The translations under genes were made by a program, and so were the position numbers. 64,000 nt of DNA from an uncultured Fibrobacteraceae bacterium. GTDB lineage: Bacteria; Krumholzibacteriota; Krumholzibacteriia; LZORAL124-64-63. Positions within the stretch are counted from its first letter, which is position 1, and each line of letters opens with the position of its first letter. This document shows, piece by piece, positions 1 to 64,000 of this stretch. Below the pieces are notes generated by a model. That model saw nothing but the letters and a program-made list of their open reading frames with translations. It was not told where the DNA came from and ran no database searches. The DNA is taken from assembly GCA_964549735.1 (NCBI GenBank), contig CAZJWO010000003.1:4829-68828 (forward strand), in the 5' to 3' direction.

Positions 1-1
1 G

Positions 2-169
2 CGGACGACAGCGCCGCGGGTCAGCCGCTCGATGCGCGCGGCGGTGTCAGATCTGCGGCTGCGGGAGCTGACGGTGGTCCACGCCGGCGAGCACTCGTTT
101 CCGCTCGCCGAACGCGTGCGGGCCGTCGCCCTGACGAGGCTCCTGGAGGATATCGAGCCGCTGGGGTGA
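2..169 (+). CDS. 3' end of an unknown protein-coding gene (partial, runs off the left edge); C-terminus ...ELTVVHAGEHSFPLAERVRAVALTRLLEDIEPLG*
   Basis: Open frame from the window edge to TGA at 167-169. Third codon positions are strongly G/C-biased, as expected for coding sequence in this GC-rich genome. The overlapping minus-strand ORF 21..314 is Arg-rich junk. Confidence 0.4.
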   Translation, partial: RTTAPRVSRSMRAAVSDLRLRELTVVHAGEHSFPLAERVRAVALTRLLEDIEPLG

Positions 170-219
170 GGGAGCTGTTAAACGTCTGGTTGCTGGTTCG
201 AGTCCAACCAGGGGAGCCA
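170..219 (+). other. tRNA-like 3' fragment (T-arm GGTTCGAGTCC followed by ...CCA); no complete cloverleaf can be folded
   Basis: The canonical T-loop GG-TTCGAGT-CC is present with a 4/5-bp T-stem. Seven nucleotides plus G-CCA follow. No 5' acceptor strand complementary to this exists upstream, because the CDS ends at 169. Possible att scar. Confidence 0.35.
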
Positions 220-511
220 AATCTTTTTGCGCGGAATTCGACAGGCATATCGGTTAGCGGTGCGGCCCGGCGGCGAGAGCTTCCGGGCTTTTCGTATATG
301 CGCAGTATTGGCAACGGGTTGGGCGGATTTTGCTGGGTCGGCGGGATTCTCTAGTTTTGGAGGGAGAGTACGGGGGTCGATGGGAACCGTTAGGGGTCAC
401 GATCGGACCCCGTTGGGTGGTCGGAAAACTCTCGGTTTCTCTGTTTTACGACCCTCTCCGTTTTAGCGGTGGGGAGATGGTTGGGGCCCGATCGTAATAG
501 TCGTCACGTCG
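211..511 (+). repeat. Repeat element copy R1 (~300 bp; starts GGGGAGCCA, ends ...CTGTTTTACGACCCTCTCCGTTTTAGCGG...GTCGTAATAGTCGTCA); ~75% identical to copies at 60423 and 60734
   Basis: Alignable by eye with 60423..60733 over ~260 bp. Shared blocks include GGAATTCGAC, GCCCGG...CCGGGCTTTTCGT, GGATTCTCT, GGGGGTCG and GGACCCC. Predicted hairpins are conserved with G-U/compensatory changes. Confidence 0.75.
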
Positions 512-530
512 GTTCAAAGGCCGGCGTCGG

Positions 531-935
531 TCAGAGCGACTCGAGCACCCGCTTCAACTTCTCCCGAATCTCGCCCGCAATCTGAACGAGAGCGGGGTTG
601 TCGATCGCCTGCATCGACGAGACCGGGTCGATCGCCGAAACCTCTACCTCCGTTTCGGACAATTCCCGGAGGATGACGTTGCATGGGAGCATCGTCCCGA
701 CCCGAGGTTCGCTCTGCAGGGCCTTGTGCGCGAATGGCGGGTTGCAGGCACCAAGGATCCGGTACGGCGGGAAATCGACATCGAGCTTTTTCTTCAGGGT
801 CCCTCGTACGTCGATCTCGGTGAGAACCCCGAATCCTTCCTTGGCCAGCGCGTCTCGCGTGAGAGCCTCCGCGTCGTCGATCGACATCTTCAACTGTCGG
901 CTGATGTAGTAGCTCATCGAATCATTCCTCTCCAC
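531..935 (-). CDS. DUF302 domain protein
   Basis: 134-aa ORF. The translation (MSYYISRQL...DVRGTLKKKLDVDFPPYRILGACNP...) matches the DUF302 family. It sits in a metal-resistance gene neighbourhood. Confidence 0.75.
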   Translation of the reverse strand: MERNDSMSYYISRQLKMSIDDAEALTRDALAKEGFGVLTEIDVRGTLKKKLDVDFPPYRILGACNPPFAHKALQSEPRVGTMLPCNVILRELSETEVEVSAIDPVSSMQAIDNPALVQIAGEIREKLKRVLESL

Positions 936-953
936 TCGGAAAAAGTCCGGTCG

Positions 954-1502
954 CTAATGGTGGTGGGCATGTTCTCCATGACCGGTTTCGCCCGCCATTT
1001 CACGGTACTGGTCCGGAGTCATGGAGGGTAGGCATTTGACGAATGCCGTGAGGTTCCAAAGCGTCTCGTCGTCATGTGTCGGCCCTAAAGCGGGCATTCC
1101 GGTCATCTTGATCCCATTCTTGATTATCCAGAAGACCTCTCGGGCAGAATGGTCAGAATCCATCTCGGCGAGGTTGGGCGCCGGTGGGTTCAGCCCTAAG
1201 CCAATCTCGCTCCTCTCTAATCCCGGAGCTCCGTGACAAGCCACGCACATCGCCTGGTAGTGCTGGAAGCCCTCGTCGAGATTGGGATCGCTGAAGGACG
1301 GGCTCAATTCAATGTCCGATGCATGACGCCGCACAGAGTTGTCCATCATCGTGGAGAGGATGGACTCGGTCATGGCGTGATGCGGTTTGGTCGCGGCTAC
1401 GTTGTAAGCACCAGATCTTATGGTCACGAGGCCGACGACGGCTGCGATGCCGGCGACGACGACAAGCGTCACCACGACCGGCTTGATTGTTCCGGATTTC
1501 AT
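954..1502 (-). CDS. Membrane-anchored class I c-type cytochrome (CxxCH)
   Basis: N-terminal TM helix (IKPVVVTLVVVAGIAAVVGLV). Single CVACHG haem-binding motif. Confidence 0.7.
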   Translation of the reverse strand: MKSGTIKPVVVTLVVVAGIAAVVGLVTIRSGAYNVAATKPHHAMTESILSTMMDNSVRRHASDIELSPSFSDPNLDEGFQHYQAMCVACHGAPGLERSEIGLGLNPPAPNLAEMDSDHSAREVFWIIKNGIKMTGMPALGPTHDDETLWNLTAFVKCLPSMTPDQYREMAGETGHGEHAHHH

Positions 1503-1540
1503 CTATGGACTCCTTCTTTGCCGTAGCGGGCAACGGTAGG

Positions 1541-3937
<2,397 letters not shown>

Positions 3938-3979
3938 ATCGTGATCTTCCTTCCGGGCAATTGACGAAACCGTGCCGGG

Positions 3980-4738
3980 TCACAGTCGCAAACTGACGAT
4001 CATCGAAAAGCCCCGATCCGGACTGGATGCCGTCGTGCCCTGGGTGTAGAGCGCCAGAACTCCTGTGCGGTTTCCGAGCCTGGCACCCAAACCTGCGGAC
4101 CACTCACCGAACCCCGGGACCCCTTCGACGACCGATCCGCCACGGGCATATGATGCAACAGGATAGAAAGGAACCCCTCGGGGGCGCCAACTCGCTGAGG
4201 CCGCGACGGAGATGCGGCTATTGTATGAGACGCCGACCGGATCTCCCGGACTGAGATAGCCCAGCTCGAGGAAGAGCAGAAAATCACGGACAAGATTGGT
4301 CGTCAGAAAACTGAAACCCCAATCGAACTCACCGCTGCTCAGAGGCGAAGGCTCGTCCGCAAGCGGAATGGTGCCCTTGACCTGTGCCCACCCCCGGCTG
4401 GCAGCCTTCGGGCCGTAGGACGTCCAAAGGCTGCGCCCCAGAGTGAGGTCTATAGTGCCGGCCCCGGACTCGGTGGGCAGACCGGAGCCGGCACCCGGGT
4501 CCCATCGCCACCAACTCACGGCTCCGCGAACGCGCCATCGCGTTCCGGTCTTTCCGACGGCCGTGTAGGAGACCGTGGTTTCGTTCTCGCTGTCATAGCG
4601 ATACAAACTCAGCGTCTGGGAAGCTATGACGGCAGCGGGAACGTCGGACGGAATCATCCCTACTGCCGTGATCAGAAGGCCAACGGTCCATGCGAGCGCC
4701 TTCGGCACGCCGTTGCTACTGACTCCAGTTGACCTCAA
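3980..4738 (-). CDS. Putative outer-membrane beta-barrel protein (CopB-like or transporter-like), signal peptide present
   Basis: N-terminal signal/TM segment. Alternating hydrophobic beta-strand pattern with aromatic residues. C-terminal ...SLRL. It sits between copA and the Met-rich protein. Confidence 0.45.
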   Translation of the reverse strand: MRSTGVSSNGVPKALAWTVGLLITAVGMIPSDVPAAVIASQTLSLYRYDSENETTVSYTAVGKTGTRWRVRGAVSWWRWDPGAGSGLPTESGAGTIDLTLGRSLWTSYGPKAASRGWAQVKGTIPLADEPSPLSSGEFDWGFSFLTTNLVRDFLLFLELGYLSPGDPVGVSYNSRISVAASASWRPRGVPFYPVASYARGGSVVEGVPGFGEWSAGLGARLGNRTGVLALYTQGTTASSPDRGFSMIVSLRL

Positions 4739-5259
4739 TGATTGTGCCCTTCGTGTTCGCTGCCAGTGGACTGGCCGGTCTCGCCACGCATGGCATGCAT
4801 CGCCGTCATCAGGTTCCGGCAGGACTCGACCATCTGGTCCATGTTGGTCATGACGTCCTGCATCTCCGCATGGTGATCGCCGATGGAGGAATCACCACTT
4901 CCCAGATACTCGTGCATGCTCTTCATCATCGACTCCATGTGGGGCATCAGGTTTTCCATTCCGCCTTCCATGTCCTCCATCCAGGAGGCCATGGGACCTA
5001 CGCCCATCTGGCCTGCGTGGCCATGACTCTCCATGCCCACTTGGTCATGGAACTCGCGCATCTGCTGCATCATCTGGGACATGTGGTCCATCATGGTGTC
5101 CATGTGCTCCATCATGCCCGCGTGGTCCTCCATCATGTGCCCGCCGTGCATGTCGCCCTGGCTTCCGCCGTGATCGCCCATTCCGCCGTGCTGGGCCAGA
5201 GCAGGACCCGCGATGAGAGCCGCGGTGGCGATCATCGTACCCAACGTCTTCTTGTTCAT
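4735..5259 (-). CDS. Periplasmic Met/His-rich metal-binding protein (Cu/Ag sponge, PcoE/SilE-like composition)
   Basis: Signal peptide MNKKTLGTMIATAALIAGPALA. The mature part is extremely Met/His/Asp/Glu-rich (HGGMGDHGG, MMEDHAGMMEHMDTMMDHMSQMM, EHEGHNH). Confidence 0.7.
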   Translation of the reverse strand: MNKKTLGTMIATAALIAGPALAQHGGMGDHGGSQGDMHGGHMMEDHAGMMEHMDTMMDHMSQMMQQMREFHDQVGMESHGHAGQMGVGPMASWMEDMEGGMENLMPHMESMMKSMHEYLGSGDSSIGDHHAEMQDVMTNMDQMVESCRNLMTAMHAMRGETGQSTGSEHEGHNH

Positions 5260-5284
5260 GACAGACTCCTCGGGTTGGTTGTTT

Positions 5285-5773
5285 CTAGTGCTTCGTTTCT
5301 GCCTGCGGCACGAATTGGCCGCAGCGCAACATCTTTGACCCGTAGTACGGATTGGAGATCTCGTCGCCCGTCTGGAGCCAGTGCTTCTTGGCCATCGAGC
5401 AGTAGGCGACCTTGACGTTTCCCTCGGGGATCAGATCGTAGGAATCGACGAGGATCTCGCTGAGATCTCCGAACGCGAGGCGGGCTCCCTGAAGGTCCTT
5501 GGCACCTGCAAGAGTCCCTGCAGCCGCGGCGAGACCCGCGGTGCGACTCTTGGTCCCGGCGCAACACGCGCCCTTTTGATCATCGCCAGCGCCGGTCAGG
5601 ATTTGCTCTATCGCCATGGCGTGTTCGCCAACTTCCTCCAGCGAATCACCGGCCAGTGCCGCTTGGATCGCCAGGTAGTGTTCCGCAAGTTCTGGTGTTG
5701 CTGCCGATGCCGGTATCGAAACCAGCGATGCGGCGACGACCAGAATCCCCAGTCCCAACAGTTTCTTTTTCAT
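5285..5773 (-). CDS. Periplasmic DUF3347-like protein (copper-resistance associated)
   Basis: Signal peptide MKKKLLGLGILVVAASLVSIPASA. ~140-aa mature domain with CC pair and conserved C/M. Typical neighbour of copA/cus genes. Confidence 0.6.
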   Translation of the reverse strand: MKKKLLGLGILVVAASLVSIPASAATPELAEHYLAIQAALAGDSLEEVGEHAMAIEQILTGAGDDQKGACCAGTKSRTAGLAAAAGTLAGAKDLQGARLAFGDLSEILVDSYDLIPEGNVKVAYCSMAKKHWLQTGDEISNPYYGSKMLRCGQFVPQAETKH

Positions 5774-5890
5774 GGTTGACTCCTTTGCTTCGTAAACTCG
5801 AGTGGTTGTTTGATGAGCCTTAATGCATCATCTGTGCCACGGATAATACATTGTAATTATTGCGCTTACGTGGACGAGGTTTGGGGCGGT

Positions 5891-5934
5891 GGAGAATATT
5901 CTCCAATCCGCGGCCGGGCGGTGTAGAGAATTCT
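5891..5934. promoter_or_regulatory. Two related palindromic sites (GGAGAATATTCTCC 14-bp perfect palindrome; AGAGAATTCT) in the cop-prophage intergenic region
   Basis: Perfect dyad at 5891-5904. A related AGAATTCT dyad is ~22 bp downstream. The region lies upstream of the minus-strand DUF3347 gene start and upstream of the integrase module. Confidence 0.35.
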
Positions 5935-6092
5935 TTATTGGTCAGGTTTGGAGTCGCGCCTGCGGGGCGAGGTCCGACCATAACCGGAAGCCGGATAGGC
6001 GAGACCTGGGAATCGGATCTGATTCTAGAAACCGGCTGGGCTTGATTCGACTGACACTTCGATGGGTCCCCGGGTAGGTAAACACCAGAGGT

Positions 6093-6329
6093 GTGACCGC
6101 TACCCGGAGACGACCGATGCCCCGATCGATTACCGATGAACTGACTCCCACCCAACGCCGCAAGGAGATCGCCGCAATCCTTGGCCGCGGTCTGCACCGC
6201 CTCGACAGTGCACGCGGGAACCAGCCGGCTGCATGCGATTCCTCGCCCGGTTCCACGGGCCAGAAAGCCCTTGATGTGTCCGCGCCCGGCGACCCTCATG
6301 TGTCCCGGTTAGCTGAACCGAGATCATGA
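6093..6329 (+). CDS. Small hypothetical basic protein (possible HTH / excisionase-like)
   Basis: 78-aa ORF immediately upstream of the DUF2924-recombinase pair. Basic, ...TPTQRRKEIAAILGRGLHRL.... Weak support. Confidence 0.25.
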   Translation: MTATRRRPMPRSITDELTPTQRRKEIAAILGRGLHRLDSARGNQPAACDSSPGSTGQKALDVSAPGDPHVSRLAEPRS

Positions 6330-6342
6330 GAGGAGATGCACC

Positions 6343-6832
6343 ATGGCATTGAACATCGGGAAAGAGATCACCGCGCTGAAGCGCATGACCGTGCCAGAAC
6401 TGAGGCGGAAGTACGCCCATGTGTTCGGTGAAGACACGACATCCCGGCACAAGGAGTACTTGATCCGCCGCATCGTCTGGCGTCTCCAGGTGAACCAGGA
6501 CGGCGGCCTGTCCGAACGAGCACGGCTGCGGGCCAGAGAACTGGCCGCTGATTCTGACGTCCGTTTGACCGCCCCGCGTCCTCGCCCGATCGCACCTGGC
6601 GGCGAGATGACCACCGCGCCCATCGAGTTCCCCCAGGACGACCGCCTGCCGATGCCCGGCGCGATCATCACGCGCCAGTACAAGAGCCAGACGGTCGCGG
6701 TGCGGGTCCTGCCGCGGGGATTCGAGTACGAGGGCGAGGTGTACCGGACCTTGAGTGCGGTGGCCAAGAAGGTCACCGGCACCCACTGGAACGGCTTCAA
6801 CTTCTTCAAGTTGGGCCGGGCAGGGGGCACCG

Positions 6833-6843
<11 letters not shown>
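6343..6843 (+). CDS. DUF2924 family protein (typical partner encoded upstream of large serine recombinases)
   Basis: 166 aa. Its stop overlaps the recombinase start (ATGGCCGGTAG). Gene pair arrangement. Confidence 0.65.
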
Positions 6844-8382
<1,539 letters not shown>

Positions 8383-8386
<4 letters not shown>

Positions 8387-8793
8387 CCCGGCCATTAAAG
8401 ATCACCAAGGCTGTCCATTTCCGGAGCATGAGGAAGGGGCGGAAGGAACTCAGAGAAGGTGTGGAGGAATCACCTCCGACGCTCGGCAGCGTGCCGCGCG
8501 TGTCGCGGTTGCTCGCCCTGGCCCTCCACATGGACGAGCTGCGCCGCCGTGGCGAGGTCACCGACTACGCCGAACTGGCCCGCCTGGCCATGGTGACCCG
8601 GGCAAGGATGACCCAGATCATGAGCCTGCTGCTGCTCGCGCCTGATATCCAAGAGGAGATCCTGTTCCTGCCCCGGTCCGACGGCGGCCGCGACCCGATC
8701 CGGGAGAAGGCGGTCCGGCCCATCGCCTCGGTGCCCGACTGGCGGAAGCAGCGGGTCATGTGGCGGGACCTTGTGCTGAATACCGAAATCTGA
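8383..8793 (+). CDS. Small HTH-containing protein coupled to the recombinase (possible regulator or RDF)
   Basis: Start overlaps the recombinase stop. Predicted HTH (DYAELARLAMVTRARMTQIMSLL). Confidence 0.45.
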
Positions 8794-8921
8794 TATTCAT
8801 ACGATTGCTCATATAGCCTGGCAACTCGCCCACCAGGGTACACGGACGCTTCTCGCTGGCGGAAACGTCGGCAGAGCGTCCTATATCTGTTTGTACGCTC
8901 TCAGGCAGGGAAGGAGCCTCG

Positions 8922-10094
8922 ATGCCTCAATTCAATCCCAAGCGAGTCCTTCGACAGACCAGCAACGCTCTGCTGAAGGAGTTTTTTGAACAGCAGAATT
9001 TGCATACACAGATTTCATGGGATCAACTGCGGGAAACCCAGGTTGATGAGGTGTTCCGTGCCCTGCAGGCGATCCCTGACGATCCGCGAGAGAAGATCGA
9101 GGTTGTCCTACAAGACCTGGATGACGTCGCGAATGAAGATGGCGTTCAGGTGATGATCGAGGAAGCCTTGTTCCGAGGCGTGGACATCGCCGACGACCTG
9201 GAGGCAATGGACAGCCGGTTCGACAAGGCGATGTGGGTTCTGCTTCGGTACCCGGATATCTGGAAAGCGGCATCGATGTTCGCCCGTGCTGACGATCTTT
9301 CGTCTGGTCGCTCATGGCGGCGGCGCTGTGATCTGCCGACGGTCAACCCCAACGTAGACGGTGATCACAGGGCGAAACTTGAGAATGCTCTGTCCGCGTT
9401 CTATCGGGAGCGTCAGGGCCGGGGACATCACTGCCACGTCGACCACTTCCTCCGCGGCGGCAAGCAGCACTACTTCTTCGTCTACCTCAGCGACTATGCC
9501 GGTACGCATATCAACTTTGACGACAGCGGTCAATTTCGGCGATCCCCGGAGCGTCGAGCATTCGAGGTGGTCTTCGCCTTTGAGCAGGATTCGGGAACAC
9601 TCGAGATGTTCGCCAAAGGCGGAATCAAGGTTGTGGAACCGCTTCAGCAGATCTTCAGCCGAGTGATTCTCGGCGAGTCGCTGCCCCCAGAAAACCCGAA
9701 GGCGAAGCCCTATAAGCTCGATCACCTGATGAAACGGGGGACGGGGTTTCCGACAGATCCCGAGGACGGCATCAGGGAAGTGTCCATCCGCCGCATGCGG
9801 CTCTCGGTTGTTGGGAATCGCCGCCGCCGGTTGTTGCTTGAGCCCGATGCTGAAGACGGCCCCGATGCAGTCTACGACATGCTCGAGGAGGACCTCAATC
9901 GGCAGATGCTCCCGCGGTCAATTCTCCACGTCACCAAGGTGACGTTCCGGTTCTTGTTCGACGGGCAGGGACGCCGGAAGTCCCTGACATTTGACGTGAC
10001 GTACCCCAACTCATGCAACTTGAAGAGCAAGAGGGAGGAACATCGGTTGCTCGGTGAGAAGTACCTCAAGAGGTTTGGGATCGATGTCACCTGA
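8922..10094 (+). CDS. Unknown protein A (390 aa) of a two-gene low-GC cassette
   Basis: Good-length ORF with an RBS-like GGAAGGAG upstream. GC is ~55% versus ~67% in flanking DNA. No recognisable domain. His/Cys cluster HHCHVDHF. Confidence 0.6.
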   Translation: MPQFNPKRVLRQTSNALLKEFFEQQNLHTQISWDQLRETQVDEVFRALQAIPDDPREKIEVVLQDLDDVANEDGVQVMIEEALFRGVDIADDLEAMDSRFDKAMWVLLRYPDIWKAASMFARADDLSSGRSWRRRCDLPTVNPNVDGDHRAKLENALSAFYRERQGRGHHCHVDHFLRGGKQHYFFVYLSDYAGTHINFDDSGQFRRSPERRAFEVVFAFEQDSGTLEMFAKGGIKVVEPLQQIFSRVILGESLPPENPKAKPYKLDHLMKRGTGFPTDPEDGIREVSIRRMRLSVVGNRRRRLLLEPDAEDGPDAVYDMLEEDLNRQMLPRSILHVTKVTFRFLFDGQGRRKSLTFDVTYPNSCNLKSKREEHRLLGEKYLKRFGIDVT

Positions 10095-11025
10095 TCCACT
10101 CGATCTCATTTGGCGAAGCAGCGACGTTAGGTTGCCGAGGTTTTCCGGCGCGGAGATCGCTTCATGGCAGGCTGGAGTCTTCGAGACGCTGCGCTCTCTC
10201 GGTCTGCTGGTCCCGTGTAAGACCGCCACTCACGCGGTTTGTGGCGCCTGCGATCAAGAGCATGTCGATGAGGTGACCTCGATCGAATACCCAGACGGAG
10301 CCGTTCGCTTCTACATCGTTTGTCCGGAACACGGGCGTGTCGAAATCCAGAAGGAGCAGCTTCTCCAGTGGTCAGTCTGCTTCGATCCGGTTCTTGAATG
10401 CCTCAGAGCCGGGCTTGGTGTGCAGGGAGATCCTGTTGAGGTTGTCCCGTCTCGGCTATGGAATGTAGGACGAACCGCTTTGGCTGGCCGTTCTCGCATC
10501 GTCTGGGTGGGGCGCGGACTGTCCTGGCCTGATGCGGCGTCCTTTGCTGAAGACATGCCATCAGGGGCATCGCCCGTGCTCTTCTATTTGGGACAGCCTC
10601 CCGGTGATGGACTTGTCTCCCTCCCACCGGACTCGGTGGTGGACATCGCCCACGTCATATCCCTGTCGGAGGGCAATCTGATCCTTGATCGTTCTAGCGT
10701 TGGGGATCTGGTCTCCACGCGCCCTTCGCCTCAGAAGAAGAAGCTTTCGAGGAAACGGGCGTCGCGCACGGCCGCCATGGAGGCGCTCAAGAAAGCGATT
10801 CAAGACCATTTGATCAGCGCTCGGGACCATGCCTACCGCCTGATTGAGGACGACAAGACGCCTGAGCTTCTTCCCAGACCGACCCAGCAGCTACTCGCGA
10901 AGCAGCTGGAACTTTCGAGATCGTCTGTAAGCCGTGCTCTTGCTGATGGGAGTGACAAGGAGCTGACGATCCTCTGGGAGATCGCCAATGACCTCGATCA
11001 GGTCATGAAATATAAAGCCCGTTGA
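10084..11025 (+). CDS. Unknown protein B (~313 aa), translationally coupled to A; N-terminal Cys/His zinc-ribbon-like motif, C-terminal HTH-like segment
   Basis: ATGTCACCTGA start/stop overlap with gene A. CKTATHAVCGAC...CPEHG. C-terminal LLAKQLELSRSSVSRALADG. Confidence 0.55.
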   Translation: MSPDPLDLIWRSSDVRLPRFSGAEIASWQAGVFETLRSLGLLVPCKTATHAVCGACDQEHVDEVTSIEYPDGAVRFYIVCPEHGRVEIQKEQLLQWSVCFDPVLECLRAGLGVQGDPVEVVPSRLWNVGRTALAGRSRIVWVGRGLSWPDAASFAEDMPSGASPVLFYLGQPPGDGLVSLPPDSVVDIAHVISLSEGNLILDRSSVGDLVSTRPSPQKKKLSRKRASRTAAMEALKKAIQDHLISARDHAYRLIEDDKTPELLPRPTQQLLAKQLELSRSSVSRALADGSDKELTILWEIANDLDQVMKYKAR

Positions 11026-11201
11026 ATTCACTTGTGCTCGTTATCTGCAACTGCAACCCCGATAAGTGCGCATGTAACCGACTGTGACGTAAAGACATAA
11101 GAATAAATCCATAGAATCCCGCCTATTTGCTGCAACTCCTCCGGAGGGTGAAGGGCCGTGCACGACGCGCAGCCCCATCACCCAACCCGCGAGGAGACAC
11201 A

Positions 11202-11528
11202 ATGCAGCTTGCAGTCAAGTCTCAACTAACTCCCAGCCAGGTCCAACTGGTCGAGCTGATGCAGCGTATCGCGTTCGGCGCAATCGAGGATCTCGTCATC
11301 TGTGACGGAACGCCGGTGTTCGACCCGCACCCCCGTGTAATCCGAGATGTGAAATTCGGCGGTAGCAATGGCCCGCGCCCGGAAGCGGATCTCTCGGATT
11401 TCTCCCTGAAGTCAAGTGTCCAGGAGCTCATGGCCGTTCTCTCCGCCCTCGGCAACGCAACCGTGCGCCGCCTCGAGGTCAAGCACGGCCTGCCCTTCCG
11501 GATGCAGGTGGAGGAGGTCGCTGCCTAA
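11202..11528 (+). CDS. Hypothetical phage early protein
   Basis: ORF starting MQLAVKSQLTPSQVQLVELMQRIAFG.... Preceded by an AT-richer region with CTGCAAC repeats. Confidence 0.4.
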   Translation: MQLAVKSQLTPSQVQLVELMQRIAFGAIEDLVICDGTPVFDPHPRVIRDVKFGGSNGPRPEADLSDFSLKSSVQELMAVLSALGNATVRRLEVKHGLPFRMQVEEVAA

Positions 11529-11713
11529 GACAAGGGGCCGGCCGCCCCAACGCAATCCCTGACTAATCGTCACCAGACATTCAACCGGCCACGAGGTGGA
11601 GGTGCATGTGGGTGTCGCCGTAACGGCGAACCACGTGCGCTTCCACCGCGCCGGTCTATGCGCTGCCTCGTGCGACACCTTCGCGCCTCTCCGCGGCCTC
11701 AGGAGAGGTTCCG

Positions 11714-12337
11714 ATGGAGAACACGAAGCAGCGCATCCTCGACGGATACGCCCGAGACGTCATTCGCCACAAAGCCAGGCAACTGATCGGCAAGTACGGA
11801 TTCACCCGCGACGACTTCGACGACCTGCAGCAGGAGATGATGCTGGACCTGCTGCGCCGCCTCGGCAAGTACGACCCCAGCAAGGCGGGCCTCAGCACCT
11901 TCGTGGCCCGCATCGTCGACCGCAAGGTCTCCACCCTGATCCGCCACCAGCGGCAAGAGAAGCGCGACTACCGTCGGCCGGTCTGCTCGCTGGATGCGCA
12001 GGTCGAGGACCAGGACGGCCAGGCGCGGGGGCTCGACGAGGTCCTCAGCCAGGATGCCTTCGACGATGAGGTCGCACGGCACGATCGGCCACAGGCCGAG
12101 CGCCTGGACCTGAGACTCGATCTCTCGCTGGTGCTCGACGAGTTGCCCGAAGATCTGCGGCAACTCGCCCTCCGCCTGCAGACCCGGACCGTGGCCGAGA
12201 TCGCCCGCGAGTTGGGCGTGCCGCGCAGCACGCTCTACGAGAAGAGCATCGCCCGCCTGCGGAAGATCTTCGAGGACAAGGGGCTGCGCGAATACCTGGG
12301 CGAGGCCCGACACCCCGGCAAGGGACCGGGTAAGTAA
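11714..12337 (+). CDS. Sigma-70 family (ECF-like) RNA polymerase sigma factor, phage-encoded
   Basis: Region-2-like FTRDDFDDLQQEMMLDLLRRLGKYDP...STFVARIVDRKV and a region-4 HTH (TVAEIARELGVPRSTLYEKSIARLRKI). Confidence 0.7.
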   Translation: MENTKQRILDGYARDVIRHKARQLIGKYGFTRDDFDDLQQEMMLDLLRRLGKYDPSKAGLSTFVARIVDRKVSTLIRHQRQEKRDYRRPVCSLDAQVEDQDGQARGLDEVLSQDAFDDEVARHDRPQAERLDLRLDLSLVLDELPEDLRQLALRLQTRTVAEIARELGVPRSTLYEKSIARLRKIFEDKGLREYLGEARHPGKGPGK

Positions 12338-12381
12338 CCACCAGAGGGCCGACGGCCCAGGACCTGAGGAGAGGAATCACG

Positions 12382-12687
12382 ATGAATCGAGAAGTCCACC
12401 GCTACGAGTTCGAGGCCTCGGTGCCCGCGGACGAGATCGAAAGCACGCTGCTTCTGGCCGTGCTCGCGGTCGAGGGTCTGCACGGCACCTCGCGGGTGCG
12501 GCTCGACGCGAAGTACTGCATCGACACCGAAAAGCACGCCTGCGTGATCGACGCCGACACCGTCGTCGGCCAGGACATCAGCCGCATCTTCACGGGCTTC
12601 GCCATCCGCGAGTTCGGCGAGGAGGCCTTCACGGTCGGCCGCGCCGAACGCATGCCCAAGACCGAAACGGAGGACCTGAGCGCATGA
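12382..12687 (+). CDS. Hypothetical protein
   Basis: 101-aa ORF. Its stop overlaps the start of the downstream nuclease gene. Confidence 0.45.
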   Translation: MNREVHRYEFEASVPADEIESTLLLAVLAVEGLHGTSRVRLDAKYCIDTEKHACVIDADTVVGQDISRIFTGFAIREFGEEAFTVGRAERMPKTETEDLSA

Positions 12688-13511
12688 ACCTGCCCGGAGT
12701 ATTCAAACGACGCGAGTGGAGCGTCCAGGACCTGATCCGCGAACCTGCCGACGTCTACCACGCCAAGGCCGGCGAGTATCTCTCCAGCCACATGCTGGCC
12801 GAGTTCCGCCGCAACCCTCTGCTCTTCCACAAGAAGGAACTCGGTCTGATCGAGGATCAGGACCGGCCGGCGTACGTCCTCGGCCGGGCCGCCCATGTTC
12901 TGATCCTCGAGGGTCGGGAAGCCTACGAGCAGGCCTACGCATTCGGTGGACCGATCAACCCCAGGACGGGCCAGCCGTTCGGCAGCCGCACCAAGGCATT
13001 CCGCGAGTGGGCGGAAGCCCAGGGCAAGCCCGTGCTCGATGACGACCAGGCAGCTCTAGTCGAGAACCTGAACACGTCGGTGCAGGCCCACGAGCATGCC
13101 TCGAACCTGCTGGCCGACGGCATCGCCGAGGGTGTGATCCGTGCCGAGTACTGCGGCCTGCCGTGCCAGGCGCGCCTGGACTGGCTGAACCCCGAGCGCG
13201 GGATCGTCGACCTGAAGACCTGCGACAACCTCGACTGGCTCCAGATGGACGCACGCAGCTACGGCTACGTCTACCAGCTGGCCTTCTACCGGTCCCTGGC
13301 TGCCACGCTCACCGGCGAGCGGCTTCCCGTCTACATGATCGCTGTGGAGAAACGCGAACCGTTGCGGACGGGCGTCTGGCGCATGAGCGAGGAGGTCCTC
13401 GGTCTCGCCCAGAAGGAGAACGAAGAAGCCATCGCGCGCCTGATCGCCTGCCGTGAGAAGGACGAGTGGCTCACCGGCTACGAGGACATCCGCACCTACG
13501 ACCTGATCTGA
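12684..13511 (+). CDS. PD-(D/E)XK family nuclease (phage exonuclease, RecB/Cas4-like fold)
   Basis: Motifs ...RLDWLNPERGIVDLKTCD... (D...D/E-x-K) and YVYQLAFY (QxxxY). Typical partner of Sak4/SSB recombination modules. Confidence 0.65.
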   Translation: MNLPGVFKRREWSVQDLIREPADVYHAKAGEYLSSHMLAEFRRNPLLFHKKELGLIEDQDRPAYVLGRAAHVLILEGREAYEQAYAFGGPINPRTGQPFGSRTKAFREWAEAQGKPVLDDDQAALVENLNTSVQAHEHASNLLADGIAEGVIRAEYCGLPCQARLDWLNPERGIVDLKTCDNLDWLQMDARSYGYVYQLAFYRSLAATLTGERLPVYMIAVEKREPLRTGVWRMSEEVLGLAQKENEEAIARLIACREKDEWLTGYEDIRTYDLI

Positions 13512-13515
13512 CACA

Positions 13516-13600
13516 GGCGGAAGCGGGCGGAATGGCGTGACGCGCAGTCGCCCGGGCGCGTCGGGACTCCCTGGGTCCGCCCGCTTCCCCACCAACCCTA
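13516..13600. terminator. Long inverted repeat (13-bp arms GGAAGCGGGCGGA / TCCGCCCGCTTCC) downstream of the nuclease gene
   Basis: Seen directly in sequence. The arms are separated by ~45 nt. Confidence 0.3.
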
Positions 13601-13619
13601 GTCGAATGGAGAAACGACC

Positions 13620-14402
13620 GTGAAACTCTTGCAGCAAGTCACCACAGGCCGGAGCCCGGCACCGAGGCGGGTGATGCTCTACGGCACCCATGGCATCGGC
13701 AAGTCCACCTTCGCCTCGTGCGCGCCGGCCCCGGTGTTCATCCAGACCGAGGACGGCCTCGGCGAGATCGACTGCGCCAAGTTCCCGGTCACCACGACGT
13801 TCGATGAGGCCATGCAGGCCCTGTCGGAGCTGTACACCGACGAGCACTCCTATCGAACCGTCGTGGTCGATTCGCTGGACTGGCTGGAGCGGCTGATCTG
13901 GGCCGACGTCTGCCGTCGCCGCAACGTCGAGAGCATCGAGGACATCGGCTACGCCAAGGGTTACGTGTTCGCCCTGACGCAGTGGCGCGAGTTCCTCGAC
14001 GGCCTGGCGGCACTGCGCGGCGAGAAGGGCATGACGACGATCCTGATCGCCCACGCCCGCATCGAACGCTTCGAGAACCCCGAGACGGAATCCTACGACC
14101 GCTACGTGCCGCGCCTGCACCGCCTGGCTTCCCAGGTCCTGCAGGAGTGGTGCGACGAGGTCATGTTCGCCACGTTCAAGGTCTACACCAAGCAGACCGA
14201 CGAGGGCTTCGACCGCAAGCGCAACCAGGGCATCGGCACTGGCGAGCGAGTCCTGCGCACCGTCGAGCGCCCCTCCCACGTGGCCAAGAACCGTCTCGCC
14301 CTTCCCGAAGAGATGCCTCTGGCCTGGAATGTCTACGCCCAGCACATCCACCCCGAACCTGTCAGCGCGCCCCAGAGCGGCAAGACCAAAGGAGCCAAGT
14401 AG
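13620..14402 (+). CDS. Sak4-like AAA/RecA-fold ATPase (phage single-strand annealing / recombination)
   Basis: Walker A (LYGTHGIGKST). GTG start. Size ~260 aa. Followed by DUF669 and RusA. Confidence 0.65.
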   Translation: MKLLQQVTTGRSPAPRRVMLYGTHGIGKSTFASCAPAPVFIQTEDGLGEIDCAKFPVTTTFDEAMQALSELYTDEHSYRTVVVDSLDWLERLIWADVCRRRNVESIEDIGYAKGYVFALTQWREFLDGLAALRGEKGMTTILIAHARIERFENPETESYDRYVPRLHRLASQVLQEWCDEVMFATFKVYTKQTDEGFDRKRNQGIGTGERVLRTVERPSHVAKNRLALPEEMPLAWNVYAQHIHPEPVSAPQSGKTKGAK

Positions 14403-14404
14403 CC

Positions 14405-14860
14405 ATGGCGAACCTCAACGGATTCGATGCAGCGACCGTCGACCCCGCGAACGATTTCGAGCCTCTGCCCGCGGGCAAGTACCTCGCGGTGATCACCGAC
14501 TCGGAGATGAAGCCGACCAAGGCCGGAACCGGCCACTACCTCCAGATGACGTTCCAGGTCATCGACGGCCCGTTCAAGAACCGGCTGCTGTGGTCCCGGC
14601 TCAACCTGGACAATCCGAACCGCCAGGCGGTCCAGATCGCCCAGGGCGAACTGTCGGCCATCTGCCGGGCGGTTGGCGTGCTGCAGCCCAAGGACTCGGT
14701 CGAGCTGCACAACCTGCCCCTGCAGATCACCGTGAAGTGCAAGAAGCGGGACGACACCGGCGACGTGGTCAACGAGATCCGCGGTTACGCCGGCAAGGAC
14801 GCCGCCGCGGGCGTGCCCCAGCAGGAGACCTCGAGCACTCCGCCCTGGGCCCGCCGATGA
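14405..14860 (+). CDS. DUF669 family phage protein (SSB-like partner of Sak4)
   Basis: 151 aa, MANLNGFDAATVDPANDFEPLPAGKYLAVITDSE.... Conserved order after Sak4. Confidence 0.6.
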   Translation: MANLNGFDAATVDPANDFEPLPAGKYLAVITDSEMKPTKAGTGHYLQMTFQVIDGPFKNRLLWSRLNLDNPNRQAVQIAQGELSAICRAVGVLQPKDSVELHNLPLQITVKCKKRDDTGDVVNEIRGYAGKDAAAGVPQQETSSTPPWARR

Positions 14861-15210
14861 TCGAGGTCGAGCTCCCGTTCCCCCCGTCGGTGAACCACTA
14901 CTACCGGCGGGTCGGCCCCCGGACGCTCATCAGCCGCGAGGGGCGCAGGTTCCGTGAACGGGTCTGCGCCACGCTCGCCCGCCTCGGGATCGAGCGTTTG
15001 GAAGGGCCGCTGCACCTGGAGATCGAGGTGTACCCGCCGGACCGGCAGCGCAGGGATATCGACAACGTTCAGAAGGCGCTCCTGGACGCCCTCCAGCACG
15101 GCGGTCTGTACGCCGACGATAGCCAGATCAAGAAGCTGAACATCGAGATGCGCGGGCGCGTCCGCGGCGGCCGTACCCTCGTGCGCTTGGAGGAACTCGC
15201 CGATGCTTGA
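14857..15210 (+). CDS. rusA: RusA-family Holliday junction resolvase
   Basis: 117 aa, MIEVELPFPPSVNHYYRR...DIDNVQKALLDAL...D. ATGA overlap with the upstream gene. Confidence 0.75.
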   Translation: MIEVELPFPPSVNHYYRRVGPRTLISREGRRFRERVCATLARLGIERLEGPLHLEIEVYPPDRQRRDIDNVQKALLDALQHGGLYADDSQIKKLNIEMRGRVRGGRTLVRLEELADA

Positions 15211-16924
15211 ACTGAGGCCGTACCAGCAAGCGTCGGTGGACGCGATCTACCGTCACCTCAGAGAACGGGACGACAACCCGTGCGTGGTGATCCCCACCGG
15301 CGGCGGCAAGACACCCGTCATGGCCACGGTCTGCCGCGACGCGGTGGGCCGGTGGGGCGGCCGGGTCCTGATCCTGGCTCACGTGAAGGAGTTGCTGGAG
15401 CAGGCGCTGGAGAAGATCCAGATCGTGGCGCCCGAGATGTGGATGAAGACCGGGCTCTACTCGGCCGGGCTGAAGAGCCGCGACACAGAGCACCCGATCA
15501 TCATCGCCGGCATCCAGTCGGTGTACAGGCGGGCCTGCGAACTCGACGCATTCGACCTGGTGATCATCGACGAGGCCCACATGATCCCGCCCGATGGCGA
15601 TGGGATGTACCGGACCTTCCTCGACGACGCCAGGAAGGTGAACCCGAATCTGCGGGTGATCGGCCTGACCGCGACGCCGTTCCGGATGAAGAGCGGGATG
15701 ATCTGCGAGCCCGGCAACGTCCTGAACGAGGTCTGCTACGAGATCGGCGTGAAGGAACTGATCGTCCAGGGCTACCTCTGCCCGTTGGTGACCAAGGGGG
15801 CGGCCCAACCGTTGGACACCTCGAGCCTGCACGTGCGCGCGGGCGAGTTCATCGCCAGTGAGGCCGAGGAGTTGATGGACACCGACGAACTCGTGGAGTC
15901 GGCCTGTCGGGAGATCGTCGAGCAGGCGCAGGCGCGCCGGTCGGTGCTCGTGTTCACCACCGGTATCCGGCACGCGGAGCACGTCGCCGCGGTGCTGGGC
16001 CGGATGGCGAGCGAGCCCGTGGCCACGGTGTTCGGCGAGACGGCGAGCGAGGAGCGCGACCGGGTCCTGGCTCAGTTCAAAGAGGGTCGGATCAAGTACC
16101 TGGTCAATGTCAACGTGCTCACCACTGGGTTCGACGCCCCGAACATCGACTGCGTGGCCATGATGCGGCCGACGCTGTCCCCGGGCCTCTACTACCAGAT
16201 GGTCGGGCGGGGCTTCCGTCTGTGCGAGGGGAAGGAGAACTGCCTGGTTCTGGACTTCGGCGGCAACGTGCTGCGGCACGGGCCGGTCGACGCCATCCGG
16301 GTCCGGGAGGTCCACCACCGTGCGGGCGGCGAGGCGCCGGCCAAGCAGTGCCCCGTGTGCAGGAGCCTGATCGCCACCGGCTATACTGTCTGCCCTGACT
16401 GCGGCTACGAGTTCCCACCGCCGGAACGGCAACAGCACGACGCCACAGCATCCACCGAGGGCATCCTGTCGGGCGAGGTCGCGACGTCGGTCCACGAGGT
16501 CCGCGAGGTCTTCTACAGTGTCCACACGAAGAAGGGCGCGCCGGAGGATGCGCCCAAGACGCTGCGGGTCGAGTACGAGGTGGGGTTCCACCAGTACTAC
16601 AGCGAGTGGATCTGCTTCGAGCACGGCGGCTGGGCCCGCCACAAGGCCGAGTCGTGGTGGCGGAAGCGGTCGAACGCTCCGGTGCCGCTGACGGCGGCCG
16701 AGGCCGCGGCCCTGGCCCAGGACGGAGCCCTCTGCGAGACCGGCACCATCACCGTGCGGACGGTGGTCGGGGAGCAGTTCCCGCAGATCGTGGGCTACGA
16801 GCTGGGCGACCGGCCGCCATGGCGGGAGCCCGGGATGGATGATGTCCTCGAGCCGGTGGGCGCGATGGTCGAGGGCGGCGTGCGGGTGTACGACCCGCAC
16901 GATGACGACGATCTACCCTTCTGA
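15203..16924 (+). CDS. SF2 DEAD/DEAH-box helicase (phage replication helicase) with C-terminal Cys4 zinc finger
   Basis: Walker A (TGGGKT), DEAH box (IIDEAHM), helicase C-terminal motifs. CPVCRSL...CPDCGYEF. Confidence 0.8.
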   Translation: MLELRPYQQASVDAIYRHLRERDDNPCVVIPTGGGKTPVMATVCRDAVGRWGGRVLILAHVKELLEQALEKIQIVAPEMWMKTGLYSAGLKSRDTEHPIIIAGIQSVYRRACELDAFDLVIIDEAHMIPPDGDGMYRTFLDDARKVNPNLRVIGLTATPFRMKSGMICEPGNVLNEVCYEIGVKELIVQGYLCPLVTKGAAQPLDTSSLHVRAGEFIASEAEELMDTDELVESACREIVEQAQARRSVLVFTTGIRHAEHVAAVLGRMASEPVATVFGETASEERDRVLAQFKEGRIKYLVNVNVLTTGFDAPNIDCVAMMRPTLSPGLYYQMVGRGFRLCEGKENCLVLDFGGNVLRHGPVDAIRVREVHHRAGGEAPAKQCPVCRSLIATGYTVCPDCGYEFPPPERQQHDATASTEGILSGEVATSVHEVREVFYSVHTKKGAPEDAPKTLRVEYEVGFHQYYSEWICFEHGGWARHKAESWWRKRSNAPVPLTAAEAAALAQDGALCETGTITVRTVVGEQFPQIVGYELGDRPPWREPGMDDVLEPVGAMVEGGVRVYDPHDDDDLPF

Positions 16925-16926
16925 CG

Positions 16927-19080
16927 GTGAATCGGGTGTGTATGGGCGATCCCAAGACGACAATGCTGCAGGCCGCGTTGAGGTATGCGGAGCTCGGATA
17001 CCCGGTCTTTCCGTGCGTTTCGGGCGGGAAGGCCCCCGCGACGGCCCATGGCTTCCTGGACGCCACGACGGACGCCGGGCAGATTGAAGCCTGGTGGACG
17101 GCGCGGCCGGACTCGAACATCGGCATGCCGACCGCAGGCCTTCTGGTCGTTGACGTCGACGGGGCCGAGAACCCCTGGCCAGGCGGTGACCGGGAGGGAA
17201 TGACCAACTGCCCGGTGTCGCTGACTCCTCGCGGCGGTCGGCACCACGTCTTCCGGCAGCCACCGGGCAAAGCATGGAGCAGTACGGCGAGTCGGCTCGC
17301 GCCGAAGGTCGACACCCGGGCCAACGGCGGCTACATCGTCCTGCCGCCCTCGGCGGTGGGCGGGAAACCGTACAAATGGGCCGGGGGATTCGAGACCGCC
17401 CCGGCCGACCTGCCCGAACCCCCCGCGTGGCTCGTGGCGCAGGTTGAGGGAGGGACGGACCTCTTTGAACAGGCGACGGGCGTGGCCACAGTGGGCGGGC
17501 CAGTCGCGCCCCAGGACGCGCCCGTGGCGCCCCAGTGCGCGCCGGCGGCCACCGGTGGCAATGTGATACCAGCCGGGCACAGGAACGCCACGTTGGCGCG
17601 CCTGGGCGGGGCCATGCGCCGGGTTGGGATGAGCCAGGCGGAGATCCTGGCTGCCCTGGCCCGGGCCAACGAGGACCGCTGCAACCCACCGCTCAAGGAC
17701 CGCGAAGTCGAGCGGATCGCGGCGAGCATCGCCCGGTACGAGCCCGATCAGGTGGCCGTCGCGGTGGCGGAGAACCACTGGGGGCAGGACAACGACGAAG
17801 CTCCGGAAGACGAAGTGCCCCAGGATGTCCAGGACCCGGGGCCGATGCCGGACGAGCTGTTCAGGATCCCCGGTTTCGTGTCCGAGGTCATGGACCACTG
17901 CCTGGACACGGCCCCGTATCCGAACCTGGTGATGAGCTTCGCCGGGGCTCTGGCACTGCAGGCGACGCTTGCCGGCCGGAAGGTCCGCGACCCCGGGAAC
18001 AACCGGACGAACCTCTATCTGTTGGGTCTGGCGCACTCGGCAGCCGGCAAGGACAGGCCTCGGAAGCTCAACACCGAGATCCTGCACGCGGTCGGGCTGT
18101 CGCACCAACTCGGAGGACGGTTCGCTTCGGGTGAGGGCATCCAGGATGCCCTCTTCAGCGAGCCTTGCATGCTGTTCCAGACCGACGAGATCGACGGCAT
18201 GCTGCAGTCGATCAACAAGGCCCGCGATGCCCGCCACGAGAACATCATGGGCGCGATGCTGACGATCTATTCGTCGGCCGACTCAGTGTTTCCCATGCGC
18301 CGCAAGGCCGGCCGGGATGCCCCTGGGGCCATCGACCAGCCGTGCCTCGTGGTGTTCGGGACCGCCATCCCGAAGCACTACTACGAGGCACTTTCCGACC
18401 GAATGCTGACCAATGGGTTCTTCGCCCGCATGATCATCCTCGACTGCGGAGGGCGATCGCCAGGGCAGGAGCCGAAGCTCAAGCCCTTGCCGGATCGGGT
18501 TCTCGAGACTGCGCAGTGGTGGGCGGACTTTCAGCCCGGGACAGGCAACCTCGAGAACTGGCACCCGGAACCACGAGTCATCCAACACACGGACGAGGCG
18601 AAGGAGATCCTGGTCGAGATGCGCCTCGAGGCGGAGGCCGAGTACGCGCGGGCCGAGACTGTGGAGGACGAGGCCGGTACGACGGTCTGGGGGCGAGTCA
18701 GCGAGCACGCGAGAAAGCTCGCCCTTCTCTACGCGATCAGCGAGAACCACATCGAGCCGAAGATCGGCGCTGAGGCTGTCGAGTGGGCACGGCGATTCGT
18801 CACGCACCAGGCCCGGCGCATGCTTTTCATGGCCCAGTCCCACGTAGCGGAGAACCCGTTCCAGGGGGAGTGCTTGAAGTTCCTCAAGAAGCTCGGCGGA
18901 GCACCCGGCGGAGAGCTCGCCCACAGCGTTCTCTTGAAGCGGATGAAGGTCGACGCCAAGACCTTCCAGGGGCTCGTGACTACTCTCGAACAGCGCGGAG
19001 ATATCATCACCAGGACCTCCTGCGCGCGCGGCACCACGGCGCGCTTCTACCGGTTGGTGAGCCGCCGTCCCGAGCGGTGA
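16927..19080 (+). CDS. Bifunctional primase-polymerase (Prim-Pol N-terminal domain) with a large C-terminal replication-associated domain
   Basis: N-terminal ...YAELGYPVFPCVSGGKAP...GLLVVDVDG... (Prim-Pol signature). 717 aa. Confidence 0.7.
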   Translation: MNRVCMGDPKTTMLQAALRYAELGYPVFPCVSGGKAPATAHGFLDATTDAGQIEAWWTARPDSNIGMPTAGLLVVDVDGAENPWPGGDREGMTNCPVSLTPRGGRHHVFRQPPGKAWSSTASRLAPKVDTRANGGYIVLPPSAVGGKPYKWAGGFETAPADLPEPPAWLVAQVEGGTDLFEQATGVATVGGPVAPQDAPVAPQCAPAATGGNVIPAGHRNATLARLGGAMRRVGMSQAEILAALARANEDRCNPPLKDREVERIAASIARYEPDQVAVAVAENHWGQDNDEAPEDEVPQDVQDPGPMPDELFRIPGFVSEVMDHCLDTAPYPNLVMSFAGALALQATLAGRKVRDPGNNRTNLYLLGLAHSAAGKDRPRKLNTEILHAVGLSHQLGGRFASGEGIQDALFSEPCMLFQTDEIDGMLQSINKARDARHENIMGAMLTIYSSADSVFPMRRKAGRDAPGAIDQPCLVVFGTAIPKHYYEALSDRMLTNGFFARMIILDCGGRSPGQEPKLKPLPDRVLETAQWWADFQPGTGNLENWHPEPRVIQHTDEAKEILVEMRLEAEAEYARAETVEDEAGTTVWGRVSEHARKLALLYAISENHIEPKIGAEAVEWARRFVTHQARRMLFMAQSHVAENPFQGECLKFLKKLGGAPGGELAHSVLLKRMKVDAKTFQGLVTTLEQRGDIITRTSCARGTTARFYRLVSRRPER

Positions 19081-19152
19081 AGAACCCCCGAAGGTGAATC
19101 ACGTCCTGGCTCAGACGCCACAAACCGTTTTCATGCAACCCGTTACAGGTCG

Positions 19153-19330
19153 TTTCACCGTTTCACCCCATCTCGCAGGGGGTGAAAGAGGGTGAAGCGA
19201 GAATGCTGTAACTTATTATATACAAACACACTCTCTCTCCTTTTCCCCTTTCACCCACCCCCGCGCATATTCCTCTCCGTCTCCGCGCGCGTATATGAGA
19301 CCCCGGGGGTGAAAGGTGAAAAAGGTGAAA
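19153..19330. repeat. Iteron-like cluster: >=8 copies of GGTGAAA / TTTCACC in both orientations around an AT-rich core (putative phage replication origin or partition site)
   Basis: GTTTCACCGTTTCACCCC; GGGGGTGAAAGAGGGTGAAGCG; TTATTATATACAAACACAC; CCCCTTTCACCC; GGGGGTGAAAGGTGAAAAAGGTGAAACGG. Confidence 0.6.
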
Positions 19331-19344
19331 CGGCGGAATCCGGG

Positions 19345-19980
19345 TTAGGGATGCTCACTGCCCGATGCGGACAGAATGCTGTAACCGGCTTTGTTGACGG
19401 CGGCCTCGATGGTGTCGGGGTCGACGACGGCATTACCGCCGACACTGACCACGGCCGATCTGTCCTCGTAGGACACTTTCGCGCCGATCACTCCGGGAAC
19501 ATCGGCCAGGGCCTTCGTGAGGATGCCTGCGCATCCTTCACACGTCATCCCGCCGATCGCCAGATGGAGGGTTCGGACTTCGCCGGTCACCGGTTGGCCG
19601 AGCTCCGATGATGCTCCCCCGACGACAAGCCCGACATAGCTGGGGAAGAATGCAAACGCCACGACGAATACGGTTGCGATCCAAAGCATGATGCGATTGA
19701 AACGCTGAAGGCGGGGCCGGGGTGTGGCGCACATCGAGCCAGGAGCACATCGCTCCTTGCGGAAGTAGTTGAAGTAGAAACCGGTCGCCAGCAAGAAGGT
19801 CGCCATGGCTAGGAAGACCAGGCGGTACTTCTCGAAGAACGAGGCGACTCCGACCGCCGAGGCCCCGAAGGCGATCAGGGCGAGCGGCAGCCAGCAGCAG
19901 GCCGATGATGCGATGGCCGAGACCACGGAGCCCACCGTGGCGAAAACGCCCAAGCGCTGGGATGTCCCGGAGGCGTTCAT
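19345..19980 (-). CDS. merT: MerT-MerP fusion: mercuric/heavy-metal transporter (CC motif in TM1, cytoplasmic Cys pair) fused to a C-terminal HMA domain (GMTCEGC)
   Basis: SAIASSACCWLPLALIAFG (MerT TM1 signature); ...CAPGSMCATP...; C-terminal LAIGGMTCEGCAGILTKALADVPGVIGAKVSY. Start set at MNASGTS (ATGA overlap with the upstream gene). The annotated longer N-terminus is Arg-rich junk. Confidence 0.75.
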   Translation of the reverse strand: MNASGTSQRLGVFATVGSVVSAIASSACCWLPLALIAFGASAVGVASFFEKYRLVFLAMATFLLATGFYFNYFRKERCAPGSMCATPRPRLQRFNRIMLWIATVFVVAFAFFPSYVGLVVGGASSELGQPVTGEVRTLHLAIGGMTCEGCAGILTKALADVPGVIGAKVSYEDRSAVVSVGGNAVVDPDTIEAAVNKAGYSILSASGSEHP

Positions 19981-20282
19981 GCGGTTGCCTGTTCCCGGAT
20001 GGCATCCTCGATCATCTGCCGTGGGGGCGTGCCGGAACTCCCGTACATCCGGCAGCCGTAGGCATAATCGGTACGCGACCGAACTGCAGGATCGGCATCG
20101 ATGCCGTTGATCTGCACCGACGGCGAGCCGAAGAAGCGGTGCCGGTGCGCCTGCTCGGGGTCGTTCACTTCGACGGTGGTGACGGCTGCGTCGACGCCCA
20201 GTTCCGACACCACCTGCTCCACGATCTCCATCGTGGGGAGAAAATTCGGGCATCCTTCGAAATAGAGCACTTCGATCTTCAT
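19977..20282 (-). CDS. Small thioredoxin-fold protein (MKIEVLYFEGCPN...) in a mer-like operon
   Basis: ~101 aa. Cys in FEGCPN plus a later YGCRMYG. Positioned between merR and merTP with 4-nt overlaps on both sides. Confidence 0.55.
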   Translation of the reverse strand: MKIEVLYFEGCPNFLPTMEIVEQVVSELGVDAAVTTVEVNDPEQAHRHRFFGSPSVQINGIDADPAVRSRTDYAYGCRMYGSSGTPPRQMIEDAIREQATA

Positions 20283-20710
20283 GTTCTCTCCTCCTCGAGA
20301 GCTTCCAGAATTGGACATTCACTGGCGGGCCCGGAGCCGTGGCAAGAGGCGGCAAGCATCGCGAGAGCGCGTTTCATGCGCTTGAGTTCGCGGATCCGCT
20401 CCTCGATGCCGGCGATCTTCGTTTCCGCTCGGGCTTTGACATCGGCGCAAGTCGTATTGGTGTCCACCCGCAGCGCGAGCAGATCCGCGATCTCGTTCAG
20501 GGTGAACCCCAGATCCTTCGCGCGCCGGATGAACATGACCCTGGCTACGGTATCGGCCGGGTACTCCCGATAGCCGGAACTGTTGCGCGGCGGTTCCTTG
20601 AGCAGCCCCGAGCGTTCGTAGAAACGGATGGTTTCGACGCCGACTCCGGCTTGTTTCGCGACCTGGCCAATGGTGAACACGCTCACGGTAATCTCCTCGT
20701 CAATGGACAA
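20279..20710 (-). CDS. merR: MerR-family metal-responsive transcriptional regulator (Hg/heavy-metal type, three conserved Cys)
   Basis: N-terminal HTH FTIGQVAKQAGVGVETIRFYERSGLL. Coiled-coil dimerisation region. Cys at ~86, ~121, ~130 (TTCADV, ASCHG, ECP). Confidence 0.8.
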   Translation of the reverse strand: MSIDEEITVSVFTIGQVAKQAGVGVETIRFYERSGLLKEPPRNSSGYREYPADTVARVMFIRRAKDLGFTLNEIADLLALRVDTNTTCADVKARAETKIAGIEERIRELKRMKRALAMLAASCHGSGPASECPILEALEEERT

Positions 20711-20715
20711 GATAC

Positions 20716-20737
20716 ACCCTGTACCATACTACAGGGT
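20716..20737. promoter_or_regulatory. Perfect dyad ACCCTGTA-N6-TACAGGGT immediately upstream of merR, flanked by TTGACC (-35-like) on the minus strand: MerR-type operator/promoter
   Basis: Seen directly in sequence. On the minus strand it reads TTGACC-ctgtagtatggtacagggtg-TATCTT (long-spacer promoter with internal dyad). Confidence 0.55.
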
Positions 20738-20882
20738 CAAGGGGCAAACAGGAGAAAATCGCAACTATATCAATTGGGGGCGGTCAGTCTTGGAAGTGGG
20801 TGGGGGGGATATATCCGTTCCTGAAGCCGACAGACCCCTCGCATCGCCGAGAGGTCGTCGGTTCATAGCGGGTTCCAGCGAG

Positions 20883-21137
20883 CTAGGCTTCGGTCTGGAC
20901 CTCCTTCATGATCGCCCGCACCGCCGCATCGTCCTTCCGCGCAGCGGCCACCAGAAGACTGCGAGCGAACTTCGAGGCCTTCCCCGGTCCGGCCGCCTTG
21001 TGGATGTCGTTCCGCTCCTCCTCGGTCAGCCGGAAGGCGAACACGCAGAGTTCCTCGCGCGGGGCCTTGGCTTTGGAGGCGGGTTTCTCGGCCGCAGGCT
21101 TGCGGGCCCGCGTGGTCTTCTTGGTCGTCTTGGCCAT
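20883..21137 (-). CDS. Ribbon-helix-helix (CopG/MobC-like) DNA-binding protein with Lys-rich N-terminal tail
   Basis: ...ELCVFAFRLTEEERNDIHKAAGPGKASKFARSLLVAAA.... Confidence 0.5.
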   Translation of the reverse strand: MAKTTKKTTRARKPAAEKPASKAKAPREELCVFAFRLTEEERNDIHKAAGPGKASKFARSLLVAAARKDDAAVRAIMKEVQTEA

Positions 21138-21140
21138 CGG

Positions 21141-21392
21141 TCAGTTCCTTTCGCTCGGGTCCAGACGCGCGATCCGGCTGGGCTCCTTGCCGCAGCCTTC
21201 GCACGCCACTCGCCCGCCCTGGCGGTCGATCTCCGCCATGTCAGCGGGCGTGATCTCTTCCCACCGTTCCCAGATCCAGGTGTCGGACCCGGGATAGGGG
21301 ATGTGGCAGCAGGCGCAGACGATGCTGCCCCGCTCGTTCCAGAACACCTGGTGGGCCTTCAGGCCGAATCGCGGGGTCGCGTTCTTCGCCAT
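21141..21392 (-). CDS. Small Cys-rich (zinc-finger-like) hypothetical protein
   Basis: CACCH...CEGCGKE motifs. 83 aa. Confidence 0.45.
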   Translation of the reverse strand: MAKNATPRFGLKAHQVFWNERGSIVCACCHIPYPGSDTWIWERWEEITPADMAEIDRQGGRVACEGCGKEPSRIARLDPSERN

Positions 21393-21393
21393 G

Positions 21394-21720
21394 TCAGTCC
21401 ACCTCCCGCGGGATATCCGCCGCGAACACCAGCGTCCCGTCAGCGCCGTAGATCTCGACGCGGTCGATCCTGGTGTCGGGGTTCTCGCGGCCGGCGCGCA
21501 GGATGGCCTGGCTGGCCCGCATGGCGGTCAACCGCCCGTAGGCTTCGAGGCGTGCCTCCTGCCGGTCGGTGAACAGGGTCGGGTTCTCGTCGATCTGGAG
21601 TCCGCCCCGGAACTGCAACTCGAGGTCGCGGAGCGAGGCCTCGAACACGAGATCCTCGAGCGTGCTGTTCGGCTTCGGGTCGACTACGACCCAGAACTTG
21701 TCGTCAGGTCCGTAGCGCAT
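21394..21720 (-). CDS. Hypothetical protein
   Basis: 108-aa ORF coupled to its neighbours. Confidence 0.45.
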   Translation of the reverse strand: MRYGPDDKFWVVVDPKPNSTLEDLVFEASLRDLELQFRGGLQIDENPTLFTDRQEARLEAYGRLTAMRASQAILRAGRENPDTRIDRVEIYGADGTLVFAADIPREVD

Positions 21721-21916
21721 CGTCGCTGCCTCCTTCGTTCGTCATCTGGGCGACCGTGCGGTCGCCTTCTTCGCGATCGGCGACGGGGATGAGCATCCCC
21801 TGGCCGACGACGTACCATCCGTCGCGCCGGTGAATGACCCGCAGGTCGCCGCTGAGGTCGAATTCCATCCCGTCGCTGAAGCGCAGCCTGGCGGGGCGGT
21901 CATGATTGGATGCCAT
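21704..21916 (-). CDS. Small hypothetical protein
   Basis: ~70 aa starting MASNHDRPARLRF.... The upstream part of the annotated ORF is junk. Confidence 0.3.
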   Translation of the reverse strand: MASNHDRPARLRFSDGMEFDLSGDLRVIHRRDGWYVVGQGMLIPVADREEGDRTVAQMTNEGGSDDALRT

Positions 21917-22109
21917 GATTTGCTCCTTTCGGGACGCCGGGCCCCGTGCCCGCCGCATTGACAGTGACGAGCTTTCTGGGCCGAATGGGAAGGCAAATCG
22001 ACCCGGTAAATGCATTATTTCCAGTGATTTAAGTGCTCGCGAGGATCGGCGGATCGGGGCCGGATTCTGGCGCTTCACGGGGCCTCGCCCAGGCCGGGAT
22101 TGGCCCCCG

Positions 22110-23960
22110 TTACCCCCGCCAGCCATCGATCCACCCCCGGGGGCGTCGCACAGGCATCGACGGCTCGGACTCGGCCGCCGCCTGGACCTCTCGCTGGTGG
22201 GCCAGGGCCGCCGCTCGCTCGGGCAGAGACTTCACGAACGCGGGGCCGAGGATATAGAGGGCCGCCAGGCAATAGACCTCGAGGTCGAGGGCCTCGTTGC
22301 GGTCGCGGGTCTTGATCCACTCACGGACCGTGCCACGGTTCTTCACCCACTTGCGGATGGCCTTCTCCGCGGTCAGCTGGGCGATGTACTCTTCGTCAGT
22401 CCATTCGGGGAGGTGGCAGTAGCCGGGGCCCGGCGACCCGATGCGTAAACGCGAGTAGACGATCTCCTTGCCTGTGTCCACGCAGAGGGTGAACAGCTTC
22501 GCGCGGTACCGGTTGTGAGTAGATGGGCGACCGACCAGGGGCTTGCCTCGCTCGGAACCGCCGCGGACAGCGAACACGCGCCGGTCGATCCTGGCACGGC
22601 AGAACCGGTAGACCTGCTCGGAGTGGTGTCCGCCGCTGTCGACGGCGACGCAGGAGATCGGGACCTTCTGCCCGCTCTCGTGGGCGAACTCGGTTCGCAG
22701 GAAGCGGTCGAGGTCGAGCCAGACCTGGTCGCGCCCCGGATCACCGTGGAACTGGGAGAACGCGACGAGCCAGGACTCCTCCGACGCGCCGTATCCCTTT
22801 ACAGCGCACTCGAGCCGGTCGCCCTGGACATCGACCGAGGCTACGAGCACGCCCACGCCGTTGGGTACCTCGGCTTCGTATCGCTCCGCCCGGGCCAGCA
22901 GGCTGTCCGGGTCGACGGTCTCTCCGCGCTCCTCCCAGGTCTCTCCGAGTACGCTGTTGACCCAGTTCTTCAGCTTGAGGGGGTTCTCCTTGGCCTCCCG
23001 GAACTCGGTGACGGTGGCCGACCACGGGAGCCAGCCCAACGGCGAGTAGAGGCTGGACAGATGAAACCCGATCGTCTCGCCGGTGCCCTTGGCGGTGGGG
23101 CGCCACTGGCCGGATGCGAGCATCTGCGGCTTGAATCGTTCCTCGATCAGGACACCGCAGTTCACGCAGGCCAGAGCCGCGGTCTTGGGGTCATCGTCAC
23201 GCCACCGGATGTTCTCCCACCGCATCCAGTCGAAGTTGCCGCATTCGGGGCAGGGGACGAAGTACCGCCGCTGATCCGAGGCCAGGAATTCCCGCTCGAT
23301 CCGGGAGATGCCCTTGATCGTGGGTGTCGAGACCAGGAACACCTTGCGGCGCGAGTACAGTGGCCCAGTGGTGCGCTTCTCCGCCAGTGCGATCGGATCG
23401 CCCTGGCCGTCGACATCGCCCGGGTACTCGTCGATCTCGTCGCAGAAGAGCCAGCGGATCGGCATCGATTTGACGCCGGTCGCGGAGTTGGAGCCCGTCA
23501 GGAACAGCACGCCGCCGGGGAATTCCTTGATCAGGAGGCTGTTGCCGCCGTCTCGGGACCGCGCCTCGCGGACAAGCTCGTGCAGCACCGGCGTAGTGGC
23601 GATCATGGGATCGAGGCGCTGCCGACTGAACCGCCGGGCTTCGTCCACGGTGGGGCGCAGGACCAGGATCGGCCCAGGTGCGTGGTGCATCACGTAGCCG
23701 AGCCAGTTGTTGCCGGCCTCGGTGCCACCGAGCTGCGAGCCCTTCATGAAGACGACCCGGCGAGCCGGCGACCGCGGACCCAGGGCGTCCATGATCTCGC
23801 GCAGGTAGGGCGTCGTGTCCGTGTGCCAGTGGACAGCAGCATGGCCCGAGCGGTTGCCTAGCACGCGGTGTTCGTCGGCCCATTCGCTGACCGTCAGCCG
23901 CGGCTCCGGCCGCCATCCCGCCCGATAGGCGGCTTCGTAGACGTCACGGCCGTTCTGCAT
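22110..23960 (-). CDS. Phage terminase large subunit, GpA (lambda) family
   Basis: 616 aa. N-terminal ...LTVSEWADEHRVLGNRSGHAAVHWHTDTTPYLREIMDAL...KGSQLGGTEAGNNW... matches GpA-type terminases. Confidence 0.85.
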   Translation of the reverse strand: MQNGRDVYEAAYRAGWRPEPRLTVSEWADEHRVLGNRSGHAAVHWHTDTTPYLREIMDALGPRSPARRVVFMKGSQLGGTEAGNNWLGYVMHHAPGPILVLRPTVDEARRFSRQRLDPMIATTPVLHELVREARSRDGGNSLLIKEFPGGVLFLTGSNSATGVKSMPIRWLFCDEIDEYPGDVDGQGDPIALAEKRTTGPLYSRRKVFLVSTPTIKGISRIEREFLASDQRRYFVPCPECGNFDWMRWENIRWRDDDPKTAALACVNCGVLIEERFKPQMLASGQWRPTAKGTGETIGFHLSSLYSPLGWLPWSATVTEFREAKENPLKLKNWVNSVLGETWEERGETVDPDSLLARAERYEAEVPNGVGVLVASVDVQGDRLECAVKGYGASEESWLVAFSQFHGDPGRDQVWLDLDRFLRTEFAHESGQKVPISCVAVDSGGHHSEQVYRFCRARIDRRVFAVRGGSERGKPLVGRPSTHNRYRAKLFTLCVDTGKEIVYSRLRIGSPGPGYCHLPEWTDEEYIAQLTAEKAIRKWVKNRGTVREWIKTRDRNEALDLEVYCLAALYILGPAFVKSLPERAAALAHQREVQAAAESEPSMPVRRPRGWIDGWRG

Positions 23961-24507
23961 CCGCGATCTCCTGGCAGATCCGTTCGATTTCTTCCTCGAG
24001 GATGCGCTGGACCTCGGCGGGTTCCTGGACGGCGGCCAGGACGGTGGCGAGACGCTCGGGCAGGGCGATCAGCTGGTCGCGCGCCTTGCGGGCCATGTTG
24101 AACGCGCCGAGGCGGACCTCGTCGGCGGGGACGAGTGCACCGCGCCGGCGATCCAGCTCGAGCTTGGCCAGCTGCGCCTGGTACAACTCGCGAGCGGCGC
24201 GGGCTTTGGCGTAGCCGGTGGCTGTGGATGGCGCACCGATGGTCTCGTCGGCCGAGCCCAGGTCCATGGGTTCAGACGGCTCGCCCGGTGTCTTGGCTTG
24301 CTTTGGGTTGCCGGTGATCCGGTTGCGGGGCTTGCTCTGGTCGGTGTTCTGCTGCCACTCCTGGTCGGCAACGACAGGGTCGATTTTCCCGTTCACAGTC
24401 GAGATCCGGCCCGCCTTGATGGCGCGCTGAACTGCGACGTGGGTGACGCCACGCCGACGGGCGTACTCCCGTTGGGAGATCAGCTCCTTCTTCGCTTCCC
24501 TGACCAC
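23944..24507 (-). CDS. Phage terminase small subunit (HTH, Nu1/P27-like)
   Basis: N-terminal HTH ISQREYARRRGVTHVAVQRAIKAGRI. Overlaps the terL start. Acidic coiled-coil C-terminus. Confidence 0.6.
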   Translation of the reverse strand: MVREAKKELISQREYARRRGVTHVAVQRAIKAGRISTVNGKIDPVVADQEWQQNTDQSKPRNRITGNPKQAKTPGEPSEPMDLGSADETIGAPSTATGYAKARAARELYQAQLAKLELDRRRGALVPADEVRLGAFNMARKARDQLIALPERLATVLAAVQEPAEVQRILEEEIERICQEIADAERP

Positions 24508-24510
24508 CGC

Positions 24511-26007
24511 CTATCCATCCTGGTCGGCCCTGCGGTCGGCGGCGATCTCGTCGAAGGCCCGGCCGTCGCCGTCCAGGATGGCCTTCTGGCCGGTGGCTTC
24601 CTGCCAGCGCATCACGATCACGTCCGTGTACGCGGGATCGAGTTCCATGAGGAAGGCATGGCGGCCGGTTTGCTCCGCTCCCATCAGGGTCGAGCCGCTG
24701 CCGCCGAACAGGTCGAGCACGTTCTGGCCGGGCTTCGACGAGTACTGGATGGCCCGCACGGCCAACTCGACCGGCTTCTCGGTCAGGTGGACCATGCTCT
24801 GTGGGTTGACCTTCTTGACCGCCCAGACGTCGACGGCGTTGGTGGGGCCGTAGAACTTGTGGCCGGCTCCTTCGCGCCAGCCGTAGAACGCCCACTCGTG
24901 GTTGCCCATGTAGTCTTTGCGGGTGAGCACGGGGTGCTCCTTCACCCAGATGACCGCCTGGCTGAAGTACAGGCCGCAGGCCTTCAGCACCGGAGGGTAG
25001 TTGGCGCAGTTGGCGTAGCCGCCCCAGATGTAGAACGAGTGCCCCGGCTGCAGCACGCGGGCGATGTTCCCGAACCACGCCAGGAGCATCTCGTCGAAGG
25101 CCTCGTCCGTGACGAAGTCGTTGGCCAGTGGGCGGTCCTTGGGGCGCATCTTCCCGGTGGCCTTCGACTTGGTCTTGTGCCGCGCGAGGTCGAAACCCTG
25201 GTGGTGCATGCCTTTCGCATCGGAGGCCTCGACGGCGCTCTTGGTGGACGGCGGGAAGCTGGACAAGCCGGCGGCAATGGCGTTGTTGGACCGCGGTTCG
25301 ACCTTCACGTTGTAGGGAGGGTCGGTGTTCACGAGGTGGATCTTCTCGCCGCCCAGCAGTCGGTCGACGGCGGCAGAGTCGCAGCTGTCGCCGCACAGTA
25401 GGCGGTGGTTGCCAAGGACCCACAGGTCGCCAAGGCGACTCGTAGGCTCCTCAGGCGGCTCGGGGGCGGCGACCTCCTCCGGGATCTCCTCGTCGAGCAG
25501 GGTGTTGAGTTCGTCCAGGTCGAAGCCGGTCAGCTCGAGGTTGAAGTCGAGATCCTCGAGTGCCTTCAACTCCTCGGACAGCAGATCCTCATCCCAGCCG
25601 GCGTCCAGCGCGAGCCGGTTGTCGGCGATGACGTAGGCCCGCTTCTGGGCCTCGGTCAGGTGGGTGAGCTCGATCACCGGGACCGTGGTCATGCCCAGCT
25701 CGCGGGCCGCCAGCAGCCGACCGTGGCCCGCGATGATGCCGGCCTCGCCGTCGACCAGGATCGGGTTGGTCCACCCGAACTCGAGCAGGCTGGCCGCGAT
25801 CTTGGTGACCTGCTCGGCGCTGTGGGTCCGCGGGTTTCGCTCGTAGGGGCGGAGCCGGTCGATGTTCCAGTGTTCCAGTTTCCCGGGCAGTCTCACGGGA
25901 GACTCGGCACGCGCGGAATCGTCCGTAGGGGCCGTTTCGGGCGCGTCTGAGGCCTTCTTCGATTTACCAGCACTGGAACGTTTGGTGTCGGTGGTAACTT
26001 GTTTCAT
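24511..26007 (-). CDS. ParB-like nuclease domain fused to a DNA N6/N4 methyltransferase (phage anti-restriction/orphan MTase)
   Basis: ParB-N motif (...RNPRTHSAEQV...GHGRLLAAREL...) followed by DPPY (VNTDPPYNV) and SAM-binding motifs. Confidence 0.8.
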   Translation of the reverse strand: MKQVTTDTKRSSAGKSKKASDAPETAPTDDSARAESPVRLPGKLEHWNIDRLRPYERNPRTHSAEQVTKIAASLLEFGWTNPILVDGEAGIIAGHGRLLAARELGMTTVPVIELTHLTEAQKRAYVIADNRLALDAGWDEDLLSEELKALEDLDFNLELTGFDLDELNTLLDEEIPEEVAAPEPPEEPTSRLGDLWVLGNHRLLCGDSCDSAAVDRLLGGEKIHLVNTDPPYNVKVEPRSNNAIAAGLSSFPPSTKSAVEASDAKGMHHQGFDLARHKTKSKATGKMRPKDRPLANDFVTDEAFDEMLLAWFGNIARVLQPGHSFYIWGGYANCANYPPVLKACGLYFSQAVIWVKEHPVLTRKDYMGNHEWAFYGWREGAGHKFYGPTNAVDVWAVKKVNPQSMVHLTEKPVELAVRAIQYSSKPGQNVLDLFGGSGSTLMGAEQTGRHAFLMELDPAYTDVIVMRWQEATGQKAILDGDGRAFDEIAADRRADQDG

Positions 26008-26135
26008 GGTTCTCCCACGCTACGAGAGCCGAGGTCGCCGGCACCCGCGGTTGATGCCGCCGGAAGTACCTACAGCATCGTCGGTTGTAATTCGGAGGCT
26101 TCGCGGGGGCGAAGCGGTGAGCGATTCTCTCGGGT

Positions 26136-26801
26136 TCACAGACCCTGCCCCTTCGACCTCGCAATGGCGTTGAGGACTTCCTTCTCCATCTCCTCACGGA
26201 ACCAGCGGTCGGACTCCTTCTTGGCCGTCTCGACGAACCGCAGCCGCGGTTTGAGCTTCTTGCCGCTCGAGAAGAAATAGACCAGGCGCGAGGCCGCAGG
26301 CCCTGTGCGCTGGAAGATGCCGACCTCGGGCACGAGGTAGGTCTTGGTGCGCGTGACCCCGACGCGACGACGGCCGGTCTTGGTGAGATCGAAGCGGAGA
26401 CGGCGGACGCGCAGCTCGGGCGGGACGGGCTGCGTGAACCGCGGGCGGGCGGGTCCGCCGACCACGGGCTCGGCCACGCGTCGTGCCCCCTGCGTGGACG
26501 GTTTGCGTTCGGCACCACGCTCGAAGGCGGAAAGCAGGAGGCGGGGCTTCTGTCCGACCCCGATCTCGGCGTAGGACCGGCCCTGTTTCACGTTGGCGAA
26601 GGGCTTGATGACCGCGGCCTGGCGGAGGATGAACTCCTTCTTGCGGATCGTGAACTCATCCTCGACGCGCCGACGTTCGGCGGCCTGGATCCGCTTTGCC
26701 GTGTTGTTGATGGCGTTGACGACGGCATAGGCCAGCCGGCGCTGTCCGTTCTGCAGGCGCAGGACCAGCGGGGCGGAGTCGATCTGCAGGTCGATCCTCA
26801 T
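26136..26801 (-). CDS. Hypothetical phage protein
   Basis: Start set at MRIDLQID. The annotated N-terminal extension is Arg/Pro-rich junk. Confidence 0.45.
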   Translation of the reverse strand: MRIDLQIDSAPLVLRLQNGQRRLAYAVVNAINNTAKRIQAAERRRVEDEFTIRKKEFILRQAAVIKPFANVKQGRSYAEIGVGQKPRLLLSAFERGAERKPSTQGARRVAEPVVGGPARPRFTQPVPPELRVRRLRFDLTKTGRRRVGVTRTKTYLVPEVGIFQRTGPAASRLVYFFSSGKKLKPRLRFVETAKKESDRWFREEMEKEVLNAIARSKGQGL

Positions 26802-27106
26802 CGCGGCCCTCCAGAGTCGCCCCCGGACTGCTTGACCTGCTGGCTGTGCTGGTAGATGGCCTCGAGGGTGAGGCGGCCCCGGGACATCTCGACGAGGGCC
26901 ATGGCGCGAGCTGGGCTGGGTGCATGGCCCTGGAGCCACTCGTAGACAGCCTGGTTCGTGACGCGTAGGTCGGGATCGTAGGCCAGGCCGGCGACGATGC
27001 GAGGCACACCGAAATCGGCCACCCAGCGGCCGAACTCGGTCTGCCAGCGATCGGGGGCGCGCTTGAACCTGCCGCGTTCAAGCGCTTCGTCGCGGAACAT
27101 CGTCAC
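26798..27106 (-). CDS. Hypothetical phage protein
   Basis: 102-aa ORF. Confidence 0.45.
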   Translation of the reverse strand: MTMFRDEALERGRFKRAPDRWQTEFGRWVADFGVPRIVAGLAYDPDLRVTNQAVYEWLQGHAPSPARAMALVEMSRGRLTLEAIYQHSQQVKQSGGDSGGPR

Positions 27107-27205
27107 TCCCGGGGTGGACCGCAGGTCCGCCAGCGGCGAACAGAAAGCTTCTGCTGGTTACCTACCCCGTTTGTGATCGATGTGTCGGAATGAAACGCTC
27201 ACAGA

Positions 27206-27811
27206 CTAGCGCGAAGCGGCTCTCTCTTGCGCGGCATCCTTGAGAATCTCGAGCGCTTCTCGTGTCACGTAGAGCCCGATGCCGAAACCCACAACGAGAT
27301 CTGGATAGCGCGAGCCGGTAACGAATACCAACATGGCCGCGACCAGAACGGCCACGTTGGCGACCACGTCGGCGCGGGTGAAGATCCAGGTGGCGCGGAG
27401 ATGGACCTCGCCGTTGCGGTGCTTGGAGAGCAACCGAAGGACGATGGTGTTCACCACGAGGGCCGGAATGGCCAGAGCGGCCATGATCAGACTCTCCGGT
27501 TCGCTCCCGGTGATGGCTCGGGCGATGACGGCCACGCAAGCACCGAGGCCGAGCAGGAGGAGTATGGCGCCGCTGACTGTCGCCGCGCGCGCCTTGAAGA
27601 GCGATCCGCGGCTCACGGCCGCGATGGCGATCGCGTAGGCGGAAGCGTCGGCGAGCATGTCCAGAGAGTCCGCGATGAGTCCAGACGATTCACCAATGAC
27701 CCCGCCGATCATTTCGACCACGAACATCCCTGCGTTCAAGGCCAGGGCGAGACGGAGGGTCCTGCCCGCCTCGACAGAGGTCACCTCTGCGTGGCATCCA
27801 CAATCACTCAT
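27206..27811 (-). CDS. Cation diffusion facilitator-like membrane protein (TM domain only, ~200 aa)
   Basis: N-terminal CGCH. 5-6 TM helices with the CDF signature (SLIADSLDMLAD). Confidence 0.65.
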   Translation of the reverse strand: MSDCGCHAEVTSVEAGRTLRLALALNAGMFVVEMIGGVIGESSGLIADSLDMLADASAYAIAIAAVSRGSLFKARAATVSGAILLLLGLGACVAVIARAITGSEPESLIMAALAIPALVVNTIVLRLLSKHRNGEVHLRATWIFTRADVVANVAVLVAAMLVFVTGSRYPDLVVGFGIGLYVTREALEILKDAAQERAASR

Positions 27812-27871
27812 TCGAGCCGCTCCTCATGGACCGCGGTGCTATTCTGGTAAACATGGGGGTGAAGGCCCGGA

Positions 27872-28777
27872 CTAAGCGCATGGCCCGCACCCGTCCGTGT
27901 TTCCCCCGAAGTGTTCGAATTCAAGAGTGCTATGCTCGATAGCGAATTCCTTGCTCAGGAGTTTCTTCAATGCCCGCTTTGTCGTCTCAGCATCTTCGAT
28001 GTCATTCCAAGTAACGACGTGAGCTTCGAGAGCGCGACGGTGCTCATCGATCTGCCATACGTGAACGTGGTGCACGTCATGGACGCCCGGTACGGTGGCC
28101 ATCCGTTCGGTCAGCCGATCGAGATCCAGGTCGTCTGGAACGCTGTCCATGAGAATGCGGATCGATTCGGCCATCAACCGATATCCCTGGACCAGGATGT
28201 AGATGGCCAGCAACAGGGTGGCGATCAGGTCGGCAACGTACCATTGAAACACCAGCACGACGACCCCGACGCAGATGACGACGAGAGATCCAAGCGCGTC
28301 CGCGACGTTGTGGATGAAAGCGGCCTTGATGTTGAGGTTCTTCTTGGCCATCGAAAACGTCATAACGGCGGTCGCGACATCCACGACAAGAGCGAATCCG
28401 GCAACGATGACCACGATCCAGCCGTCGATGGGTTCCGGGTTCAGGAATCGGGCGAACGCCTCATAGACAAGGTACAACCCGACGATGATCAACGTCGTCG
28501 TATTGATCAGTGCGCCGATGACCTCGGCCTTGCGGTATCCGAATGTGCGTACCTTGTCGGCTGGTCGTCGCGCGATCCGCCGCGCGATGAGGGCGATTCC
28601 CAGCGACGCGGCGTCGTTCAGGTTGTGCAGGGCGTCCGCGACCAGCGACAGGCTGCCGGAGATGACGCCTCCGACAACCTGTGCGCCGGTCAGCAGCACA
28701 TTGACAGCAATGGCGACCAGCAGTCGGCGATCACCCGATCGTTCGGAATCAAAGTGGTGCGAGTGGCCATGGCCCAT
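27872..28777 (-). CDS. Cation diffusion facilitator family transporter (CzcD/ZitB-like) with His-rich N-terminus
   Basis: MGHGHSHH.... TM domain plus C-terminal cytoplasmic domain (...VHDVHHVHVWQID...). Confidence 0.85.
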   Translation of the reverse strand: MGHGHSHHFDSERSGDRRLLVAIAVNVLLTGAQVVGGVISGSLSLVADALHNLNDAASLGIALIARRIARRPADKVRTFGYRKAEVIGALINTTTLIIVGLYLVYEAFARFLNPEPIDGWIVVIVAGFALVVDVATAVMTFSMAKKNLNIKAAFIHNVADALGSLVVICVGVVVLVFQWYVADLIATLLLAIYILVQGYRLMAESIRILMDSVPDDLDLDRLTERMATVPGVHDVHHVHVWQIDEHRRALEAHVVTWNDIEDAETTKRALKKLLSKEFAIEHSTLEFEHFGGNTDGCGPCA

Positions 28778-28807
28778 TCCTGCTACCTCTTGTCGCGGCG
28801 CCTGCTG

Positions 28808-29146
28808 TCACACCGCGCTTTCGCCGGTCTCGCCGGTACTGATGCGAACGGCGTGACCGATGTCGGCGACGTAGATCTTCCCGTCCCCCTTCAGGCCGGT
28901 ATGCGCGGCGTTCTGGATCGCTGCCACGACATCATCGACGAGCTCGTCGCGACAGCATACTTCGATCTTCACGCCTTTTCGATAGCTGAGAGTGTCCGAC
29001 CCGGATGCGTCCTTCGTGGAGCTCCAACCCGCGCCGTAGCCGCGGCAGTCGACGACACTCATTCCCGTCAATCCTGCGATGCCGTGAAGCGCCGACGTGA
29101 CTTCGGAAAGCTTGTGCACCTGGATGTAGGCTTTGATCTCCTTCAT
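28808..29146 (-). CDS. P-II (GlnB/GlnK) family signal-transduction protein coupled to the RND pump gene
   Basis: MKEIKAYIQVHKLSEV...GLTGMSVVDCRGYG...KIEVCC...GDGKIYVADIGHAVRISTGE aligns with P-II along its full length. ATGA overlap with the czcA/cusA stop. Confidence 0.7.
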   Translation of the reverse strand: MKEIKAYIQVHKLSEVTSALHGIAGLTGMSVVDCRGYGAGWSSTKDASGSDTLSYRKGVKIEVCCRDELVDDVVAAIQNAAHTGLKGDGKIYVADIGHAVRISTGETGESAV

Positions 29147-32100
29147 GACGGATCTCCTTCGCGACTTCTCTCGTGTTCCACCTTGACCGCAAACCACTTG
29201 TAGAAGGCGGGGATCACGAGGAGGGTCAGTACGGTCGAGGTGACAAGGCCTCCGACGACCACGGTGGCCAGCGGCCGCTGGACCTCGCTGCCGGTCCCGT
29301 GCGAGAACAGCAGCGGCAAGAGTCCGAGAGCCGTTGTCGTCGCCGTCATCAGAACCGGTCGGAGCCTCTGACAGGCCCCCTGGACTGACGCTTCGGCCAG
29401 CGGGACGCCATCCCGCAACAACTGGTTGAGGTAGGTCACCAGCACCATGCCGTTCTCGAGCGCGATGCCGAATAGCGCGATGAATCCCACAGACGCCGGT
29501 ACGGAGAGGTTCTGGCCCGTAAGCCAGAGCCCGACAACGCCGCCGACCAGGGCCAGCGGAATATTCAACAGGATCAGCATCGAGTTGCGGATCGAGCCGA
29601 AGTTGCCGAAGAGCAGCAGGAACACGAACAGGAGCGTGACCGGCACGACCACCGCCAGACGCCGGTTGGCCTCCTGCTGGAGCCGGAACTGTCCGCCCCA
29701 GGTGACGAGATACCCCGCAGGCAGATCCACCGACGCGTCGATGGCCTCCTGCGCCTCGGCGACGAAGGAGCCGATGTCCCGGTTCACGACGTTGCACTGG
29801 ATGGAAACGAAGCGTTGGTTGTCCTCGCGGGTGATCTGCCGCGGACCGATGATCTCCTCGATGGAGGCCAGTTGATCGAGCGGAACCCGCGCTCCGTCCG
29901 GTGCCGTGATCAGGACGTGGCGGATGTCCTCGGCCGTGCTCCTCGCATCGGTCACGTAACGCACCAGGATGTCGAAGCGGCGAATCCCCTCGTAGATCTG
30001 CCCTGCGACCTCGCCGCCTATGGCGGCCCGGACGACCGCCTGCACCTCGTCGACGTTGATGCCGTACCTGGCGATCGCTTTGCGATCGATGCGCAGCAGG
30101 AGCTGAGGCGTACCGCTGACCTGGTCAACCTGGACATCGGCCGCTCCAGGCACCTGGCCGACGACCGCCGCCACTTGGGCAGCCTGTGCCATGAGGACGT
30201 CGAGGTCGGCACCGAAGATCTTGACTGCGAGTTCCGCCCGGACGCCTTCCAGGAGCTCGTCCACGGTCATCTCGATGGGCTGGGTCAGGTTGACCAGGAC
30301 GCCGGGCACGTTGCCGAGTTCCTCGCGAATGAGGTCCTCGATCCCTTCCTGACCGCCCGTGACCCGCCACTCCGATTCTGGTTGGAGGATAACGTAGATC
30401 TCCGCGCTGTTGATCGGGTCGGTGTGAGCGCCGACCTCTCCACGACCGATGCGGCTGATGACCTCCCGGATTTCGGGGATGGCCAGAAGCCTTCGCTCCA
30501 CGATCTGGGTCGTCCGCCGGCTTTCGGTCAAGGAGATGGACGGAGCCATCGTCAGGCGCACGACGATGGTCCCTTCGCGCAGCTTGGGTGTGAATTCCGA
30601 TCCGAGCCGGGGAACGATCAGGCCGCCGACGACTAGCAATACCACGGCCACCATCGCGGCGGCCCAGCGCCGGCGGACGAAGAAGGCGACGACCGGACGG
30701 TAGGGCACCTGCAGCCACCGGACTATCCGCGGCTCCTCCCCTGCTCCGCCATCCGCGCTCTTCTTGCCCGACCGCATCAGGAGACTGCTGAACGTAGGGG
30801 CGAGGAAGAGTGCGAAGACCAGGGAGCCGGACATAGCCATGGCCACCGTATAGGCGAGCGGCCGGAAGGTCTTGCCTTCGACACCCTGCAGCGTGAACAG
30901 CGGCACGAACACAAGGATGATGATGGAGATGGCGAAGAGGATTGGCCGCCCGACCTCCCCACAGGCCCCAGAGATGACGCTGAGTCGGGATTCATCCCGG
31001 CTCGCCAGCCGCAGGCGGCGGTCGACGTTCTCGACCATCACGATGGTGCCGTCGACCATCATGCCGATGGCGATGGCCAGGCCGCCGAGTGACATGAGGT
31101 TGGCCGAGATGCCGAAGCGCCCCATGAGCAGGAAGGCGAACAGCACCGAGAAGGGTAACGAGAGCGCCACGACGACGCTCGGGCGCAGGCCGCCCATGAA
31201 CACCAGCAGGACGATCGCCACCAGGACGATCCCCTGCAAGAGAGCGCTGGTCACGGTCTTCACGGCCGCCTCGACAAGGGCCTTCTGCTGGTAGTAGGGA
31301 ACGATCCGCACGCCCTCGGGCAGGATCTTGTTGATCTCCTCCAGCTTGCTCTCGACGCGGCTGATCACGGTCGAGGAATTCGTCCCGAACAGCTTGACGA
31401 CCTGCCCGGAAACGACCTCTCCCATGCCGTTGCGTGACTGCAGCCCGCGTCTTACCGCACCGCCTGTGCCGATCTCCGCCAGATCCGACAGGAAAATGGG
31501 CGTGCCGTCCTCGGTCTTGATGACGATCGAACGGAGATCCTCCGTGCCGGTGGCCAATCCCACCGAACGGACGATGAACTCCTCGGCGTTCTTCTCGATG
31601 AACTGGGCACCCACGTTGAGGTTGTTGGAGCGGATCGCGTCGATCACCTCGTCGAGCGTGACGTCGTATCGTAGGAGTTGTTCGGGCCTGATCTGGACGT
31701 GGAATTGCTTCTCGTGCCCCCCGATACCCAGGACCTCGGTGACGCCAGGCACGGTCTGCAGGTGGAATTTGATCAGCCAGTCCTGGATCGTGCGCAACTC
31801 CTCGAGGGAGTACTTTCCCGTCGTGTCGTCGAGGTAGTAGAAGAGGACAAGCCCCATCCCGGTCGAGATCGGCCCCATCTGGGGGTCCCCGAAACCCTCG
31901 GGGATCTGCTCGCGCGCTTCCTGCAGGCGCTCGCCGACGATCTGGCGGGCGAAGTAGATGTCCAAGCCGTCCTGGAAGTAGACGTTCACCACCGATAGGC
32001 CGAAATTGGATACCGATCGGACTTTCTCTACGCCCGGCAGGCCGGTCATGGCAGCCTCGACCGGAAAGGTGACGTATTTCTCTATCTCTTCAGGCGCGAG

Positions 32101-32265
32101 CCCATCTGTAACCGTGAAGACCTGCACCAGGTTGGGCGAGACGTCGGGAAAGGCGTCCACAGGCAGGCGCGTGTAGGCGAAGTAACCCACACCCATCACA
32201 AGCAGCGAGACGACGATCACCAGCAGCCGGTTCCTGAGGCTGAAACCTATGACTCGTTCAAGCAT
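29143..32265 (-). CDS. Heavy-metal efflux RND transporter, CusA/CzcA family
   Basis: 1040 aa, 12-TM RND architecture. Family-typical N-terminus MLERVIGFSLRNRLLVIVVSLLV. Confidence 0.9.
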   Translation of the reverse strand: MLERVIGFSLRNRLLVIVVSLLVMGVGYFAYTRLPVDAFPDVSPNLVQVFTVTDGLAPEEIEKYVTFPVEAAMTGLPGVEKVRSVSNFGLSVVNVYFQDGLDIYFARQIVGERLQEAREQIPEGFGDPQMGPISTGMGLVLFYYLDDTTGKYSLEELRTIQDWLIKFHLQTVPGVTEVLGIGGHEKQFHVQIRPEQLLRYDVTLDEVIDAIRSNNLNVGAQFIEKNAEEFIVRSVGLATGTEDLRSIVIKTEDGTPIFLSDLAEIGTGGAVRRGLQSRNGMGEVVSGQVVKLFGTNSSTVISRVESKLEEINKILPEGVRIVPYYQQKALVEAAVKTVTSALLQGIVLVAIVLLVFMGGLRPSVVVALSLPFSVLFAFLLMGRFGISANLMSLGGLAIAIGMMVDGTIVMVENVDRRLRLASRDESRLSVISGACGEVGRPILFAISIIILVFVPLFTLQGVEGKTFRPLAYTVAMAMSGSLVFALFLAPTFSSLLMRSGKKSADGGAGEEPRIVRWLQVPYRPVVAFFVRRRWAAAMVAVVLLVVGGLIVPRLGSEFTPKLREGTIVVRLTMAPSISLTESRRTTQIVERRLLAIPEIREVISRIGRGEVGAHTDPINSAEIYVILQPESEWRVTGGQEGIEDLIREELGNVPGVLVNLTQPIEMTVDELLEGVRAELAVKIFGADLDVLMAQAAQVAAVVGQVPGAADVQVDQVSGTPQLLLRIDRKAIARYGINVDEVQAVVRAAIGGEVAGQIYEGIRRFDILVRYVTDARSTAEDIRHVLITAPDGARVPLDQLASIEEIIGPRQITREDNQRFVSIQCNVVNRDIGSFVAEAQEAIDASVDLPAGYLVTWGGQFRLQQEANRRLAVVVPVTLLFVFLLLFGNFGSIRNSMLILLNIPLALVGGVVGLWLTGQNLSVPASVGFIALFGIALENGMVLVTYLNQLLRDGVPLAEASVQGACQRLRPVLMTATTTALGLLPLLFSHGTGSEVQRPLATVVVGGLVTSTVLTLLVIPAFYKWFAVKVEHERSREGDPS

Positions 32266-32286
32266 GTCAGACTCTCCGTTCTCCGA

Positions 32287-33261
32287 TCAATGATCGTGGT
32301 CGCCGCCGAATGATTCCTTGCCCAGTTCCGCCTTGAGCGTGAACCCGCCCTGGGAGACGTAGAGTTCACCTAGCGTGAGACCCGATACGATCTCGAGGCG
32401 ATTCGCATCCGCCCGGCCGACGACGACCGGCCGGGGTACGAATCCCTCCTCGGTCTGGACGAAGACGACGTCGCGGCCTTCGAACATCTGGAGGGCGGTT
32501 CTCGGCACGGCCACCGGGACCTCGATCCGATCCACCACGATCTGCGCGGTGATGAACGTTCCCGGCCGCCAGATGCCTTCGCCGTTCGGCAAAACGACAC
32601 GGGCGAGCGCCGTGCGGGTCGTCTCGTCCACGATCGGGGCGACATAGGAGACCACGCCGGAGGCCAGGGGGAGGTCGTGTCCCCCGACGATGGTCACCCG
32701 TTGTCCTTTCGAGACGTGAGTGAGAACACGCTGGTAGACGGTGATGTCGACCCAGACACTGCTCAGATCGGCGACGACGAAGGCGGCGTGCTCCCGCGAT
32801 ACGGCTTCGCCGAGCGTGATGTGCTTGTCGATGACGGTCCCCGAGATCAGGGTCTTCATCTCGTACGGGGAGAGGCTCTCGTCGCTCTCGATCACGGCTA
32901 GGACCTCTCCCGCCGACACTAGATCGCCGACCTGGCTACGGACTTCGGTGACGATGCCCGAGAAGCGCGGAACGATGTGCGCGAGGGCGCTGTCGTTGGC
33001 CTGGATCTCGCCGGGCAGTTCGAGGACCTGCTCCAGGATCGCCGGACCTGCTTCGGTCACGATGATCCCGAATTCCTGCATTTCCGCCGCTCCGAGCCGG
33101 ACCACATCTTCATGCTCTTCACCGTGGTCATGGCCGGTGTGTTCGTCTTCGTGCTCCTGGGCGAGTGCCGGCCGCGCCTGGAGGGTCAAGAGGACGCCGA
33201 GCATGACAAGAAGTTGGAAGTGCCTTGTGGCACGGTGGATTCGATAGCTGGGATTTCTCAT
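32287..33261 (-). CDS. RND efflux periplasmic adaptor (CusB/CzcB-like) with His/Glu-rich N-terminal metal-binding region
   Basis: Start set at MRNPSYRIH... just after the OMF stop. QEHEDEHTGHDHGEEHED then the beta-barrel/lipoyl MFP domains. Confidence 0.8.
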   Translation of the reverse strand: MRNPSYRIHRATRHFQLLVMLGVLLTLQARPALAQEHEDEHTGHDHGEEHEDVVRLGAAEMQEFGIIVTEAGPAILEQVLELPGEIQANDSALAHIVPRFSGIVTEVRSQVGDLVSAGEVLAVIESDESLSPYEMKTLISGTVIDKHITLGEAVSREHAAFVVADLSSVWVDITVYQRVLTHVSKGQRVTIVGGHDLPLASGVVSYVAPIVDETTRTALARVVLPNGEGIWRPGTFITAQIVVDRIEVPVAVPRTALQMFEGRDVVFVQTEEGFVPRPVVVGRADANRLEIVSGLTLGELYVSQGGFTLKAELGKESFGGDHDH

Positions 33262-33262
33262 G

Positions 33263-34654
33263 TCAGGGACGCTCCTGTTCCTGCTCGTTTCCGGTGATCG
33301 GTCCGGCGACGAGTCGCTCGATGTCCGCAACCGCACGGTGATAGGTGGCGAGGGATTCGATGTACCGTCCGCGGAGTTCGAAGTACGTCGTTCTGACCGC
33401 GAGAACATCGGTGTAGCTGAAAAGGCCCTTCAGGTAGGCGCTCTCGGCCGTCGCCATAGCTTCCTGGGCCTCGGGTATGATCTCGTCGCGAAGCATTTCC
33501 GCCGACTTGTACGCCGCCGTCAGCTCGGCGTAGCTGGTCGCCAGGGCGGCGCTGGCTGTCAGCACCTCCGCCTGACGCTCCTTGTCGATCTGGCCGAGCC
33601 GCAGCTCGGCGGCCTCGACATTGCCCTGGTTCCGGTCGCCGAACGGCAATGGAATGGAGAGCCCGGCGACGAACGCATTGTCTCCGGTCTCCTCGATGCG
33701 CCGGAAACCACCACCGGCCACGAGGTCGATCTTCCCCACCGCGCGCTCCAGGGCCACTGTAGCCTTCCGCTGGGCGAGTTCCGTCTGCCAGCGCGCGATG
33801 TCCGGATTGGCGTCGAGACGATCCCTGAGGTGATCCAAACCGGGCGGAGTTGAGATCCGTTCGAGGGTGCCGCGTGCATCGGCGAATTCGGGCTCGACGC
33901 TGCCCCAGGTCGCGGCGAGGCGGGCCCGGGCCGCAGTCAGGGCCAGCGCAAAGGATTCCCGGTCCATCTTCGCGGTGGCCAGGGCCACCCGCGCCCGGGT
34001 CAACTCGACCGGTGAGGTCGCGCCGGCCTTGACGCGCCTGTCGACCGCAGCGAGGTCCTGCTGGGCCACCTCGACCAGGCCATCTGCGAGTTCTACTTCC
34101 TGCTGGGCCGATATCACGTCGACGAACGCCCTGGTGACCTCACCGAGAACCTCGAGGCGGACGGCCTCGTAGTCCCACGTCGCCAGTTCACCGTCGAGAG
34201 CAGCGACGTCCTGCCGACTGGATCTCTTGCCGCCGAGTTCGAAGAGCTGGGCCAGAGACAGGGTGTACTCCGCGCCCCCGAAGCCGGAGAAGTCGCCGCT
34301 TCCGGCGAAGTTCTCGACATCGAGAGAGAGTTCGGGACTCGGGCGCAGGGACGCCTGAAGGGCCAGGGCGTCACGGACCCGTCGTTCCAGGTCGAAGACC
34401 GAGAGACGCGGGTTGTTCGCCAGGGCGAGAGCGAGAGCATCTCCCAAGGCCAATGGCCCGCCGGCCGGTTCCGTGGGCGCCAGGGACATGGGGCCGGTCT
34501 CTGCCGGGGCGTCCGAGGCTTCGCTCTGCCGCGCATCAGCCACCGCTATCGCGGCAACCAGGAGCAGCAGAGCCGATGCGCGCCGCAAGCGGCACGGCCA
34601 AAGCACATTCATGTTCGAATTCCTTGTCAGATGGTCACGCGGACTACACCGCAA
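33263..34654 (-). CDS. TolC-family outer membrane efflux protein (CusC/CzcC-like)
   Basis: Signal peptide. Two repeated coiled-coil/barrel halves. The true start may be MNVLWP (34612). Confidence 0.8.
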   Translation of the reverse strand: MRCSPRDHLTRNSNMNVLWPCRLRRASALLLLVAAIAVADARQSEASDAPAETGPMSLAPTEPAGGPLALGDALALALANNPRLSVFDLERRVRDALALQASLRPSPELSLDVENFAGSGDFSGFGGAEYTLSLAQLFELGGKRSSRQDVAALDGELATWDYEAVRLEVLGEVTRAFVDVISAQQEVELADGLVEVAQQDLAAVDRRVKAGATSPVELTRARVALATAKMDRESFALALTAARARLAATWGSVEPEFADARGTLERISTPPGLDHLRDRLDANPDIARWQTELAQRKATVALERAVGKIDLVAGGGFRRIEETGDNAFVAGLSIPLPFGDRNQGNVEAAELRLGQIDKERQAEVLTASAALATSYAELTAAYKSAEMLRDEIIPEAQEAMATAESAYLKGLFSYTDVLAVRTTYFELRGRYIESLATYHRAVADIERLVAGPITGNEQEQERP

Positions 34655-34708
34655 CGTCGCGGGTCGGCCAGAGCCGACTCGAACCAGGATGATCGGGCTG
34701 GGTGGGTA

Positions 34709-35053
34709 CTAGCAGACGAGCGGAAGGGCCGCTGCGGGAAGCGGAAGGGTGGGCGTATCCGGGACGATCACCTGGGTCAACGGGAGGGAGACCCAACCGA
34801 GAATGTTCCCACCAGGTGTATCGGGAAGATCTACCGAGACATCTACGTCAAGCAAAGAGACATCGAAAGATCGTACTTGGGAAACGGGGACCAGGAGGAC
34901 ATTGCACGGGTCCGAGGAGCACCCCACTTCATGTCCGCACGATACCTCCGGACAGCATGCGCAGAAATGGTCGAACATCCCTGACAGGCACGCCGAAGGG
35001 GCCAGAAACAGGGTCCAGACAAGTGCGACAAAAAGAATCCGATTTGCATTCAT
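34709..35053 (-). CDS. Small secreted Cys-rich protein
   Basis: Signal peptide MNANRILFVALVWTLFLAPSACLSG. Cys cluster HFCACCPEVSCGHEVGCSSDPC. Confidence 0.4.
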   Translation of the reverse strand: MNANRILFVALVWTLFLAPSACLSGMFDHFCACCPEVSCGHEVGCSSDPCNVLLVPVSQVRSFDVSLLDVDVSVDLPDTPGGNILGWVSLPLTQVIVPDTPTLPLPAAALPLVC

Positions 35054-35204
35054 GGGACGAATGATAGTTCCCACTCGATTGGTCCGCAACGCAAGGCCAC
35101 GAAATTGGCCAACTCGCGATCGACGTATAAACCACCTACCGATAGAAGTTCCTGACTTCTATCGACGTGCAATTGACGCTGAGACGCCACCGGGCTCTGC
35201 CCAT

Positions 35205-35726
35205 CTAGGGCAGAAGGTTGACCATCACGTCCATTCGATTGCTTTCGTGGCCGTGCTGGTCGTATCCACAGAACTCGTAGTGGTATTCGCCCGGATTCGC
35301 TCCCGCACGATGGCACCCATACTGCTGGGCATCGTCCACGAAGCAGAATATCCCGTCGCCCGGGACGGGGTCGCCGTGAGTTCCATCGTCGTAGCAATAG
35401 AACTCGCCCTGGTGCATGTAACCACCCATGTGCCCCATCATGCCGGACATCCCGTATCGAACCCGGACCTGTCCACCAACAATGGGATTGCCATGATGAT
35501 CGGCGAGCCGGGCCTCGTAGTGCATTGGCCCCGAGTATTCTCCCTGCTGGATGTCCAGGCCGTCGAGGGACTGGCCATCGACACTGACCTTGGCTACGCT
35601 GAGCGTGAGGTCACCAGGATTCGAATCGACGGGCTCGGTGGGATCGTCATGACCGCACCCCCCGACTGTGAGCATCAGGAAGGTGGCGGCTATGAACGTC
35701 ATGGATCGTACTGTCCGCTTCAGCAT
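35205..35726 (-). CDS. Lipoprotein with Met/His-rich Cu(I)/Ag(I)-binding-like motif
   Basis: Lipobox LTVGGCG. MSGMMGHMGGYMHQG plus multiple His/Cys. Confidence 0.55.
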   Translation of the reverse strand: MLKRTVRSMTFIAATFLMLTVGGCGHDDPTEPVDSNPGDLTLSVAKVSVDGQSLDGLDIQQGEYSGPMHYEARLADHHGNPIVGGQVRVRYGMSGMMGHMGGYMHQGEFYCYDDGTHGDPVPGDGIFCFVDDAQQYGCHRAGANPGEYHYEFCGYDQHGHESNRMDVMVNLLP

Positions 35727-35890
35727 GATGTACCTCCCATTCGAACTGCCGACGAAGGCTGCTTCAAAGCTAGTTCACTAATTCATAGTGGTCAAGTAGG
35801 CGAAAAGGAGGAGCCGTTGACTAGATACAATTGAGCATGAAGCGGCCATGGATCTTATTCCTGAGCAAGGGATTACCCGCTCTCCGGTTC

Positions 35891-38341
35891 CTAGATCCTG
35901 TCCATCTCCCATTCGATCTCCCGAATCGCGTCATGAGCCCGCCCCGCCCCGTACGTCCTGACGATCACCCGCAGATGATCGTTGAGCCGCCCCAGCCCAG
36001 ATTCGGCAATCTCAGTTGCCTCAAGGTAGGTCCAGGAGGTGCCTGTCAATCCTGATTCGGTATGGACCAGCGTGTCGGACTCTCCATAGACCAGGATGTC
36101 GTACTCGGTACCTGCCTCAGGCGATGTCGTCTTTCCCGAATCGGCATAGCTCCACGATCCCAGACGATTCCGGTACGACCACGACACGGTCAGTTCGCCG
36201 GTGATCGAAGCCGGATAGCTCTCCCCGTTGAAGCGGACATCGGTCGGGCAGTAGACCTTCGCCGACCGCGCCGGCGTCGTGGCCACGACCTGCGACGTCG
36301 GGCACGACGTGAACGTGAACTCGCTCTGGTTGTTGTAGGACTGGAAGCGGATGTCGTTATAGACGTTGATGGTCGGGGGAACCGGCCCCCGGATGTTCAC
36401 GATCTGGCTGCCGTAGGAGAGAAACCAGACGCGAGTTCCAGCGGGGAATGCCGTCGGCGAAGTATCGAGGCACCCCCGCGCGACGACCTGCAAGGTGACG
36501 TCGCTTTCGCCCTGCACCACGGTCTGGAACGCGATGAACTCCTCAAGACCGTCGTATTCGATCCAGGCGACGTTGACGCCGAGGGAGAAGTCGGGCGCGC
36601 TGACCGACTCGACCAGGTCGGTGTCCAACCCCGAGGCCACGACGATCTCACTGGTCAGTTCGTCGATCGCCGTGCTGAGAACCCCAGAGGGCGTGAAGAA
36701 CGGTACATCGACCGGTGGCGCCCATCCTCCCGCACCGTCCGAGACGTAGGCCCGGTATCCGAGGGAGACCCCGGTCAGCCCGGCGGCGGCGAGCGTGATG
36801 GCCAACTGCACGTCGGCCGCCAAGCTGCCGTAGTCCTTCACCGCCTCGTAGGGCGCGGCCAGGGCCACCTGGTCGGTCAGAGCCGGGACGTCTCCGGAGG
36901 GGTCCTGCCAGCCGGAGTCCGGTGGCGTCGAATAGCCCGTCCAGTCCACCGCGAAGACGTCCTCCATGGCCTCGATCTCGATCTTCCCGGAGTCCAAGCG
37001 TCCCGTCCCGACCCGAACAACTCTGCAGACCATGCCGGTGATGCCCAATGGGTCCCAGATCAGTTTGAACACTGCCCCCGGGCGGAAAGCCCAGGCGGAG
37101 CGGTCGGCCTCGACCGTGATCGTGGCCAGCGGGTAGGCCAGGGCGGCCAAGGACCGGGCGGCCGCCTGCTGGGCGGTCGTCGAGTTTGACAGCCCGCGAA
37201 GGGTGAGGTCCTGAAGCGAGACTTCGCCACCCTGCACTTCGATCCCAGCGAGGTCTTGGGCCTGGGCCGTCTTCTCGATGAACCCGGCATCACGGCTCAC
37301 ATAGCCGATCCGCACCGAGTTCTTGAGGTCACCCCAAGACGGCCTGGCGAACGACTTCACCGTGCACGAGTCCGCATCAAGCACCGGGATCGTCTCGGGA
37401 TCGTAGTCGCTGCGGATGAGCCGAATCGTCAGAAGCCCTGTCGTGGGCTCGACGTAGATGACCCCGTCGATGTGCCGCAGGATCTCGAGGACCAGGTCCT
37501 TCGCCGTGGTGCCGCGGTCCTGCAGCATCGAAAGCCCGAGGCCTTCGTCGGCCAGCGTCTGGCCCACCGAGCGGAAGGCGTCCACGTCCAGAAATCCCAC
37601 CGGCAACCCGAGGCCGTTCTCGGAAGGCGGCGAGATCAGAATGTCGTAGATCATGGCCGCCGGGTTGGCGTCGCCGTCGATGTTGTGGGCGCCATCAGCC
37701 AGGCCGAGGCCATTGGGGCAGCGGCGGACCACGAAGGAGACGGCCTTGATGTAGGGACTCGTCCCCAGGTAGACGCGCCGGAACACCGCGTAACAAACCC
37801 GCCTCCAAGCGGGGAGGCTCTCTCCGATACGCGCCTCGAGGTAGGAGTCCGCCGGCTGGGTGGGTGTGCCGTGGTAGACGTAGATGCTGCCTTTGACCCC
37901 GCCTTCGGAGTCCTCCCCGCCGAAGAAGCCGGGGGCATTGATGCTGATCTGCGTGAGGTCGGGCACATGCGCGTACCCGGCCGGTGGCCGCCTGTCGTCG
38001 AACCGGATCTGCAGGACCTCGTCGATCTCGCCGCTGCACAGCACCAGCTGGATGCCGAGGTAGTACTTGTAGCCGGTGGTGATCTCCTTCGAGGAGAACA
38101 ATCCCGTTTTGACCTTCTCCTTGATAGCCTGGATGCGCAGGTCACCGTACCACGTAACCATGGGGCCCGAGAGCTTGCAGGTGCCCCACACAACCGGGAT
38201 GGTCCGGCCCTCGCCGATCGTGGGGAACTGGAAGTCGCCCAGGCTGGAGGGCGTCGGCGCGTCGAACTGCGGCTTCGGGCGCAGGACTTCGTATAGGACC
38301 GTGCCGACGAGGTAGACCAGGGCTATGACCCAGAAGGCCAT
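35891..38341 (-). CDS. Phage tail host-specificity / tail-fibre protein (lambda gpJ or GTA gp15-like)
   Basis: Start set at MAFWVIALVYLV. ~816 aa. Confidence 0.7.
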   Translation of the reverse strand: MAFWVIALVYLVGTVLYEVLRPKPQFDAPTPSSLGDFQFPTIGEGRTIPVVWGTCKLSGPMVTWYGDLRIQAIKEKVKTGLFSSKEITTGYKYYLGIQLVLCSGEIDEVLQIRFDDRRPPAGYAHVPDLTQISINAPGFFGGEDSEGGVKGSIYVYHGTPTQPADSYLEARIGESLPAWRRVCYAVFRRVYLGTSPYIKAVSFVVRRCPNGLGLADGAHNIDGDANPAAMIYDILISPPSENGLGLPVGFLDVDAFRSVGQTLADEGLGLSMLQDRGTTAKDLVLEILRHIDGVIYVEPTTGLLTIRLIRSDYDPETIPVLDADSCTVKSFARPSWGDLKNSVRIGYVSRDAGFIEKTAQAQDLAGIEVQGGEVSLQDLTLRGLSNSTTAQQAAARSLAALAYPLATITVEADRSAWAFRPGAVFKLIWDPLGITGMVCRVVRVGTGRLDSGKIEIEAMEDVFAVDWTGYSTPPDSGWQDPSGDVPALTDQVALAAPYEAVKDYGSLAADVQLAITLAAAGLTGVSLGYRAYVSDGAGGWAPPVDVPFFTPSGVLSTAIDELTSEIVVASGLDTDLVESVSAPDFSLGVNVAWIEYDGLEEFIAFQTVVQGESDVTLQVVARGCLDTSPTAFPAGTRVWFLSYGSQIVNIRGPVPPTINVYNDIRFQSYNNQSEFTFTSCPTSQVVATTPARSAKVYCPTDVRFNGESYPASITGELTVSWSYRNRLGSWSYADSGKTTSPEAGTEYDILVYGESDTLVHTESGLTGTSWTYLEATEIAESGLGRLNDHLRVIVRTYGAGRAHDAIREIEWEMDRI

Positions 38342-39148
38342 CAGTCGATCCTCCCGGAGAAGGGATTGCGGCCCGGAAGTCGCGACCAACCGAGGTGGTT
38401 CGCTAGGTTGCTGAACTTGTTCTGGCAGGTGGCCTCGAGGTGATCGCAGCCCCAGTAGGCCCAGACCTGGTCGAGGGACGACAACCCCGGGATCGGCGAG
38501 ATGAGCGAGACGGTGTCGCCCTGGTGGTCGACGATGAAGCGGGTCTCTCCGGTGGCGGATTCGAGGCGGCCCCCGCGGAACCACTGGTCAGGGCGAAGGG
38601 CGAACCCGCTCGAGATCACCGTCGCACCCGAAACCGAAGTGACCGTAACCTGGTCGCGGCATGCCCCGGGGTCAGCGCCGCAGGCCGCCGAGTACAGCAC
38701 GTGGTTGCATGGCGTCTGCATGGCCAGGATCGGCACCGTGCGGGCCAGCATAGCCATCAGGCTCGCCCCGGTCAGAATGGCCTCGGATTCCTCGAAGCGG
38801 GCGCGGTTCACCTTGCCGCTGAAGATGGTCACCGCGAGGGACTCCTCGCCGCGATGGGCGCGGTAGACCGTCACCCAGACCGACGTGGACGGCAGATCCC
38901 CGACGAACAGGGCGGCCACAGGGTTCGCGCGCGGCAGCGTCAGGTCGATGGTCTCGCCGGTGTCCTCCTGGGAGAAGTCGAGCTCGCTTCGGGTGATGGC
39001 CTCGGGAGCGAACACGCCGGCGGGCAATGTGATCGTCCGGTCCGCCGACGTGTAGAGCCACAGGTTGCTGCCCTGGGCGAACCGGAAACCCTCGACGGGC
39101 TGACCCAGGTACCGGCTCTTCTCCCGCGCGTCGTAAGTCACAACGGAG
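38341..39148 (-). CDS. Phage tail protein (distal tail / hub-associated, GTA gene-13-like)
   Basis: GTG start overlapping the upstream stop (GTGA). The annotated N-terminal 200 aa of ORF 38341..39774 is out-of-frame junk overlapping the previous gene. Confidence 0.5.
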
Positions 39149-39758
39149 CCTCCAGGGGGAGTTCCCGGACCCGGATCGTCGCCTCCGCCACCTGCTGGCT
39201 CGGGTAGGAGATCTCGATGCGGTCCTCGTCCAGGCGGCAGAACTTCAGGAACGACAGCACGGTCTTGGAGCGGCCGTATTCGCGCTGGGCCACCGGGTCG
39301 AGGGTGAGGGTCTCGGTCTGGTAGTTCGCCACATCGACGGCATCGACGATCCTGCAGAAGTCCATGGTGCCATCGCCCAGGGACCAGAGCGCCAGGTGGC
39401 GTCGGGCTGCGGTCGTGCCCCACATCTGCTGCTTGTACCTGACCCAGTAGATGGTGGCGCTGGACTGGTTCTGGGAGACGTCTTCGGCCAGGGCGAGGTC
39501 CCACTGGAAACTGGGCAGCCAGAACGGGACGGCCCGGCCGCAGCGAGCGTCCAGGAACGAGCGCATGGCCGCGATCTCGTCGCGGCCGATAGCGGTCCAG
39601 GTGAACGGGCGCATGGACGCGGGGGCCGGAGCCTGCTCGTCGGCGGTGCGCCGCCCCGTCTTCGAGTTCAGGAGCACGAACTTCCGACGCAGGCGCTCCT
39701 CGAACGCGCCGACGCGGTTGTAGTTGAGCTCCAGGACGTCGTAGCCGAGATAGCTCAT
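39138..39758 (-). CDS. Phage tail protein (GTA gene-12 / DUF2460-like)
   Basis: 206 aa, MSYLGYDVLELNYNRVGAFEERL.... Confidence 0.5.
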   Translation of the reverse strand: MSYLGYDVLELNYNRVGAFEERLRRKFVLLNSKTGRRTADEQAPAPASMRPFTWTAIGRDEIAAMRSFLDARCGRAVPFWLPSFQWDLALAEDVSQNQSSATIYWVRYKQQMWGTTAARRHLALWSLGDGTMDFCRIVDAVDVANYQTETLTLDPVAQREYGRSKTVLSFLKFCRLDEDRIEISYPSQQVAEATIRVRELPLEAPL

Positions 39759-40833
39759 GGCGTAAACCCGTCAATGTCGAAGGTGAGCGAGGTCGAGCCG
39801 ATGCTCAGGGCGTTCCAGGTGAAGCCTTCGTCCGCCGAGAGGCGGCCGACAACGATCGGCAGGACGACCGTCGGCCCCACTGTCCAGGACTGGATGAGAC
39901 CGAAACTCAGGATCACGCGGTCCGGCAGGACGCTCTCGATGGTCTGGACCTCCCAGTGGTAGGGATCGGTCCACAGCAGGACCATGCCGCCGGGCTCGAA
40001 CGGAATGTCGGACGTGTCGCAGAAGACCTCGTGGTCGTCCGCGCTGGCGTTCTGCAGCAATCGAGTCTGGAACTGCCAGCGGCCGACGCCGAAAGCCCGG
40101 GCCTGGTTGCCGAAGAGGATGGCGTTGGCCATCTGGGCGTTGCGCAGGTCGTCCAGCAGCGTCGCGTAGCGGATCGTGCCCACCGGGACGGCTCGCAGCT
40201 GGATGCGCTGCTCCATGCCCCGGTACGAGACGATGATGTCGGTCATGAACCCGAACGTCTCGGTCACCGGCTGCGCCCAGTTCGGGGGGAACGGGAAGGG
40301 GATCAGCCGGAACCCGAGCACACGCAGGTTGGTCCCCGCCGGGTCCAGCCCGGTGAACACCCAGGTGACGAGGTTGTCGATCAGGGCGTCGCCATCGGTG
40401 AGCGCCCTCACCAGGTAGACCTGGGAGTCCGAGGCCGGGAAGTGGGCAGGCAGGCCGAAGGGGTCCTCGACTTCGATCCCCGTGGGGCCGTCGACGGTGA
40501 TTTCCCCGAGGACCTGGGCGCGGTCGATGGCGGCATTCCAGACCTCGACCTCGGCCTCCTGCTCCGACACGACCGCCCCGAGGTCGAACCTGCGCGGGAT
40601 CACGTGGACGCGGCCGAGGACGACGTGGCCGTAGACGGGGGCGACGCCGCCGTCCTTCTGCATCGCGACGGGCCGCGCATCGGCAAGGGCCATGCGGACC
40701 CCGACATCCATCCCGACGACATGCAGCGGACGGGTGCTGACCGGATCGAGGACGGCCCCGGCCAGGTCTATCGAGAGGTCGGTCCCTGAGACCAGGTTCA
40801 GGGGGCCGGGGACGGTGATCGCGGTGGCCATCA
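39755..40833 (-). CDS. Phage tail protein
   Basis: Start set at MATAITVPGPLN. Confidence 0.5.
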
Positions 40834-41907
40834 GGCGGCCTTCCTGACGGCGAAGAACGGGAACAGCATGTAGTCCTGGCCGCCCAGTTGGTAGATGTCG
40901 CCGGCGCTGTAGCCATGGCCAACGGCCTCGGTCCAGAACACGGTGGGCGGATAGCCGATCGGAGCCCAGCGGCCCTGGGGGTCGGTCTCCACGAAGCAAT
41001 GCAGGGGGAGCATGAGGGCTCCGCCGAAGGCGCTCTGCAGGGTGCGCTCGCCGGGGCCGCCGGAGCCGTCGTCCCACAGGTACTGGTAGTTGACGTACTC
41101 GTCCTCTTCCATACCGCCCTGGGCGGCCAGGCACTTGTTCAGAGCGTCACGCATGCGCCGGCCGGTCCAGCCGTATCCCTCGTTCTCGTCCTTGCAGTCG
41201 CCGATCCAGCGGCCCGAGAACGTCGTGGCATCCACGCGGACGAACGCAGTGCAGTGGGTCAGGGCCGTCGAACCGCCCATCGTCGAGTAGTCCTCGTCCG
41301 TGTGCGACATGGGTGGGTAGGCAGTCAGATCGATCCCGTGCCGGTTGCCGGTCAAGAGGTCGGCGGTTTCGGCGGTGTTGAGCCTCGTGCTCGAGCTCGC
41401 GTAGAAGTAGGGGAAGGGCTCGGGCAACGAGGCCCGCTCGAGGGTCGGACCCCACCCCATGTGGCAGAAAATCCCCGCGGCGCGTTCGACGACGACGGTG
41501 ATGTGGTCGTTGCCGTCGTCGAAGAAGTGATAGGCCGAGATCTGCCCCTGGGGCAGGTTCATGCCGCAGCCCGAGGTCGTCAGGTCGTAGGGGCGCATGG
41601 GACCGCCCGCCTGGGCGTCCCAGAACTCCTCGCCGTCCCAGCCGGTCCCCAGGTACAGGCCGATCCCGTAGCCGCCGTCCCCCAGGTCGTGATAGCCGCC
41701 GCTGCCCTTGGTCCAGAGCCTCTCGTTCTCAGCGGCGCGGAGGTTCACGTTCAGGCTGCCGGCCTTCACCAGGTGGGCGCGCCAGCCGGTGCCGTCCTGT
41801 TCGGACTGGTTCACGGTCCAGCCCTGGGCCATGAGCCAGGCCACCAGCGTCTGCAGGAGGTTCGTGGGCGAACTGGCGATTCCGGTCTGGTAGGAGGCGG
41901 CCATCAA
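40831..41907 (-). CDS. Phage tail protein
   Basis: 358-aa ORF, Trp/Gly/Tyr-rich. Confidence 0.5.
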   Translation of the reverse strand: MMAASYQTGIASSPTNLLQTLVAWLMAQGWTVNQSEQDGTGWRAHLVKAGSLNVNLRAAENERLWTKGSGGYHDLGDGGYGIGLYLGTGWDGEEFWDAQAGGPMRPYDLTTSGCGMNLPQGQISAYHFFDDGNDHITVVVERAAGIFCHMGWGPTLERASLPEPFPYFYASSSTRLNTAETADLLTGNRHGIDLTAYPPMSHTDEDYSTMGGSTALTHCTAFVRVDATTFSGRWIGDCKDENEGYGWTGRRMRDALNKCLAAQGGMEEDEYVNYQYLWDDGSGGPGERTLQSAFGGALMLPLHCFVETDPQGRWAPIGYPPTVFWTEAVGHGYSAGDIYQLGGQDYMLFPFFAVRKAA

Positions 41908-43541
41908 TCCAACCTCACGGCGCAGAAGTCGTCACGGTCGACGCGGAAGACGTTGGGGATGACGATCCAGTCGACCGCGCCCTGGCGGATCAGGGTCTCG
42001 GCACTCAGATCTTGGCCGGTGACCAGGGCGATGCCCGGCAACTGGCCCGGCGTGTTGTAGCCGTTGCCGACGTCCCCCAGCATGGGCATCACCGGCCACA
42101 AATCGTAGGTCGCCCCGGGGCCGGGATCGAGCTGCGACAGTCCGCACCGGGTCGGCCAGAGGATGTGGTAGTAGGTCTGCGGCGTGGAGGTGATGGCATC
42201 GAGCTGCGACCCCTCCACGGCCTTCCAACTGCCGTCGAGGTTCCGGACCCGCAGCTGCGTGTCCCACGGATCACGCTCTCCGGTGCCGATCGGCGCGTTC
42301 CCCGTGTCGGCGTGGGTCGGAATGCGGTGGCGGTTGTCCGTGACCGACCACCGGTAGTCGGTGTCGTCCCAGAGCGAGAACTCACCGTGGGACATCGAGC
42401 CGCCCAGGACCAGCGGATACGGCCACTGGCCGGGGGAGTAGTAGGGCTCGAGCAGGCCGAAGACCGCGACCTCGTACTGCGTGGAGACCTTGGCCACTAC
42501 GACGGCGCGGCGGCCGTCGCAGACGAACCAGTAGGGGATCGGCGCATTCCAGAGCGGCACGTAGAGGTTCCCCTGGAATCCCACCTGCTCGTAGAAGCGC
42601 GATCCGGAGAGCCAGCCGTCCATGCCGGCGATCTCCCAGTCGTAGTAGTCGGCGTCCTGGCGCTCGAAGCCGTGAAGGCCGGTATAGATCTCCGAGTTGC
42701 CATCGTTGCCCGGGGCCTTCCAGGCGTACTCGTGGAAGCAGGCGTCGACCCCGTCCGACTGCCGGAACATGCGCAGCGTGCCCATGTGCAACTGGGTGTA
42801 GCGCAAGCTCGTGATGTGCCACCGGTAGCGGGTCGCTTCGACCGGCGAGGCGATGGTGAAGGTCTGCGGGATGCCGTTGTAGAAGATGATCCCGGTCCGC
42901 GAGTCGAGAGTCACCCAGGCGCCGCCATCCCAGTACTGCATCTCCCAGACGTTGGGGCCCTGGCCAGTGGTGTCGTGCAGCGTCAGCTCGTAGGCAGCGA
43001 TGGTCACCGGCTCGAAGAAGGTGATCTCCACCTCCTGGGGCAGGGTGATCGTCGTGTAGATGTTCCAGGACCGGCTCGTGAGGCTGGAGGTGGTGAACGG
43101 CCAGATGTTGAGCTTGCCGTCCACGAGGTTCTGGACGGCGTAGGTGCCCTCGTTGCCCTGGGTGGCCACGAGCCGGCAGCCGCGGGAACGGCGCAGGCCG
43201 GTCCACTTCGGCGCGGTCGAAAGGACGAACTGATCGCCGCCGACGAAGGCGGTCGCCCCGGCCGAGATCAGGAACTCCAGCGTGGCATGCGCGAACGGCG
43301 TCCCCACCGTCGCGGGTCCGATCGATCCGGTCACGCTGCCGATCACGTCGAACGACGTCGGCGAGGTCGCCGTGATGGTGAAGGTCTCGGCCACCGACGA
43401 GGTGCCCCCGGAGTAGTCGGTCAGGCGTCCGTCGCCGGTCCCGGCGTAGGTGAGCCCGAACGCGGACCCCTTCGCGGTCAGGAACGTGTTCAGCCGCTCG
43501 GCAAGGTCGTTATAGTCGGTGGCGGTTCCGGTGGTGAACAT
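41904..43541 (-). CDS. Phage tail protein (large, 545 aa)
   Basis: Coupled to the tape measure gene. Confidence 0.55.
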   Translation of the reverse strand: MFTTGTATDYNDLAERLNTFLTAKGSAFGLTYAGTGDGRLTDYSGGTSSVAETFTITATSPTSFDVIGSVTGSIGPATVGTPFAHATLEFLISAGATAFVGGDQFVLSTAPKWTGLRRSRGCRLVATQGNEGTYAVQNLVDGKLNIWPFTTSSLTSRSWNIYTTITLPQEVEITFFEPVTIAAYELTLHDTTGQGPNVWEMQYWDGGAWVTLDSRTGIIFYNGIPQTFTIASPVEATRYRWHITSLRYTQLHMGTLRMFRQSDGVDACFHEYAWKAPGNDGNSEIYTGLHGFERQDADYYDWEIAGMDGWLSGSRFYEQVGFQGNLYVPLWNAPIPYWFVCDGRRAVVVAKVSTQYEVAVFGLLEPYYSPGQWPYPLVLGGSMSHGEFSLWDDTDYRWSVTDNRHRIPTHADTGNAPIGTGERDPWDTQLRVRNLDGSWKAVEGSQLDAITSTPQTYYHILWPTRCGLSQLDPGPGATYDLWPVMPMLGDVGNGYNTPGQLPGIALVTGQDLSAETLIRQGAVDWIVIPNVFRVDRDDFCAVRLD

Positions 43542-43544
43542 GGC

Positions 43545-46103
43545 TCACGTCCCCAGGGCCGAGCGGATCGCCCGGCGGTTCTTGGCCATGGCCTTGACCA
43601 GGATGCGCTGGCCGGCGGGGCTTTCCAGGTGGCGGAGGATCAATCCCTCCTCGAGGCCGATCAGCACCTGGCTGTCCTTGGATTCTTGCGGGTCCGCGGC
43701 GGCGGGTGCGTCGACCAGGCCGCCCTCGGCGAACCGGGGCACGGGGGCCTCGACCAGGACCGGGGTCTGGACGAGGGCCTGAGACCCGCGGCGGTTCAGG
43801 TCGTCGAGGTGGCGCAGGACGCCCGGCTCGCGGACCACTGCGGCGCGCACCAGGTACTCCCCGCGGGAGAACCAGGCGAGGTTGGAGTCCGACGTGCCGG
43901 TGCCGATCCCGCCCAGGACGCCGCCGGTGGCCTTCTTCTCGGTGCCGCCGACCTGACCGCCGCCGCTGAACACTCCGGCGATCTTCTTGATGATGGCTGT
44001 GGCCAGAAGCTGGGCGGCCATGCGCTTCAGGTCGGCGATGATCGAAAGCGCCAGGTTGCGGAAGGCGTCGCCGAGGGACTTCGCGCCGGTGATCCCGGTG
44101 TCGAAGAACTCGGTCAGTGCGTCGCGGCCGGAATCGAGCGCGGTCTTGCCGAAGGCGGCGAACGAGACGCGGGCTCCCTCGACGGCGAAGCCGAGGTCGC
44201 GCACCGCCTCGGTGAAGCCTCGGGCCTGGGCGATCCGCTCGGGGTCGCCGGTGGCCCAGGCGGCCTGCTCCAGTTCCGTGGCCAGACTCTGCAGTGCGAC
44301 AAGGCGCTCGGTTTCGATGGCCAGGATCTGTTGCTCGCCCTCGACCTGGGACAGCAGGCCCGCCGAGACGCGGGCCTCGATTTCGGAGCGGGCCGCGTCC
44401 AGGTCCGCCAGCGTAGCTTCGGCCTGGCGCTTGATCTCGTCGAAGTTGGCCCCGGACTCCATCGAGCTGCGCAGCCGGGCCAGGGTGGCTTCGCGCTCGG
44501 CGTCGGACGCGCCCTGCTTCTTGAGCAGCAGATCGGCCCTGCGGATCTCCTCGTCGATTCCCAGGAGCGCGGCCTCGTGGCGGCGGCCCTGGGCTTCCAG
44601 GAGGGTCTTCTCCAGGGCGAGCCGTTCCTGGGCGAGCTTCTGGACGGCGTCGCGTTCCTCGGACATCAACGCCGCGATGCGCTCCTCCTGGGTCGCCCGG
44701 GCCTTGGCCAGTTCGGCGTCGATCTTTCCCTGCTCCTGCAGGCGACGGCTCGGGTCGACTTCGCTATCCAGCAGGGCGCGCTTCTGTTCGAGGACCTCGA
44801 TCTCCTTGGCGAACTCCTCCTCGGCGGCCCGCCGGCGGTCCTCGTAGTAGGCGTGGACGTCCTTCAGACCCTGGTCGAAGGCGCGCTTCTCGGCCGCGTT
44901 GCGCAGGGCTCCCATGGATCGGACCAGGGCCAGCTCGCGATCCAGGGTCATCTGCATGGCCTGGGCGCGTTTGGCAGCCAGGGCGGCCGGGTCCTCGGAG
45001 TAGTCCTGCGCAGGGGCTTCCTCGCGCGCGGTGGGTTCGGTCGGCGTCGAGATGGTCAACTCGAACCGGGCTTTCAGCCGCTCGAAGAGCGCGTTCTGTT
45101 CGGCGCTGATCGCTTCGCCCGCGGTCTTGAGGTAGGTCTTGGCCTCATCCAGATTGCCGTGCAGCAGGGCCCACACCGCCCGTACGCTCGAATCGATCCG
45201 CATCATCACGAACGACAGCGCGGTGCCCACTACGTCGAACGCGGACGAGACGACCGCGACGATGAACTTCAACACGAGCCCGATGCCCTGGCCGAACTTC
45301 TCCCAGGCCTCGGTGGTTTGCTTCAGGTCGCCGCTCATGATCTGCAGGGCCTGGGACAGCTGCGGGACCAGCCCAGCGGCCAGCCGCGTCCCGAGGCCTT
45401 CGCTCTGGGCTTTCAGGAGTTCGAAGTCGTCGTTCATCTGCCGGGCCGATTCCGCCAGCCGGGTGTCGATCAGGACGCCCAGTTCGCGGGCGCGCTCGAT
45501 GACCCCGCCGAGGCCTTCGTCCGCCAGAGCATTCATCGTCGGGATGAGGTTCGCGCCGGCCCGCCCGAAGATGTCCATGGCGGTCTTGGTCTTTTGGATC
45601 GGCGAGGGCATGGCGGTGATCCGCTGGGCAAGGATCTCGAAGATCTGGACCGAGTCCTTGCCCTTGAAGTCGTTGAGGGTCAGCCCCAGATCCCGCCGCG
45701 TGGCCACGGCCTTGGGATTCCCCTCGGCCACGTCGCCGATGAACTTGTTCTGCTTGGCCAGGGCCGCGCCCATCTCCCCGAGGCTCGAGGCGGAGGTACG
45801 AGCCAAGAGGTGCAGGGCGGACAGGTTCTCGGTGGAGGCGCCCACCTTCTGGCCCAGCTTCTGGATCTGGTCCGCGGCGTTGACCGAAGACTGGATCCAC
45901 TGCTGGAACTGGCGCACCCCGAGGGCGACGCCGAGCCCGGTAAGGAGCGAGGACGTCGAACCCAGGACGCGATTCAGGCCGGAGAAGCCGCGCGTCTGCT
46001 GCGCCGAGGCCTTCTGGCCCTCGGCCTGGACCTTCTTGAGGGCGGCCACGACCTCGGCGACGCCTTCGGCCGTTAGCCGGACTCGCACATCAGGTGTGGC
46101 CAT
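43545..46103 (-). CDS. Phage tail tape measure protein
   Basis: 852 aa with long coiled-coil-rich Ala/Glu/Leu/Arg segments, downstream of a chaperone with a frameshift site. Confidence 0.8.
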   Translation of the reverse strand: MATPDVRVRLTAEGVAEVVAALKKVQAEGQKASAQQTRGFSGLNRVLGSTSSLLTGLGVALGVRQFQQWIQSSVNAADQIQKLGQKVGASTENLSALHLLARTSASSLGEMGAALAKQNKFIGDVAEGNPKAVATRRDLGLTLNDFKGKDSVQIFEILAQRITAMPSPIQKTKTAMDIFGRAGANLIPTMNALADEGLGGVIERARELGVLIDTRLAESARQMNDDFELLKAQSEGLGTRLAAGLVPQLSQALQIMSGDLKQTTEAWEKFGQGIGLVLKFIVAVVSSAFDVVGTALSFVMMRIDSSVRAVWALLHGNLDEAKTYLKTAGEAISAEQNALFERLKARFELTISTPTEPTAREEAPAQDYSEDPAALAAKRAQAMQMTLDRELALVRSMGALRNAAEKRAFDQGLKDVHAYYEDRRRAAEEEFAKEIEVLEQKRALLDSEVDPSRRLQEQGKIDAELAKARATQEERIAALMSEERDAVQKLAQERLALEKTLLEAQGRRHEAALLGIDEEIRRADLLLKKQGASDAEREATLARLRSSMESGANFDEIKRQAEATLADLDAARSEIEARVSAGLLSQVEGEQQILAIETERLVALQSLATELEQAAWATGDPERIAQARGFTEAVRDLGFAVEGARVSFAAFGKTALDSGRDALTEFFDTGITGAKSLGDAFRNLALSIIADLKRMAAQLLATAIIKKIAGVFSGGGQVGGTEKKATGGVLGGIGTGTSDSNLAWFSRGEYLVRAAVVREPGVLRHLDDLNRRGSQALVQTPVLVEAPVPRFAEGGLVDAPAAADPQESKDSQVLIGLEEGLILRHLESPAGQRILVKAMAKNRRAIRSALGT

Positions 46104-46232
46104 CGGTGGACCTTCCTCTCAGGATATCGGGCACGGCCGGAGGCCGCGGCCGCGATCCCTTGGCGCTGTGAGGGGCCAAGACGCACCAGCAGAGGAACCT
46201 GTGGCGGTAATCCTCGAGCGCCTGCTCTCTCA

Positions 46233-46802
46233 TCAACCGGCGGTAGGAGGCGAGGGCGACGCGGAGCGGCCAACGGACGATCCGCTCGGCGCGGTCGTGG
46301 TCGCCCGCGGCGAGTTCCCGGACGAGCTCCGTCCAGGGTCCGTACCGGCCGGGTGCGCCGGGCTGTCCTTGGGGTTCGGGATCGCCTCGGCGGAGGACGT
46401 CGTTGAAGTCCACAAAGAGACGATCCCGCTCTCGAAAAAAGAGACCAGCAGCGACAGGACCAGGCCGCGCACCTCCGCCTTGTCCTTGGGGTCGCGCAGC
46501 TGCCCGAGGAACCGCGCGGTCTCCTGGCCCATCTCCGGAGTCCAGGCCTCCCCGGGGTCCCGGTCCTGGGGCGCACTGTCCTCCGGGATCAGGAGGCACC
46601 CGAGGAGGTCCAGGATCGCGCCGCTCTCGATCGTGACCTCGAGCAGCCTGCGGGCGAAGACCTCGGGGCTTTCGCCGGGCTGCATGACCACCTCGTCGAT
46701 CCTGGCCCGCTTGACCAGGGCCAGGAACCGGAAGTCCTGCTCGACGGTGGACTCGCGGAGCGGCAGGAACGTGCGGCCGCCGATCGTGTGCTTGTCGCTC
46801 AT
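46233..46802 (-). CDS. Tail assembly chaperone (gpG-like); -1 frameshift at 46434-46440 (T TTT TTC on minus strand) would give a GT-like extension ending ~46090
   Basis: Start MSDKHTIGG overlaps the major tail stop (ATGA). The slippery heptamer is in frame (tcT TTT TTC). The -1 frame continues with plausible protein (FFRERDRLFVDFNDVLRRGDPEP...). Confidence 0.5.
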   Translation of the reverse strand: MSDKHTIGGRTFLPLRESTVEQDFRFLALVKRARIDEVVMQPGESPEVFARRLLEVTIESGAILDLLGCLLIPEDSAPQDRDPGEAWTPEMGQETARFLGQLRDPKDKAEVRGLVLSLLVSFFESGIVSLWTSTTSSAEAIPNPKDSPAHPAGTDPGRSSSGNSPRATTTAPSGSSVGRSASPSPPTAG

Positions 46803-47569
46803 CACGCGATCCTGATCAGCCGGTAGTGCGGCTCGTTGGGGTGGTTGGAGGCGTCGGACTCGATGTCCCCAGCCAGGGTGAAGCTCGCGTACTCGTCGGA
46901 GATGAACCCGATGGCGCCGTCGGCGCGGATCGAAGCCCGCCAGATCTCGCACTCGTACTTGGGGCCGCGGGCCGGATCGGCGATGAAGCGGATGTATCCC
47001 TTCACCGAGGTCTGGTTCATGCCGCGGACGGTCGGCAGGTCGATGGAGCCGTAGGTGTAGTCGACCTCGATGTCGGTGCCGTCGGTGATCGCGCCGCCTT
47101 CGACGATGTAGATACGGCCGGTCACCGCATCGACCTTGTAGTCATCGTCCTCGACGTAGGTCGGGGTGCCGCCCGTACCGGTGACGGTGACCAGGCTCAC
47201 CTGGCGCATCGACAGCGGGTAGTACCGGCCCTGCAGGACACCAGCGATCTCCTCGGCGGTGACGGTCGATCCGGTCTGGGCCAGCGTCGCCGTGTCGCCG
47301 AACAGGGCCATGGCGAGGTTCTCCTTGGAGAACTCGTCGCCCACGATGCGGATCGCGAGCGTGGTGCGCAGCACATCCGAGGCGATCAGGTCGGCCGACT
47401 TGTCGGCGCTGGAGTACTTCTTGATGTCCTCGCTGGTGGGCGTGATCTCGAACGTGGGGCAGTTGCCCAGGAACAGCTCGCCTGTCTTCGCGCCGTTCGC
47501 ATCGAAGCGGTCGAAGTAGATCTTGCCCCTGCCGAGCAAGATGTTGTTGCCGTTGACGACCTCGGGCAT
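46802..47569 (-). CDS. Phage major tail (tube) protein
   Basis: 255 aa, position between head-tail connector genes and chaperone/TMP. Confidence 0.65.
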   Translation of the reverse strand: MPEVVNGNNILLGRGKIYFDRFDANGAKTGELFLGNCPTFEITPTSEDIKKYSSADKSADLIASDVLRTTLAIRIVGDEFSKENLAMALFGDTATLAQTGSTVTAEEIAGVLQGRYYPLSMRQVSLVTVTGTGGTPTYVEDDDYKVDAVTGRIYIVEGGAITDGTDIEVDYTYGSIDLPTVRGMNQTSVKGYIRFIADPARGPKYECEIWRASIRADGAIGFISDEYASFTLAGDIESDASNHPNEPHYRLIRIA

Positions 47570-47582
47570 GGCTTCCTTCCTC

Positions 47583-48053
47583 TCAGGTCAGGTTCTCCGC
47601 GTCATCTGCGCGGGACTGGTACTCGATCCGGAACGTCTGCGAGGCCCGGCAGAACGATGTCTCGGCCTGCTCGTACTCGAACTTCGTGCCGAGCTCGTCG
47701 GCTGGGCCGTTCGCGAGGCCCCCGAAGCTGCCTGCCGCAGCCAGCGCGGCCGTGGCCCAGGCCAGGATCGGATCGGCCGCCTTGTCGGGTTCGTCGCCCG
47801 CTCCGGTCTTGGTCAGGACCTCGACGCTCAGCAGCACCGAGCGCCGCACGATGGGGCCGCGGCTGGCCGTTCCGGTCTTGGCATCCCGCATCGACTCGAC
47901 CGTTTCGACACCCTGGTAGACCGTCAGTGCGGGCAACTGGTCCGCGCTTGGCGAATCGAGGCGCGTCCGCACCGGGTCGGGAACTCCTGCGGGGGCGTCC
48001 GTGGCCAGCGCCAGGACGGCCGCCGAGACGATCTGCTCGCGGATCGTGCTCAT
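47583..48053 (-). CDS. Phage head-tail joining / tail terminator-like protein
   Basis: 156-aa ORF in conserved position. Confidence 0.45.
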   Translation of the reverse strand: MSTIREQIVSAAVLALATDAPAGVPDPVRTRLDSPSADQLPALTVYQGVETVESMRDAKTGTASRGPIVRRSVLLSVEVLTKTGAGDEPDKAADPILAWATAALAAAGSFGGLANGPADELGTKFEYEQAETSFCRASQTFRIEYQSRADDAENLT

Positions 48054-48355
48054 GGCGTCCTCAGCGCGACGCGGACCATGGCCCCGTCTCCGTAGGGCAG
48101 GACCTTCAGGACGATGTAAGCAGTTCCGCCAACGGTGATCGCGGCTCCGGACTGCAGGCCCGGCAGCACCCCGCTCTGGACGTGGACGATCTCATCGGCG
48201 GCGACGACCGCGGGCATCTCGCCGCCCAGGATCTCGACGGCCTCGCGGTCGAGCAGCCCGAAGACGGTGGCATCGCCGAGGATGACCTCGACCACGCCAC
48301 CGGCTTCCGCCAGATCCGCGAGCATCGCGGGGATGTCCAGGCCGCCGAAGACCAT
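48050..48355 (-). CDS. Phage head-tail adaptor-like protein
   Basis: 101-aa ORF. Confidence 0.45.
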   Translation of the reverse strand: MVFGGLDIPAMLADLAEAGGVVEVILGDATVFGLLDREAVEILGGEMPAVVAADEIVHVQSGVLPGLQSGAAITVGGTAYIVLKVLPYGDGAMVRVALRTP

Positions 48356-48358
48356 GGC

Positions 48359-48748
48359 TCAGCCCGCCTTCGTGATCCCGACGAACTCCACGCCGAAGTC
48401 GAACGACGGCGTGGTACCGGCGATCGTGCCGACGATCCGCAGGTAGCGTTTCAGGTCGGAGACGTTCAGCTTCATGACCTTCACGCCGGCGGTCTCGGCC
48501 GCGTCGGTGACCTGGGAGAACGCGCCGCTGGTGACGTCCTCGTAGGTCGAGTCGTCGTCCGAATGCTGGAGCTTCACGTCCAGGGTGGGAGTGGTGCCGG
48601 TTCCGGCCGAGGCGTTCAGCAGCACCAGGGCCACGCCCTCGTACTCGAGCACGTCGATGCCGGTCCCGGTCAGGGTCGAGGTTCGGCTGGCCGCCGGGGC
48701 CAGCTCTACGCCCGTCGCCTGGGCCAGGGCGTTCAGTAGGTGGGTCAT
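48359..48748 (-). CDS. Phage structural protein (Thr/Gly-rich)
   Basis: 129-aa ORF. Confidence 0.45.
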   Translation of the reverse strand: MTHLLNALAQATGVELAPAASRTSTLTGTGIDVLEYEGVALVLLNASAGTGTTPTLDVKLQHSDDDSTYEDVTSGAFSQVTDAAETAGVKVMKLNVSDLKRYLRIVGTIAGTTPSFDFGVEFVGITKAG

Positions 48749-48752
48749 GCGG

Positions 48753-49067
48753 TTACCTCCCGCCGGCCCGCGGCCGGCCTTTGCGCCTGTTCGGCGCTGG
48801 GGAATCCGGGTCCCGATCCTCGGGAGCCGGGTCTCCGTGACTGATGGCGGCGGGCCCGGAAGCCTCGTGAGCCTCCGGACCCGCCTCGGGCGCGGACGGG
48901 ACGATGCGGGCGTAGCCCATCCGGACCTTCTTGCGGGCCTCCGCGATCGACAGGTCCTTCGGGGCCACCAGGATCTGCCCGGGGACGACGTCGTTGCCTT
49001 CGCCTCCCAGGCAGTGACCGGTGGTGACCTCGATGGTGAGCGTGCCTTGCTCCGTCATGCGCTTCAT
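48753..49067 (-). CDS. Small phage head-associated protein (DUF2190-like size/position)
   Basis: Start set at MKRMTEQGTLTIEV. Confidence 0.4.
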   Translation of the reverse strand: MKRMTEQGTLTIEVTTGHCLGGEGNDVVPGQILVAPKDLSIAEARKKVRMGYARIVPSAPEAGPEAHEASGPAAISHGDPAPEDRDPDSPAPNRRKGRPRAGGR

Positions 49068-49081
49068 CCCTTCGTGCCCGG

Positions 49082-51061
49082 CTACGACAGCGTCGCGCCG
49101 GTCCCCTTGACGAATGACTCGCCGCGACGGACGGCGGTGTCGGCCATCGAGTAGCTGGTGATCAGGATCTGACCGCGGGCGGCCTTCGTGACGACGTCGA
49201 CCACGATCTCGAGGTCGTTGCCCCACATGCCCACCAGCAGGTCGTTCCAGTTCCCGAAGACCAGGCCGTGCTCGTTGCTGCCGGCCCCCAGCGTCTTGGA
49301 GATCTGGTTCGTGGTGCGGGCGGGGTAGCCGCCGAGCTCGCCCTCGCGGTAGGTGCCCGACCACAGGAAGACCGGGTAGCCGCTGACCAGGGGCGTGCGC
49401 TTCAGCACGCCGGCCATCAGCGGGGTGGTCATCCAGGAGAGGGCCCCGAGGTCGGCGTTCTTGTCCGCGACCAAGGCGGGCATCGTGGTGATGTCCGTCA
49501 GGTCGGGCACGCCGCCCACAGCGTGGGACTGGACGTCGGCCGCCCCGTAGATGCCCACGGGCTGCTTGTCCGTGCCCTTGCCGTGCAGCGCGCCGAGATC
49601 CAGGGCCAGGCCGTGGCCGGTCGCCAGGTCGCTGCGGATGTCAGCCTCGACGTCGATCGAGGACATCACCAGCAGCTGCCGGGGGATCTGCACCTGGCCG
49701 ATCAGGGTCTTGGGCGAGAGGGACACGTAGCCGTACGAGGGCTCGGACTGCGGAGCGTCGCTCGGGGGGTTCTCCTCCATCCAGGACACCGTGGGAGCGC
49801 CGGTCTTCTTGTTGAAGTACACGACGCCCTGCAGGCCGGGATAAAGCTTCGCGCCCGAGACCAGCACCAGGGCCCGGTTGCGCAGCAGGTCGATCATGTC
49901 GGGCATGATCTGCTGGCCGACCAGGGTCGCGCCGCCGCTCTGCTGGGTGGTGCCCAGGACGCGCTGCTGGTCGTCGTCGCTCAGTCGCCACGGCACCAGT
50001 ACGCCGCCGTGGTCAGCGCCGGTGCGGTGCTTGGACAGCTCCTCGTGGACCTCGGCCTCCAGGCCGTCGTACCGGCTGCGTTTGCCGTCCATCAGCTCGG
50101 CCTGCAGGCGGATCGCGCGGTGGATGGAGTAGCGCTTCTTGTCCCGGGCCGGCATCTCGGCCAGCGCCTCGGCCGAGGGCTGGGCGGGCCCCTGGGTGCG
50201 GAGGGCTCCCAGGATCTCGCGTGAGACCTGGTCCGGCGTCAGGCCCTTCCTGATCCAGCCGGCGGCTTTGTCGGTCACACCGTGGGCCTGGGCCATCTCC
50301 ATGATCTCGGCTGCTTCCGCGCCGCGATCCCGGGTCTCGACCACCTTGGGTGCCGGCGCAGGCGCCGCCGGCGCTTCTCGGGTCTCGGTGCCCGAGGCGG
50401 GCCGTTCGACCGCGGCGGGCGGGGTTCCTGCTTCGACACTCATGGTTCGTTCTCCTTCGGTAACGGGCTCTTCGATCGTGAATTCGACCAGGTCGACCTC
50501 GGGAGCGCCGCGTGTGCGCCCGAAGCCGACCTCGTGGTCGGCGGGAATGGGTTCGGTGGAGACCTCGTAGGGCATCCAGCGGCAGCGGTAGGTCGCGAGG
50601 CCCGACTTCTTGTCCTTCGAGACCATCTCCATCGAGAGGACCTGGTAGCCCACCGAGACGGTCTTGATGTGCCCCTCGCGGAGCATCGTCTCCTGCTCCT
50701 GGCCCAGTGGGATCGACGAGAAGCTGGCCAGGCCGCGGAGGCGGCCGCGCTTCGCGTCGAGCTCGATGTCGTTCACCGAGCCGAAGTGCAGGAGGCGCTG
50801 GTGGGACTTGATCAGCGGCAGGCCGTTCTTGGCCCGGCTGAGGTCGACGTCGCGGGCCTCGTGGGACAGGACCTCGTCGTACTCCTCCCAGGTGTCCCAG
50901 GAGTAGCGGCGGACGGGGGCCTCGCTGGAGAAGGACACCGGGTAGAGCCGGATCTGACCCTCGCCGCCGTCGGCGCGGGTTTCGACCTCGACCTCGAAGT
51001 CCCGGTACTGGATGCGCGGCACCTTCACGGTTCGCGTTTTGATGGCAGTCGGTGTGTCCAT
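49082..51061 (-). CDS. HK97-family prohead protease fused to HK97-fold major capsid protein
   Basis: N-terminal protease-like ~200 aa, then an Ala/Pro/Glu linker, then an MCP-like C-terminal ~330 aa. Confidence 0.75.
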   Translation of the reverse strand: MDTPTAIKTRTVKVPRIQYRDFEVEVETRADGGEGQIRLYPVSFSSEAPVRRYSWDTWEEYDEVLSHEARDVDLSRAKNGLPLIKSHQRLLHFGSVNDIELDAKRGRLRGLASFSSIPLGQEQETMLREGHIKTVSVGYQVLSMEMVSKDKKSGLATYRCRWMPYEVSTEPIPADHEVGFGRTRGAPEVDLVEFTIEEPVTEGERTMSVEAGTPPAAVERPASGTETREAPAAPAPAPKVVETRDRGAEAAEIMEMAQAHGVTDKAAGWIRKGLTPDQVSREILGALRTQGPAQPSAEALAEMPARDKKRYSIHRAIRLQAELMDGKRSRYDGLEAEVHEELSKHRTGADHGGVLVPWRLSDDDQQRVLGTTQQSGGATLVGQQIMPDMIDLLRNRALVLVSGAKLYPGLQGVVYFNKKTGAPTVSWMEENPPSDAPQSEPSYGYVSLSPKTLIGQVQIPRQLLVMSSIDVEADIRSDLATGHGLALDLGALHGKGTDKQPVGIYGAADVQSHAVGGVPDLTDITTMPALVADKNADLGALSWMTTPLMAGVLKRTPLVSGYPVFLWSGTYREGELGGYPARTTNQISKTLGAGSNEHGLVFGNWNDLLVGMWGNDLEIVVDVVTKAARGQILITSYSMADTAVRRGESFVKGTGATLS

Positions 51062-51090
51062 GCACCCAGTAGTGATGCATCCGCGAAAGG

Positions 51091-51123
51091 CCGACCAATC
51101 TAAATGTCATTTAGATTGGTCGG
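51091..51123. promoter_or_regulatory. Perfect 33-bp palindrome CCGACCAATCTAAATG-T-CATTTAGATTGGTCGG between divergent capsid and portal-side genes
   Basis: Seen directly. 16-bp perfect arms. Confidence 0.6.
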
Positions 51124-51151
51124 CTCGTTAGCGCGGTGTCACCGTGGGCGC

Positions 51152-51709
51152 ATGGCACAGGAACTCGCATACCTCCCCGATCAGTTCGCGGCCGGGACCA
51201 CCGTCTGCTATCGCAGGCGGCTGACGGATTACCCTGCATCCGCCGGTTGGACGCTCCAGGTCCACCTGGCCGGCGCGAGCGTGCTCGCCAAGACGGCCGC
51301 CGCCGATGGCGACGACTTCATCGTCACGATCGAGGCCACGGACACCGAGGCCGACTTCGCCGCCGGGCTGTACAAGTGGGTCGAGCGGGTCTCGAACGCG
51401 GGCGGCGAGGTCTACGAGGTGGGCCGCGGCTCCGTCACGATCCTGCCCAACCTGGCCGAGGCCTCCGAGGGCAGCGAGCAGGAGTGGATCGAGAGGGCGA
51501 TCGCCATGCTGCGGGCCCACATCGAGGGCCGGCTGCCGGCCGGCATGGAGAGCTACCAGATCGCCGGGCGTGTGGTGGCGAAGATGCCGATCCGGGAGGC
51601 TGTCAGCCTCCTGTCCAGCCTCGAGTCCCGCCTGGCTGGTCTGCAGAAGCCGGGATTCGTCACCCGACCCGTGCTCGTGTCGTTCACCAAGCCCGGGTTC
51701 GAGCGATGA
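51152..51709 (+). CDS. Phage protein upstream of portal
   Basis: Start MAQELAYLPDQ. Stop overlaps the portal start (ATGA). Confidence 0.45.
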   Translation: MAQELAYLPDQFAAGTTVCYRRRLTDYPASAGWTLQVHLAGASVLAKTAAADGDDFIVTIEATDTEADFAAGLYKWVERVSNAGGEVYEVGRGSVTILPNLAEASEGSEQEWIERAIAMLRAHIEGRLPAGMESYQIAGRVVAKMPIREAVSLLSSLESRLAGLQKPGFVTRPVLVSFTKPGFER

Positions 51710-53238
51710 AGCGGCCGCTGCACAAGCGTCTCGGGCGGGCGGTCCGACTCGCCTGGCGCGAACTCCGCGGCCAGCGAGGCGTGTTCGACGGGGCGGGAGT
51801 CCACCGGTTGCTCCTGGACTGGATCGCCCAGACCCGGTCTGCGGACGAAGAAGTCCGCGGCGACATCCGCATGCTGCGGGCCCGCGCCCGCGAGCTCGGC
51901 CGCAACAACAGCTACGTCAAACGCTACTTCCGCCTGCTGGTGAACAACGTGATCGGGCCCATGGGGATCAAGCTGCAGGCCCAGGTCTGGGCCGGGGAAC
52001 AGCCCGACTCCAAGGCCAACGCCGCGATCGAAGAGGCGTGGAACGCCTGGGCCAATGCTCCGGTGACGGTCGACGGTCGGCTCACGCTGCGCCGATTCGA
52101 GAAGGTGATCCTCAAGACCATGGCCTGCGACGGCGAGGCCTTCGTCCGTCTGTGGCGGGGGTTCGAGGGCAACGCCCATGGCCTGGCCCTGCAGGCGATC
52201 GATGCCGACCTGATCGACGAGACTCTCAACCGCCCTCGTCGCGGAACGCAGAACGAGATCCGTATGGGCGTGGAGATCGACGCCATCGGGAGGGCGGTCG
52301 GATTCTGGGTGTGGGATTCGGTCGGCACGGACCTGTTGCGCGAGCGGTACTTCGTCCCGGCCGCGGAAATGCTCCACCTCTACGACCCCGAGCGCGTGAA
52401 CCAGACCAGGGGCGTGACGTGGGTGCACTCGGTCATGGTGCCGGCGCACATGCTGAACGCCTACGAGGAGTCGGAGGCGGTCGCGGCCAGGATCGGGGCC
52501 TCGAAGATGGGGCTGTTCGAGAAGCGAAGCGATTCGCTGGCCGGCGACCTGGCCAGCGATCCCAAGCCCGCGACCATGGAGGCCAACCCCGGGACGTTCG
52601 AGATTGTCCCCGATGGCTACGAGTTCAAGGCCTGGGAGCCGGATCACCCGACGGCTCAGTTCCCGGCGTTCATCAAGCAGATGCTCCGGAAGATCGCCTC
52701 CGGGTTCAGCGTCTTCTACAACGTCCTGGCCAACGACGCCGAGGGCGTCAGCTACTCCACGATGCGGAGCTTTGCCTTGGTGGAGCGCGACGATTGGCGC
52801 TCCATCCAGCAGGACTTCATCGACATGTGGCGGCGGCCGCTGTACGCGGCCTGGCTCGGCATGGCGCTGCTGACTGGCAGCCTGAAGCTCGGCTCCCGCG
52901 ATCCCTCCCGCTACATGGCGGTCCGACACCGTCCTCGGGGTTGGCAGTGGATCGATCCCGAGAAAGAGGCGAAGGCCGCCGTGCTCTCGATTCAGAACGG
53001 CCTGGGGACGAGGACCGGGTTCCTGGCGGAGAAGGGCGAGGACATCGAGGACGTCTTTGCCGAGTTGGCCCGGGAGCAGGATCTGGCCAAGGAGTACGGG
53101 TTGTCGATCTCCGGGGCAACAGCGGCGACGAGCGAGCCGGCGGAGGATCAACCCAAGGACGCCGAGGGTGACGAGGAAGAGATTGACGAGGACCAGGCCG
53201 AAGTCGAAGACGAGGAAACGGAGTCGGCGACTCGATGA
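51706..53238 (+). CDS. Phage portal protein, lambda (gpB) family, with acidic C-terminus
   Basis: ...NNSYVKRYFRLLVNNVIGPMGIKLQ.... C-terminal DEEEIDEDQAEVEDEE. Confidence 0.8.
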   Translation: MKRPLHKRLGRAVRLAWRELRGQRGVFDGAGVHRLLLDWIAQTRSADEEVRGDIRMLRARARELGRNNSYVKRYFRLLVNNVIGPMGIKLQAQVWAGEQPDSKANAAIEEAWNAWANAPVTVDGRLTLRRFEKVILKTMACDGEAFVRLWRGFEGNAHGLALQAIDADLIDETLNRPRRGTQNEIRMGVEIDAIGRAVGFWVWDSVGTDLLRERYFVPAAEMLHLYDPERVNQTRGVTWVHSVMVPAHMLNAYEESEAVAARIGASKMGLFEKRSDSLAGDLASDPKPATMEANPGTFEIVPDGYEFKAWEPDHPTAQFPAFIKQMLRKIASGFSVFYNVLANDAEGVSYSTMRSFALVERDDWRSIQQDFIDMWRRPLYAAWLGMALLTGSLKLGSRDPSRYMAVRHRPRGWQWIDPEKEAKAAVLSIQNGLGTRTGFLAEKGEDIEDVFAELAREQDLAKEYGLSISGATAATSEPAEDQPKDAEGDEEEIDEDQAEVEDEETESATR

Positions 53239-53296
53239 GTGATCTACAAAGCCCGATGGATGCCCCAAGCAAGGGGCGGAACGGAGAGGTTGGAAC

Positions 53297-53674
53297 GTGA
53301 GAACGATGGTCATCTGCTCGGTGCTGCTGGTCCTGGCTGCGGCACTGTTCCCTCTGCTCGGCAAGGCCGCACAGGACGGCACGGTCGCCGAAGCCACCGG
53401 GTTTGTGCCGTTCTATGGTACCGGACCGGTGGGATCGAAAAAGGCGCACATCCTCGACATGTACGCGTTGCCCGACCTGGGGACGGTCTACATGTCGTTC
53501 TGGGTCTACGACGACGCTGCCGAGATCTGGTCCCGGCTCAAGCCGAAGGCGGCGCTGGGGGACACAATCTTCCCTCTGAGAGAGGGACTACCGGTCCGCT
53601 TCATCTTCGAGCCGAACGCGCCGGACGCGGTCTATCTCTCGGGAGATGGCCGGGCGGACCTGATGTGGGAGTGA
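53297..53674 (+). CDS. Secreted small hypothetical protein (signal peptide)
   Basis: MRTMVICSVLLVLAAALFPLLGKAAQ. Confidence 0.45.
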   Translation: MRTMVICSVLLVLAAALFPLLGKAAQDGTVAEATGFVPFYGTGPVGSKKAHILDMYALPDLGTVYMSFWVYDDAAEIWSRLKPKAALGDTIFPLREGLPVRFIFEPNAPDAVYLSGDGRADLMWE

Positions 53675-53680
53675 TTCGCC

Positions 53681-54172
53681 ATGCGTAGCCGATCCTGCAT
53701 CGTGATCATCCTCTGGCTGGTGGCGGCTCCCATTGGTGCCTGGGCCCAGTACGGCGGAGAAGTGCACAACGGTGGTTGGGCCAATGGCACCGGCGTGCTC
53801 TTGCCACCGCGGACTCCAGTCGAGGCGCCCGATCCGGTCCTACTGGTCCTCCTGCCGCAGACGTCCTTCACAGCCGGCGGCACCAACGCGTTCGCCTACA
53901 TCTTCATGAACGCTCCGCTGTCGGAGGCCAGAGCCAGGATACGGATCGTCCGCGTCAGCGATTCGGTGGTCGTGGGGACCGGCAATTGGACGTCGACATC
54001 GACCAACCGGACTCTGGTATCCGGCCTGGTGGTCGGGGAGACCTACCGGGTCGATGTGGAACTCGAGGCCCTGACACAAGCGTGGCTGAGCGTGCCCTGG
54101 TACACCCTGATCGCCTCCTACGTGCAGCCGAGCAAATTCGATCCGCCGTTCGATTGGGACCTGCAAGGGTGA
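53681..54172 (+). CDS. Secreted hypothetical protein (signal peptide)
   Basis: MRSRSCIVIILWLVAAPIGAWAQ. Confidence 0.45.
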   Translation: MRSRSCIVIILWLVAAPIGAWAQYGGEVHNGGWANGTGVLLPPRTPVEAPDPVLLVLLPQTSFTAGGTNAFAYIFMNAPLSEARARIRIVRVSDSVVVGTGNWTSTSTNRTLVSGLVVGETYRVDVELEALTQAWLSVPWYTLIASYVQPSKFDPPFDWDLQG

Positions 54173-54182
54173 AAGGCAGTCG

Positions 54183-54542
54183 ATGGAACTGACGTTGGAA
54201 GTGGCCCGCAGCTTGGGGCTCGGAGGGCTCGGATTGATGGCGACGATGCTGGCCGTGAGGTTGGCCATCCAGACCGTCGACCTCGCGCGGACCCAGCTGT
54301 GGCGACGGAACGGAAACAACGGGACGAAGGTCGCCTTCGACGAACTGAAGGTCGTCTGCCCGCTGGCTCCGGGACGCCACTCCCTGGACGACGTGCACGA
54401 GGTGCTCGTCCAGATCCAGTCGGGCATGGAGCGGCTCAACGAGACCCAGAAGGTGATCGAGTCGGACATGAAGGACCGCAGCCAGCGGCTGTGCGACATC
54501 CTCGGGGCCCTGCGCCTCGAACTGGCCCGAAGGGAGGGCTGA
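54183..54542 (+). CDS. Hypothetical membrane protein adjacent to lysis genes
   Basis: N-terminal TM (LGGLGLMATMLAV). Stop abuts the endolysin start. Confidence 0.4.
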   Translation: MELTLEVARSLGLGGLGLMATMLAVRLAIQTVDLARTQLWRRNGNNGTKVAFDELKVVCPLAPGRHSLDDVHEVLVQIQSGMERLNETQKVIESDMKDRSQRLCDILGALRLELARREG

Positions 54543-54543
54543 C

Positions 54544-55038
54544 GTGACCAGCAGAGAACTCTTCGACCGAGCGATCGAGGTCGTCCTCGAGCACGAGGGA
54601 GAGGCATACACCGACAACCCGCTCGACCGGGGCGGGCCGACCAAGTTCGGGATTGCCCAGCGGTGGAATCCGGATCTGGACGTGGCGAGCCTCACGCGAG
54701 AGCAAGCGATCGAGGTCTACTGGGAGAGGTACTGGCACGGACACCGGTACGAGTTCCTGCCCGAGGCGATCGCCATCAAGGTGTTTGATCTGGCTGTCAA
54801 CCTGGGGAACCGAACGGCAGTGAAGTGTCTCCAGCGGGCGCTACAGGCTTGCGACCTGCGGGTCGTGATCGACGGTCTCTTGGGCACCGAAAGCTGTGGG
54901 GCTGCAAGACAAGCTGATCAGAAGGCTCTGATGGCGGCATTAAGGTCCGAGGCTGCTGGCGAATACCGGCTCCTTGTGGCTCGGCACTCGGACCAGATCG
55001 TGTTCCAGGGCGGTTGGCTTAACCGCGCGTACGCCTGA
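54544..55038 (+). CDS. Endolysin, glycoside hydrolase family 108 with C-terminal peptidoglycan-binding domain
   Basis: EHEGEAYTDNPLDRGGPTKFGIAQ (GH108 signature with catalytic Glu), ...YWERYW.... Confidence 0.75.
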   Translation: MTSRELFDRAIEVVLEHEGEAYTDNPLDRGGPTKFGIAQRWNPDLDVASLTREQAIEVYWERYWHGHRYEFLPEAIAIKVFDLAVNLGNRTAVKCLQRALQACDLRVVIDGLLGTESCGAARQADQKALMAALRSEAAGEYRLLVARHSDQIVFQGGWLNRAYA

Positions 55039-55049
55039 GAGGAGACCAC

Positions 55050-55454
55050 ATGGTAGGAGAAATCCTGGGCATTTTGGGGAAGGTTGCCGGCGGAGTCGCT
55101 GACCGCCTTTTCCCGGACCCGGAGCAGGAACTGAAACGGATCGAGCTGCAGCAGGCGCTGCAGGCGGCGGTCCTGGAACGGACCTCTGAGATCGAACGGG
55201 CGGCCGCGGAGGTCGTCAAGGCCGAGGCGCAGGGCCAGAGCTGGCTCCAGCGGACCTGGCGGCCGATCACCATGTTGGTCTTTGTCGGGTTGATCGTGGC
55301 CCGATGGCTGGGATGGTCGGCACCGAATTTGCCCGAGGCTGAGGCGCTCAAACTCTGGAGCATTGTTGAAATCGGCCTCGGTGGCTACGTTATCGGCCGA
55401 TCTGCTGAAAAGACCCTTCCGGGCCTCATTCAGGCGATGAAGAAAGGCGATTGA
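55050..55454 (+). CDS. Putative holin
   Basis: 134 aa, hydrophobic N-terminus plus a TM helix (ITMLVFVGLIVARWLGW). Directly follows the endolysin. Confidence 0.5.
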   Translation: MVGEILGILGKVAGGVADRLFPDPEQELKRIELQQALQAAVLERTSEIERAAAEVVKAEAQGQSWLQRTWRPITMLVFVGLIVARWLGWSAPNLPEAEALKLWSIVEIGLGGYVIGRSAEKTLPGLIQAMKKGD

Positions 55455-55640
55455 TCAATACCATGCAATGCTGCTAGGCATTTAGGGGGCGGGCGGCACT
55501 GCACGATGTCGGAGGATCGCACGCCACGCAGGCGTCGACCTGCACGTGCCGTGTATTCTGTTTTAATATAATCAGTTACAAAACATTTTGCCGAAAATGA
55601 GACTACGCTAGGACGGCATAAATTAGGCGAAAAAAAACTT

Positions 55641-55680
55641 GTGAATGCACCAGAATGGTGTAAAGTGGTGCACCCTAGGA
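55641..55680. promoter_or_regulatory. Clustered short palindromes (GCACCA-gaa-TGGTG; GGTGCACC) upstream of the RHH gene (C-box-like operator)
   Basis: Seen in the AT-rich region immediately 5' of the RHH/MTase operon. Confidence 0.35.
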
Positions 55681-55687
55681 GGGTGCT

Positions 55688-55900
55688 ATGGCGAGAAAGA
55701 GAAAGCGGCCTGATCCAGGCATGTCCCGCGCGTCCGTGAGCTTACCTGTGGAAGACTACGCGGAGATCGAGCGTATAGCACAGCAGAACCGCGTGTCTAT
55801 CGCATGGGTGATCCGAGAGGCAGTCACTCAGTACCTAGCGGAGAGGAGTCCGCTTTTTCGCGCCTCCGAGATTGCTCGCACACACCAAGGCGGCCAATAG
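55688..55900 (+). CDS. Ribbon-helix-helix (CopG/Arc-type) small DNA-binding protein, possible R-M controller
   Basis: ...RASVSLPVEDYAEIERIAQQNRVSIAWVIREAVTQYL... = RHH. Confidence 0.55.
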   Translation: MARKRKRPDPGMSRASVSLPVEDYAEIERIAQQNRVSIAWVIREAVTQYLAERSPLFRASEIARTHQGGQ

Positions 55901-58130
55901 GGCAGGCCGTATCCTGCAGATTTTGGATTCAAGCAAGGGAGTGCCTTCAAGAATGGGCCCAGGAACGACACTAAGTGCAGCTACCGAAACCCGGGCTCGC
56001 CATATCAGGCGTGCGGTTTTGCTACTGCAGCGAGGCCTGAAAGACCAAGCCATTGCCAAGTCGTTCAAGAGTCAATTCGGACCACGGTGGCAGTCGTCTA
56101 TCCAGGTTGATGTCGACATACCTAGTCGAGCCGCGTGGGCGTTGGTCACGAGTCGAATCGTAGGCCGGCTGACTGGGGGGCTTGGTTGCACTGCAAACCT
56201 CCAAGACACCGAAGCCTGGTTCTTGGGTCCGTTGGCGGGCCATGTAGATTCTCTTGCAAGGCAAATCTCGGCGTCGACAGATAAGTTTGTCTGCGAGGAG
56301 ATGGAGCGAATCCGATTCGACCAGGAGTTATCGGACCTGCTGCCCTATGTGTTGGAAATACACGGTCCCGGCAGTCGGGCGAGTGTCATGCGTGACCCGA
56401 GTACTCGAGTTGCCCGAGACACGAAACGTACTAATGGAGTTTTCTACACGCCGCCAGATGTAGCGAAATACATGGCGAGGGTGGCTCTGAACGGGCCGTC
56501 CTTTCGCAACCAGGGTTCGCGCTGCCTAGACCCGGCCTGTGGGACGGGCGTCTTCCTTCGCGCGGTGTTGAATGATAGTTCGGTCAAGCAGAAGGAGTCT
56601 TTCCAGTTTGCGTTGGACTCCCTTTTCGGAATCGATATTTCTCCGCATGCAGTTGAATCTGCATGCTTCGTTCTACTCCACGACTTGCTTCAGCGATGCA
56701 GGCCCATGCAAGTAGATCCGTGGTCTGTGTGGCATGCACTCAGACTTAATTTTGCCGTAGCTGATTCGACCGAGCTCGTGCCGCCATCTGGCGATCAATC
56801 TAGGTCTGCTGATGTCAGAAAAGAGGTTCAGCAAGAGCTCATCCAGGGGAAAGCTCTTCATGCGGCAGAGGGTGGTCCAGACACCTTGAACCTTGATCGT
56901 GGTTCGTCTCTCTTCAATGGAACTCGAAGACTAGATGGGCTCTTTCCTGACGTATTCGAGGGCTTCGATGTACTCATCTGCAATCCGCCGTATGCTCAAA
57001 TTGCGCGTAGGGGTTCTGTCGATAGTTCGTTCCCAGAATACGAGTGCCTGCGTTCTGGTGTGGGCCCATCTGGCAATCTGTATCCGCTCTTCATTGAGAT
57101 GACTTGGCGTTTCACGCGTCCAACGCACTCGTCTTCGGCGCTCGTTGTTCCCCTGTCAATCGCCTACCATCGCGGGCGGCAGTTTGTAGAGTGTCGAAAA
57201 GCTATGGTGAATAAAGGCGGCGCGTGGAAGTTCGCGTTTTTCGATCGTGAACCTCATGCTCTATTTGGAGAGGACGTAAAGACCCGCAACGCTATCATCT
57301 TCCGAAATGAACGATCTGGGGACAGACCGCGAGGGGACTCATCTGCGGTATACAGTGGGCCTCTGCGGAGATGGACAAGCAGAACTCGGCAAGAACTCTT
57401 TGAATCCATTGATTTCACCCGACTGCCTACTTCCGACATTGGGGAAGGGATACCCAAAATCGGGGGAGAGGAGCAAACAAGAACTCTCGGGGTTCTGAGG
57501 GGCCTCTCCCAGCGCTTGCGTACTAGTTGGGTGACGGCTGGCTCCTGTCTGCCAGAAGAAACTTTTTGTGAGCAATTCGAGCCAGTCGTCTATGTCGCCG
57601 GGACAGCGTATAACTTCTTGAATGTCTTCAGGCCCCAGGCTACGAGAACCTGTGGCGATCGGGTTATGAGCCAAAGTCGCGTGGCTCGCCTACAGTTCTC
57701 TGATGAGAATGATGCGTCGGCCGTATTCGCGATTCTAAGTAGCCGATTCGTGTTTTGGATGTGGCACGTTTATGGCGACGGTTTTCATGTGCCGCGGTGG
57801 TTTTTAGAGGGAATTCCCTTCGACAGGACTAGCTTTACGTCCCAACAGCGAAGACAATTGTCTGGGCTGGGCACGGTACTTTGGAAGGAGCTTCAGCACC
57901 ACACTGTTGTAAGTGTGAATGGTGGTCGTACGACGATCGCCTATCGCCCACTCGCCTGCGATTCGATTCGAGCCAAGATCGACAGGGTTCTGATTGAGGC
58001 CGCGGGCGTCGATATTTCGTTTCAAGAGCATCTTGGTCGCTTCATTCGCGACGTAGTTGTCGTTGATGAGGCCGATGAACGCCGGGCATCGCTTTGGCCA
58101 GGTCTTTCCCGGCAGGAGGCCGCAACATGA
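55872..58130 (+). CDS. N6-adenine DNA methyltransferase, gamma-class (FxGxG then NPPY), Eco57I/TaqI-like with large C-terminal TRD
   Basis: GVFYTPPDVAKYM; LDPACGTGVFL; DVLICNPPYAQ. Alternative start at 55953. Confidence 0.8.
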   Translation: MLAHTKAANRAGRILQILDSSKGVPSRMGPGTTLSAATETRARHIRRAVLLLQRGLKDQAIAKSFKSQFGPRWQSSIQVDVDIPSRAAWALVTSRIVGRLTGGLGCTANLQDTEAWFLGPLAGHVDSLARQISASTDKFVCEEMERIRFDQELSDLLPYVLEIHGPGSRASVMRDPSTRVARDTKRTNGVFYTPPDVAKYMARVALNGPSFRNQGSRCLDPACGTGVFLRAVLNDSSVKQKESFQFALDSLFGIDISPHAVESACFVLLHDLLQRCRPMQVDPWSVWHALRLNFAVADSTELVPPSGDQSRSADVRKEVQQELIQGKALHAAEGGPDTLNLDRGSSLFNGTRRLDGLFPDVFEGFDVLICNPPYAQIARRGSVDSSFPEYECLRSGVGPSGNLYPLFIEMTWRFTRPTHSSSALVVPLSIAYHRGRQFVECRKAMVNKGGAWKFAFFDREPHALFGEDVKTRNAIIFRNERSGDRPRGDSSAVYSGPLRRWTSRTRQELFESIDFTRLPTSDIGEGIPKIGGEEQTRTLGVLRGLSQRLRTSWVTAGSCLPEETFCEQFEPVVYVAGTAYNFLNVFRPQATRTCGDRVMSQSRVARLQFSDENDASAVFAILSSRFVFWMWHVYGDGFHVPRWFLEGIPFDRTSFTSQQRRQLSGLGTVLWKELQHHTVVSVNGGRTTIAYRPLACDSIRAKIDRVLIEAAGVDISFQEHLGRFIRDVVVVDEADERRASLWPGLSRQEAAT

Positions 58131-58990
58131 CCGTAAAAACGAGCGTGGACATTAAGGAAAAGAGCAAGGTCACCAAAGAAGAGTGGCGGGAGTTTACTAA
58201 GACGGTTTGGCACATTGCCAACACAAGCCATGAGAAACACCCCGCTGTTTTTCCTCGGGAGATCCCGCATCGATTGGTGAAGATGTTCACTTTTTACGGT
58301 GAGACCGTCCTTGATCCTTTTGCTGGGACGGGTACGACGGCAGCAGCGGCGATTCCATTGGGGCGGCGTGCGGTTTGTGTCGATCAAAGCCAGAAGTACA
58401 TCAAGATCATTGAGAGTGAGTGTGGGGGGCTGCGCAATGGGCATCCCGAAGATGAGAAGCCGCTGATGGCCGTGCGGGCAGACAGCCGCAAGCTGCAGTT
58501 CATCGAAGACGATTCCATTGGCCTTGTGGTGACCAGCCCTCCGTACTGGAACAAGGCCGACTATGGGAAGGGGCGAGCCAATCTCGGCAACATTCCGAGC
58601 TATGTTCGCTTCATCGAAGAAACTCGGCCCGTTTTTGAGGAGTGCTATCGAGTTCTCAGGCCCGGCAGGAAGATCTGCCTCGTAACCGCGAACGTTAACC
58701 AACACACTGATCATGGACTCCTGACGTTCCCCCTCGCGACGGATTTCGGCGTACTACTGCGCGACATCGGCTTTGTGATGATCAACGAGATCATCTGGTC
58801 GAAGGACGGAACGGGCGGAAAGTGGGGGTCCTATGGCCAGCAGCGGCCGATTTTTGGGAGCTACCCGTACCCTCCCAACTTCCTATTCAAGAATGTACAC
58901 GAGTATGTTCTTATTTTCGCGAAGCCCAACGGAAAGAAGGTTCGCGGTCCCAAGGCGCTGCCCTATGATCAGATCATGGAACGCGAATGA
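58094..58990 (+). CDS. Second SAM-dependent DNA methyltransferase (motifs DPFAGTGTT and SPPY)
   Basis: VLDPFAGTGTTAAAA...LVVTSPPYWNKADY...LRPGRKICL. Confidence 0.7.
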   Translation: MARSFPAGGRNMTVKTSVDIKEKSKVTKEEWREFTKTVWHIANTSHEKHPAVFPREIPHRLVKMFTFYGETVLDPFAGTGTTAAAAIPLGRRAVCVDQSQKYIKIIESECGGLRNGHPEDEKPLMAVRADSRKLQFIEDDSIGLVVTSPPYWNKADYGKGRANLGNIPSYVRFIEETRPVFEECYRVLRPGRKICLVTANVNQHTDHGLLTFPLATDFGVLLRDIGFVMINEIIWSKDGTGGKWGSYGQQRPIFGSYPYPPNFLFKNVHEYVLIFAKPNGKKVRGPKALPYDQIMERE

Positions 58991-59002
58991 TCGACAGTGC
59001 GA

Positions 59003-60169
59003 TCAAATAAACCTGTACCAGGTTGAATGGTCCGGATCACTTGGCTTTGTCAGTACAGTCTGCGTTGGTGTTGCATTGATCCCGTCTTCTAGAGATTCGA
59101 GGATCGCTTTGCCTTGTGGTGAATCGCCGTCATAAGCATAGTACCGGATCCCGTCTACAGACCGTTCAAGACGAATCACGGGAACCGCCATCCCTCTTGT
59201 TTCGGGTATCTCGAGTTTGTACGTGTTGACCTGGCCGCCGGCACGTTCTGGATGAGTTGCGCTAATAGCACGTCGCTGATCATCATGAGAGCTCGTAACT
59301 GCGTCTTCTCCCGTAAAAAAGGCACAGTTTCTCAAGGGAATCGGTATCTGAATCTGGGTCCCACGCGCTGGGCGGACCCGCATAATCAATACGTTCGTGA
59401 TAGTAACCGGGTCATTGCCCCGAGTCGACAGTGTTCCTGAGACAGTGGGGCGTGCAGTCCTACTGCTAGGTTCTTCGTCCTCGGCACGCCCGGTGGCGCG
59501 GCCTTCGGGTGGAGCTGGGGCGGGAACAACCTTCGATTGGAACAAGCGCGTTCGTCGCCGGCCACCGGTGGTTCCTCGGGTTGTAGTGCGACTCGAAATT
59601 CTACGGCGAGAAAGTTCTCGCTCGCTAAAAATATAGCCCTCGTTTTGAAGCTCTTGAAGCAGCGCGTTATCGAGGATTCGCGCCAAGCCGTTCTCGACGT
59701 CAGCCCAGCTGTCAATCGCGGCGAGCGCATCCAAAACCAGGTCGTCGTTTGAACCAAGATCGATCTGAAGACTTGCTTCGGTATTCGTAAAGAGACCTGG
59801 CTCGGTAATGTTGTTGGAGCCGACGATTAGGCGCGCGTCATTATCCGCACGGAGAAGGTAGAGTTTCGGGTGAAAGGTAGGACTTGCTTCGTTGTGGCAA
59901 ATGGTGGTCCGGCAGTCTCCGAGTTGTTCAAGTGACAGCAAATCGGATAGTCCTTCAACCGACGTGTTTTCAATGTCAATGCCCACCCCGAAGCGAACGC
60001 GGCCCCCGGATTGAACAAAGCCACGAAGGGCAGGGAGTAGGTGCCTAGTTCCTGACCGTCTGACCCAGGCGACAGCTACATCAAGGGAGTTCCAATGGCC
60101 GCTCGAAATGAATTCAATTAGCGCCGTACCAAGTCTATGCGTAGAAGCTTGATTATACAGAATGGCCAT
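59003..60169 (-). CDS. Phospholipase-D (HKD) family restriction endonuclease (NgoFVII/BfiI-like)
   Basis: FHPKLYLLRADNDARLIVGSNNIT (HxK...D...GSxN HKD motif). Convergent with the two MTases. Lowest GC in the window. Confidence 0.6.
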   Translation of the reverse strand: MAILYNQASTHRLGTALIEFISSGHWNSLDVAVAWVRRSGTRHLLPALRGFVQSGGRVRFGVGIDIENTSVEGLSDLLSLEQLGDCRTTICHNEASPTFHPKLYLLRADNDARLIVGSNNITEPGLFTNTEASLQIDLGSNDDLVLDALAAIDSWADVENGLARILDNALLQELQNEGYIFSERELSRRRISSRTTTRGTTGGRRRTRLFQSKVVPAPAPPEGRATGRAEDEEPSSRTARPTVSGTLSTRGNDPVTITNVLIMRVRPARGTQIQIPIPLRNCAFFTGEDAVTSSHDDQRRAISATHPERAGGQVNTYKLEIPETRGMAVPVIRLERSVDGIRYYAYDGDSPQGKAILESLEDGINATPTQTVLTKPSDPDHSTWYRFI

Positions 60170-60422
60170 ACGGACTCCTCATCCTTGGTCTTGGGCTGGT
60201 CTCCTCGTTCCTCAGCTATGTCGGAGAGTCTATTGATGAGATGCTAGCAGAATCGCCCCGTGGAGTCACTCTTCGGATTCTCGCTTGTGCAATGCCGCGG
60301 AGCGTGGATGCGGCGTGCCGATAAGTCGTGAATACCCAGAGAGATACTTTGATCTGGACTGGTGGGTCGTTGCGCACTATCTTGTGGTCGGTCTCCGGAA
60401 GAGTTCGATGTGCGTTACGTCC

Positions 60423-60733
60423 GGGGAGCCAATCCTTTTTCAGCGGAATTCGACATACCTTCCGGTTAACGACGCGGCCCGGGGCGAGAGCTCTCGGGCT
60501 TTTCGTTTATTCCCAAGTCTGGCAACGGATTGCGCGGTTCTGGGGGGTGGGGGCGGATTCTCTGGTTCGCGGGTGAGAGTTTGGGGGTCGGTGGGAACAG
60601 TCAGGGTTCACGTTTGGACCCCGGTCGGTGGTAGAAAAACTCTCTCCGTCTCCGTTTTACAACCCCCTCAAATTTAACGCATGGGAGTGGAGCGATTGCC
60701 GGTCGTAACCGTCAAGAAGACGGGGGGAGCCAC
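60423..60733 (+). repeat. Repeat element copy R2 (full length, starts GGGGAGCCA)
   Basis: ~75% identity to 211..511 across ~260 bp. Ends with GTCGTAACCGTCA. Confidence 0.75.
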
Positions 60734-60925
60734 CTCGCTGCTGTGCCGAACCAGCCGAAAACTCCTTCACGCAAATTCTCGACACGAAGAGCCGGATGCG
60801 GGAATGCCGCACGTCCGGATCTGTGGGGGGCGGGGGAGGTGACTTCCCTGGCCTACCTGACTGTTTTACGACCCTCTCGGGTTTAGCGGTTGATGGCCGC
60901 GTGACAACCAGTCGTAACCGTCAGT
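60734..60925 (+). repeat. Repeat element copy R3 (truncated, internally deleted; starts GGGGGGAGCCA, retains ATTCTCGACAC, CTGTTTTACGACCCTCTCGGGTTTAGCGG and GTCGTAACCGTCA blocks)
   Basis: Direct tandem to R2. Confidence 0.6.
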
Positions 60926-61013
60926 CTATCCCCATCCTTGGAAAAATGTGCTACAATCAACAGCAAACGCGCGATGTAGCTCAATAACCAAGTCTTACTG
61001 GCGAGGTCTGAAT

Positions 61014-63287
61014 ATGGAACATAAGACGAAAGCTTGGGTGGTTTTGACAGTTGCTACCAGTATCTTGTTAGGTACATCACCATCCTATTCAGCAACATGG
61101 ACTGTACCCACCGTGGAATGCCCCACCTTTGTTGCCGCATTAGATTCTGCAAGAGGGGGCGATATAATTGAATTGGAGTGCGGGGTATATGACTTTTGTG
61201 GAGCCATCATTACAGAACAATATGACCTATATCCCGGCATTACGATTCGAAGTGTGACAGGCGATCCAGAGTGTGTCGAGATGCGTTCGACCCAGCCTTG
61301 CGCATATACGTTCTACTTCATTGGAAACCAGACAGCTCATCATACCATTCAGGGTATAACATTCACTGGCGATGGGGATTCTCAGGATGGTGTTAAAGCA
61401 GGCGGCCAGTACATCACGGTAGATATTGAGAATTGTACTTTTAAGGACTGTCGATACGGAGCGACCCTAACTTATGGCGGCTCCGTTCACGGCTCCACAT
61501 TTGTAAATAATCGCGGTTCCATTGGTGGAAGTTGGCCGATAGAGATTTCGAATTGCTTAATCGCGAACAATCTTTACGGGCCAAATTGGTCACATGATTT
61601 TACGGTGGAGTGTACCAACATATTTGGAAATTTCTATAGCAACTGGGAGAACGTAGGCTGTTCGCAGCCTGGGCTGGATGGCAATATTTCGGAGGATCCC
61701 GAGTTTTGTGATTACGACAATCAGGATTTTTCCCTCACAGACGAATCCCCATGCGCTCCGGCAAATTCTGGCTGTGGATTGATCGGGTCACTTCCTGTTG
61801 GCTGCGCTTCCCCACCGGAGTATGAAGTTGTCTCGATAACGCCAGATCTAGGCTACTACGAGAACGGCGTTGACCAGGTGAATCTGACGGCCAGCATTCG
61901 AAATAACAGCGGAATCACGTATCCCTCCCTCGTCGCCGAAGTCCGAGGGGCCAATGGATTCTCGGAAGAGGTCTATACGACATTTGTGAGCCTGCCAGCC
62001 GGTCAAGTGACGTCAGTGCCAATCAGTTTCACCGCGCCGGACCCTGGCGCGTCGTTAGAGTACGACGTCGTCCTGACGATCGATGGCGTACATTATACCT
62101 ATCACGATGCTTTTGTGGGTACTGCGGTGCCACGAGAAGAAGTCGAGATTGCTTGGGTGGCCGCCGATGAGTGCTGGATGGATGAAGACCGTGAATGCCT
62201 TGCATACGCGTTGTCGGTCATCCCATTCGTTTCCATCGGAACTCATGCGGCGCTCTTGGCGGAGCATATGTGCGAAGCCGCCATCTACAGAAATACGGGG
62301 CGAATGGAGGAAAGTTGGGCCGCCATGAGGTTGGCCATAGGCCATGGGGTATGGTCCTACATCGGGATGATCCCGGGCTTGGGAGAGGTTGGCTGGGTGC
62401 TTACGGCCGCTGACGCTCAAGGCTCCGCGGCAGATTGGGCGGAACGCTGTTATGATGAAGAATTCGAAGCCTACGAAGGGACCATGAAGGCTTCTTTGGA
62501 TGACACCGTCAGTACAATGGGTGCGTGGTTCTCGAGCGCTGTTGACTCCTTGGATGCTTCCATTGCAGATATCGTGCTGGCAAGAGGGGATTTGCTCCAC
62601 TGGGTGGAAGCCGATAGTAGTTGGGCTCGAGAGGACTCGCTAGGGCTGCGATATGCACACATTTCGCGGATCTTCGAAGATGTGGTGATGTCTCAAACGA
62701 CCCCGAACTTGCACCGAATCGGGTTCGACGAAACAAACAATCCGATGAGCCTGATCGAATATCATTGGGAAGCCCAATCGGCACATGATTTCGATGCTGG
62801 GCTTCTGCATTCGATGTATGACGGGACGAAAGTCTGGGCGAGATTTGACCCGGTCTCGATCCCCTCGGGATCGCATCTGAGACTCACGGTGTGCGACACG
62901 ACCACGGTCTTTCAATTGCTGATCGACGATGAGAACGACGGTGTATTCGACCGATCTGTCTACGCGAATGGATACGTGCCGGTATCAGTAGTCGAAGACC
63001 TACCTGCCCATCGTTTGTCTTTAACCTGCTTTCCGAATCCGTTCAACCCGCATACAACGATCGTGTACGAAGCCATAGCTGGCGACCATACAGAGTTGGC
63101 AATCTACGATATGGCCGGTCGCCTTGTTCGTGTGTTGGTCGACGAATCGGCGTCGGTCAGCGGACGCCAGGAGGTTGTTTGGAATGGTCGCGATAATCGG
63201 GGGAGGCTTTCGGCAGCGGGGGTCTACTTCTGCAACCTGAAGTCGGGCGGACATTCGGAGATGGAGAAACTCGTTCTAGTCAAATGA
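61014..63287 (+). CDS. Secreted right-handed beta-helix protein with T9SS (Por) C-terminal sorting domain
   Basis: Signal peptide MEHKTKAWVVLTVATSILLGTSPSYSA. Repeated NCxFxxC / NN beta-helix motifs. C-terminus ...CFPNPFNPHTTIVYEAIAGDHTELAIYDMAGRLVRVL...GVYFCNLKSGGHSEMEKLVLVK. Confidence 0.8.
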   Translation: MEHKTKAWVVLTVATSILLGTSPSYSATWTVPTVECPTFVAALDSARGGDIIELECGVYDFCGAIITEQYDLYPGITIRSVTGDPECVEMRSTQPCAYTFYFIGNQTAHHTIQGITFTGDGDSQDGVKAGGQYITVDIENCTFKDCRYGATLTYGGSVHGSTFVNNRGSIGGSWPIEISNCLIANNLYGPNWSHDFTVECTNIFGNFYSNWENVGCSQPGLDGNISEDPEFCDYDNQDFSLTDESPCAPANSGCGLIGSLPVGCASPPEYEVVSITPDLGYYENGVDQVNLTASIRNNSGITYPSLVAEVRGANGFSEEVYTTFVSLPAGQVTSVPISFTAPDPGASLEYDVVLTIDGVHYTYHDAFVGTAVPREEVEIAWVAADECWMDEDRECLAYALSVIPFVSIGTHAALLAEHMCEAAIYRNTGRMEESWAAMRLAIGHGVWSYIGMIPGLGEVGWVLTAADAQGSAADWAERCYDEEFEAYEGTMKASLDDTVSTMGAWFSSAVDSLDASIADIVLARGDLLHWVEADSSWAREDSLGLRYAHISRIFEDVVMSQTTPNLHRIGFDETNNPMSLIEYHWEAQSAHDFDAGLLHSMYDGTKVWARFDPVSIPSGSHLRLTVCDTTTVFQLLIDDENDGVFDRSVYANGYVPVSVVEDLPAHRLSLTCFPNPFNPHTTIVYEAIAGDHTELAIYDMAGRLVRVLVDESASVSGRQEVVWNGRDNRGRLSAAGVYFCNLKSGGHSEMEKLVLVK

Positions 63288-63308
63288 GTTGGAAGCATGT
63301 GGCGAATG

Positions 63309-63334
63309 CGACCCGAATTCGCGGGTCGATTTCT
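63309..63334 (+). terminator. Hairpin CGACCCG-aattcg-CGGGTCG followed by ATTTC after the T9SS-cargo gene
   Basis: 7-bp GC-rich stem seen directly. The U-tract is weak. Confidence 0.3.
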
Positions 63335-63582
63335 GGCGCGATTCAGTGTTCAGTTGGTAGCACCAAGTTGGGCAAAGTACACCAAGGGTCGATTCGGAAG
63401 GCCCCGTCGACATGATCGCTATAATCTCGCTATTGGCATCAGCAACGGGAACGCCAGAAGCATTGCAGTCAGTGGGGCCAATTGTAGGTACGACAGTAGA
63501 ACCAACAAATCTGGCTTCTACTGCAACTGATTCGTTACGCAGAATATTGCCTGACGGAGACGCGTCGCTCGCGATTGATGCG

Positions 63583-64000
63583 ATGAAAAGCGAATATATT
63601 CAGATACTAGAAAAGACAAATCAGCAGCTCAGTCTATGGCTAAATCCCTATGGGGTTATGGTTGGTGCGCTGGGTGTATTGTTCGCGATTCTCGCAGTCG
63701 TGGCAACAGTATTGATCTGGCGCCAAAGCGAGGACCACAAGAAGACCGTTCAGAAATCTATCGATGAACAAGAGAAGCTAATGAAAGCGCTCTTTAAGTC
63801 CGAAGTTGAGGCCATGGAGAATAGAGTTTTTGCACAGATAGAAGATCAGAACAGTAAGCAGCAGAAAGATAGCGAAGAAAGACGTGAAGAGATACATTAC
63901 AAGTTCGAGACTCTACAGAATGATCTTAGAAAACTAAAGAGATTGAGAAATGCACGCGCGTTGTATACGTCGGGAGGACTTACAGATGAAGATTGGGATA
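63583..64000 (+). CDS. 5' part of a low-GC gene for a membrane-anchored coiled-coil protein (partial, runs off the right edge)
   Basis: Open frame from ATG 63583 to the window end. TM helix (VMVGALGVLFAILAVVATVLIW) then a charged coiled-coil. GC is ~45%. Confidence 0.4.
   Translation, partial: MKSEYIQILEKTNQQLSLWLNPYGVMVGALGVLFAILAVVATVLIWRQSEDHKKTVQKSIDEQEKLMKALFKSEVEAMENRVFAQIEDQNSKQQKDSEERREEIHYKFETLQNDLRKLKRLRNARALYTSGGLTDEDWD

Follow-up and report, generated by a model that had tools for sequence, protein, structure and literature searches.

A conserved repeat behind tRNA-Asn as a probable attachment-site module of serine recombinase phages in Krumholzibacteriota-like hosts

The repeat unit that flanked the accessory region of the window (the whole 64,000-nt stretch of DNA that was analysed) was probably, at roughly 80%, the non-coding P'-side terminal module of attP. 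Its carriers in Krumholzibacteriota-like hosts would be temperate phages and integrative elements, all encoding a large serine recombinase (LSR) and using the tRNA-Asn(GTT) 3' end as their insertion site. The 9-mer GGGGAGCCA corresponded to the acceptor 3' strand and CCA of this tRNA (BLAST of positions 174-219). Thus, the repeat, which the first-pass annotation could place in no element class, was assigned as a recombination-site module. That annotation correctly described the copies as co-linear, direct and about 75% identical (74-80% between copies 1 and 2), and its view that they mark the boundaries of the accessory region also held. The copies mark phage junctions. A profile built from 19 homologues found exactly two full copies and one fragment in the window, and nothing more on either strand (Table 1). 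In this way a puzzling repeat family became a concrete map of elements stacked at one tRNA-Asn: the intact tRNA gene just upstream, a small ATPase island, a 60-kb serine-integrase prophage (prophage 1) and, stacked behind it, another element.

Three of the four attachment sites were found among related metagenome loci (L numbers) of one Krumholzibacteria species, in which the flanking sigma-54 activator gene was 100% identical. Namely, L057 was the empty site (attB), where tRNA-Asn read …GGAGGAGCCA/GCGCTTTTCC and no unit followed. The 51,972-bp IMG/VR viral contig L026/L047 was attP (…GGGTTCGAATGCTGTTACGTTTGGGGAGCCA/ATCC…, then the unit), with the layout "…TCGA…GTTACGTTT/GGGGAGCCA/unit". Finally, L025/L055 was attL, where tRNA-Asn (…GGAGGAGCCA/ATCC…) was followed by the unit and a phage identical to L026/L047. 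The 7-bp core GGAGCCA was the only sequence common to the phage and host sites, and the junctions fell exactly there. L057, L026 and L025 shared this core, which places recombination within it. The unit was absent at the empty tRNA-Asn of the same species and present in both the viral contig and the integrated phage; therefore it was phage-borne, and the comparison showed that it travels with the phage. An attR in the canonical sense, with the phage arm joined to native host flank, was not recovered among the related loci, and a search for it through the type III restriction enzyme of the phage returned unrelated homologues only. When plasmid and phage collections were searched by BLAST, the unit gave matches in its tRNA part only, and a first pattern scan of viral sequences gave no matches. 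An arm-core pattern scan of viral contigs gave 21 matches, 18 of them due to chance; the relevant ones were L039, L047 and L048.

The spacing of the outer TCGA motifs pointed to a serine integrase. At junctions with a phage arm, the left TCGA was 24 nt from the centre in all eight cases and the right one in six of the eight, outlining an attP of ~50 bp with inverted outer motifs at -24 and +24; the right-hand TCGA was absent from the divergent units of L028 and L032. At tRNA junctions, the left TCGA was 19 nt from the centre (10/10). In serine integrases, the motif of the zinc-ribbon domain is 5 bp nearer to the centre in attB than in attP (PMC3783163), and the left-hand distances of 19 and 24 nt matched this reported shift. 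The left half fitted it (-19 versus -24), whereas the native right half in L057 had no TCGA at ~+16-19. Judged by these distances, the ~25 nt after GGGGAGCCA appear to act as P' half-site in the attP of a serine integrase.

We propose that the LSR encoded in prophage 1 would catalyse the exchange. The T-loop TTCGA of the tRNA would form the outer motif of the left attB half-site, and the outer motifs of attP would be the arm TCGA and the GGAATTCGA of the unit. On integration, the phage would supply the last bases of the tRNA, its trailer and an intrinsic terminator. The LSR sites of Listeria A118/LI, Bxb1 and phiC31 have been defined (Rutherford et al. 2013, PMC3783163) and share with the present system a short core common to phage and host sites, a ~50-bp phage site with dyad-symmetric outer motifs, an outer motif that is 5 bp nearer to the centre in half-sites of bacterial origin (here the left one), and an LSR gene that is carried by the element and separated from attP by cargo. 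In contrast to them, the element here targeted a tRNA gene at its 3' end, the T-loop acting as outer motif, the native B' half-site had no clear motif, ~265 nt of conserved non-coding sequence followed the half-site, and tandem arrays contained an internal attP.

Table 1. Features of the window that bear on the repeat unit and its integration
Feature	Positions	Strand	Basis
46-nt 3' fragment of tRNA-Asn(GTT), anticodon loop to CCA	174..219	+	BLAST match to tRNA-Asn 3' half
attL of prophage 1, centre C217 of GAG(C)CA	198..241	+	TCGA distances and attB/attP/attL comparison
Unit copy 1 (type A), probable P'-side terminal module of prophage 1	211..514	+	profile and sequence comparison
GCCCGG…CCGGGC hairpin and TTTTCGT, intrinsic-terminator-like	263..295	+	read from sequence
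Conserved hairpin GGGGGUCGAU…AUCGGACCCC, variable apical part	372..411	+	RNAalifold
Imperfect palindrome	6066..6110	+	locus comparison
DUF2924 gene, invariably paired with the recombinase	6343..6843	+	locus comparison
Large serine recombinase	6833..8386	+	Pfam Resolvase, Recombinase and Zn_ribbon_recom domains
attP-like junction: P arm, core, P' half-site; centre C60429	60405..60453	+	TCGA at -24 and +24
Unit copy 2 (type B), probable left end of next element	60423..60721	+	profile and sequence comparison
Terminator-like hairpin of copy 2	60476..60510	+	terminator scan
Third GGGGAGCCA	60724..60732	+	9-mer search
Group II intron domain V/VI remnant	60787..60861	+	Rfam RF00029, 45.7 bits against gathering score 40
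Duplicated unit tail, 66 nt, profile positions 231-296	60861..60926	+	profile search

The recombinase itself was consistently associated with the unit. Close LSR homologues were located 0.8-6 kb downstream of it in L012, L015, L016, L019, L022, L025-27, L029 and L032, and at least 10 independent loci had the LSR and DUF2924 genes linked to the unit, the cargo between them varying. The backbone common to all related elements began at the imperfect palindrome, with a small ORF, DUF2924 and the recombinase downstream; as a candidate for the real attP, the palindrome was ruled out because it was intact in integrated copies. No second recombinase was present among the 40 window ORFs scanned against Pfam. 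Exact-protein look-ups with the CopA ATPase and the window's own LSR returned no records, and the LSR family comprised thousands of homologues at E below 1e-50. The likely attP, attB and attL have been defined for a widespread LSR family of uncultivated hosts with the tRNA T-loop as part of the target, and this putative integrase system is directly testable and may be of some use for integrase tool development.

At the left boundary, copy 1 was the attL of a prophage of ~60 kb whose cargo covers metal efflux and restriction-modification. The tRNA T-loop made up the left half of the site, its TCGA being 19 nt from the centre; in the right half, the phage P' half-site, this distance was 24 nt. 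Wherever else the type A unit occurred, the same DUF302, cytochrome c and CopA genes came after it, and the unit with this cargo was located behind a tRNA in L009 and L020 and behind a phage arm in L004 and L006. Namely, the same sequence of copy 1 and cargo had the tRNA fragment as its left flank in the window and the phage arm in L004. The cargo of the 60-kb prophage included copper and heavy-metal efflux as well as restriction-modification genes. No complete tRNA was found in the window by ARAGORN, and a 46-nt tRNA-Asn fragment was immediately 5' of copy 1. An AAA_14/DUF4143 mini-island had displaced this fragment from the intact tRNA-Asn, located ~1.4 kb upstream of the window; in L003, from the same sample, tRNA-Asn (its 5' end lost at the contig end) was followed by an ATPase gene and then by the 46-nt fragment.

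At the right boundary, the attP-like junction was read as an internal one, where prophage 1 meets a second element that had integrated in tandem with it. Copy 2 would belong to a second related element stacked behind the first, and for this reason the junction would be an intact internal attP. The same junction was present in the 52-kb viral contig L026/L047. In the same-sample contig L002 the backbone start of a second element recurred at ~64.39 kb, ~3.4 kb after copy 3; the window ended before the recombinase of this second element. In L029 a smaller serine recombinase was flanked by a further pair of tandem units. The earlier suggestion that the copies are not a recently duplicated att site was right in that the two did not arise by duplication in a single integration event. 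A tandem P-P' junction was not predicted by strict LSR directionality (attP x attB only), so that co-integrate integration, homologous recombination or relaxed specificity would be needed.

The first-pass annotation counted 1.6 tandem copies at this end. The full copy 2 stood, but the "0.6 copy" was no co-linear partial unit: the 9-mer was followed by ~54 nt of unrelated sequence and the group II intron remnant, and of the unit itself just the final 66 nt were present; the third start, placed at 60734, was off by 10. The intron sequence was considered a remnant because it comprised domains V/VI only, with no 5' part (domains I-IV) and no reverse transcriptase gene, and the duplicated tail began exactly at its 3' end (60861). 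In another genome, L011 had the same order of full unit, intron remnant and duplicated tail, with a degenerate intron homologue at the same relative place. Since the equivalent L011 sequence did not conserve the 9-mer, the third GGGGAGCCA may be due to chance, or it may be a relic of a unit start; no TCGA was present at the expected distance from it. Copy 3 would be old debris of a unit entered by a group II intron, where a later deletion spared the intron 3' end and the unit tail.

Similar arrangements are known from other systems. The serine integrase of phiRv1 targets the REP13E12 repeat family of M. tuberculosis, and there, as here, a serine-integrase prophage has its attachment site within a repeated non-coding element. 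However, REP13E12 belongs to the host and is present in several genomic copies, whereas the present repeat was phage-carried and its copy number reflected the integrated elements. Tandem accretion of elements is known from lambda polylysogens. It is also found in the tycheposon islands of Prochlorococcus, where integrative elements accrete in tandem at tRNA genes (bioRxiv 10.1101/2020.12.28.424599). As in these islands, several elements were located behind one tRNA gene with partial tRNA copies between them, newcomers pushed older elements off the tRNA, and degraded remnants built up. On the other hand, tycheposons and lambda mostly use tyrosine recombinases and leave only partial tRNA repeats, whereas here each element added a ~300-bp module.

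An LSR requires only ~25 bp of the unit, and the conservation of ~265 further nt was not explained by our model. These phages keep this conserved, probably structured, non-coding DNA beside attP, and our best guess for the ~210 nt that follow the terminator was a phage-encoded RNA or a set of protein-binding sites. The conserved part comprised a predicted intrinsic terminator, a GC-rich hairpin and CUCUC motifs, and the terminator at 263-295 would end tRNA-Asn transcripts; its homologous site in copy 2 was called by the terminator scan. The mean column identity of the units was 79-83%, and the folding energy was -52.7 kcal/mol for the + strand versus -31.6 kcal/mol for the - strand. The terminator stem (helix 2) had compensatory changes in divergent units, and the hairpin at 372-411 (helix 4) had three pairs with changes on both sides. 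In total, 7 of 30 pairs had changes on both sides, and the observed values were reached by 0-1 of 500 shuffles, with few clades represented and most pairs invariant. Columns ~195-221 of alignment A2 were fixed by the search pattern, while the divergent units of alignment A3 were found via the recombinase and were free of that bias. Even in units too diverged for sequence search, the architecture of T-run, GGTTAAC, terminator, UCUCU…AGAGA hairpin, GC-rich hairpin and AAAACUCUC…UCUCUG was kept.

These observations bore out the earlier statement that the element is conserved and that some hairpins carry compensatory changes. Among the hairpins listed, GCCCGG…CCGGGC with its T-run was real and terminator-like, while GGGGTC…GACCCC was better drawn as GGGGGUCGRU…AYCGGACCCC, present at 372-411 and 60583-60622. 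The structured-RNA interpretation was not established by them: the covariation was suggestive, it was confined to the terminator and one hairpin, and relatedness without structural constraint could produce the same level. The proposed Rfam search recovered no known RNA family for the unit; units 1 and 2 had no meaningful match in Rfam 15, and the related loci matched tRNA and group II intron only.

It is possible, though rather unlikely, that the ~265 nt are an undescribed structured phage RNA that is transcribed from the host tRNA-Asn promoter only in lysogens, as a 3'-trailer small RNA and possibly as a read-through product, whose four CUCUC motifs could pair with ribosome-binding sites. If so, integration would switch on an RNA that acts on host or phage mRNAs or in the control of lysogeny. 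The covarying helices and the surviving architecture were consistent with this, neither copy 1 nor copy 2 had a sigma-70-like promoter, and coding was disfavoured because the homologues shared no open frame and had single-base indels. However, the terminator was only ~50-85 nt past the tRNA, so the downstream 210 nt would rely on read-through; the covariation was weak and possibly due to relatedness alone, most paired positions were invariant, and the TCTCTGTTT and CTCTC repeats might just as well be sites where proteins bind the DNA.

An improbable alternative is that the unit is a host gene for a structured non-coding RNA, naturally located behind tRNA-Asn, the copies being host paralogues or host DNA captured by islands. 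It drew on the fixed distance between the unit and an intact tRNA-Asn at ~10 MAG loci, and on the column identity, better + strand folding and compensatory pairs described above. However, L057 had the tRNA-Asn of the same species without the unit, and the comparison of this locus with L025 and L026 already largely refutes a host origin. In L003 and L060 the intact tRNA-Asn was followed by unrelated sequence, phage or cargo genes followed every tRNA-adjacent unit with enough downstream sequence, an identical unit was located behind the phage arm in the viral contig, and Rfam gave no match. Even less credible is the view that the repeats serve as arm-type binding regions for a tyrosine integrase, in an island of the classical kind that targets tRNA genes and has long att arms. 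Tyrosine integrases classically target tRNA 3' ends, a 46-nt fragment from the anticodon loop is typical of that class and L016 had an excisionase-type HTH gene near the arm, but no scanned window ORF had a Phage_integrase domain, the separate AAA_14 mini-island accounted for the fragment, and the symmetric TCGA at ±24 with the 5-bp shift fitted serine integrases instead.

Several other identities were rejected. The first-pass annotation noted that the 5' end resembles the tRNA-like domain of tmRNA, and as in tmRNA, including its permuted two-piece forms, a 5' GGGG… was followed by a GGAAUUCGAC-like motif beside T-arm-like sequence. This resemblance was spurious for both standard and permuted tmRNA: ARAGORN found 0 genes, Rfam gave no tmRNA family even at E<=10, there was no complementary acceptor strand or tag reading frame, and the GGGG was part of the tRNA-Asn 3' end. 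The motif GGAATTCGAC also varied among homologues (GGAATAAGAC in L005, absent in L028 and L032), and its TCGA mirrored that of the phage arm. Measured against the sigma-54 consensus spacing, a promoter at TGGCAACGGATTGC was one base short, and the motif was not conserved in type A or divergent units. A protein-coding unit was excluded since no frame was open in all homologues and single-base indels occurred at six alignment columns. An ORF-less mini group II intron from copy 2 to 60861 (GTGCG at 60410) was dismissed because copy 2 was a complete unit that was intron-free elsewhere, and a MITE or IS end because all copies were direct and confined to junctions with tRNA-Asn or a phage arm. Helices 1-2 of A2, in which the tRNA 3' end pairs with sequence further downstream, were set aside as biologically implausible. 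As to the short motifs, the three occurrences of GGGGAGCCA in the window, against 1.0 expected, were unremarkable taken alone (at least three in 13 of 100 shuffles), and the tail motif GTTTTACGACCCTCTC occurred three times against 0.25 expected by chance.

The relationship between the repeat unit and its insertion site was clarified by a single species in which three states of the site were recovered from the contexts of LSR homologues and of one host gene. The flanking sigma-54 activator gene was 100% identical across the compared loci, placing them in one species. In the empty site (attB, locus L057), the tRNA-Asn ending …CCGGAGGAGCCA was followed directly by GCGCTTTTCCCAGGG and the unit was absent. 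In the phage (attP, L026 = L047, a 51,972-bp IMG/VR viral contig), the unit was present and …GGGTTCGAATGCTGTTACGTTTGGGGAGCCA was followed by ATCC…, while the integrated form (attL, L025 / L055) carried the identical phage and the unit, with tRNA-Asn …GGAGGAGCCA followed by ATCC…. From this comparison it followed that the unit was phage-borne, that the common core was GGAGCCA, and that the native host trailer was unrelated to the unit. The attR site (the phage arm joined to GGAGCCA and a GCGCTTTTCC-like host flank) was not recovered, and a route via the restriction enzyme of the phage gave none. A host contig (L058) from the source sample of the viral contig terminated within the unit, as expected if the integrated form coexisted with a free or tandem form.

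A 46-nt fragment of tRNA-Asn lay at the left end of the window. BLAST searches with copy 1 and its left flank matched solely the 3' halves of tRNA-Asn, and the 9-mer GGGGAGCCA that starts the unit corresponded to the acceptor 3' strand, the discriminator base and CCA. A locus from the same sample, L003, extended leftwards through the 46-nt fragment to an AAA_14/DUF4143 gene and a tRNA-Asn whose 5' end was truncated by the contig end. This ATPase mini-island of ~1.4 kb, without an integrase, also occurred in L060; in these two different genomes it had an intact tRNA-Asn on one side and, on the other, a displaced tRNA-Asn fragment beginning in the anticodon loop.

Searching viral, genome and metagenome collections by sequence pattern gave 20 related loci; most of those with a taxonomic label were MAGs of Krumholzibacteriia or Latescibacterota. 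The unit stood directly behind an intact tRNA-Asn (~10 loci), behind tRNA-Asn fragments of differing lengths, or behind the conserved phage arm …TCGA(N9-10)GTTACGT(TT/CC), which runs directly into GGGGAGCCA (window copy 2, L004, L006, L010, L015 and L016). There were two unit types, A (like copy 1) and B (like copy 2), and downstream of type A the cargo was in every case DUF302, cytochrome c and CopA. In L004, from a different sample, the sequence to the right of GGGGAGCCA was exactly that of copy 1 with its cargo, but the left side was the arm rather than a tRNA fragment; the recombination joint therefore lay exactly at the 9-mer.

Half-site geometry was examined by measuring, at every junction, how far TCGA lay from the central C of GAG[C]CA. 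At phage arm junctions, TCGA lay 24 nt from the centre on the left in all eight cases and on the right in six of eight, whereas at the tRNA junctions the left TCGA, in the T-loop, was 19 nt away (10/10). Rutherford et al. (PMC3783163) showed for serine integrases that attB carries the zinc-ribbon-domain motif 5 bp nearer the centre than attP does, and the same inward shift of 5 bp separated the T-loop and phage-arm TCGA here. Given this agreement, GGAATTCGAC was most simply taken as the outer motif of the P' half-site. The native right half-site of L057 had no obvious outer motif, and the right-hand TCGA was absent from L028 and L032. We infer that the LSR performs the exchange. The likeness of GGAATTCGAC to tmRNA noted in the first-pass annotation did not hold, since ARAGORN detected neither a complete tRNA nor a tmRNA in the window.

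Alignment agreed with the earlier description of two co-linear copies in direct orientation and ~75% identical (74-80% by block). The right end proved different from the 1.6 tandem copies proposed. A profile of 19 homologues found exactly two full copies and one fragment in the window, and a group II intron remnant lay between the third 9-mer (placed earlier at 60734) and this tail. The right-hand array thus reduced to a single full copy and debris. Another genome, L011, had the same order at the same position (a full unit, then the intron remnant, then the duplicated tail; L011 2467-2533), so that this debris was inherited; the arrangement would reflect past homing of a group II intron into the unit, immediately before TGTTTTACGACC. 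The frequency of GGGGAGCCA alone was statistically unremarkable (3 in the window against 1.0 expected; at least three in 13/100 shuffles).

With TCGA at both -24 and +24, the junction at copy 2 was attP-like and not an attR. Moreover, L002, from the same sample, carried the backbone palindrome of another element ~3.4 kb past copy 3, at ~64.39 kb, just outside the window. The best interpretation of copy 2 is therefore that it forms the left end of a further, tandemly integrated element, the cargo of which included a T9SS-sorted protein resembling the cargo of L016. The repeats do mark element ends, as suggested by their bracketing of the accessory region, but the right end is probably an attP-like junction to a second element, plus debris. 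The unit, previously left without an assignable class, is largely explained as the module that serine-integrase prophages, integrated in tandem at a tRNA-Asn hotspot, carry at their attachment site, judging from its tRNA-Asn end and the attB/attP/attL comparison.

Coordinates of features in the window and in related loci
Feature	Position	Content	Basis
tRNA-Asn(GTT) fragment	174-219	46 nt, anticodon loop to CCA	
attL	198-241	T-loop TCGA 198-201, centre C217, P' TCGA 238-241	
Copy 1 (type A)	211-~514	full unit	alignment
CT-rich repeats, copy 1	~348-358, 429-434, 438-448, 454-460	A3 columns ~138-148, 219-224, 228-238, 244-250	
Cargo, left end	531-3937	DUF302, cytochrome c, CopA-type ATPase	
Backbone palindrome	6066-6110	TCCCCGGGTAGGTAAACACCAGAGGTGTGACCGCTACCCGGAGA, imperfect	
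Recombinase module	6343-8386	DUF2924 + large serine recombinase	Pfam
Large terminase	22110-23960	- strand	
Cargo, middle	27206-34654	two CDF transporters + CzcCBA-like RND pump	
Protease-capsid and portal	49082-53238	- and + strand, divergent	
Cargo, lower-GC block	55.7-60.2 kb	RHH protein, two methyltransferases, PLD-like nuclease	
attP-like site	60405-60453	TCGA at -24 and +24	
Copy 2 (type B)	60423-~60721	full unit	alignment
Third GGGGAGCCA	60724		
Intron domain V/VI remnant	60787-60861	RF00029, 45.7 bits (gathering score 40)	
Unit tail fragment	60861-60926	profile positions 231-296 only	profile
Intron remnant with tail	60787-60926	abutting	
Backbone palindrome	L002 13380-13409		
AAA_14/DUF4143 mini-island	L003 2235-3395	left of window	
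AAA_14/DUF4143 mini-island	L060 9053-10213		
Divergent unit pair	L029/L030 1-3558		

Between the two copies, Pfam scans of the window ORFs identified a siphovirus-like prophage with replication genes (DUF3799, AAA_24, helicase, primase-polymerase), structural and packaging genes (terminase gpA, tape measure, tail, protease-capsid, portal) and lysis genes (endolysin, holin); none of the scanned ORFs encoded a tyrosine recombinase. The position of the portal gene, divergent from its protease-capsid neighbour and 27 kb from the large terminase, suggests that the prophage underwent an internal inversion or was otherwise rearranged. Heavy-metal resistance cargo was carried at the left end (531-5773) as well as amid the structural genes, where the CDF and RND genes were located; RND pumps are unusual cargo for phages. 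The block at 55600-60200 had 54% GC against ~65% in the rest of the element, and related phages carried other defence cargo in the same arm-adjacent place (a type III R-M system in L026). In many loci the recombinase module was 0.8-6 kb downstream of the unit, with varying cargo between them, and homology among the elements began abruptly at the palindrome, the start of a backbone kept in all of them. Since it was intact in integrated copies, the palindrome probably serves as an operator or regulatory site.

It had also been proposed that differences between the copies preserve hairpins. Alignment A2 comprised 19 sequences (83% mean column identity), and A3 added four divergent units found via the recombinase (79%). 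RNAalifold gave -52.7 kcal/mol for the + strand versus -31.6 for the - strand. Three pairs altered on both sides were found in A3 for the terminator hairpin, and three for helix 165-203; the observed values were reached by 0-1/500 shuffles, and slid controls were far lower. This agrees with the proposal for some hairpins, but most pairs were invariant and the units fell into few clades; by the caveats of the covariation test itself, the signal is no more than suggestive of RNA structure. Copies 1 and 2 had no Rfam match even at E<=10, and we found neither a sigma-70-like promoter in the unit copies nor an open reading frame common to the units, which contained single-base indels.

The half-site, the tRNA trailer and the terminator account for the first ~85 nt of the unit, and ~210 nt lay beyond them. 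Even the very divergent units of L028, L029, L032, L039 and L048 kept the order of T-run, GGTTAAC, terminator, TCTCT…AGAGA hairpin, GC-rich hairpin and AAAACTCTC…TCTCTG. This conserved non-coding extension and the tRNA T-loop as a putative LSR half-site are the points of remaining interest. Conservation within the unit was highest, divergent homologues included, in four CT-rich repeats (TTCTCTGGTTT, AACTCTC, ATCTCTGTTT and CCCTCTC), any of which could pair with a single GAGAG. They could form alternative RNA pairings or serve as direct-repeat protein-binding sites.

A pair of units comparable to that in the window was found around a smaller (431-aa) serine recombinase in L029 and L030. Here, two divergent units flanked a 3-kb segment that also encoded a nucleotidyltransferase/HEPN pair, with a DUF2924-LSR element downstream. 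It seems that a second lineage of recombinases also targets this site.

Follow-up and report, generated by a model that had tools for sequence, protein, structure and literature searches.

Metal-resistance genes on prophages have been described before. Temperate siphovirus-type prophages of Paracoccus carry ZntA, a copper ATPase with a multicopper oxidase, ZitB (CDF), ArsB or AcrAB as accessory genes, and ArsB is inserted among structural genes (Decewicz et al. 2019, PMC6536676). A lysogenic viral contig from chromium-contaminated soil is reported to encode a Co/Zn/Cd RND transporter as well as the outer-membrane protein of a heavy-metal RND system; the annotation in that study was at the contig level and gave neither boundaries nor an att site (Huang et al. 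2021, PMC8240259). With ZntA, CopA, ZitB, ArsB and HME-RND genes already published on prophages or viral contigs (PMC6536676, PMC8240259), the first-pass annotation of the present locus overstated the case in calling such cargo uncommon for prophages. The element analyzed here lies in a window of 64,000 nt (the whole stretch of DNA studied) and is, in our reading, likewise a temperate siphovirus-type prophage with metal-resistance genes, from a lineage unrelated to the Paracoccus phages. By the account in PMC6536676, the latter have one module or a few genes each, whereas three modules, including a complete three-component HME-RND pump, are present here. Unlike for the soil contig (PMC8240259), the present analysis documents the cargo slot with its two flanks, relatives free of this cargo, and repeated occurrence in separate assemblies. 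The locus is a well-documented case of an already known phenomenon, and reveals no new mechanism.

We consider it likely that positions ~211 to 60432 are the genome of one temperate siphovirus, which has entered the 3' end of a tRNA-Asn locus and has a core and five cargo sites, three of them occupied by metal-ion modules (Table 1).

Table 1. Coordinates of the features of the element and its flanks, in window positions.
Feature	Position	Strand	Remarks
AAA_14/DUF4143 ATPase gene, end	stop 167-169		left of half tRNA; identified in L269
Degenerate 3' half tRNA-Asn(GTT)	169-219	+	anticodon loop to CCA; attL B arm; aligned to intact tRNA-Asn of L175, L177, L183
attL core GGGGAGCCAA (211-220) and phage-borne copy of conserved ~290-nt att-adjacent element	211-500	+
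Copper cargo segment	site 497-6052; genes 531-5773	-	not homologous to relatives
DUF302	531-935	-	Pfam/NCBIfam
Membrane cytochrome c	954-1502	-	Pfam/NCBIfam
CopA P1B-1 ATPase	1541-3937	-	TIGR01511, 589.7 bits vs 397 cut-off
252-aa protein	3980-4738	-	no assigned family
Met/His-rich protein	4735-5259	-	33 Met and 18 His in 174 aa
DUF3347-like protein	5285-5773	-	weak match
orf159	5820-6299	-	forms the integration module 5820-8386 with the next two rows; relatives conserve only 6053-6299
DUF2924	6343-6843	+
Large serine recombinase	6755-8386	+	Resolvase, Recombinase, Zn_ribbon_recom
Cargo slot 3	8772-11247	+	orf390 8922-10094, orf323 10054-11025; 57.2% GC
Early/replication core	11248-19340	+	orf133, sigma-like, PD-(D/E)XK nuclease, AAA_24, RusA, helicase, primase-polymerase; 84-91% nt identity to L001, L069
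Cargo slot 2, mer-like operon	19341-20818	-	convergent gap between replication and packaging modules
MerT-HMA fusion	19345-19980	-
DF-family thioredoxin-like protein	19977-20318	-
MerR	20279-20710	-
Phage core	20819-27102	-	includes four small ORFs
TerL, gpA-type	22110-23960	-
TerS-like	23944-24507	-
ParB-methyltransferase	24511-26007	-
orf221 and orf100	26136-27100	-
Cargo slot 1	27103-35890	-	exactly J stop codon to orf100 start codon
CDF1	27206-27811	-	without usual C-terminal domain
CDF2	27872-28777	-
P-II	28808-29146	-
CusA/CzcA-family RND pump (CzcA)	29143-32265	-	TIGR00914, 1101 bits vs 701 cut-off, full length
Adaptor	32287-33408	-	HlyD_D23
Outer-membrane factor	33263-34654	-	OEP domain
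Met/His-rich lipoprotein orf173	35205-35726	-
Structural core	35891-51061	-	includes hub, distal tail, head-tail proteins; 92% nt identity to L144
Host-specificity protein J	35891-38584	-
Tape measure	43545-46103	-
Protease-capsid fusion	49082-51061	-
Core diverging from capsid gene	51104-55454	+	includes three small ORFs
Portal	51136/51706-53238	+
GH108 endolysin	54544-55038	+
Holin	55050-55454	+
Right-end cargo	55449-60395	mixed	54.4% GC
RHH protein	55688-55900
Eco57I-like methyltransferase	55872/55953-58130
N4/N6 methyltransferase	58094/58127-58990
PLD-like putative nuclease	59003-60169	-
attR	60396-60711	+	P arm 60396-60422, core GGGGAGCCAA 60423-60432, second ~290-nt element copy

The gene content comprises a full phage set: TerS and TerL, portal, protease-capsid, tape measure, J, endolysin and holin, a replication module, and DUF2924 with a large serine recombinase. 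Pfam matches cover the hallmark genes of tailed phages (terminase, portal, HK97-type capsid with protease, tape measure/tail, lysis), and the phage ORFs align in synteny and at full length with IMG/VR viral contigs at 80–100% amino acid identity, the best reaching 98–100%. TerL shares <48% identity with any phage in the GenBank phage collection searched, and an exact look-up of the holin protein returned only the same contig. The portal gene lies on the strand opposite to the capsid gene and far from TerL. An inversion, or the presence of two prophage remnants, was considered for this region and rejected, as every IMG/VR relative whose sequence spans the junction shows the same layout.

The IMG/VR relatives have in common a 36.7-kb core with five fixed sites at which cargo interrupts it. 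In the window, the unit measures 60.2 kb, and exchangeable cargo adds 23.2 kb (39%) to this core; the metal modules together occupy 15.5 kb (26% of the genome) in three separate hot spots. Core homology starts at 6053 and ends at 55415–55448. Between these points, homology to L001 ends at 19340 and restarts at 20819, and homology to L003 and L028 ends at ~27100 and restarts at 35891. Core and cargo meet at gene boundaries, and no repeats are shared at the breakpoints. The cargo of the relatives consists mostly of R-M and defence genes with few ion transporters (for example, a Na+/H+ exchanger), and no IMG/VR relative carries the present modules in slots 1 or 2. Every cargo segment lies 3–13 GC points below the core (65.6–67.1%), with values of 62.1% for the copper, 61.4% for the mer-like and 62.7% for the czc module; the sequence to the right of the block has 51.5%. 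The GC steps recorded at first are real, with figures slightly off (57.2% instead of ~55% in the 8.8–11.2 kb cassette, and 54.4% instead of ~48–53% in the R-M segment). The IMG/VR contig 3300010429_002739 (L029, L069 and L147) represents a circular permutation of the window with one repeat copy, in the order portal–holin–cargo–P arm–repeat–cargo–orf159–recombinase–replication–TerL–J. Its estimated full length is ~60.3 kb, compared with 60.2 kb here; the permuted contig could instead derive from two tandem prophages.

The block is bracketed, as initially proposed, by a diverged direct repeat at 211–500 and 60423–60711, detected with nhmmer E values of 5e-86 and 4e-93, respectively, using a profile built from ten copies that include both window copies. 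Apart from a 60-nt fragment at 60860–60920, nhmmer found no further copies in the window, and no cryptic att copy was found inside the block. The left boundary is pinned to 211 by L270, which is 100% identical to the window from this position rightwards and has another arm upstream. In the P arm of attR, GTTACGTCC directly precedes the core. An attP-type junction is observed in L176, in which P arm and core lead into the left-type repeat, DUF302 and CopA (87–90% nucleotide identity), and also in L069. In L175, L177 and L183, an intact tRNA-Asn is followed by the core and the right-type repeat, a junction that is either attB-like or the attL of a related prophage; L175 itself is occupied by a related element, since orf159-like sequence lies ~4 kb downstream of its repeat. 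The integration target is the tRNA-Asn 3' end. Crossover would take place in or beside the 10-bp core GGGGAGCCAA, and is most likely catalyzed by the large serine recombinase, the sole recombinase in the unit. ARAGORN finds no tRNA in the window. Since attL retains no more than a degenerate half of the tRNA, the prophage probably does not stand first in an array. The ~290-nt copy at attR, which forms the right-hand repeat, is either host sequence or part of a neighbouring element in a tandem array. A 55-aa fragment in the left flank gave no informative match. No truly empty integration site was recovered in the genome scan because the scan pattern lay within the repeat.

The element resembles phiC31, Bxb1 and phiRv1 in having an enzyme with Resolvase, Recombinase and Zn_ribbon_recom domains as the sole recombinase of a temperate phage, and differs from them in its tRNA 3'-end target and in the ~290-nt conserved sequence beside the core. 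Large serine recombinases are not usually tRNA-targeted, and a tRNA 3'-end target with a conserved core-adjacent sequence is more typical of tyrosine-integrase islands. The ~290-nt element, which at 211–500 includes a terminator-like hairpin, may contribute to the function of a serine-recombinase site that targets a tRNA. Other identities of the repeat were also considered. A permuted tmRNA or another known RNA was rejected, with no match by ARAGORN or Rfam even at E ≤ 1. A structured RNA was not supported (covariation term of only -1.6 kcal/mol, 4/62 compensatory pairs), in a test where the ten copies are too alike to exclude one. A sigma-54 promoter (TGGCAA-N4-TTGC) was dropped, as its spacing is one base under the consensus, and an ORF-less group II intron formed by repeat and P arm was rejected, as the 5' GUGYG is not conserved across copies. 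The only trace of a group II intron is a domain V/VI fragment at 60787–60861, beyond attR.

The first-pass annotation had counted three metal systems within 60 kb and placed two of them inside the prophage. The count stands and the placement does not: the att-bounded genome encloses both the copper cluster and the R-M cassette instead of adjoining them, so that all three systems are phage-borne. Alternatively, a ~10.5-kb tRNA-Asn island with copper and R-M genes could be older, with a ~49-kb phage inserted in its middle and only the czc and mer genes as phage cargo. We regard such nesting as quite improbable. It agrees with the terminal segments being the most deviant in composition, above all the R-M segment, and with the position of the serine recombinase gene 6 kb from attL, and small repeat-bounded elements do exist, such as a 6.2-kb unit in JADJQR010000001.1. 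Nevertheless, no second att pair or cryptic repeat occurs at 6053 or 55448. The repeat–cargo–orf159–recombinase layout is found with other cargo in L069, and up to orf159 in L175; the holin–cargo–P arm layout recurs in the IMG/VR contig of L069, and L176 joins the P arm straight to this copper cluster.

At the left end of the element, Pfam and NCBIfam bear out the earlier assignments of a CopA with YHS and metal-binding N-terminal domains, a cytochrome c and DUF302. CopA displays the P-type ATPase core, the CPC motif (aa 443) and two N-terminal metal-binding domains, YHS (aa 29–73) and HMBD (aa 100–126; CPMH...CPKC). The proposed Met/His sponge is indeed present, at 4735–5259 and not at 3980–4738 (2 Met, 0 His), and DUF3347 has a candidate gene whose match falls under the cut-off (20.5 vs 25.5 bits). 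The segment is predicted to hold a CopA-centred copper export/handling cluster. Its junction with the repeat is reproduced in L269, L270 and L271. Relatives have Mrr and a helicase, or other genes, at this site, and a P1B ATPase adjoins the recombinase in the distant relative L085. No metal-responsive regulator lies beside the cop or czc genes. Exact-protein look-ups of CopA, orf779, orf173 and the DF protein gave no matches, the chosen start codons being perhaps wrong.

Directly downstream of tail gene J, slot 1 would encode a CusA/CzcA-family tripartite RND pump, a P-II protein and two CDF exporters; the Cus/Czc pump, the CDF pair and P-II had been named at first sight and are confirmed by Pfam and NCBIfam. 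Among the NCBIfam models, the adaptor and outer-membrane factor in the pump's operon match IhpB and IhpA best, respectively, both under the equivalog cut-off. Divalent-type models fit the adaptor better than CusB, and the Met/His-rich lipoprotein upstream could indicate Cu/Ag specificity. In Cupriavidus metallidurans CH34, czcCBA and czcD provide an outer-membrane factor, an adaptor and an RND pump with CDF exporters. The czc module similarly pairs a tripartite pump with CDF exporters, but lacks czcRS, czcN and czcI. It has a P-II gene after the pump, as in environmental homologues and unlike CH34. The nearest czc homologues (84–85% at the amino acid level) reside in non-phage contexts, and no CzcA relatives were found in IMG/VR.

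The czc cargo recurs in the same slot with 96–98% nucleotide identity in at least five independent assemblies (L274–L278), which reproduce the J–orf173–czc–orf100–methyltransferase order, and the exact CDF1 protein is listed in 30 blocks of the index. Slot 1 of other relatives contains 0.3–3.1 kb of different genes. At the loci in question, close phage relatives lack these metal genes, which strengthens the proposal of a phage as the carrier of heavy-metal cargo; this is the converse of metal genes standing at the same loci without phage genes. It is extremely improbable that metagenome misassembly or misbinning joined metal operons to a phage. The window matches metagenome-derived assemblies only, and so seems to stem from an uncultured organism, and related loci are assigned to several phyla, so binning is unreliable; yet the junctions are reproduced in independent assemblies (L274–L278; L269, L270 and L271; L273), and the breakpoints coincide with gene boundaries and share no repeats.

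In slot 2 of the phage, Pfam and NCBIfam agree with the MerR, Trx-like protein and MerT–MerP fusion read there originally. A MerR-type promoter is found with a -35 element TTGACC at 20740–20735, a dyad CCCTGTA/TACAGGG and a 19–20-nt spacer, and the genes would form a self-regulated MerR/DF-protein/MerT-HMA operon. MerR scores 143.9 bits against TIGR02051 (cut-off 150.85), with nearly equal scores for ZntR and CueR, and both MerR and MerTP fall under the NCBIfam equivalog cut-offs. Cysteines 88, 123 and 132 of MerR (C-x35-C-x8-C) are spaced as in Tn501 MerR (C82, C117 and C126). The module shares with Tn501/Tn21 mer this cysteine pattern, the 19–20-nt spacer with dyad operator, and MerT-like and MerP/HMA-like domains. 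Unlike in those transposons, MerA, MerB and MerD are missing, merR points the same way as the transport genes and does not diverge from them, MerT and HMA are fused, and a DF-family protein is encoded between merR and the transporter gene. MerA is absent from slot 2, and none of the window's scanned genes has an oxidoreductase match; because the module lacks MerA, a mercury-resistance operon cannot be claimed. In L001, L274 and L275, only 25–29 bp (25 bp in L001) separate the same flanks, so that the czc-bearing loci spanning slot 2 (L274 and L275) are devoid of the mer-like module.

The right end contains two clear methyltransferases, a weak match to a PLD-like nuclease (E = 0.0017) and weak type IIG matches. 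Relatives have other R-M and defence genes at this site, which is a family-wide hot spot for such genes, and the holin–R-M–attR order is reproduced in L273. In slot 3, orf390 and orf323 have no Pfam or PADLOC assignment; homologous pairs adjoin serine recombinases in distant relatives.

The phage is presumably still inducible and able to package its genome. A cryptic, domesticated prophage, a single unit no longer inducible or packageable whose metal genes are fixed in the host and not spread by phage, is unlikely: all core ORFs are intact and of full length with respect to relatives, and a relative of near-equal estimated size (~60.3 kb) carries different cargo. L270 shows this left end in another junction context, and the czc-bearing lineage appears in many samples with 2–4% divergence and its phage context intact. 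Domestication would fit a capsid strained by 39% cargo and 60.2 kb, and the decayed flanks (a half tRNA at attL and an intron fragment past attR).

For an active phage, the cargo would be packaged along with the phage DNA and expressed from the prophage as lysogenic-conversion genes, and a lysogen would be expected to acquire metal efflux. One infection would then deliver together a copper ATPase cluster, a three-component heavy-metal pump accompanied by two CDF exporters, a transport operon that senses metal, and an R-M system, which would make the phage a concrete case, with resolved boundaries, of metal tolerance being spread by viruses. Sister phages whose differences are confined to cargo (czc+/mer- and czc-/mer-) offer a natural experiment on how cargo enters fixed hot spots and on whether capsid capacity sets a limit to it. 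Tentatively, and with some doubt, this uncultured phage family can be read as a cargo platform of fixed capacity, with a ~37-kb core and five conserved hot spots that together always bring the genome to ~60 kb. These hot spots are usually filled by R-M and defence genes, and in the present sublineage would have gained metal systems repeatedly and independently: czc at the outset, the mer-like module afterwards, and the copper genes at the att end. If so, the phage would be a major carrier by which metal tolerance circulates in its environment.

The bracketing repeat is present in two copies (211–500 and 60423–60711) that are 74–80% identical and both begin with GGGGAGCCAA. The left copy is preceded by a degenerate 3′ half of a tRNA-Asn, and the right copy by a different arm that ends in GTTACGTCC. 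A repeat-derived motif was scanned across the genome collection, and two informative junction types were returned. In the attB-type junction, found at three loci (L175, L177 and L183), an intact tRNA-Asn(GTT) is followed directly by the repeat core and then by a repeat of the right-copy type. In the attP-type junction (locus L176), a phage-type arm and the repeat core precede a left-copy-type repeat, DUF302 and CopA, with 87–90% nucleotide identity; this junction is linked to the copper cluster found in the window. A 52-kb IMG/VR contig (L029, L069 and L147) shows the layout of the window in circularly permuted form. It runs from portal to holin and on through 12.5 kb of cargo, a type III restriction enzyme among it, to the phage arm and a single repeat copy; after these come Mrr, a RecD-like helicase, orf159, the recombinase, the replication module, TerL and the host-specificity protein J. 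The complete length of this relative is estimated at ~60.3 kb, compared with 60.2 kb for the window's unit. From position 211 rightwards, an independent assembly (DRR835045, L270) shares 100% identity with the window, and the 20 nt that precede this position in it form a different arm. A repeat profile search found no further copies inside the block, and the arm-plus-core motif has a single occurrence (60414–60432).

The two junction types, the permuted contig, the independent assembly and the lack of an internal copy together place the ends of the unit at the repeat cores, which puts both the copper cluster and the restriction-modification (R-M) cassette within the phage genome. The first-pass annotation had assigned only two of the three metal systems to the prophage; with these ends, the copper cluster belongs to it as well. 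An older copper/R-M island into which the phage was inserted is improbable, since the same nesting would have to be repeated independently in several relatives with different cargo. The right-hand repeat may be either the host's or that of the next element in a tandem array. The permuted IMG/VR contig (3300010429_002739) carries entirely different cargo from window 211–60432 at a nearly equal estimated genome length; a comparison of two genomes, one length being extrapolated, hints that cargo fills up a packaging limit.

On nucleotide comparison with relatives, four blocks of the window emerge as core and five segments as non-homologous; the edges of these segments coincide with gene boundaries. 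Slot 1 measures 0.3–3.1 kb in relatives, and the flanks of slot 2 lie 25 bp apart in L001, a relative's locus. The core has a GC content of 65.6–67.1%, and every cargo segment falls below it (copper cluster, 62.1%; slot 3, 57.2%; mer-like operon, 61.4%; czc, 62.7%; R-M, 54.4%). The region past the holin holds mostly R-M or defence genes in eight relatives (HsdM, ResIII, Mrr, XamI, GmrSD and Eco57I among them), so that the R-M cassette, previously described as appended, occupies a family-wide hot spot.

Ion transporters occur as cargo in other family members too. Slot 1 of L003 (4766–6259) carries a Na+/H+ exchanger with a TrkA_C domain, and in the distant relative L085 (634–2814) a P1B-type ATPase lies directly upstream of DUF2924 and the recombinase. 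In slot 3, orf390 and orf323 (8922–11025) constitute a two-gene cassette, and no Pfam or PADLOC assignment was found for either. In many distant viral contigs the pair recurs, at 29–42% amino acid identity, beside genes for DUF2924 and a serine recombinase. In a metagenome locus (L255), an orf390 homologue (54% amino acid identity) lies near czc and CopA genes, with no orf323 match among those listed.

An ORF map guided by GC3 was scanned against Pfam, NCBIfam and PADLOC, and essentially all genes named in the first-pass annotation were recovered. The proposed Met/His sponge exists, but at 4735–5259 instead of 3980–4738. All copper-cluster genes are on the minus strand, as are the czc genes, which are transcribed in the order outer-membrane factor, adaptor, RND pump, P-II and two CDF proteins.

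Coordinates of the segments and genes of the prophage in the window
Feature	Position	Strand	Remarks
Left terminal segment	497–6052		copper cluster
DUF302	531–935	−	
Cytochrome c	954–1502	−	membrane-anchored, His-rich tail
CopA P1B-1 ATPase	1541–3937	−	YHS domain, HMBD (CPMH...CPKC), CPC motif
252-aa protein	3980–4738	−	no assignment
Met/His-rich protein	4735–5259	−	33 Met and 18 His in 174 residues
DUF3347	5285–5773	−	weak match
Core blocks	6053–8771, 11248–19340, 20819–27102, 35891–55448		total 36.7 kb, 82–92% nucleotide identity
DUF2924 and large serine recombinase	6343–8386		
Slot 3	8772–11247		orf390 and orf323
Replication module	11127–19080		primase-polymerase last
Slot 2	19341–20818		exactly the mer-like operon
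MerT-HMA fusion	19345–19980		mer-like module
Thioredoxin-like "DF family" protein	19977–20318		mer-like module
MerR	20279–20710		mer-like module
gpA-type TerL, TerS-like, ParB-methyltransferase	22110–26007		
Slot 1	27103–35890		J stop codon to orf100 start codon; czc genes
CDF1	27206–27811	−	
CDF2	27872–28777	−	
P-II	28808–29146	−	
RND pump	29143–32265	−	CusA/CzcA-family; TIGR00914, 1101 bits
Adaptor	32287–33408	−	
Outer-membrane factor	33263–34654	−	
Met/His-rich lipoprotein (orf173)	35205–35726		precedes czc genes
Tail to capsid genes	35891–51061	−	
Portal, endolysin, holin	51104–55454	+	
Right terminal segment	55449–60395		R-M cassette
RHH protein, Eco57I-like methyltransferase, N4/N6 methyltransferase, PLD-like putative nuclease	55688–60169		R-M region

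Public assemblies contain the exact CDF1 protein in ~30 indexed blocks. The five listed places (L274–L278), with a JGI contig of 33 kb and an ENA contig of 81 kb among them, are 96–98% identical to window 21914–37810 at the nucleotide level, and the gene order of the czc slot is the same in all of them; the longest two (L274 and L275) display the full order J, orf173, czcCBA, P-II, CDF2, CDF1, orf100, orf221, methyltransferase, TerS and TerL. This conserved context indicates that the czc cargo has been inherited across 2–4% divergence of the phage sublineage, in several samples. Slot 2 contains only 29 bp in L274 and L275, the two loci that span it. The mer-like operon is a gain separate from czc, and probably a later one. 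An assembly chimera joining the metal operons to the phage is a negligible prospect, effectively ruled out by Logan contigs that reproduce both the copper/attL and the holin/R-M/attR junctions with 99.96–100% identity. The nearest CzcA homologues outside this phage share 84–85% protein identity and belong to czcCBA-PII operons with phage genes absent from the flanks fetched, a context consistent with czc having been captured from a cellular genome. No close CzcA relative was found in IMG/VR. CDF1 has only 201 residues and lacks the cytoplasmic C-terminal (ZT_dimer) domain; its exact sequence is nonetheless kept in those ~30 blocks.

Module functions were predicted from what is known of the protein families. 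Export of Cu(I) would fall to CopA, and the cytochrome c, the Met/His-rich protein, DUF302 and the DUF3347-like protein are plausible periplasmic or membrane partners in copper binding or handling. The RND pump would collect metal cations in the periplasm or cytoplasm and move them out across the outer membrane, and the CDF proteins would export metal from the cytoplasm. P-II is placed after the pump in environmental homologues too. As to metal specificity, the adaptor matches divalent-type models better than CusB, yet a Met/His-rich lipoprotein sits upstream. The mer-like operon has its own predicted promoter, with a 19–20-nt spacer and a perfect 7-bp dyad. The cysteines of its MerR (88/123/132) have the spacing of those in Tn501 MerR, and the scores of this protein lie slightly under the MerR, ZntR and CueR cut-offs. 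No MerA was found in the operon, which is best described as a putative metal-sensing uptake or handling operon; a mercury resistance label is unwarranted.

A search of the GenBank phage collection revealed no close cultured phage (best TerL identity below 48%); IMG/VR contains many relatives, with up to 98% TerL identity. Because the portal points away from the capsid gene and lies at a distance from TerL, a rearrangement of the portal region was first suspected. The same order is found in every IMG/VR relative covering that junction, and is thus the family's normal architecture. The genome plan is unusual (window 35891–55454, relatives L142–L167) in that the portal diverges from the protease-capsid gene and, on the circular map, the whole early region and the att site stand between TerL and portal.

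The att-adjacent element of ~290 nt (211–500, 60423–60711, L069 and L171–L187) recurs across MAGs and viral contigs, with 75–92% conservation over at least 14 copies. A terminator-like hairpin (60476–60500) and a nearly invariant TGGCAACGGATTGCGCGG lie within it; it displays little covariation and has no Rfam match. Three direct copies, at 428087, 468553 and 474763 of the 4.7-Mb MAG contig JADJQR010000001.1 (L187, L181 and L172), have a spacing that implies a tandem array of ~40.5-kb and 6.2-kb elements at one locus. Just past attR, 60787–60861 (+) matches domain V/VI of a group II intron (RF00029, 45.7 bits, above the gathering score), with no intron 5′ end or reverse-transcriptase ORF nearby. 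Next, at 60860–60920, comes a 60-nt fragment of a third copy of the att element, which is 93% like the left (phage) copy and closer to it than to the adjoining right copy. L183 has a stretch homologous to this intron-fragment region after its tRNA-Asn.

On the left (1–219; L269 2235–3395), the neighbouring gene encodes an AAA_14/DUF4143 ATPase and stops at 169. Beyond it only a tRNA-Asn-like 3′ half remains, beginning at the anticodon loop, which suggests integration of a further element upstream, within this tRNA locus. The region right of attR (60715–64000) has 51.5% GC and a tetranucleotide usage very different from that of the phage core (r = 0.36), and encodes a 757–779-aa protein in which a T9SS C-terminal sorting domain is weakly matched. 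This region is probably also foreign DNA, and gives a hint of an FCB-group host. The bins of related loci are Krumholzibacteriia, Thermoanaerobaculales and unclassified MAGs, among which short contigs may be misbinned.

Metal genes on prophages have already been published: those described in Paracoccus encode ZntA, a copper ATPase together with a multicopper oxidase, ZitB, ArsB and AcrAB (PMC6536676), and HME-RND genes occur on a lysogenic viral contig from chromium-contaminated soil (PMC8240259). What is unusual here is a metal load of 15.5 kb, or 26% of the genome, spread over three different hot spots, together with the presence of all three pump components, resolved boundaries, and sister phages without cargo or partly loaded that are open to comparison.

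Follow-up and report, generated by a model that had tools for sequence, protein, structure and literature searches.

The window, by which we mean the whole 64-kb stretch of DNA that was analyzed, carries two overlapping co-directional genes, here called A and B, between an integrase module and a sigma-factor and replication operon of a prophage (Table 1). The sequence-only reading of this locus had described a coupled two-gene cassette in which both proteins are uncharacterized, and the open reading frames and their 11 nt overlap, read directly, bear this out. The overlap of the A stop codon with the B start codon indicates translational coupling, and it is kept in relatives, where it ranges from 11 to 44 nt. 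A GTG at 10054 is a second possible start of B, but we counted B from the ATG because the resulting MSPDP N-terminus is conserved among B homologues. The GC content is 0.57 in A and 0.58 in B (GC3, 0.71 and 0.63, respectively), compared with 0.65-0.68 in the adjacent phage genes (GC3, 0.85-0.92). The compositional contrast is real but slightly smaller than the 55 versus 67% claimed beforehand.

Table 1. Features of the A-B cassette and its flanks, in window coordinates.
Feature	Position	Strand	Description or basis
Integrase module, left backbone arm	6343-8793	+	DUF2924, serine recombinase, p136
DUF2924 gene	6343-6843	+	Pfam, 3e-38
Large serine recombinase	6755-8386	+	Pfam Resolvase, Recombinase, Zn_ribbon_recom
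Small p136 protein	8383-8793	+	phrog_14161
Exchangeable module (own upstream region, A, B_N)	8764-10734	+	two breakpoints relative to closest backbone relatives
Shine-Dalgarno-like GAAGGAG	8910-8916	+	5 nt 5′ of the A ATG; read directly
Gene A	8922-10094	+	390 aa ORF
Gene B	10084-11025	+	313 aa counted from ATG; ORF analysis
A/B overlap ATGTCACCTGA	10084-10094	+	11 nt, A stop to B start; read directly
B N-terminal domain (B_N), aa 1-215	10084-10728	+	zinc ribbon plus alpha/beta domain; alignment, AF2
Predicted zinc ribbon of B, aa 50-88	10231-10347	+	C53, C56, H60, C80, H83
B linker PQKKKLS, aa 216-222	10729-10749	+	basic, disordered; AF2 pLDDT <50
B C-terminal domain (B_C)	10735-11025	+	long helix aa 223-255 plus HTH
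Predicted HTH of B_C, aa 268-300	10885-10983	+	sub-threshold Pfam HTH matches; AF2
Conserved spacer	11026-11201	+	176 nt; candidate operator/promoter of the next operon
CTGCAACTGCAAC	11045-11057	+	in the spacer between B and the next gene
TTGCTGCAAC	11127-11136	+	in the spacer between B and the next gene
sm108, 108 aa	11202-11528	+	first gene past the motif; co-occurs with B_C by synteny
Phage sigma-70/ECF-like factor	11714-12337	+	Sigma70_r2 7.5e-9, r4 weak

Scans of A and B against Pfam, NCBIfam and PADLOC returned sub-threshold HTH matches in B and nothing else, and PDB sequence searches with single sequences and profiles gave no match for either protein. As had been judged by eye, these four resources show no catalytic domain in A or in the N-terminal part of B. 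At the nucleotide level, there was no Rfam match at E ≤ 1, the tRNA scan found none, and a scan for sigma-70 promoters and terminators over 8300-12400 was uninformative.

Protein A is a full-length match to PHROG 37634 (aa 2-387 against profile positions 2-404 of 416, E = 1.2e-42), an entry that bears no annotation and so gives A a family name and nothing further. We found at least 225 homologues, none of them in the INPHARED phage genomes, and the family amounts to ~2,390 clusters or representatives at 50% identity with a near-constant length. A is predicted to be soluble and to consist of three domains, one helical (aa 1-128) and two alpha/beta (aa 132-250 and 284-384), in an AF2 model with a pLDDT of 85.8 and a pTM of 0.82. 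When this model was searched against the PDB by Foldseek, nothing was found at E ≤ 1e-3; the top folds below the threshold were CENP-N, RdgC and RnlA-NRD at TM ≤ 0.27. A BFVD fold match at E = 1.6e-4 was dismissed as meaningless at a TM of 0.16-0.20. TY-Chap2 (T3SS/YbjN chaperone-like) was also rejected as an assignment, being matched by 3 of 45 homologues with a best E of 0.0045, and no structure of this type was among the Foldseek matches. The His/Cys cluster HHCHVDHF, to which attention had been drawn beforehand, is present at aa 169-176, but its residues are not conserved in the family, and we rejected it as a metal or catalytic site. Among 134 diverse family representatives, the polar residues conserved at ≥90% are R167, G168 and R178 only, and no conserved catalytic residues were found.

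Protein B comprises two domains joined by a disordered linker. The AF2 pLDDT exceeds 90 across most of the N-terminal domain, B_N, which contains the pattern C53-x2-C56...H60...C80-x2-H83. This is the zinc-ribbon-like motif that had been noticed beforehand; C53 and C80 are ≥90% conserved in the homologue alignment, in which the H83 position alternates with N, and in the metal-free AF2 model C53/C56 and C80/H83 sit on two beta-hairpin knuckles between predicted strands in a zinc-ribbon-like manner. Zinc-ribbon Pfam models are touched by only 3 of 38 B homologues. B_N is conserved among all partners of A, and comparison with the partners in distant clades gave hhalign probabilities of 99.8% and 96.6%. 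The HTH-like segment proposed for the C-terminal domain, B_C, is supported by sub-threshold Pfam HTH matches at the same position in 31 of 38 B homologues and by three short helices modeled there by AF2; the best match of B itself is HTH_Crp_2, at 18.1 bits against a Pfam cut-off of 27. Foldseek retrieved nothing from the PDB at E ≤ 1e-3 for the B model, with PSV ORF131 and Rieske-like ribbons as the top folds below the threshold. B_C is joined to at least five unrelated N-termini, and it occurs with other N-domains in P0164-P0172, L163 and L164.

The overlap of the genes, the HTH in one product and the integrase close by in this window would also fit a toxin-antitoxin or addiction module that stabilizes the prophage, with A as the toxin and B as the DNA-binding antitoxin. 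We consider this very improbable, however. A has neither a toxin-like fold nor catalytic residues, both proteins far exceed the size usual for type II pairs, and the HTH partner is encoded downstream and carries a large structured extra domain. Neither a TA nor a PADLOC model was matched, no toxin family emerged from Pfam, PADLOC or the PDB, and the position of the pair is tied to the early operon rather than to the ends of the element.

To define the genomic context, we collected 158 loci that carry A, drawn from genomes, metagenomes and IMG/VR. In 143 of 150 evaluable loci, A is followed by a gene of the B_N type; phage sigma or replication genes lie within 6 kb downstream in 114 of 125 (>90%), and genes for an XRE-type repressor and an ImmA protease lie upstream of A in 105 of 131 loci. 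A and B thus belong to a very large uncharacterized protein pair at a fixed spot in a widespread prophage family. The pair had been suggested to be a moron in an integrase-proximal hotspot, but an integrase beside A is the exception (8/131 loci), and the constant neighbors are XRE-ImmA upstream and the sigma and replication genes downstream. In relatives, the DUF2924, serine recombinase and p136 genes travel together as a unit.

A-B is a neighbor, not a member, of the XRE-ImmA (ImmR/ImmA-type) switch. In relatives, a terminator-like hairpin with a T-run lies 3′ of ImmA, and a conserved GTTTA[GC]nGTTyA element is located 47-62 nt 5′ of A (34 of 37 matches in 1.65 Mb). Sites related to this element are found at the XRE promoter in 5 of 22 loci, compared with 0.15 expected. 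These results suggest that A-B is part of a repressor-controlled circuit. By tblastn, XRE-ImmA is absent from the whole window, which also lacks the GTTTAsnGTTyA element, so the circuit deduced from relatives may not hold here. In nearly all relatives, the GC3 of the XRE, ImmA, A and B genes is below that of the replication genes.

The closest backbone relatives of the window share ~82% nucleotide identity with it. In a blastn comparison with one of them, L163 (82-83% identity), homology stops at 8763 and restarts at 10735; L164 and L165 likewise break from the window at 8764 and 8763, respectively, and L001 is colinear with the window at 90%. Position 10735 corresponds to aa 218 of B, inside the low-confidence linker, and constitutes an in-frame recombination junction. 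L163 fuses a different N-terminal module to the same C-terminal HTH, which indicates that this phage backbone can do without A. Other low-GC genes occupy the slot in L163, L164 and L165. The cassette is discrete and compositionally distinct, as had been proposed, and the contents of the slot differ even among close relatives. Most of the alternative occupants that we examined have a DNA-binding domain at their end, just 5′ of the sigma operon, which is B_C in L011, L013, L163, L164 and L172 and an OmpR-type Trans_reg_C in L186. These DNA-binding ends point to regulation.

The identity between A homologues correlates with that between their B_N partners (r = 0.85-0.89) but not with that of the backbone helicase and AAA_24 genes (r ~0), which rejects the view of A as a vertically inherited core gene tracking the backbone. 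A and B_N also evolve faster, with mean identities of 42 and 33%, respectively, compared with 54-58% for the backbone. The idea that A is missing from most AAA_24-anchored relatives proved partly true, as a wider family HMM found several very divergent A-B pairs. IMG/VR yields at least 584 hits for phages anchored on AAA_24 or the DEAD helicase.

This swapping at fixed breakpoints between 82% identical backbones, the low-GC, foreign composition and the rapid evolution independent of the backbone would suit a prophage anti-phage defense or superinfection-exclusion system expressed from the lysogen, which was the function first proposed for the locus. In support, known defense cargo is often found just 5′ of XRE-ImmA-A-B in relatives, including DruA with DUF87 and a methyltransferase, DUF1156 with DUF499, type I RM, and Mrr, and this cargo keeps defense or superinfection immunity conceivable. 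One alternative B_C protein, P0164, has a D...ExK motif and a weak REase_II match, and at locus L097, A, a B-like gene (B′) and a gene with the nuclease-like domain DUF4365 adjoin Hma-like genes without recognizable phage early genes.

In contrast, none of 5,027 PADLOC models was matched by A, B or the alternative occupants; PADLOC-DB v2.0.0 gave no family at E ≤ 1 for A or B, and the other occupants and third genes gave chance-level values only (REase_II, 0.005; Aga_REase, 1e-4 for the DUF4365 protein). No similarity to defense proteins emerged from PADLOC, Pfam or the PDB, and the pair combines its lack of conserved catalytic residues with the lack of a recognizable effector domain, membrane protein or NTPase. 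Its place 5′ of the phage sigma operon is near-invariant, and the part of the locus that stays constant is a DNA-binding domain linked to regulatory DNA of the phage itself. Recurrence of the pair in classical defense islands had been set beforehand as a check and was almost never seen: L097 is the only locus that resembles one, and L098, which seemed to stand alone, is a prophage remnant with a truncated ImmA. We regard as unlikely a defense or exclusion system in which A and B_N would sense the invader and the HTH of B would autoregulate or trigger a response, for example, abortive induction.

The CTGCAAC repeats reported 3′ of the cassette were confirmed. Three copies, at 11045, 11051 and 11130, fall within 92 nt of the spacer, compared with nine in the whole window, and the motif is kept in relatives. 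Between phages of ~55% protein identity, the spacer retains 12 invariant nt. The longer form CTGCAAyTGCAA, with 30 matches in 3.1 Mb, lies 3′ of 21 of 27 B_C-type genes but of only 1 of 106 genes with other C-domains. Rather than a binding site for B, the CTGCAA motif could be an ECF-type -35 element for the phage sigma factor; its linkage to B_C might then reflect physical proximity alone, as the junction of the recombination is 5′ of B_C. The first gene past the motif, sm108, weakly matches phrog_16198, 'transcriptional repressor' (E = 0.022). The sigma factor heads an early/replication module of DUF3799 nuclease, AAA_24, DUF669, RusA, DEAD helicase and PrimPol genes that extends to ~19080, and the synteny of this module is seen in >100 loci.

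The position at the start of the early region, the hypervariability among close relatives next to a constant HTH and the non-enzymatic nature of A could also be accommodated by an early anti-defense or host-takeover locus like the acr-aca operons, in which A, perhaps with B_N, would inhibit a host system and the HTH of B would be an Aca-like autoregulator in an AcrIIA1-style fusion. L163 has a CTGCAAC copy 5′ of its own X-B_C gene, which fits autoregulation. Nevertheless, this explanation is improbable in our estimate. The size of A (~390 aa), its near-constant length and its thousands of clusters differ from what is typical of anti-defense proteins, and A evolves in step with an obligate partner, B_N. 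The motif with the strongest conservation is 3′ of the operon rather than 5′ of it, and the fold searches gave no similarity to any known inhibitor.

Taken together, the most probable role of A-B is that of an exchangeable module regulating early genes, not that of a stand-alone anti-phage weapon. More specifically, and with a confidence a little short of even, we propose that A and B_N supply an exchangeable input to an HTH output governing early transcription or immunity. In a temperate phage, the pair would constitute a two-protein regulatory switch where the lysogeny/integration genes meet the early operon. B would be a transcription factor whose long-helix and HTH C-terminus belongs to the phage backbone and most likely binds the TTGCAG/CTGCAA repeats directly 3′, which head the sm108, sigma-factor and replication operon. 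The zinc ribbon and alpha/beta domain of B_N may serve A as a docking or input domain. A itself, a putatively non-enzymatic three-domain protein, would be kept at a fixed ratio to B by translational coupling. The gene structure, the conserved pairing and position, the modular domains with their breakpoints, the co-evolution of A and B_N, the linkage between HTH and motif and the lack of catalytic signatures are results of the analysis; we infer that A physically binds B and that B binds DNA at the CTGCAA sites, and likewise the direction of the regulation and the nature of the signal. As a fast-evolving unit of foreign composition, A and B_N would be exchanged by recombination at the disordered linker, which leaves the resident HTH in frame, and each swap would change the signal or partner that switches phage early transcription. 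A swapped input might in turn alter lysis-lysogeny, induction or the repression of incoming related phages.

A bolder version of the switch, which we consider doubtful, makes A and B_N a hitherto unrecognized, hugely diversified sensor pair that is swapped in frame onto the early-gene regulator, detects a threat and flips the prophage switch. The threat could be an incoming phage or a host defense or stress signal, to which the lysogen might react by repressor-type immunity, pre-emptive induction or abortive shutdown. If true, the sensor pair would represent a new prophage-borne, transcription-coupled class of defense or escape based on two new protein folds.

The present analysis delimits two large protein families, neither of them represented by a model in Pfam, NCBIfam or PADLOC or by a structural relative, and assigns them to one fixed, recombination-prone position in widespread temperate phages, mostly of Planctomycetota. 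To our knowledge, no genetic switch has been described for these phages, and our search of the literature on DUF2924 and on Planctomycetes prophages found nothing relevant. The in-frame transfer of an input module and its partner protein to a DNA-binding domain already in place would be a clear natural case of a phage decision circuit being rewired by modules. Should the input sense other phages or host defenses, this would be a new type of defense logic; if it senses neither, the pair would still provide the first handle on the control of early transcription in these prophages. Related prophages are present in the cultured strains Novipirellula rosea JCM 17759, N. herctigrandis CA13 and Planctomycetales bacterium ZRK34, which makes the question testable.

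Among known phage loci, acr-aca operons and AcrIIA1-like HTH-fused anti-CRISPRs combine a constant HTH with a hypervariable partner at an early phage locus. A-B shares the constant HTH and the hypervariable partner, but its proteins have no detected similarity to known Acr or Aca proteins, are much larger, and make up a conserved pair whose members co-evolve and whose position is fixed across hundreds of phages. Lambda rexAB is a two-gene exclusion system within the immunity region and involves a membrane channel. Like A-B, it consists of two adjacent genes beside the prophage repressor module. In contrast to rexAB, with which it shares no sequence similarity, A-B has its own promoter region past a terminator in relatives, and B is predicted to be a soluble DNA-binding protein rather than a membrane channel.

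The closest parallels are regulatory. Like the lambdoid cI/cro/operator region and ImmR-ImmA of ICEBs1 and phages, A-B lies at the boundary between lysogeny and early lytic genes. As in mosaic immunity regions, an XRE-type repressor and an ImmA protease are adjacent in most relatives, a DNA-binding protein (predicted, in B) is tied to nearby repeated sites, and the segment has a lower GC content and is exchanged as a module between otherwise similar phages. However, A and B resemble none of CI, Cro, ImmR and ImmA in sequence or fold. Unlike in those switches, the HTH of B is C-terminal and fused to a zinc-ribbon and alpha/beta domain, A is an obligate 390-aa partner, the genes are all co-directional, and the window itself is devoid of XRE-ImmA. 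The two-way shuffling of inputs (B_N and the P0164, L163 and L164 types) and outputs (B_C, Trans_reg_C and other C-termini) is reminiscent of one-component regulators. In contrast to these, the input of A-B has no recognizable ligand-binding domain and includes a separate, translationally coupled protein, A, and the exchange takes place inside a phage genome at a defined hotspot.

The window is a prophage (see the table), with the terminase, major head protein, tape measure and tail genes on the opposite strand and host genes for a copper ATPase, a cytochrome c and a DUF302 protein to the left of ~5800. The sequence-only reading had described two overlapping ORFs, A and B, with a GC content below that of the flanking phage genes, and both are real. 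By direct sequence reading, the ATG of B lies within the final codons of A (overlap ATGTCACCTGA), and it is taken as the true start because the MSPDP N-terminus is common to B homologues. A is preceded by GAAGGAG at a distance of 5 nt, and no comparable ribosome-binding site was found before B, which fits translational coupling. GC and GC3 are 0.57 and 0.71 in A and 0.58 and 0.63 in B, compared with 0.65-0.68 and 0.85-0.92 in the adjoining phage genes.

Features of the prophage and its edges, in window positions
Feature	Position	Strand	Content
Integrase module	6343-8793		DUF2924, large serine recombinase, small p136
A	8922-10094	+	ORF, 390 aa
B	10084-11025	+	ORF, 313 aa counted from ATG
A-B overlap	10084-10094		ATGTCACCTGA
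Spacer after B	11026-11201		176 nt
First spacer motif	11045-11057		CTGCAACTGCAAC
Further spacer motif	11127-11136		TTGCTGCAAC
Early module	11714-19080		sigma-70/ECF-like factor, DUF3799 nuclease, AAA_24, DUF669, RusA, DEAD helicase, PrimPol
ParB-methyltransferase and terminase genes	22110-26007		
Heavy-metal efflux cluster	27206-34654	-	two Cation_efflux/CDF genes, AcrB/CzcA-type RND pump (1040 aa), outer-membrane OEP protein
Tail genes	from 35891		
Restriction-modification-like genes	55872-60169		Eco57I/N6_Mtase-type 752-aa protein; N6_N4 methyltransferase (298 aa); PLD-like 388-aa protein (weak match, opposite strand)
Host gene	60948-63287		borderline Por_Secre_tail (T9SS sorting), 26.7 bits against a cut-off of 27

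Elsewhere in the prophage, DUF2924, the large serine recombinase and a protein of ~136-147 aa (phrog_14161) form a three-gene unit whose members always occur together, as also in the related loci L006 (12821-15371) and L010 (5640-8141, minus strand). The position and orientation of this unit vary among related prophages, and its small third gene possibly encodes an accessory or directionality factor. The efflux cluster shares its strand with the phage late genes and is flanked by the tail genes on one side and the ParB-methyltransferase and terminase genes on the other; it represents either metal-resistance cargo within the prophage or a sign of rearrangement. The restriction-modification-like genes at the far end of the prophage are a more conventional candidate for defence cargo than A-B, and the gene with the borderline sorting domain lies just beyond the prophage.

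A and B are members of large families that have neither a curated model nor a structural relative. A word-indexed search returned at least 225 A homologues, and an exhaustive profile search returned 2,390 representatives of 50%-identity clusters at E <= 1e-3 (686 at E <= 1e-30), nearly all of 385-405 aa. Fewer B homologues were detectable (52) because B diverges faster. Relatives are present in 119 species-level genomes, mostly of Planctomycetota (Novipirellula rosea, N. herctigrandis and Planctomycetales ZRK34 among them, all three cultured), and on 63 IMG/VR viral contigs; none was found in deposited phage genomes. When 158 A-bearing loci were mapped by tblastn, the gene order was near-invariant: XRE-HTH, ImmA (Peptidase_M78), A, B, sigma-like factor, AAA_24, DUF669, RusA, DEAD helicase and PrimPol, with optional DUF2188 before A, a small gene after B and DUF3799 after the sigma-like factor. 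In 143 of 150 evaluable loci, A is followed by a gene bearing the N-terminal domain of B (B_N, aa 1-215); XRE/ImmA lies upstream of A in 105/131, and sigma or replication genes occur within 6 kb downstream in 114/125. The integrase module directly precedes A, as it does in the window, in only 8 of 131 loci, and thus the earlier description of an integrase-proximal moron does not hold in general; what stays constant is that A-B immediately precedes the phage sigma operon. No XRE-ImmA pair was found anywhere in the window.

Searches of Pfam, NCBIfam, PADLOC and PDB sequences gave nothing for A, and PHROG 37634 (unknown function) matched it over its full length (E = 1.2e-42). Among 134 diverse representatives with 27-45% identity to A of the window, R167, G168 and R178 are the only polar residues conserved at >=90%. 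The HHCHVDHF cluster is present as had been noted but is not kept in these representatives, and A accordingly looks non-enzymatic from its sequence. The confident model of B (pLDDT 87.6) has two parts separated by a disordered basic linker (aa 216-222): a predicted zinc-ribbon-like hairpin pair (C53, C56, H60, C80, H83) followed by an alpha/beta domain, and a predicted 33-residue helix followed by a three-helix HTH. Neither part had a significant PDB match, and the HTH matches are sub-threshold, at one shared position in 31 of 38 homologues. The same C-terminal helix and HTH (B_C) carry an alternative N-terminal domain in the proteins P0164, P0166, P0167, P0169 and P0170 (L011:2674-3717), with a conserved WRVD-x4-GExKLVVVD pattern that resembles a PD-(D/E)xK nuclease motif and a weak PADLOC REase_II match (E = 0.005). 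B_N aligns at this region without those residues and may be an inactivated relative.

Backbone relatives were chosen by the AAA_24 anchor, independently of A. The closest, L163 and L164 (AAA_24 identity 88-89%, flanks ~82-83% identical in nucleotides), lose homology to the window at 8763/8764, 30 nt short of the end of p136, and L165 breaks at the same point on the left. In L163, homology restarts at 10735, corresponding to B residue 218 within the disordered linker, and the insert of only 668 bp codes for one protein of 241 aa, in which a new N-terminal domain is joined in frame to B_C (71% identical). L164 has one protein of 401 aa, with a further, different N-terminus on the same C-domain. 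The GC content of these inserts is 0.49-0.50 against 0.60-0.62 in their own flanks. In L001 the cassette is that of the window, colinear at 90%. The shuffling is two-directional: B_C is joined to several unrelated N-termini (P0164-P0172, L011, L013), and B_N, always adjoining A, is joined to other C-termini in other clades. Identities of A and B_N to the window correlate (r = 0.85-0.89, 114-115 distinct loci), but those of A do not follow helicase (r about 0 to 0.23) or AAA_24 (r -0.06 to -0.27); mean identities are 42% for A, 33% for B_N and 54-58% for backbone genes. Several seemingly A-less occupants of the slot proved to be very divergent A-B pairs by a wider family HMM (among them L167, 8e-17; L172, 4e-16; L013, 5e-13; L183, 8e-11), and the B_N partners in such pairs are equally divergent. 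Truly different occupants are L163, L164, L165, L186, L206 and perhaps L011. Most of the examined occupants have a DNA-binding domain at their C-terminus: in L011, L013, L163, L164 and L172 it is B_C, and in L186 a Trans_reg_C of the OmpR type.

This hotspot behaviour between near-identical backbones, the low GC and the fast evolution uncoupled from the backbone would also suit the original proposal that A-B is a defence or superinfection exclusion system, as would the defence cargo that immediately precedes it in relatives (DruA, DUF87 and methyltransferase; DUF1156 and DUF499; type I RM; Mrr) and a single locus, L097, in which A-B'-DUF4365 adjoins Hma-like genes. However, A-B has no PADLOC match, no effector and no catalytic residues, its regulatory position is fixed, and L098, seemingly a stand-alone case, is what is left of a prophage, its ImmA truncated. 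The observation itself stands; the defence interpretation has partial support, and a defence function is unlikely. In related prophages, the stretch just upstream of XRE-ImmA-A-B (in L001, of the integrase module) carries differing known defence genes (L002-L005, 1-8400; L007, 1-8311; L095, 621-8791; L001, 5924-6910; L097, 1-9836), for example methyltransferase, ResIII, DruA and DUF87, or Hma-like DUF1156 and DUF499, or DUF1848 with type I RM, or Mrr_cat. The real hotspot of variable cargo in this phage family seems to be this stretch.

The CTGCAAC repeats reported after the cassette were found again, with three of the nine copies in the window lying in the spacer after B. This spacer is conserved among phages whose proteins are only ~45-60% identical (L002, L010, L011, L015-L017, L163 and L164 besides the window), and its core CTGCAACTGCAA is invariant. 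An upstream TTGCAG pairs with the core as an inverted repeat in most relatives, and a second TTyCTGCAAy follows ~85 nt downstream of the first motif. The motif, which has 30 matches in 3.1 Mb, follows 21 of 27 distinct B_C-type genes versus 1 of 106 genes with other C-domains. These repeats may serve as operator for the HTH of B; alternatively, they could form an ECF-type -35 element ('AAC') read by the phage sigma factor that follows. That A-B is an anti-defence locus with an Aca-like HTH is rather improbable, and that it is a toxin-antitoxin module is very improbable; both are less compatible with the size and conservation of A and with a motif lying downstream.

In relatives with XRE-ImmA, a terminator-like hairpin and T-run follow ImmA, and directly after them, 47-62 nt upstream of A, lies a conserved GTTTA[GC]nGTTyA element (L002:9950, L010:9952, L016:9943, L044, L095:9954 and ~30 other loci). 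Such upstream sites account for 34 of its 37 matches in 1.65 Mb. The same 7-mer occurs beside the TTGACA-N17-TAGTAT-type XRE promoter in 5 of 22 loci against 0.15 expected. The element is probably the XRE operator or the A-B unit promoter. Related GTTTAG/CTAAAC sites overlap the XRE promoter. The element is absent from the window, and scans of the A-B region for Rfam families, tRNAs and consensus promoters were negative.

The constant part of the locus is the predicted C-terminal DNA-binding domain, which is tied physically and statistically to the repeats heading the sigma/replication operon. The variable part is the N-terminal domain, usually with its co-evolving, translationally coupled partner A, and this element of foreign composition moves horizontally, swapped at two defined junctions. 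Such an architecture is that of a transcription factor whose input can be exchanged, and A-B is therefore read, tentatively and just short of an even expectation, as a regulatory switch module governing early transcription and hence lysis-lysogeny, induction or repressor-type immunity. We infer that A would bind and act on B through B_N and that B would bind DNA through its C-domain; the direction of control is likewise inferred. In several genomes, two prophages of this family co-reside and each has an A-B pair of its own: JBFMAI010000020.1 (L038, L066), WYBR01 (L054, L059), JALHOJ01 (L067, L071) and DASVYC01 (L055, L072). Co-resident cassettes always of different types would indicate hetero-immunity. 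To our knowledge, no description exists of a defined phage hotspot where an input domain and its partner are swapped in frame onto a resident HTH; functionally, A-B comes closest to the mosaic modules for immunity and early regulation in temperate phages.

Follow-up and report, generated by a model that had tools for sequence, protein, structure and literature searches.

The region from 19076 to 19336 of the window, by which we mean the whole 64,000-nucleotide stretch of DNA analysed, most likely serves an integrated phage as its origin of vegetative replication, and the initiator encoded immediately upstream of it probably binds the repeats that it contains. The preliminary description of this DNA had proposed a phage origin with iterons and a DNA-unwinding element, and comparative evidence favours that proposal, namely a layout conserved in related loci, a reciprocal search and the co-variation of the repeat word with the predicted winged helix of the initiator.

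Seven of the 12 exact GGTGAAA sites in the whole 64-kb window were found at 19153-19330, with a chance expectation of about 5 per 64 kb. Together with the variants GGTGAAG at 19191 and 19076 and GGTGAAT at 19093, ten GGTGAA cores lie between 19076 and 19330, six to the left of an AT-rich region and four to the right. The arrangement and coordinates were as previously described: two reverse iterons (GGTGAAAC twice, exact sites 8 bp apart at 19153 and 19161; 19153-19167, minus strand), two forward iterons left of the AT-rich core (GGTGAAA at 19181 and GGTGAAG at 19191; 19181-19197, plus strand), one exact GGTGAAA in reverse orientation right of the core (19249-19255, minus strand), and three forward GGTGAAA copies at 19308, 19315 and 19324 with spacings of 7 and 9 bp (19308-19330, plus strand), which form the right edge of the putative origin. 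The count of at least eight copies of the 7-mer has to be amended, as seven are exact and the copy at 19191 is the GGTGAAG variant. Likewise, the cluster at 19153-19330 stands as reported, but the putative origin reaches further left, to the stop codon at 19076, and includes a GC-rich block that had gone unmentioned. In the added left part the sequence holds two proximal iteron-like cores, GGTGAAG (19076) and GGTGAAT (19093) (19076-19099, plus strand). The first of them includes the TGA stop codon of the Prim-Pol gene, and in relatives GGTGAA likewise lies at or beside the initiator stop codon. The location directly downstream of the Prim-Pol gene was confirmed: the stop codon ends at 19080 and the array begins within it, occupying the 264-bp gap between this stop on the plus strand and that of a merT-merP fusion gene (19345) on the minus strand.

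The GGTGAAA array is the tightest clustering among all 7-mers of the window. When 64-kb sequences were simulated 60 times under a Markov-1 model, the largest 180-bp cluster formed by any 7-mer usually had four copies and never more than six, so that the enrichment of the 7-mer goes beyond all of the simulations. The density of GGTGAA was ten at the array versus 0.29 per 360 nt in the rest of the window. No second GGTGAAA cluster was found in the 64 kb, the other five exact sites being isolated, nor any comparable cluster of another 7-mer. A literature search for GGTGAAA as an iteron gave an unrelated vector paper as its sole match.

Two inverted repeats are built into the array. The reverse iterons at 19153-19167 pair with 19179-19187 to give a perfect 9-bp inverted repeat. 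An imperfect one of 23 nt (19180-19202 / 19234-19256), 74% complementary, encloses a 31-nt AT-rich loop and is made up of iterons; its DNA fold has a z of -3.9. The AT core has two forward copies on its left, at 19181 and 19191, and on its right one exact reverse copy (19249) and one degenerate copy (19239-19248). Relatives such as L083 carry two exact reverse copies.

The AT-rich spacer, proposed as the unwinding element, spans 19198-19248 and reaches a 30-nt GC minimum of 0.27 at about 19199-19229, versus about 0.65 for the window; only three places between 6.5 and 55 kb, this core being one, fall to that level. Inside the spacer are the AT-rich sequence TTATTATATACAAACAC (19213-19229), the conserved word ACAAACACACTCTCTCTCC (19222-19240) and the degenerate reverse repeat CCTTTTCCCC (19239-19248). 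The equivalent spacer in 49 loci has a median length of 57 nt, an A + T content of 64% and AACAACAACTCTCTCT-like words. To its right lies a conserved GC-rich block of alternating purines and pyrimidines (19256-19307), which reads as a C-run, CGCGC, further bases, GCGCGCGTATATGAG and a G-run. The block measures 52 nt in the window and a median of 55 nt in 49 loci (interquartile range 52-57, about 66% GC), in which the family pattern of a C-run, CGCGCG, a variable stretch, GCGTGTGT, GAG and a G-run is conserved. It might serve as a priming site or as a second assembly platform. A hairpin in the block was considered and rejected, since the RNAalifold energy for 42 aligned blocks was -1.6 kcal/mol and the covariation term -0.08. 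An Rfam search of seven related loci gave nothing at gathering thresholds, and matches to Rfam microRNA precursors in 18500-20000 were sub-threshold and were attributed to the inverted repeat.

The putative replication initiator is a protein of 717 aa (16927-19080, plus strand), assigned by Pfam, PHROG, homologue and alignment evidence. It carries a Prim-Pol domain at residues 17-164 (PF09250, E 1e-37) and a PriCT-1 domain at residues 212-274 (PF08708, E 2e-15), and it matches phage 'DNA primase' PHROG families over most of its length. No helicase or ATPase model in Pfam was reached by the window protein itself, and its central domain alone also remained without a match. However, a 70%-identical homologue (P0044) matches PF13148 DUF3987 (E 4e-8) over its central part. 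A Walker A-like GLAHSAAGKD and a Walker B-like LFQTDEID are invariant in the family alignment. Through this homologue the centre of the initiator is assigned, from sequence, as a putative P-loop ATPase of the DUF3987 type. An NCBIfam search with the initiator returned nothing, and phmmer and profile searches against PDB chains, including the SaPI Reps and P4 alpha, found no similarity to solved structures.

A full-length AlphaFold2 model from 15 sequences had a mean pLDDT of 48, with values below 50 for residues 274-643, which makes its centre unusable. The C-terminal domain was modelled as helix-strand-helix-helix-strand-strand with a pLDDT of about 87-92. Its top Foldseek matches in the PDB are all winged-helix DNA binders, of the MarR, PadR, ArsR/HlyU and TFE-alpha types, with an rmsd of 2-2.5 A over 66-69 columns and weak E-values of about 0.007-0.06. 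The domain is therefore predicted to be a winged helix; its coding segment (residues ~644-710; 18856-19056, plus strand) ends just before the array, and we propose the domain as the iteron reader.

Of the candidates scored, 2,256 proteins belong to the initiator family with an E-value below 1e-20. Loci were collected from 5 viral contigs, 80 MAG loci and 14 viral loci seeded from a divergent member, the MAG loci being assigned to Planctomycetota, Eisenbacteria, Krumholzibacteria, Deltaproteobacteria, Fibrobacter and others. Two checks named in the preliminary description speak for its proposal: the 7-mer is enriched, and the array was present after the homologous gene in most of the approximately 90 related loci. 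The same layout recurs directly 3' of the initiator homologue in most of them: one or more reverse repeats, a short gap, forward repeats, the AT-rich spacer of about 57 nt and reverse repeats, followed by the GC-rich block of about 55 nt and then forward repeats, with a repeat consensus of approximately rGGTGAAAG. In 65 of 72 non-redundant loci whose helix is the canonical LLKR[MSV]K, the 410 nt next to the stop codon contain three or more GGTGAA, for a background rate of 0.33 per 410 nt. Within the clade of the window the array is about 94% identical, and across the family its word, orientation and spacing are kept although the proteins share only 50-60% identity and the hosts are assigned to several phyla. 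Even the low-GC relatives L088 and L089 keep GGTGAAA at an ATPase-core identity of only 51-55%. The rule has exceptions, as the array is absent beside a canonical winged helix in three loci (L030, L076 and L077) and only degenerate repeats are present in two others (L003 and L026).

The association was also found in the reverse direction. A reciprocal, DNA-only search of 2.9 million viral contigs with the pattern GGTGAA-N25-55-ACTCTCTCT-N3-33-TTCACCC returned 49 places. At 47 of these, the same strand carries a homologous C-terminal coding region whose end lies 59-131 nt upstream; of the remaining two, one is too near the locus edge to judge and one lacks the initiator gene. Among these contigs the architecture thus appears to be essentially confined to the DNA directly 3' of the initiator gene.

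The repeat word and the winged helix diverge together. The loci with no GGTGAA at all are exactly the seven with the lowest winged-helix identity to the window (0.14-0.39), namely L031, L057, L096, L037, L092, L086 and L039, and six of the seven have ATPase cores 68-76% identical, as do many loci that bear GGTGAA. Own over-represented words in three to nine copies were found in six of these loci: CAATAAG in L031, AATAGG in L057, GAAAAC in L096, GAARGAT in L037, AAACGTG in L086 and GAAAGAT in L039. These words flank the local AT-rich minimum on either side and are nearly absent elsewhere in the locus, so that the six mapped loci keep the layout with a repeat word of their own. The pattern is clearest in L031, L057 and L086; L092 is a weaker case, because its repeats needed a composite pattern and were barely enriched. 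In L086 the A/C-rich-then-CT-rich word of the AT spacer was retained despite the other repeat word. None of five loci with a non-canonical helix had at least three GGTGAA (Fisher p = 4e-5, uncorrected for phylogeny). These comparisons suggest that the repeat word is conserved for as long as the winged helix is conserved, and that all copies are swapped together where the domain is swapped. Since the winged-helix coding region and the array are physically adjacent, some of their joint divergence could stem from the transfer of a single DNA segment and not from co-adaptation.

The surroundings of the array appear to be those of a phage. Upstream of the initiator gene are genes for a PDDEXK nuclease, an AAA_24 ATPase, RusA and an SF2 helicase, and further left a sigma-70-like gene, a large serine recombinase gene (6755-8386) and a host-like P-type ATPase gene. 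To the right of the array, the minus strand encodes merR, two small ORFs, a gpA-type large terminase (22110-23960), a small terminase (23944-24507), a ParB_N domain fused to an N6/N4 DNA methylase (24511-26007) and a protein with a match to tail proteins. The GC content falls beyond about 55 kb. As the element carries a serine recombinase and has host-like flanks, it looks integrated, and the window appears to hold an integrated phage at about 6.5-55 kb with the array in its interior. The array was also considered as the attP site and rejected, as it lies mid-element, far from both the composition boundaries and the gene for the serine recombinase. When 12000-24000 was compared by megablast with 50,697 phage records from GenBank, none of these known phages matched.

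The mer genes next to the array are a cargo insertion that lies outside the putative origin. The segment (19341-20818, minus strand) holds merR (20279-20710), the merT-merP fusion (19345-~19980) and a MerR-type dyad (20716-20737); the genes were identified by Pfam matches to MerT, HMA and MerR, and merA is absent. Comparison with the approximately 94%-identical relative L094 showed similarity up to 19340 and again from 20819, so that the 1,478-bp mer segment stands in place of 25 bp in L094, and a different insert of 1.49 kb occupies the same slot in L095. The cargo begins 10 bp beyond the last repeat, and in five close relatives similarity stops within a few bases of that repeat (19330-19340). 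The right edge of the putative origin is a slot for variable cargo. The convergence of the array with the mer operon, to which attention had been drawn before, is thus correct as a location but incidental, because the closest relative lacks these genes. A 13-bp direct repeat, AGAATGCTGTAAC, occurs at 19200 in the AT core and at 19373 in the 3' end of merP. It was rejected as a recombination scar of the mer insertion, as neither copy lies at the junction 19340/19341.

Since the replication and packaging arms meet at the array, the most serious rival to a replication origin is a packaging site of the cos or pac type. The repeats would then be binding sites for the small terminase and the GC-rich block the cleavage site of a gpA-type terminase, much as lambda cosB consists of repeated protein-binding sites adjoining a partly symmetric GC-rich nick site. 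The gpA-type large terminase and the small terminase of the window are encoded 2.8-5 kb from the array, and the boundary position holds across the family, with terL 1.4-4.7 kb downstream. In most relatives the ParB-methylase and gpA-type large terminase genes are on the same strand as the initiator gene, with the terminase 3.2-4.7 kb downstream, whereas in the clade of the window the opposite strand carries the packaging genes, at 1.4-2.8 kb from the array. The packaging arm is thus co-directional with the initiator in most relatives and opposed to it in this clade, and in both arrangements the array stays with the initiator. It always abuts the initiator stop codon but lies at varying distances from the terminase genes and in varying orientation to them; in the window it is 4.6 kb from terS, beyond terL, with variable cargo between. 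Furthermore, the repeat word follows the winged helix of the initiator, an AT-rich core between inverted repeats is a feature of origins, and the contig ends examined do not fall at the GC-rich block. We therefore consider a packaging site improbable.

Transcriptional control is quite improbable. Here a phage regulator would use the repeats as its operators, and the AT-rich core would act as promoter of the downstream genes, which are co-directional in most relatives and need one; TATATA-like words do occur within the core. Many origins, that of lambda included, are themselves activated by transcription. However, neither a sigma-70-like promoter nor an intrinsic terminator was found on either strand of 18900-19600, and a separate conserved motif further downstream is a better candidate for a promoter or leader. 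In the clade of the window nothing downstream is transcribed away from the array, yet identity of about 94% is kept. Some protein would have to bind the repeats in this case as well, and the obvious candidate is the winged helix that is encoded next to them and co-varies with them.

A partition site, the other possibility raised in the preliminary description, found little in its favour and is very unlikely. Plasmid centromeres, which are bound by ParB-type proteins, typically have short repeats arrayed in both orientations, and a ParB_N domain is encoded at 24511-26007. But that domain, the sole one, is fused to the N6/N4 DNA methylase 5 kb away, the ORFs scanned include no ParA and no ParA/ParB operon, the serine recombinase and host-like flanks make the element appear integrated, and the array goes with the primase-helicase gene and not with the ParB-methylase gene. 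Chance, or non-functional repeat debris in the gap between converging genes, has nothing but that location to recommend it and is scarcely credible for a cluster above all simulations whose word, orientation and spacing are conserved across proteins 50-60% identical.

For the favoured replication origin, the match of its layout with those of SaPI, P4 alpha and pRN1, taken together with the catalogued domain architecture, suggests how it may work. The 717-aa Prim-Pol/PriCT-1/DUF3987-ATPase protein would recognise the rGGTGAAAG repeats via its C-terminal winged helix, and copies of it would assemble on either side of the AT-rich core, on repeat sets of opposite orientation. The core (~19199-19240) would then melt, the ATPase domain of the initiator would load itself as a helicase, and the Prim-Pol domain would lay the first primers for the host polymerase. 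We infer binding, melting, self-loading and priming alike from SaPI Rep, P4 alpha and pRN1 ORF904.

A more elaborate version of the origin is tentative, and we regard it as doubtful. It would be bipartite, with inverted iteron sets bracketing each of two spacers about 55 bp long, and the pairs of winged helix and repeat word would form a readable recognition code. The first spacer may be an AT-rich unwinding element with the conserved AACAACAACTCTCTCT-like word, and the GC-rich tract (CGCGCG...GCGTGTGT) could be a Prim-Pol start site or a second helicase-loading platform. The code may extend over pairs with GGTGAAA, AAACGTG, GAAAAC, CAATAAG, AATAGG and others, and DUF3987 may be a new helicase family. 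A two-spacer bipartite origin has not been described for SaPI, P4 or pRN1.

If the simpler assignment as a replication origin is correct, it provides a concrete origin and repeat word for a very large, uncharacterised primase-helicase family with more than 2,200 relatives (E below 1e-20), which occur in phage-like elements of genomes from several phyla. It would support what had been predicted for AEP-PriCT-ATPase proteins, namely that they read the origin with their C-terminal winged helix, and the divergent loci offer natural specificity variants for binding studies. The initiator gene and array together make a minimal replicon candidate of about 2.4 kb (16927-19340), which might suit as a vector backbone for poorly tractable phyla, and the site just past the putative origin collects differing cargo, here mercury genes. 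The general view of how origins work is unchanged by the finding.

Proteins with the same domain architecture as the initiator, AEP-PriCT-(DUF3987/DUF927/VirE)-WH, have been catalogued in integrated mobile elements (Kazlauskas et al. 2018, PMC5862659). The available portion of that survey predicts that their ATPases are helicases and that the winged helix likely serves in origin recognition, and describes no cognate origins (PMC5862659). Our analysis adds a candidate origin and a repeat word for one large subfamily of these proteins.

The presence of a GC-rich stretch beside an AT-rich one recalls oriV of RSF1010, which has iterons and is primed by the AEP-type primase RepB'. That plasmid uses the separate proteins RepA, RepB' and RepC together with hairpin ssi sites, whereas no conserved hairpin was found in the GC-rich block here.

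The Sulfolobus plasmid pRN1 has its essential origin directly 3' of a gene for a prim-pol/helicase/winged-helix protein, in the form of a large inverted repeat with a loop (PMC4234260). Like the initiator here, its ORF904 has an N-terminal Prim-Pol (PF09250) followed by a helicase and a winged helix. In the window, the arms 19180-19202 / 19234-19256 enclose the 31-nt AT-rich loop. The pRN1 origin is a stem-loop of about 100 bp with no recognisable iterons and the helicase is of the SF3/D5_N type, whereas the inverted repeat here is built of iterons.

P4 alpha combines primase, helicase and a C-terminal winged-helix origin binder in one polypeptide (PMC2777425). It differs from the initiator in having a DnaG-type primase and an SF3 helicase in place of the Prim-Pol PF09250, and P4 needs a second cis site, crr, whereas the window lacks a second GGTGAAA cluster. 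The iterons bound by P4 alpha are short, of the TGTTCACC type, and lie in both orientations around an AT-rich stretch.

A further parallel in layout is offered by the Staphylococcus aureus pathogenicity islands (SaPIs). The C-terminal winged helix of SaPI Rep binds 6-12 short iterons immediately downstream of rep, the SaPI ori has an AT-rich centre with oppositely oriented iterons on each side, and Rep loads itself, probably as two hexamers; in SaPI5 the primase and Rep are fused (Pri-Rep) (PMC9371898). In the window, too, iterons (ten GGTGAA cores) lie downstream of the gene, an AT-rich centre has iterons on both sides and a C-terminal winged helix is predicted. In both systems primase and helicase can share one chain, and relatives differ in iteron word and specificity. 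The differences are that the protein here has a DUF3987-type ATPase with an archaeo-eukaryotic Prim-Pol and PriCT-1, that the iteron core is 7-8 nt versus 5-6, and that the putative origin contains one more repeat set and an additional conserved GC-rich block of about 55 nt, the block having no described counterpart in the SaPI and P4 origins. In addition, the element here is a full phage with its own terminase and not a satellite. As no solved structure resembles the initiator in sequence, its membership in the families of SaPI Rep or P4 alpha is unsupported, and our proposal is that it works like these proteins and not that it belongs to their families. The layout is a new example of a familiar, well-known design of mobile elements.

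The iteron-like GGTGAAG at 19076-19082 of the window contains the TGA stop codon of the initiator gene (the Prim-Pol/PriCT-1/ATPase protein), and GGTGAA is also found at or beside the initiator stop in many relatives. Therefore, the initiator coding sequence and the putative origin overlap. In many Planctomycetota loci (L054-L056, L058 and L063-L085), similarity to the window protein does not begin until about residue 270-300. In these loci, a separate gene may encode the N-terminal Prim-Pol part, or that part may have been replaced; the array is nevertheless still located downstream. Three related loci, L030 and the two labelled Pirellula (L076 and L077, one P. staleyi and the other Pirellula sp.), encode homologues with a canonical winged helix and have no repeat array 3′ of the gene, the downstream DNA being unrelated. 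These three may represent decayed or rearranged elements.

The mercury-resistance (mer) cassette, which lacks merA, is located at 19341-20818, with its insertion point 10 bp beyond the last iteron. Its components are, on the minus strand, merR (20279-20710) and a merT-merP fusion (from 19345 to about 19980), together with a MerR-type dyad, ACCCTGTA-N6-TACAGGGT (20716-20737). Comparison with L094, a relative of about 94% identity, revealed that the cassette stands in place of 25 bp of that locus; in L095, another related locus, the same slot is occupied by a different insert of 1.49 kb. An exact 13-bp direct repeat, AGAATGCTGTAAC, was found at 19200-19212, within the AT-rich spacer of the putative origin, and at 19373-19385, within the 3′ end of the merP coding sequence and 33 nt inward from the cargo junction. 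By a naive estimate, such a repeat would arise by chance in a 700-bp region with a probability of about 0.004. The spacer copy is kept in relatives, and the cargo junction coincides with neither copy.

The packaging arm, consisting of a ParB_N-methylase and a gpA-type large terminase, lies on the minus strand at 22110-26007. Comparison of the window with L086, L090, L096 and 16 loci showed that in most relatives this arm runs in the same direction as the primase-helicase. In the window's clade the two lie on opposite strands, an arrangement suggestive of an inversion or rearrangement bounded on one side by the putative origin. On the left, a large serine recombinase (6755-8386) adjoins a host-like P-type heavy-metal ATPase (1541-3937), and on the right the GC content falls from about 0.65 to 0.54 at about 55000; these features probably delimit the integrated phage.

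A motif spanning about 100 nt, TAGGTACTTCC...GCGGGAACAG...AGAGTTTGTTT...GTCCGGTTTT, is conserved immediately 5′ of the next gene, mostly 215-270 nt downstream of the initiator stop, in L015, L046, L047, L056, L063, L065, L067, L069, L072, L075, L080, L082 and L090. Only the TAGGTACTTCC part remains in the window (26052-26062, minus strand), 5′ of the ParB-methylase gene. The motif had no match in Rfam. The phage encodes a sigma-70-like protein (11714-12337), and the GGAAC-N17-GTTTG spacing of the motif is like that of an ECF-sigma promoter.
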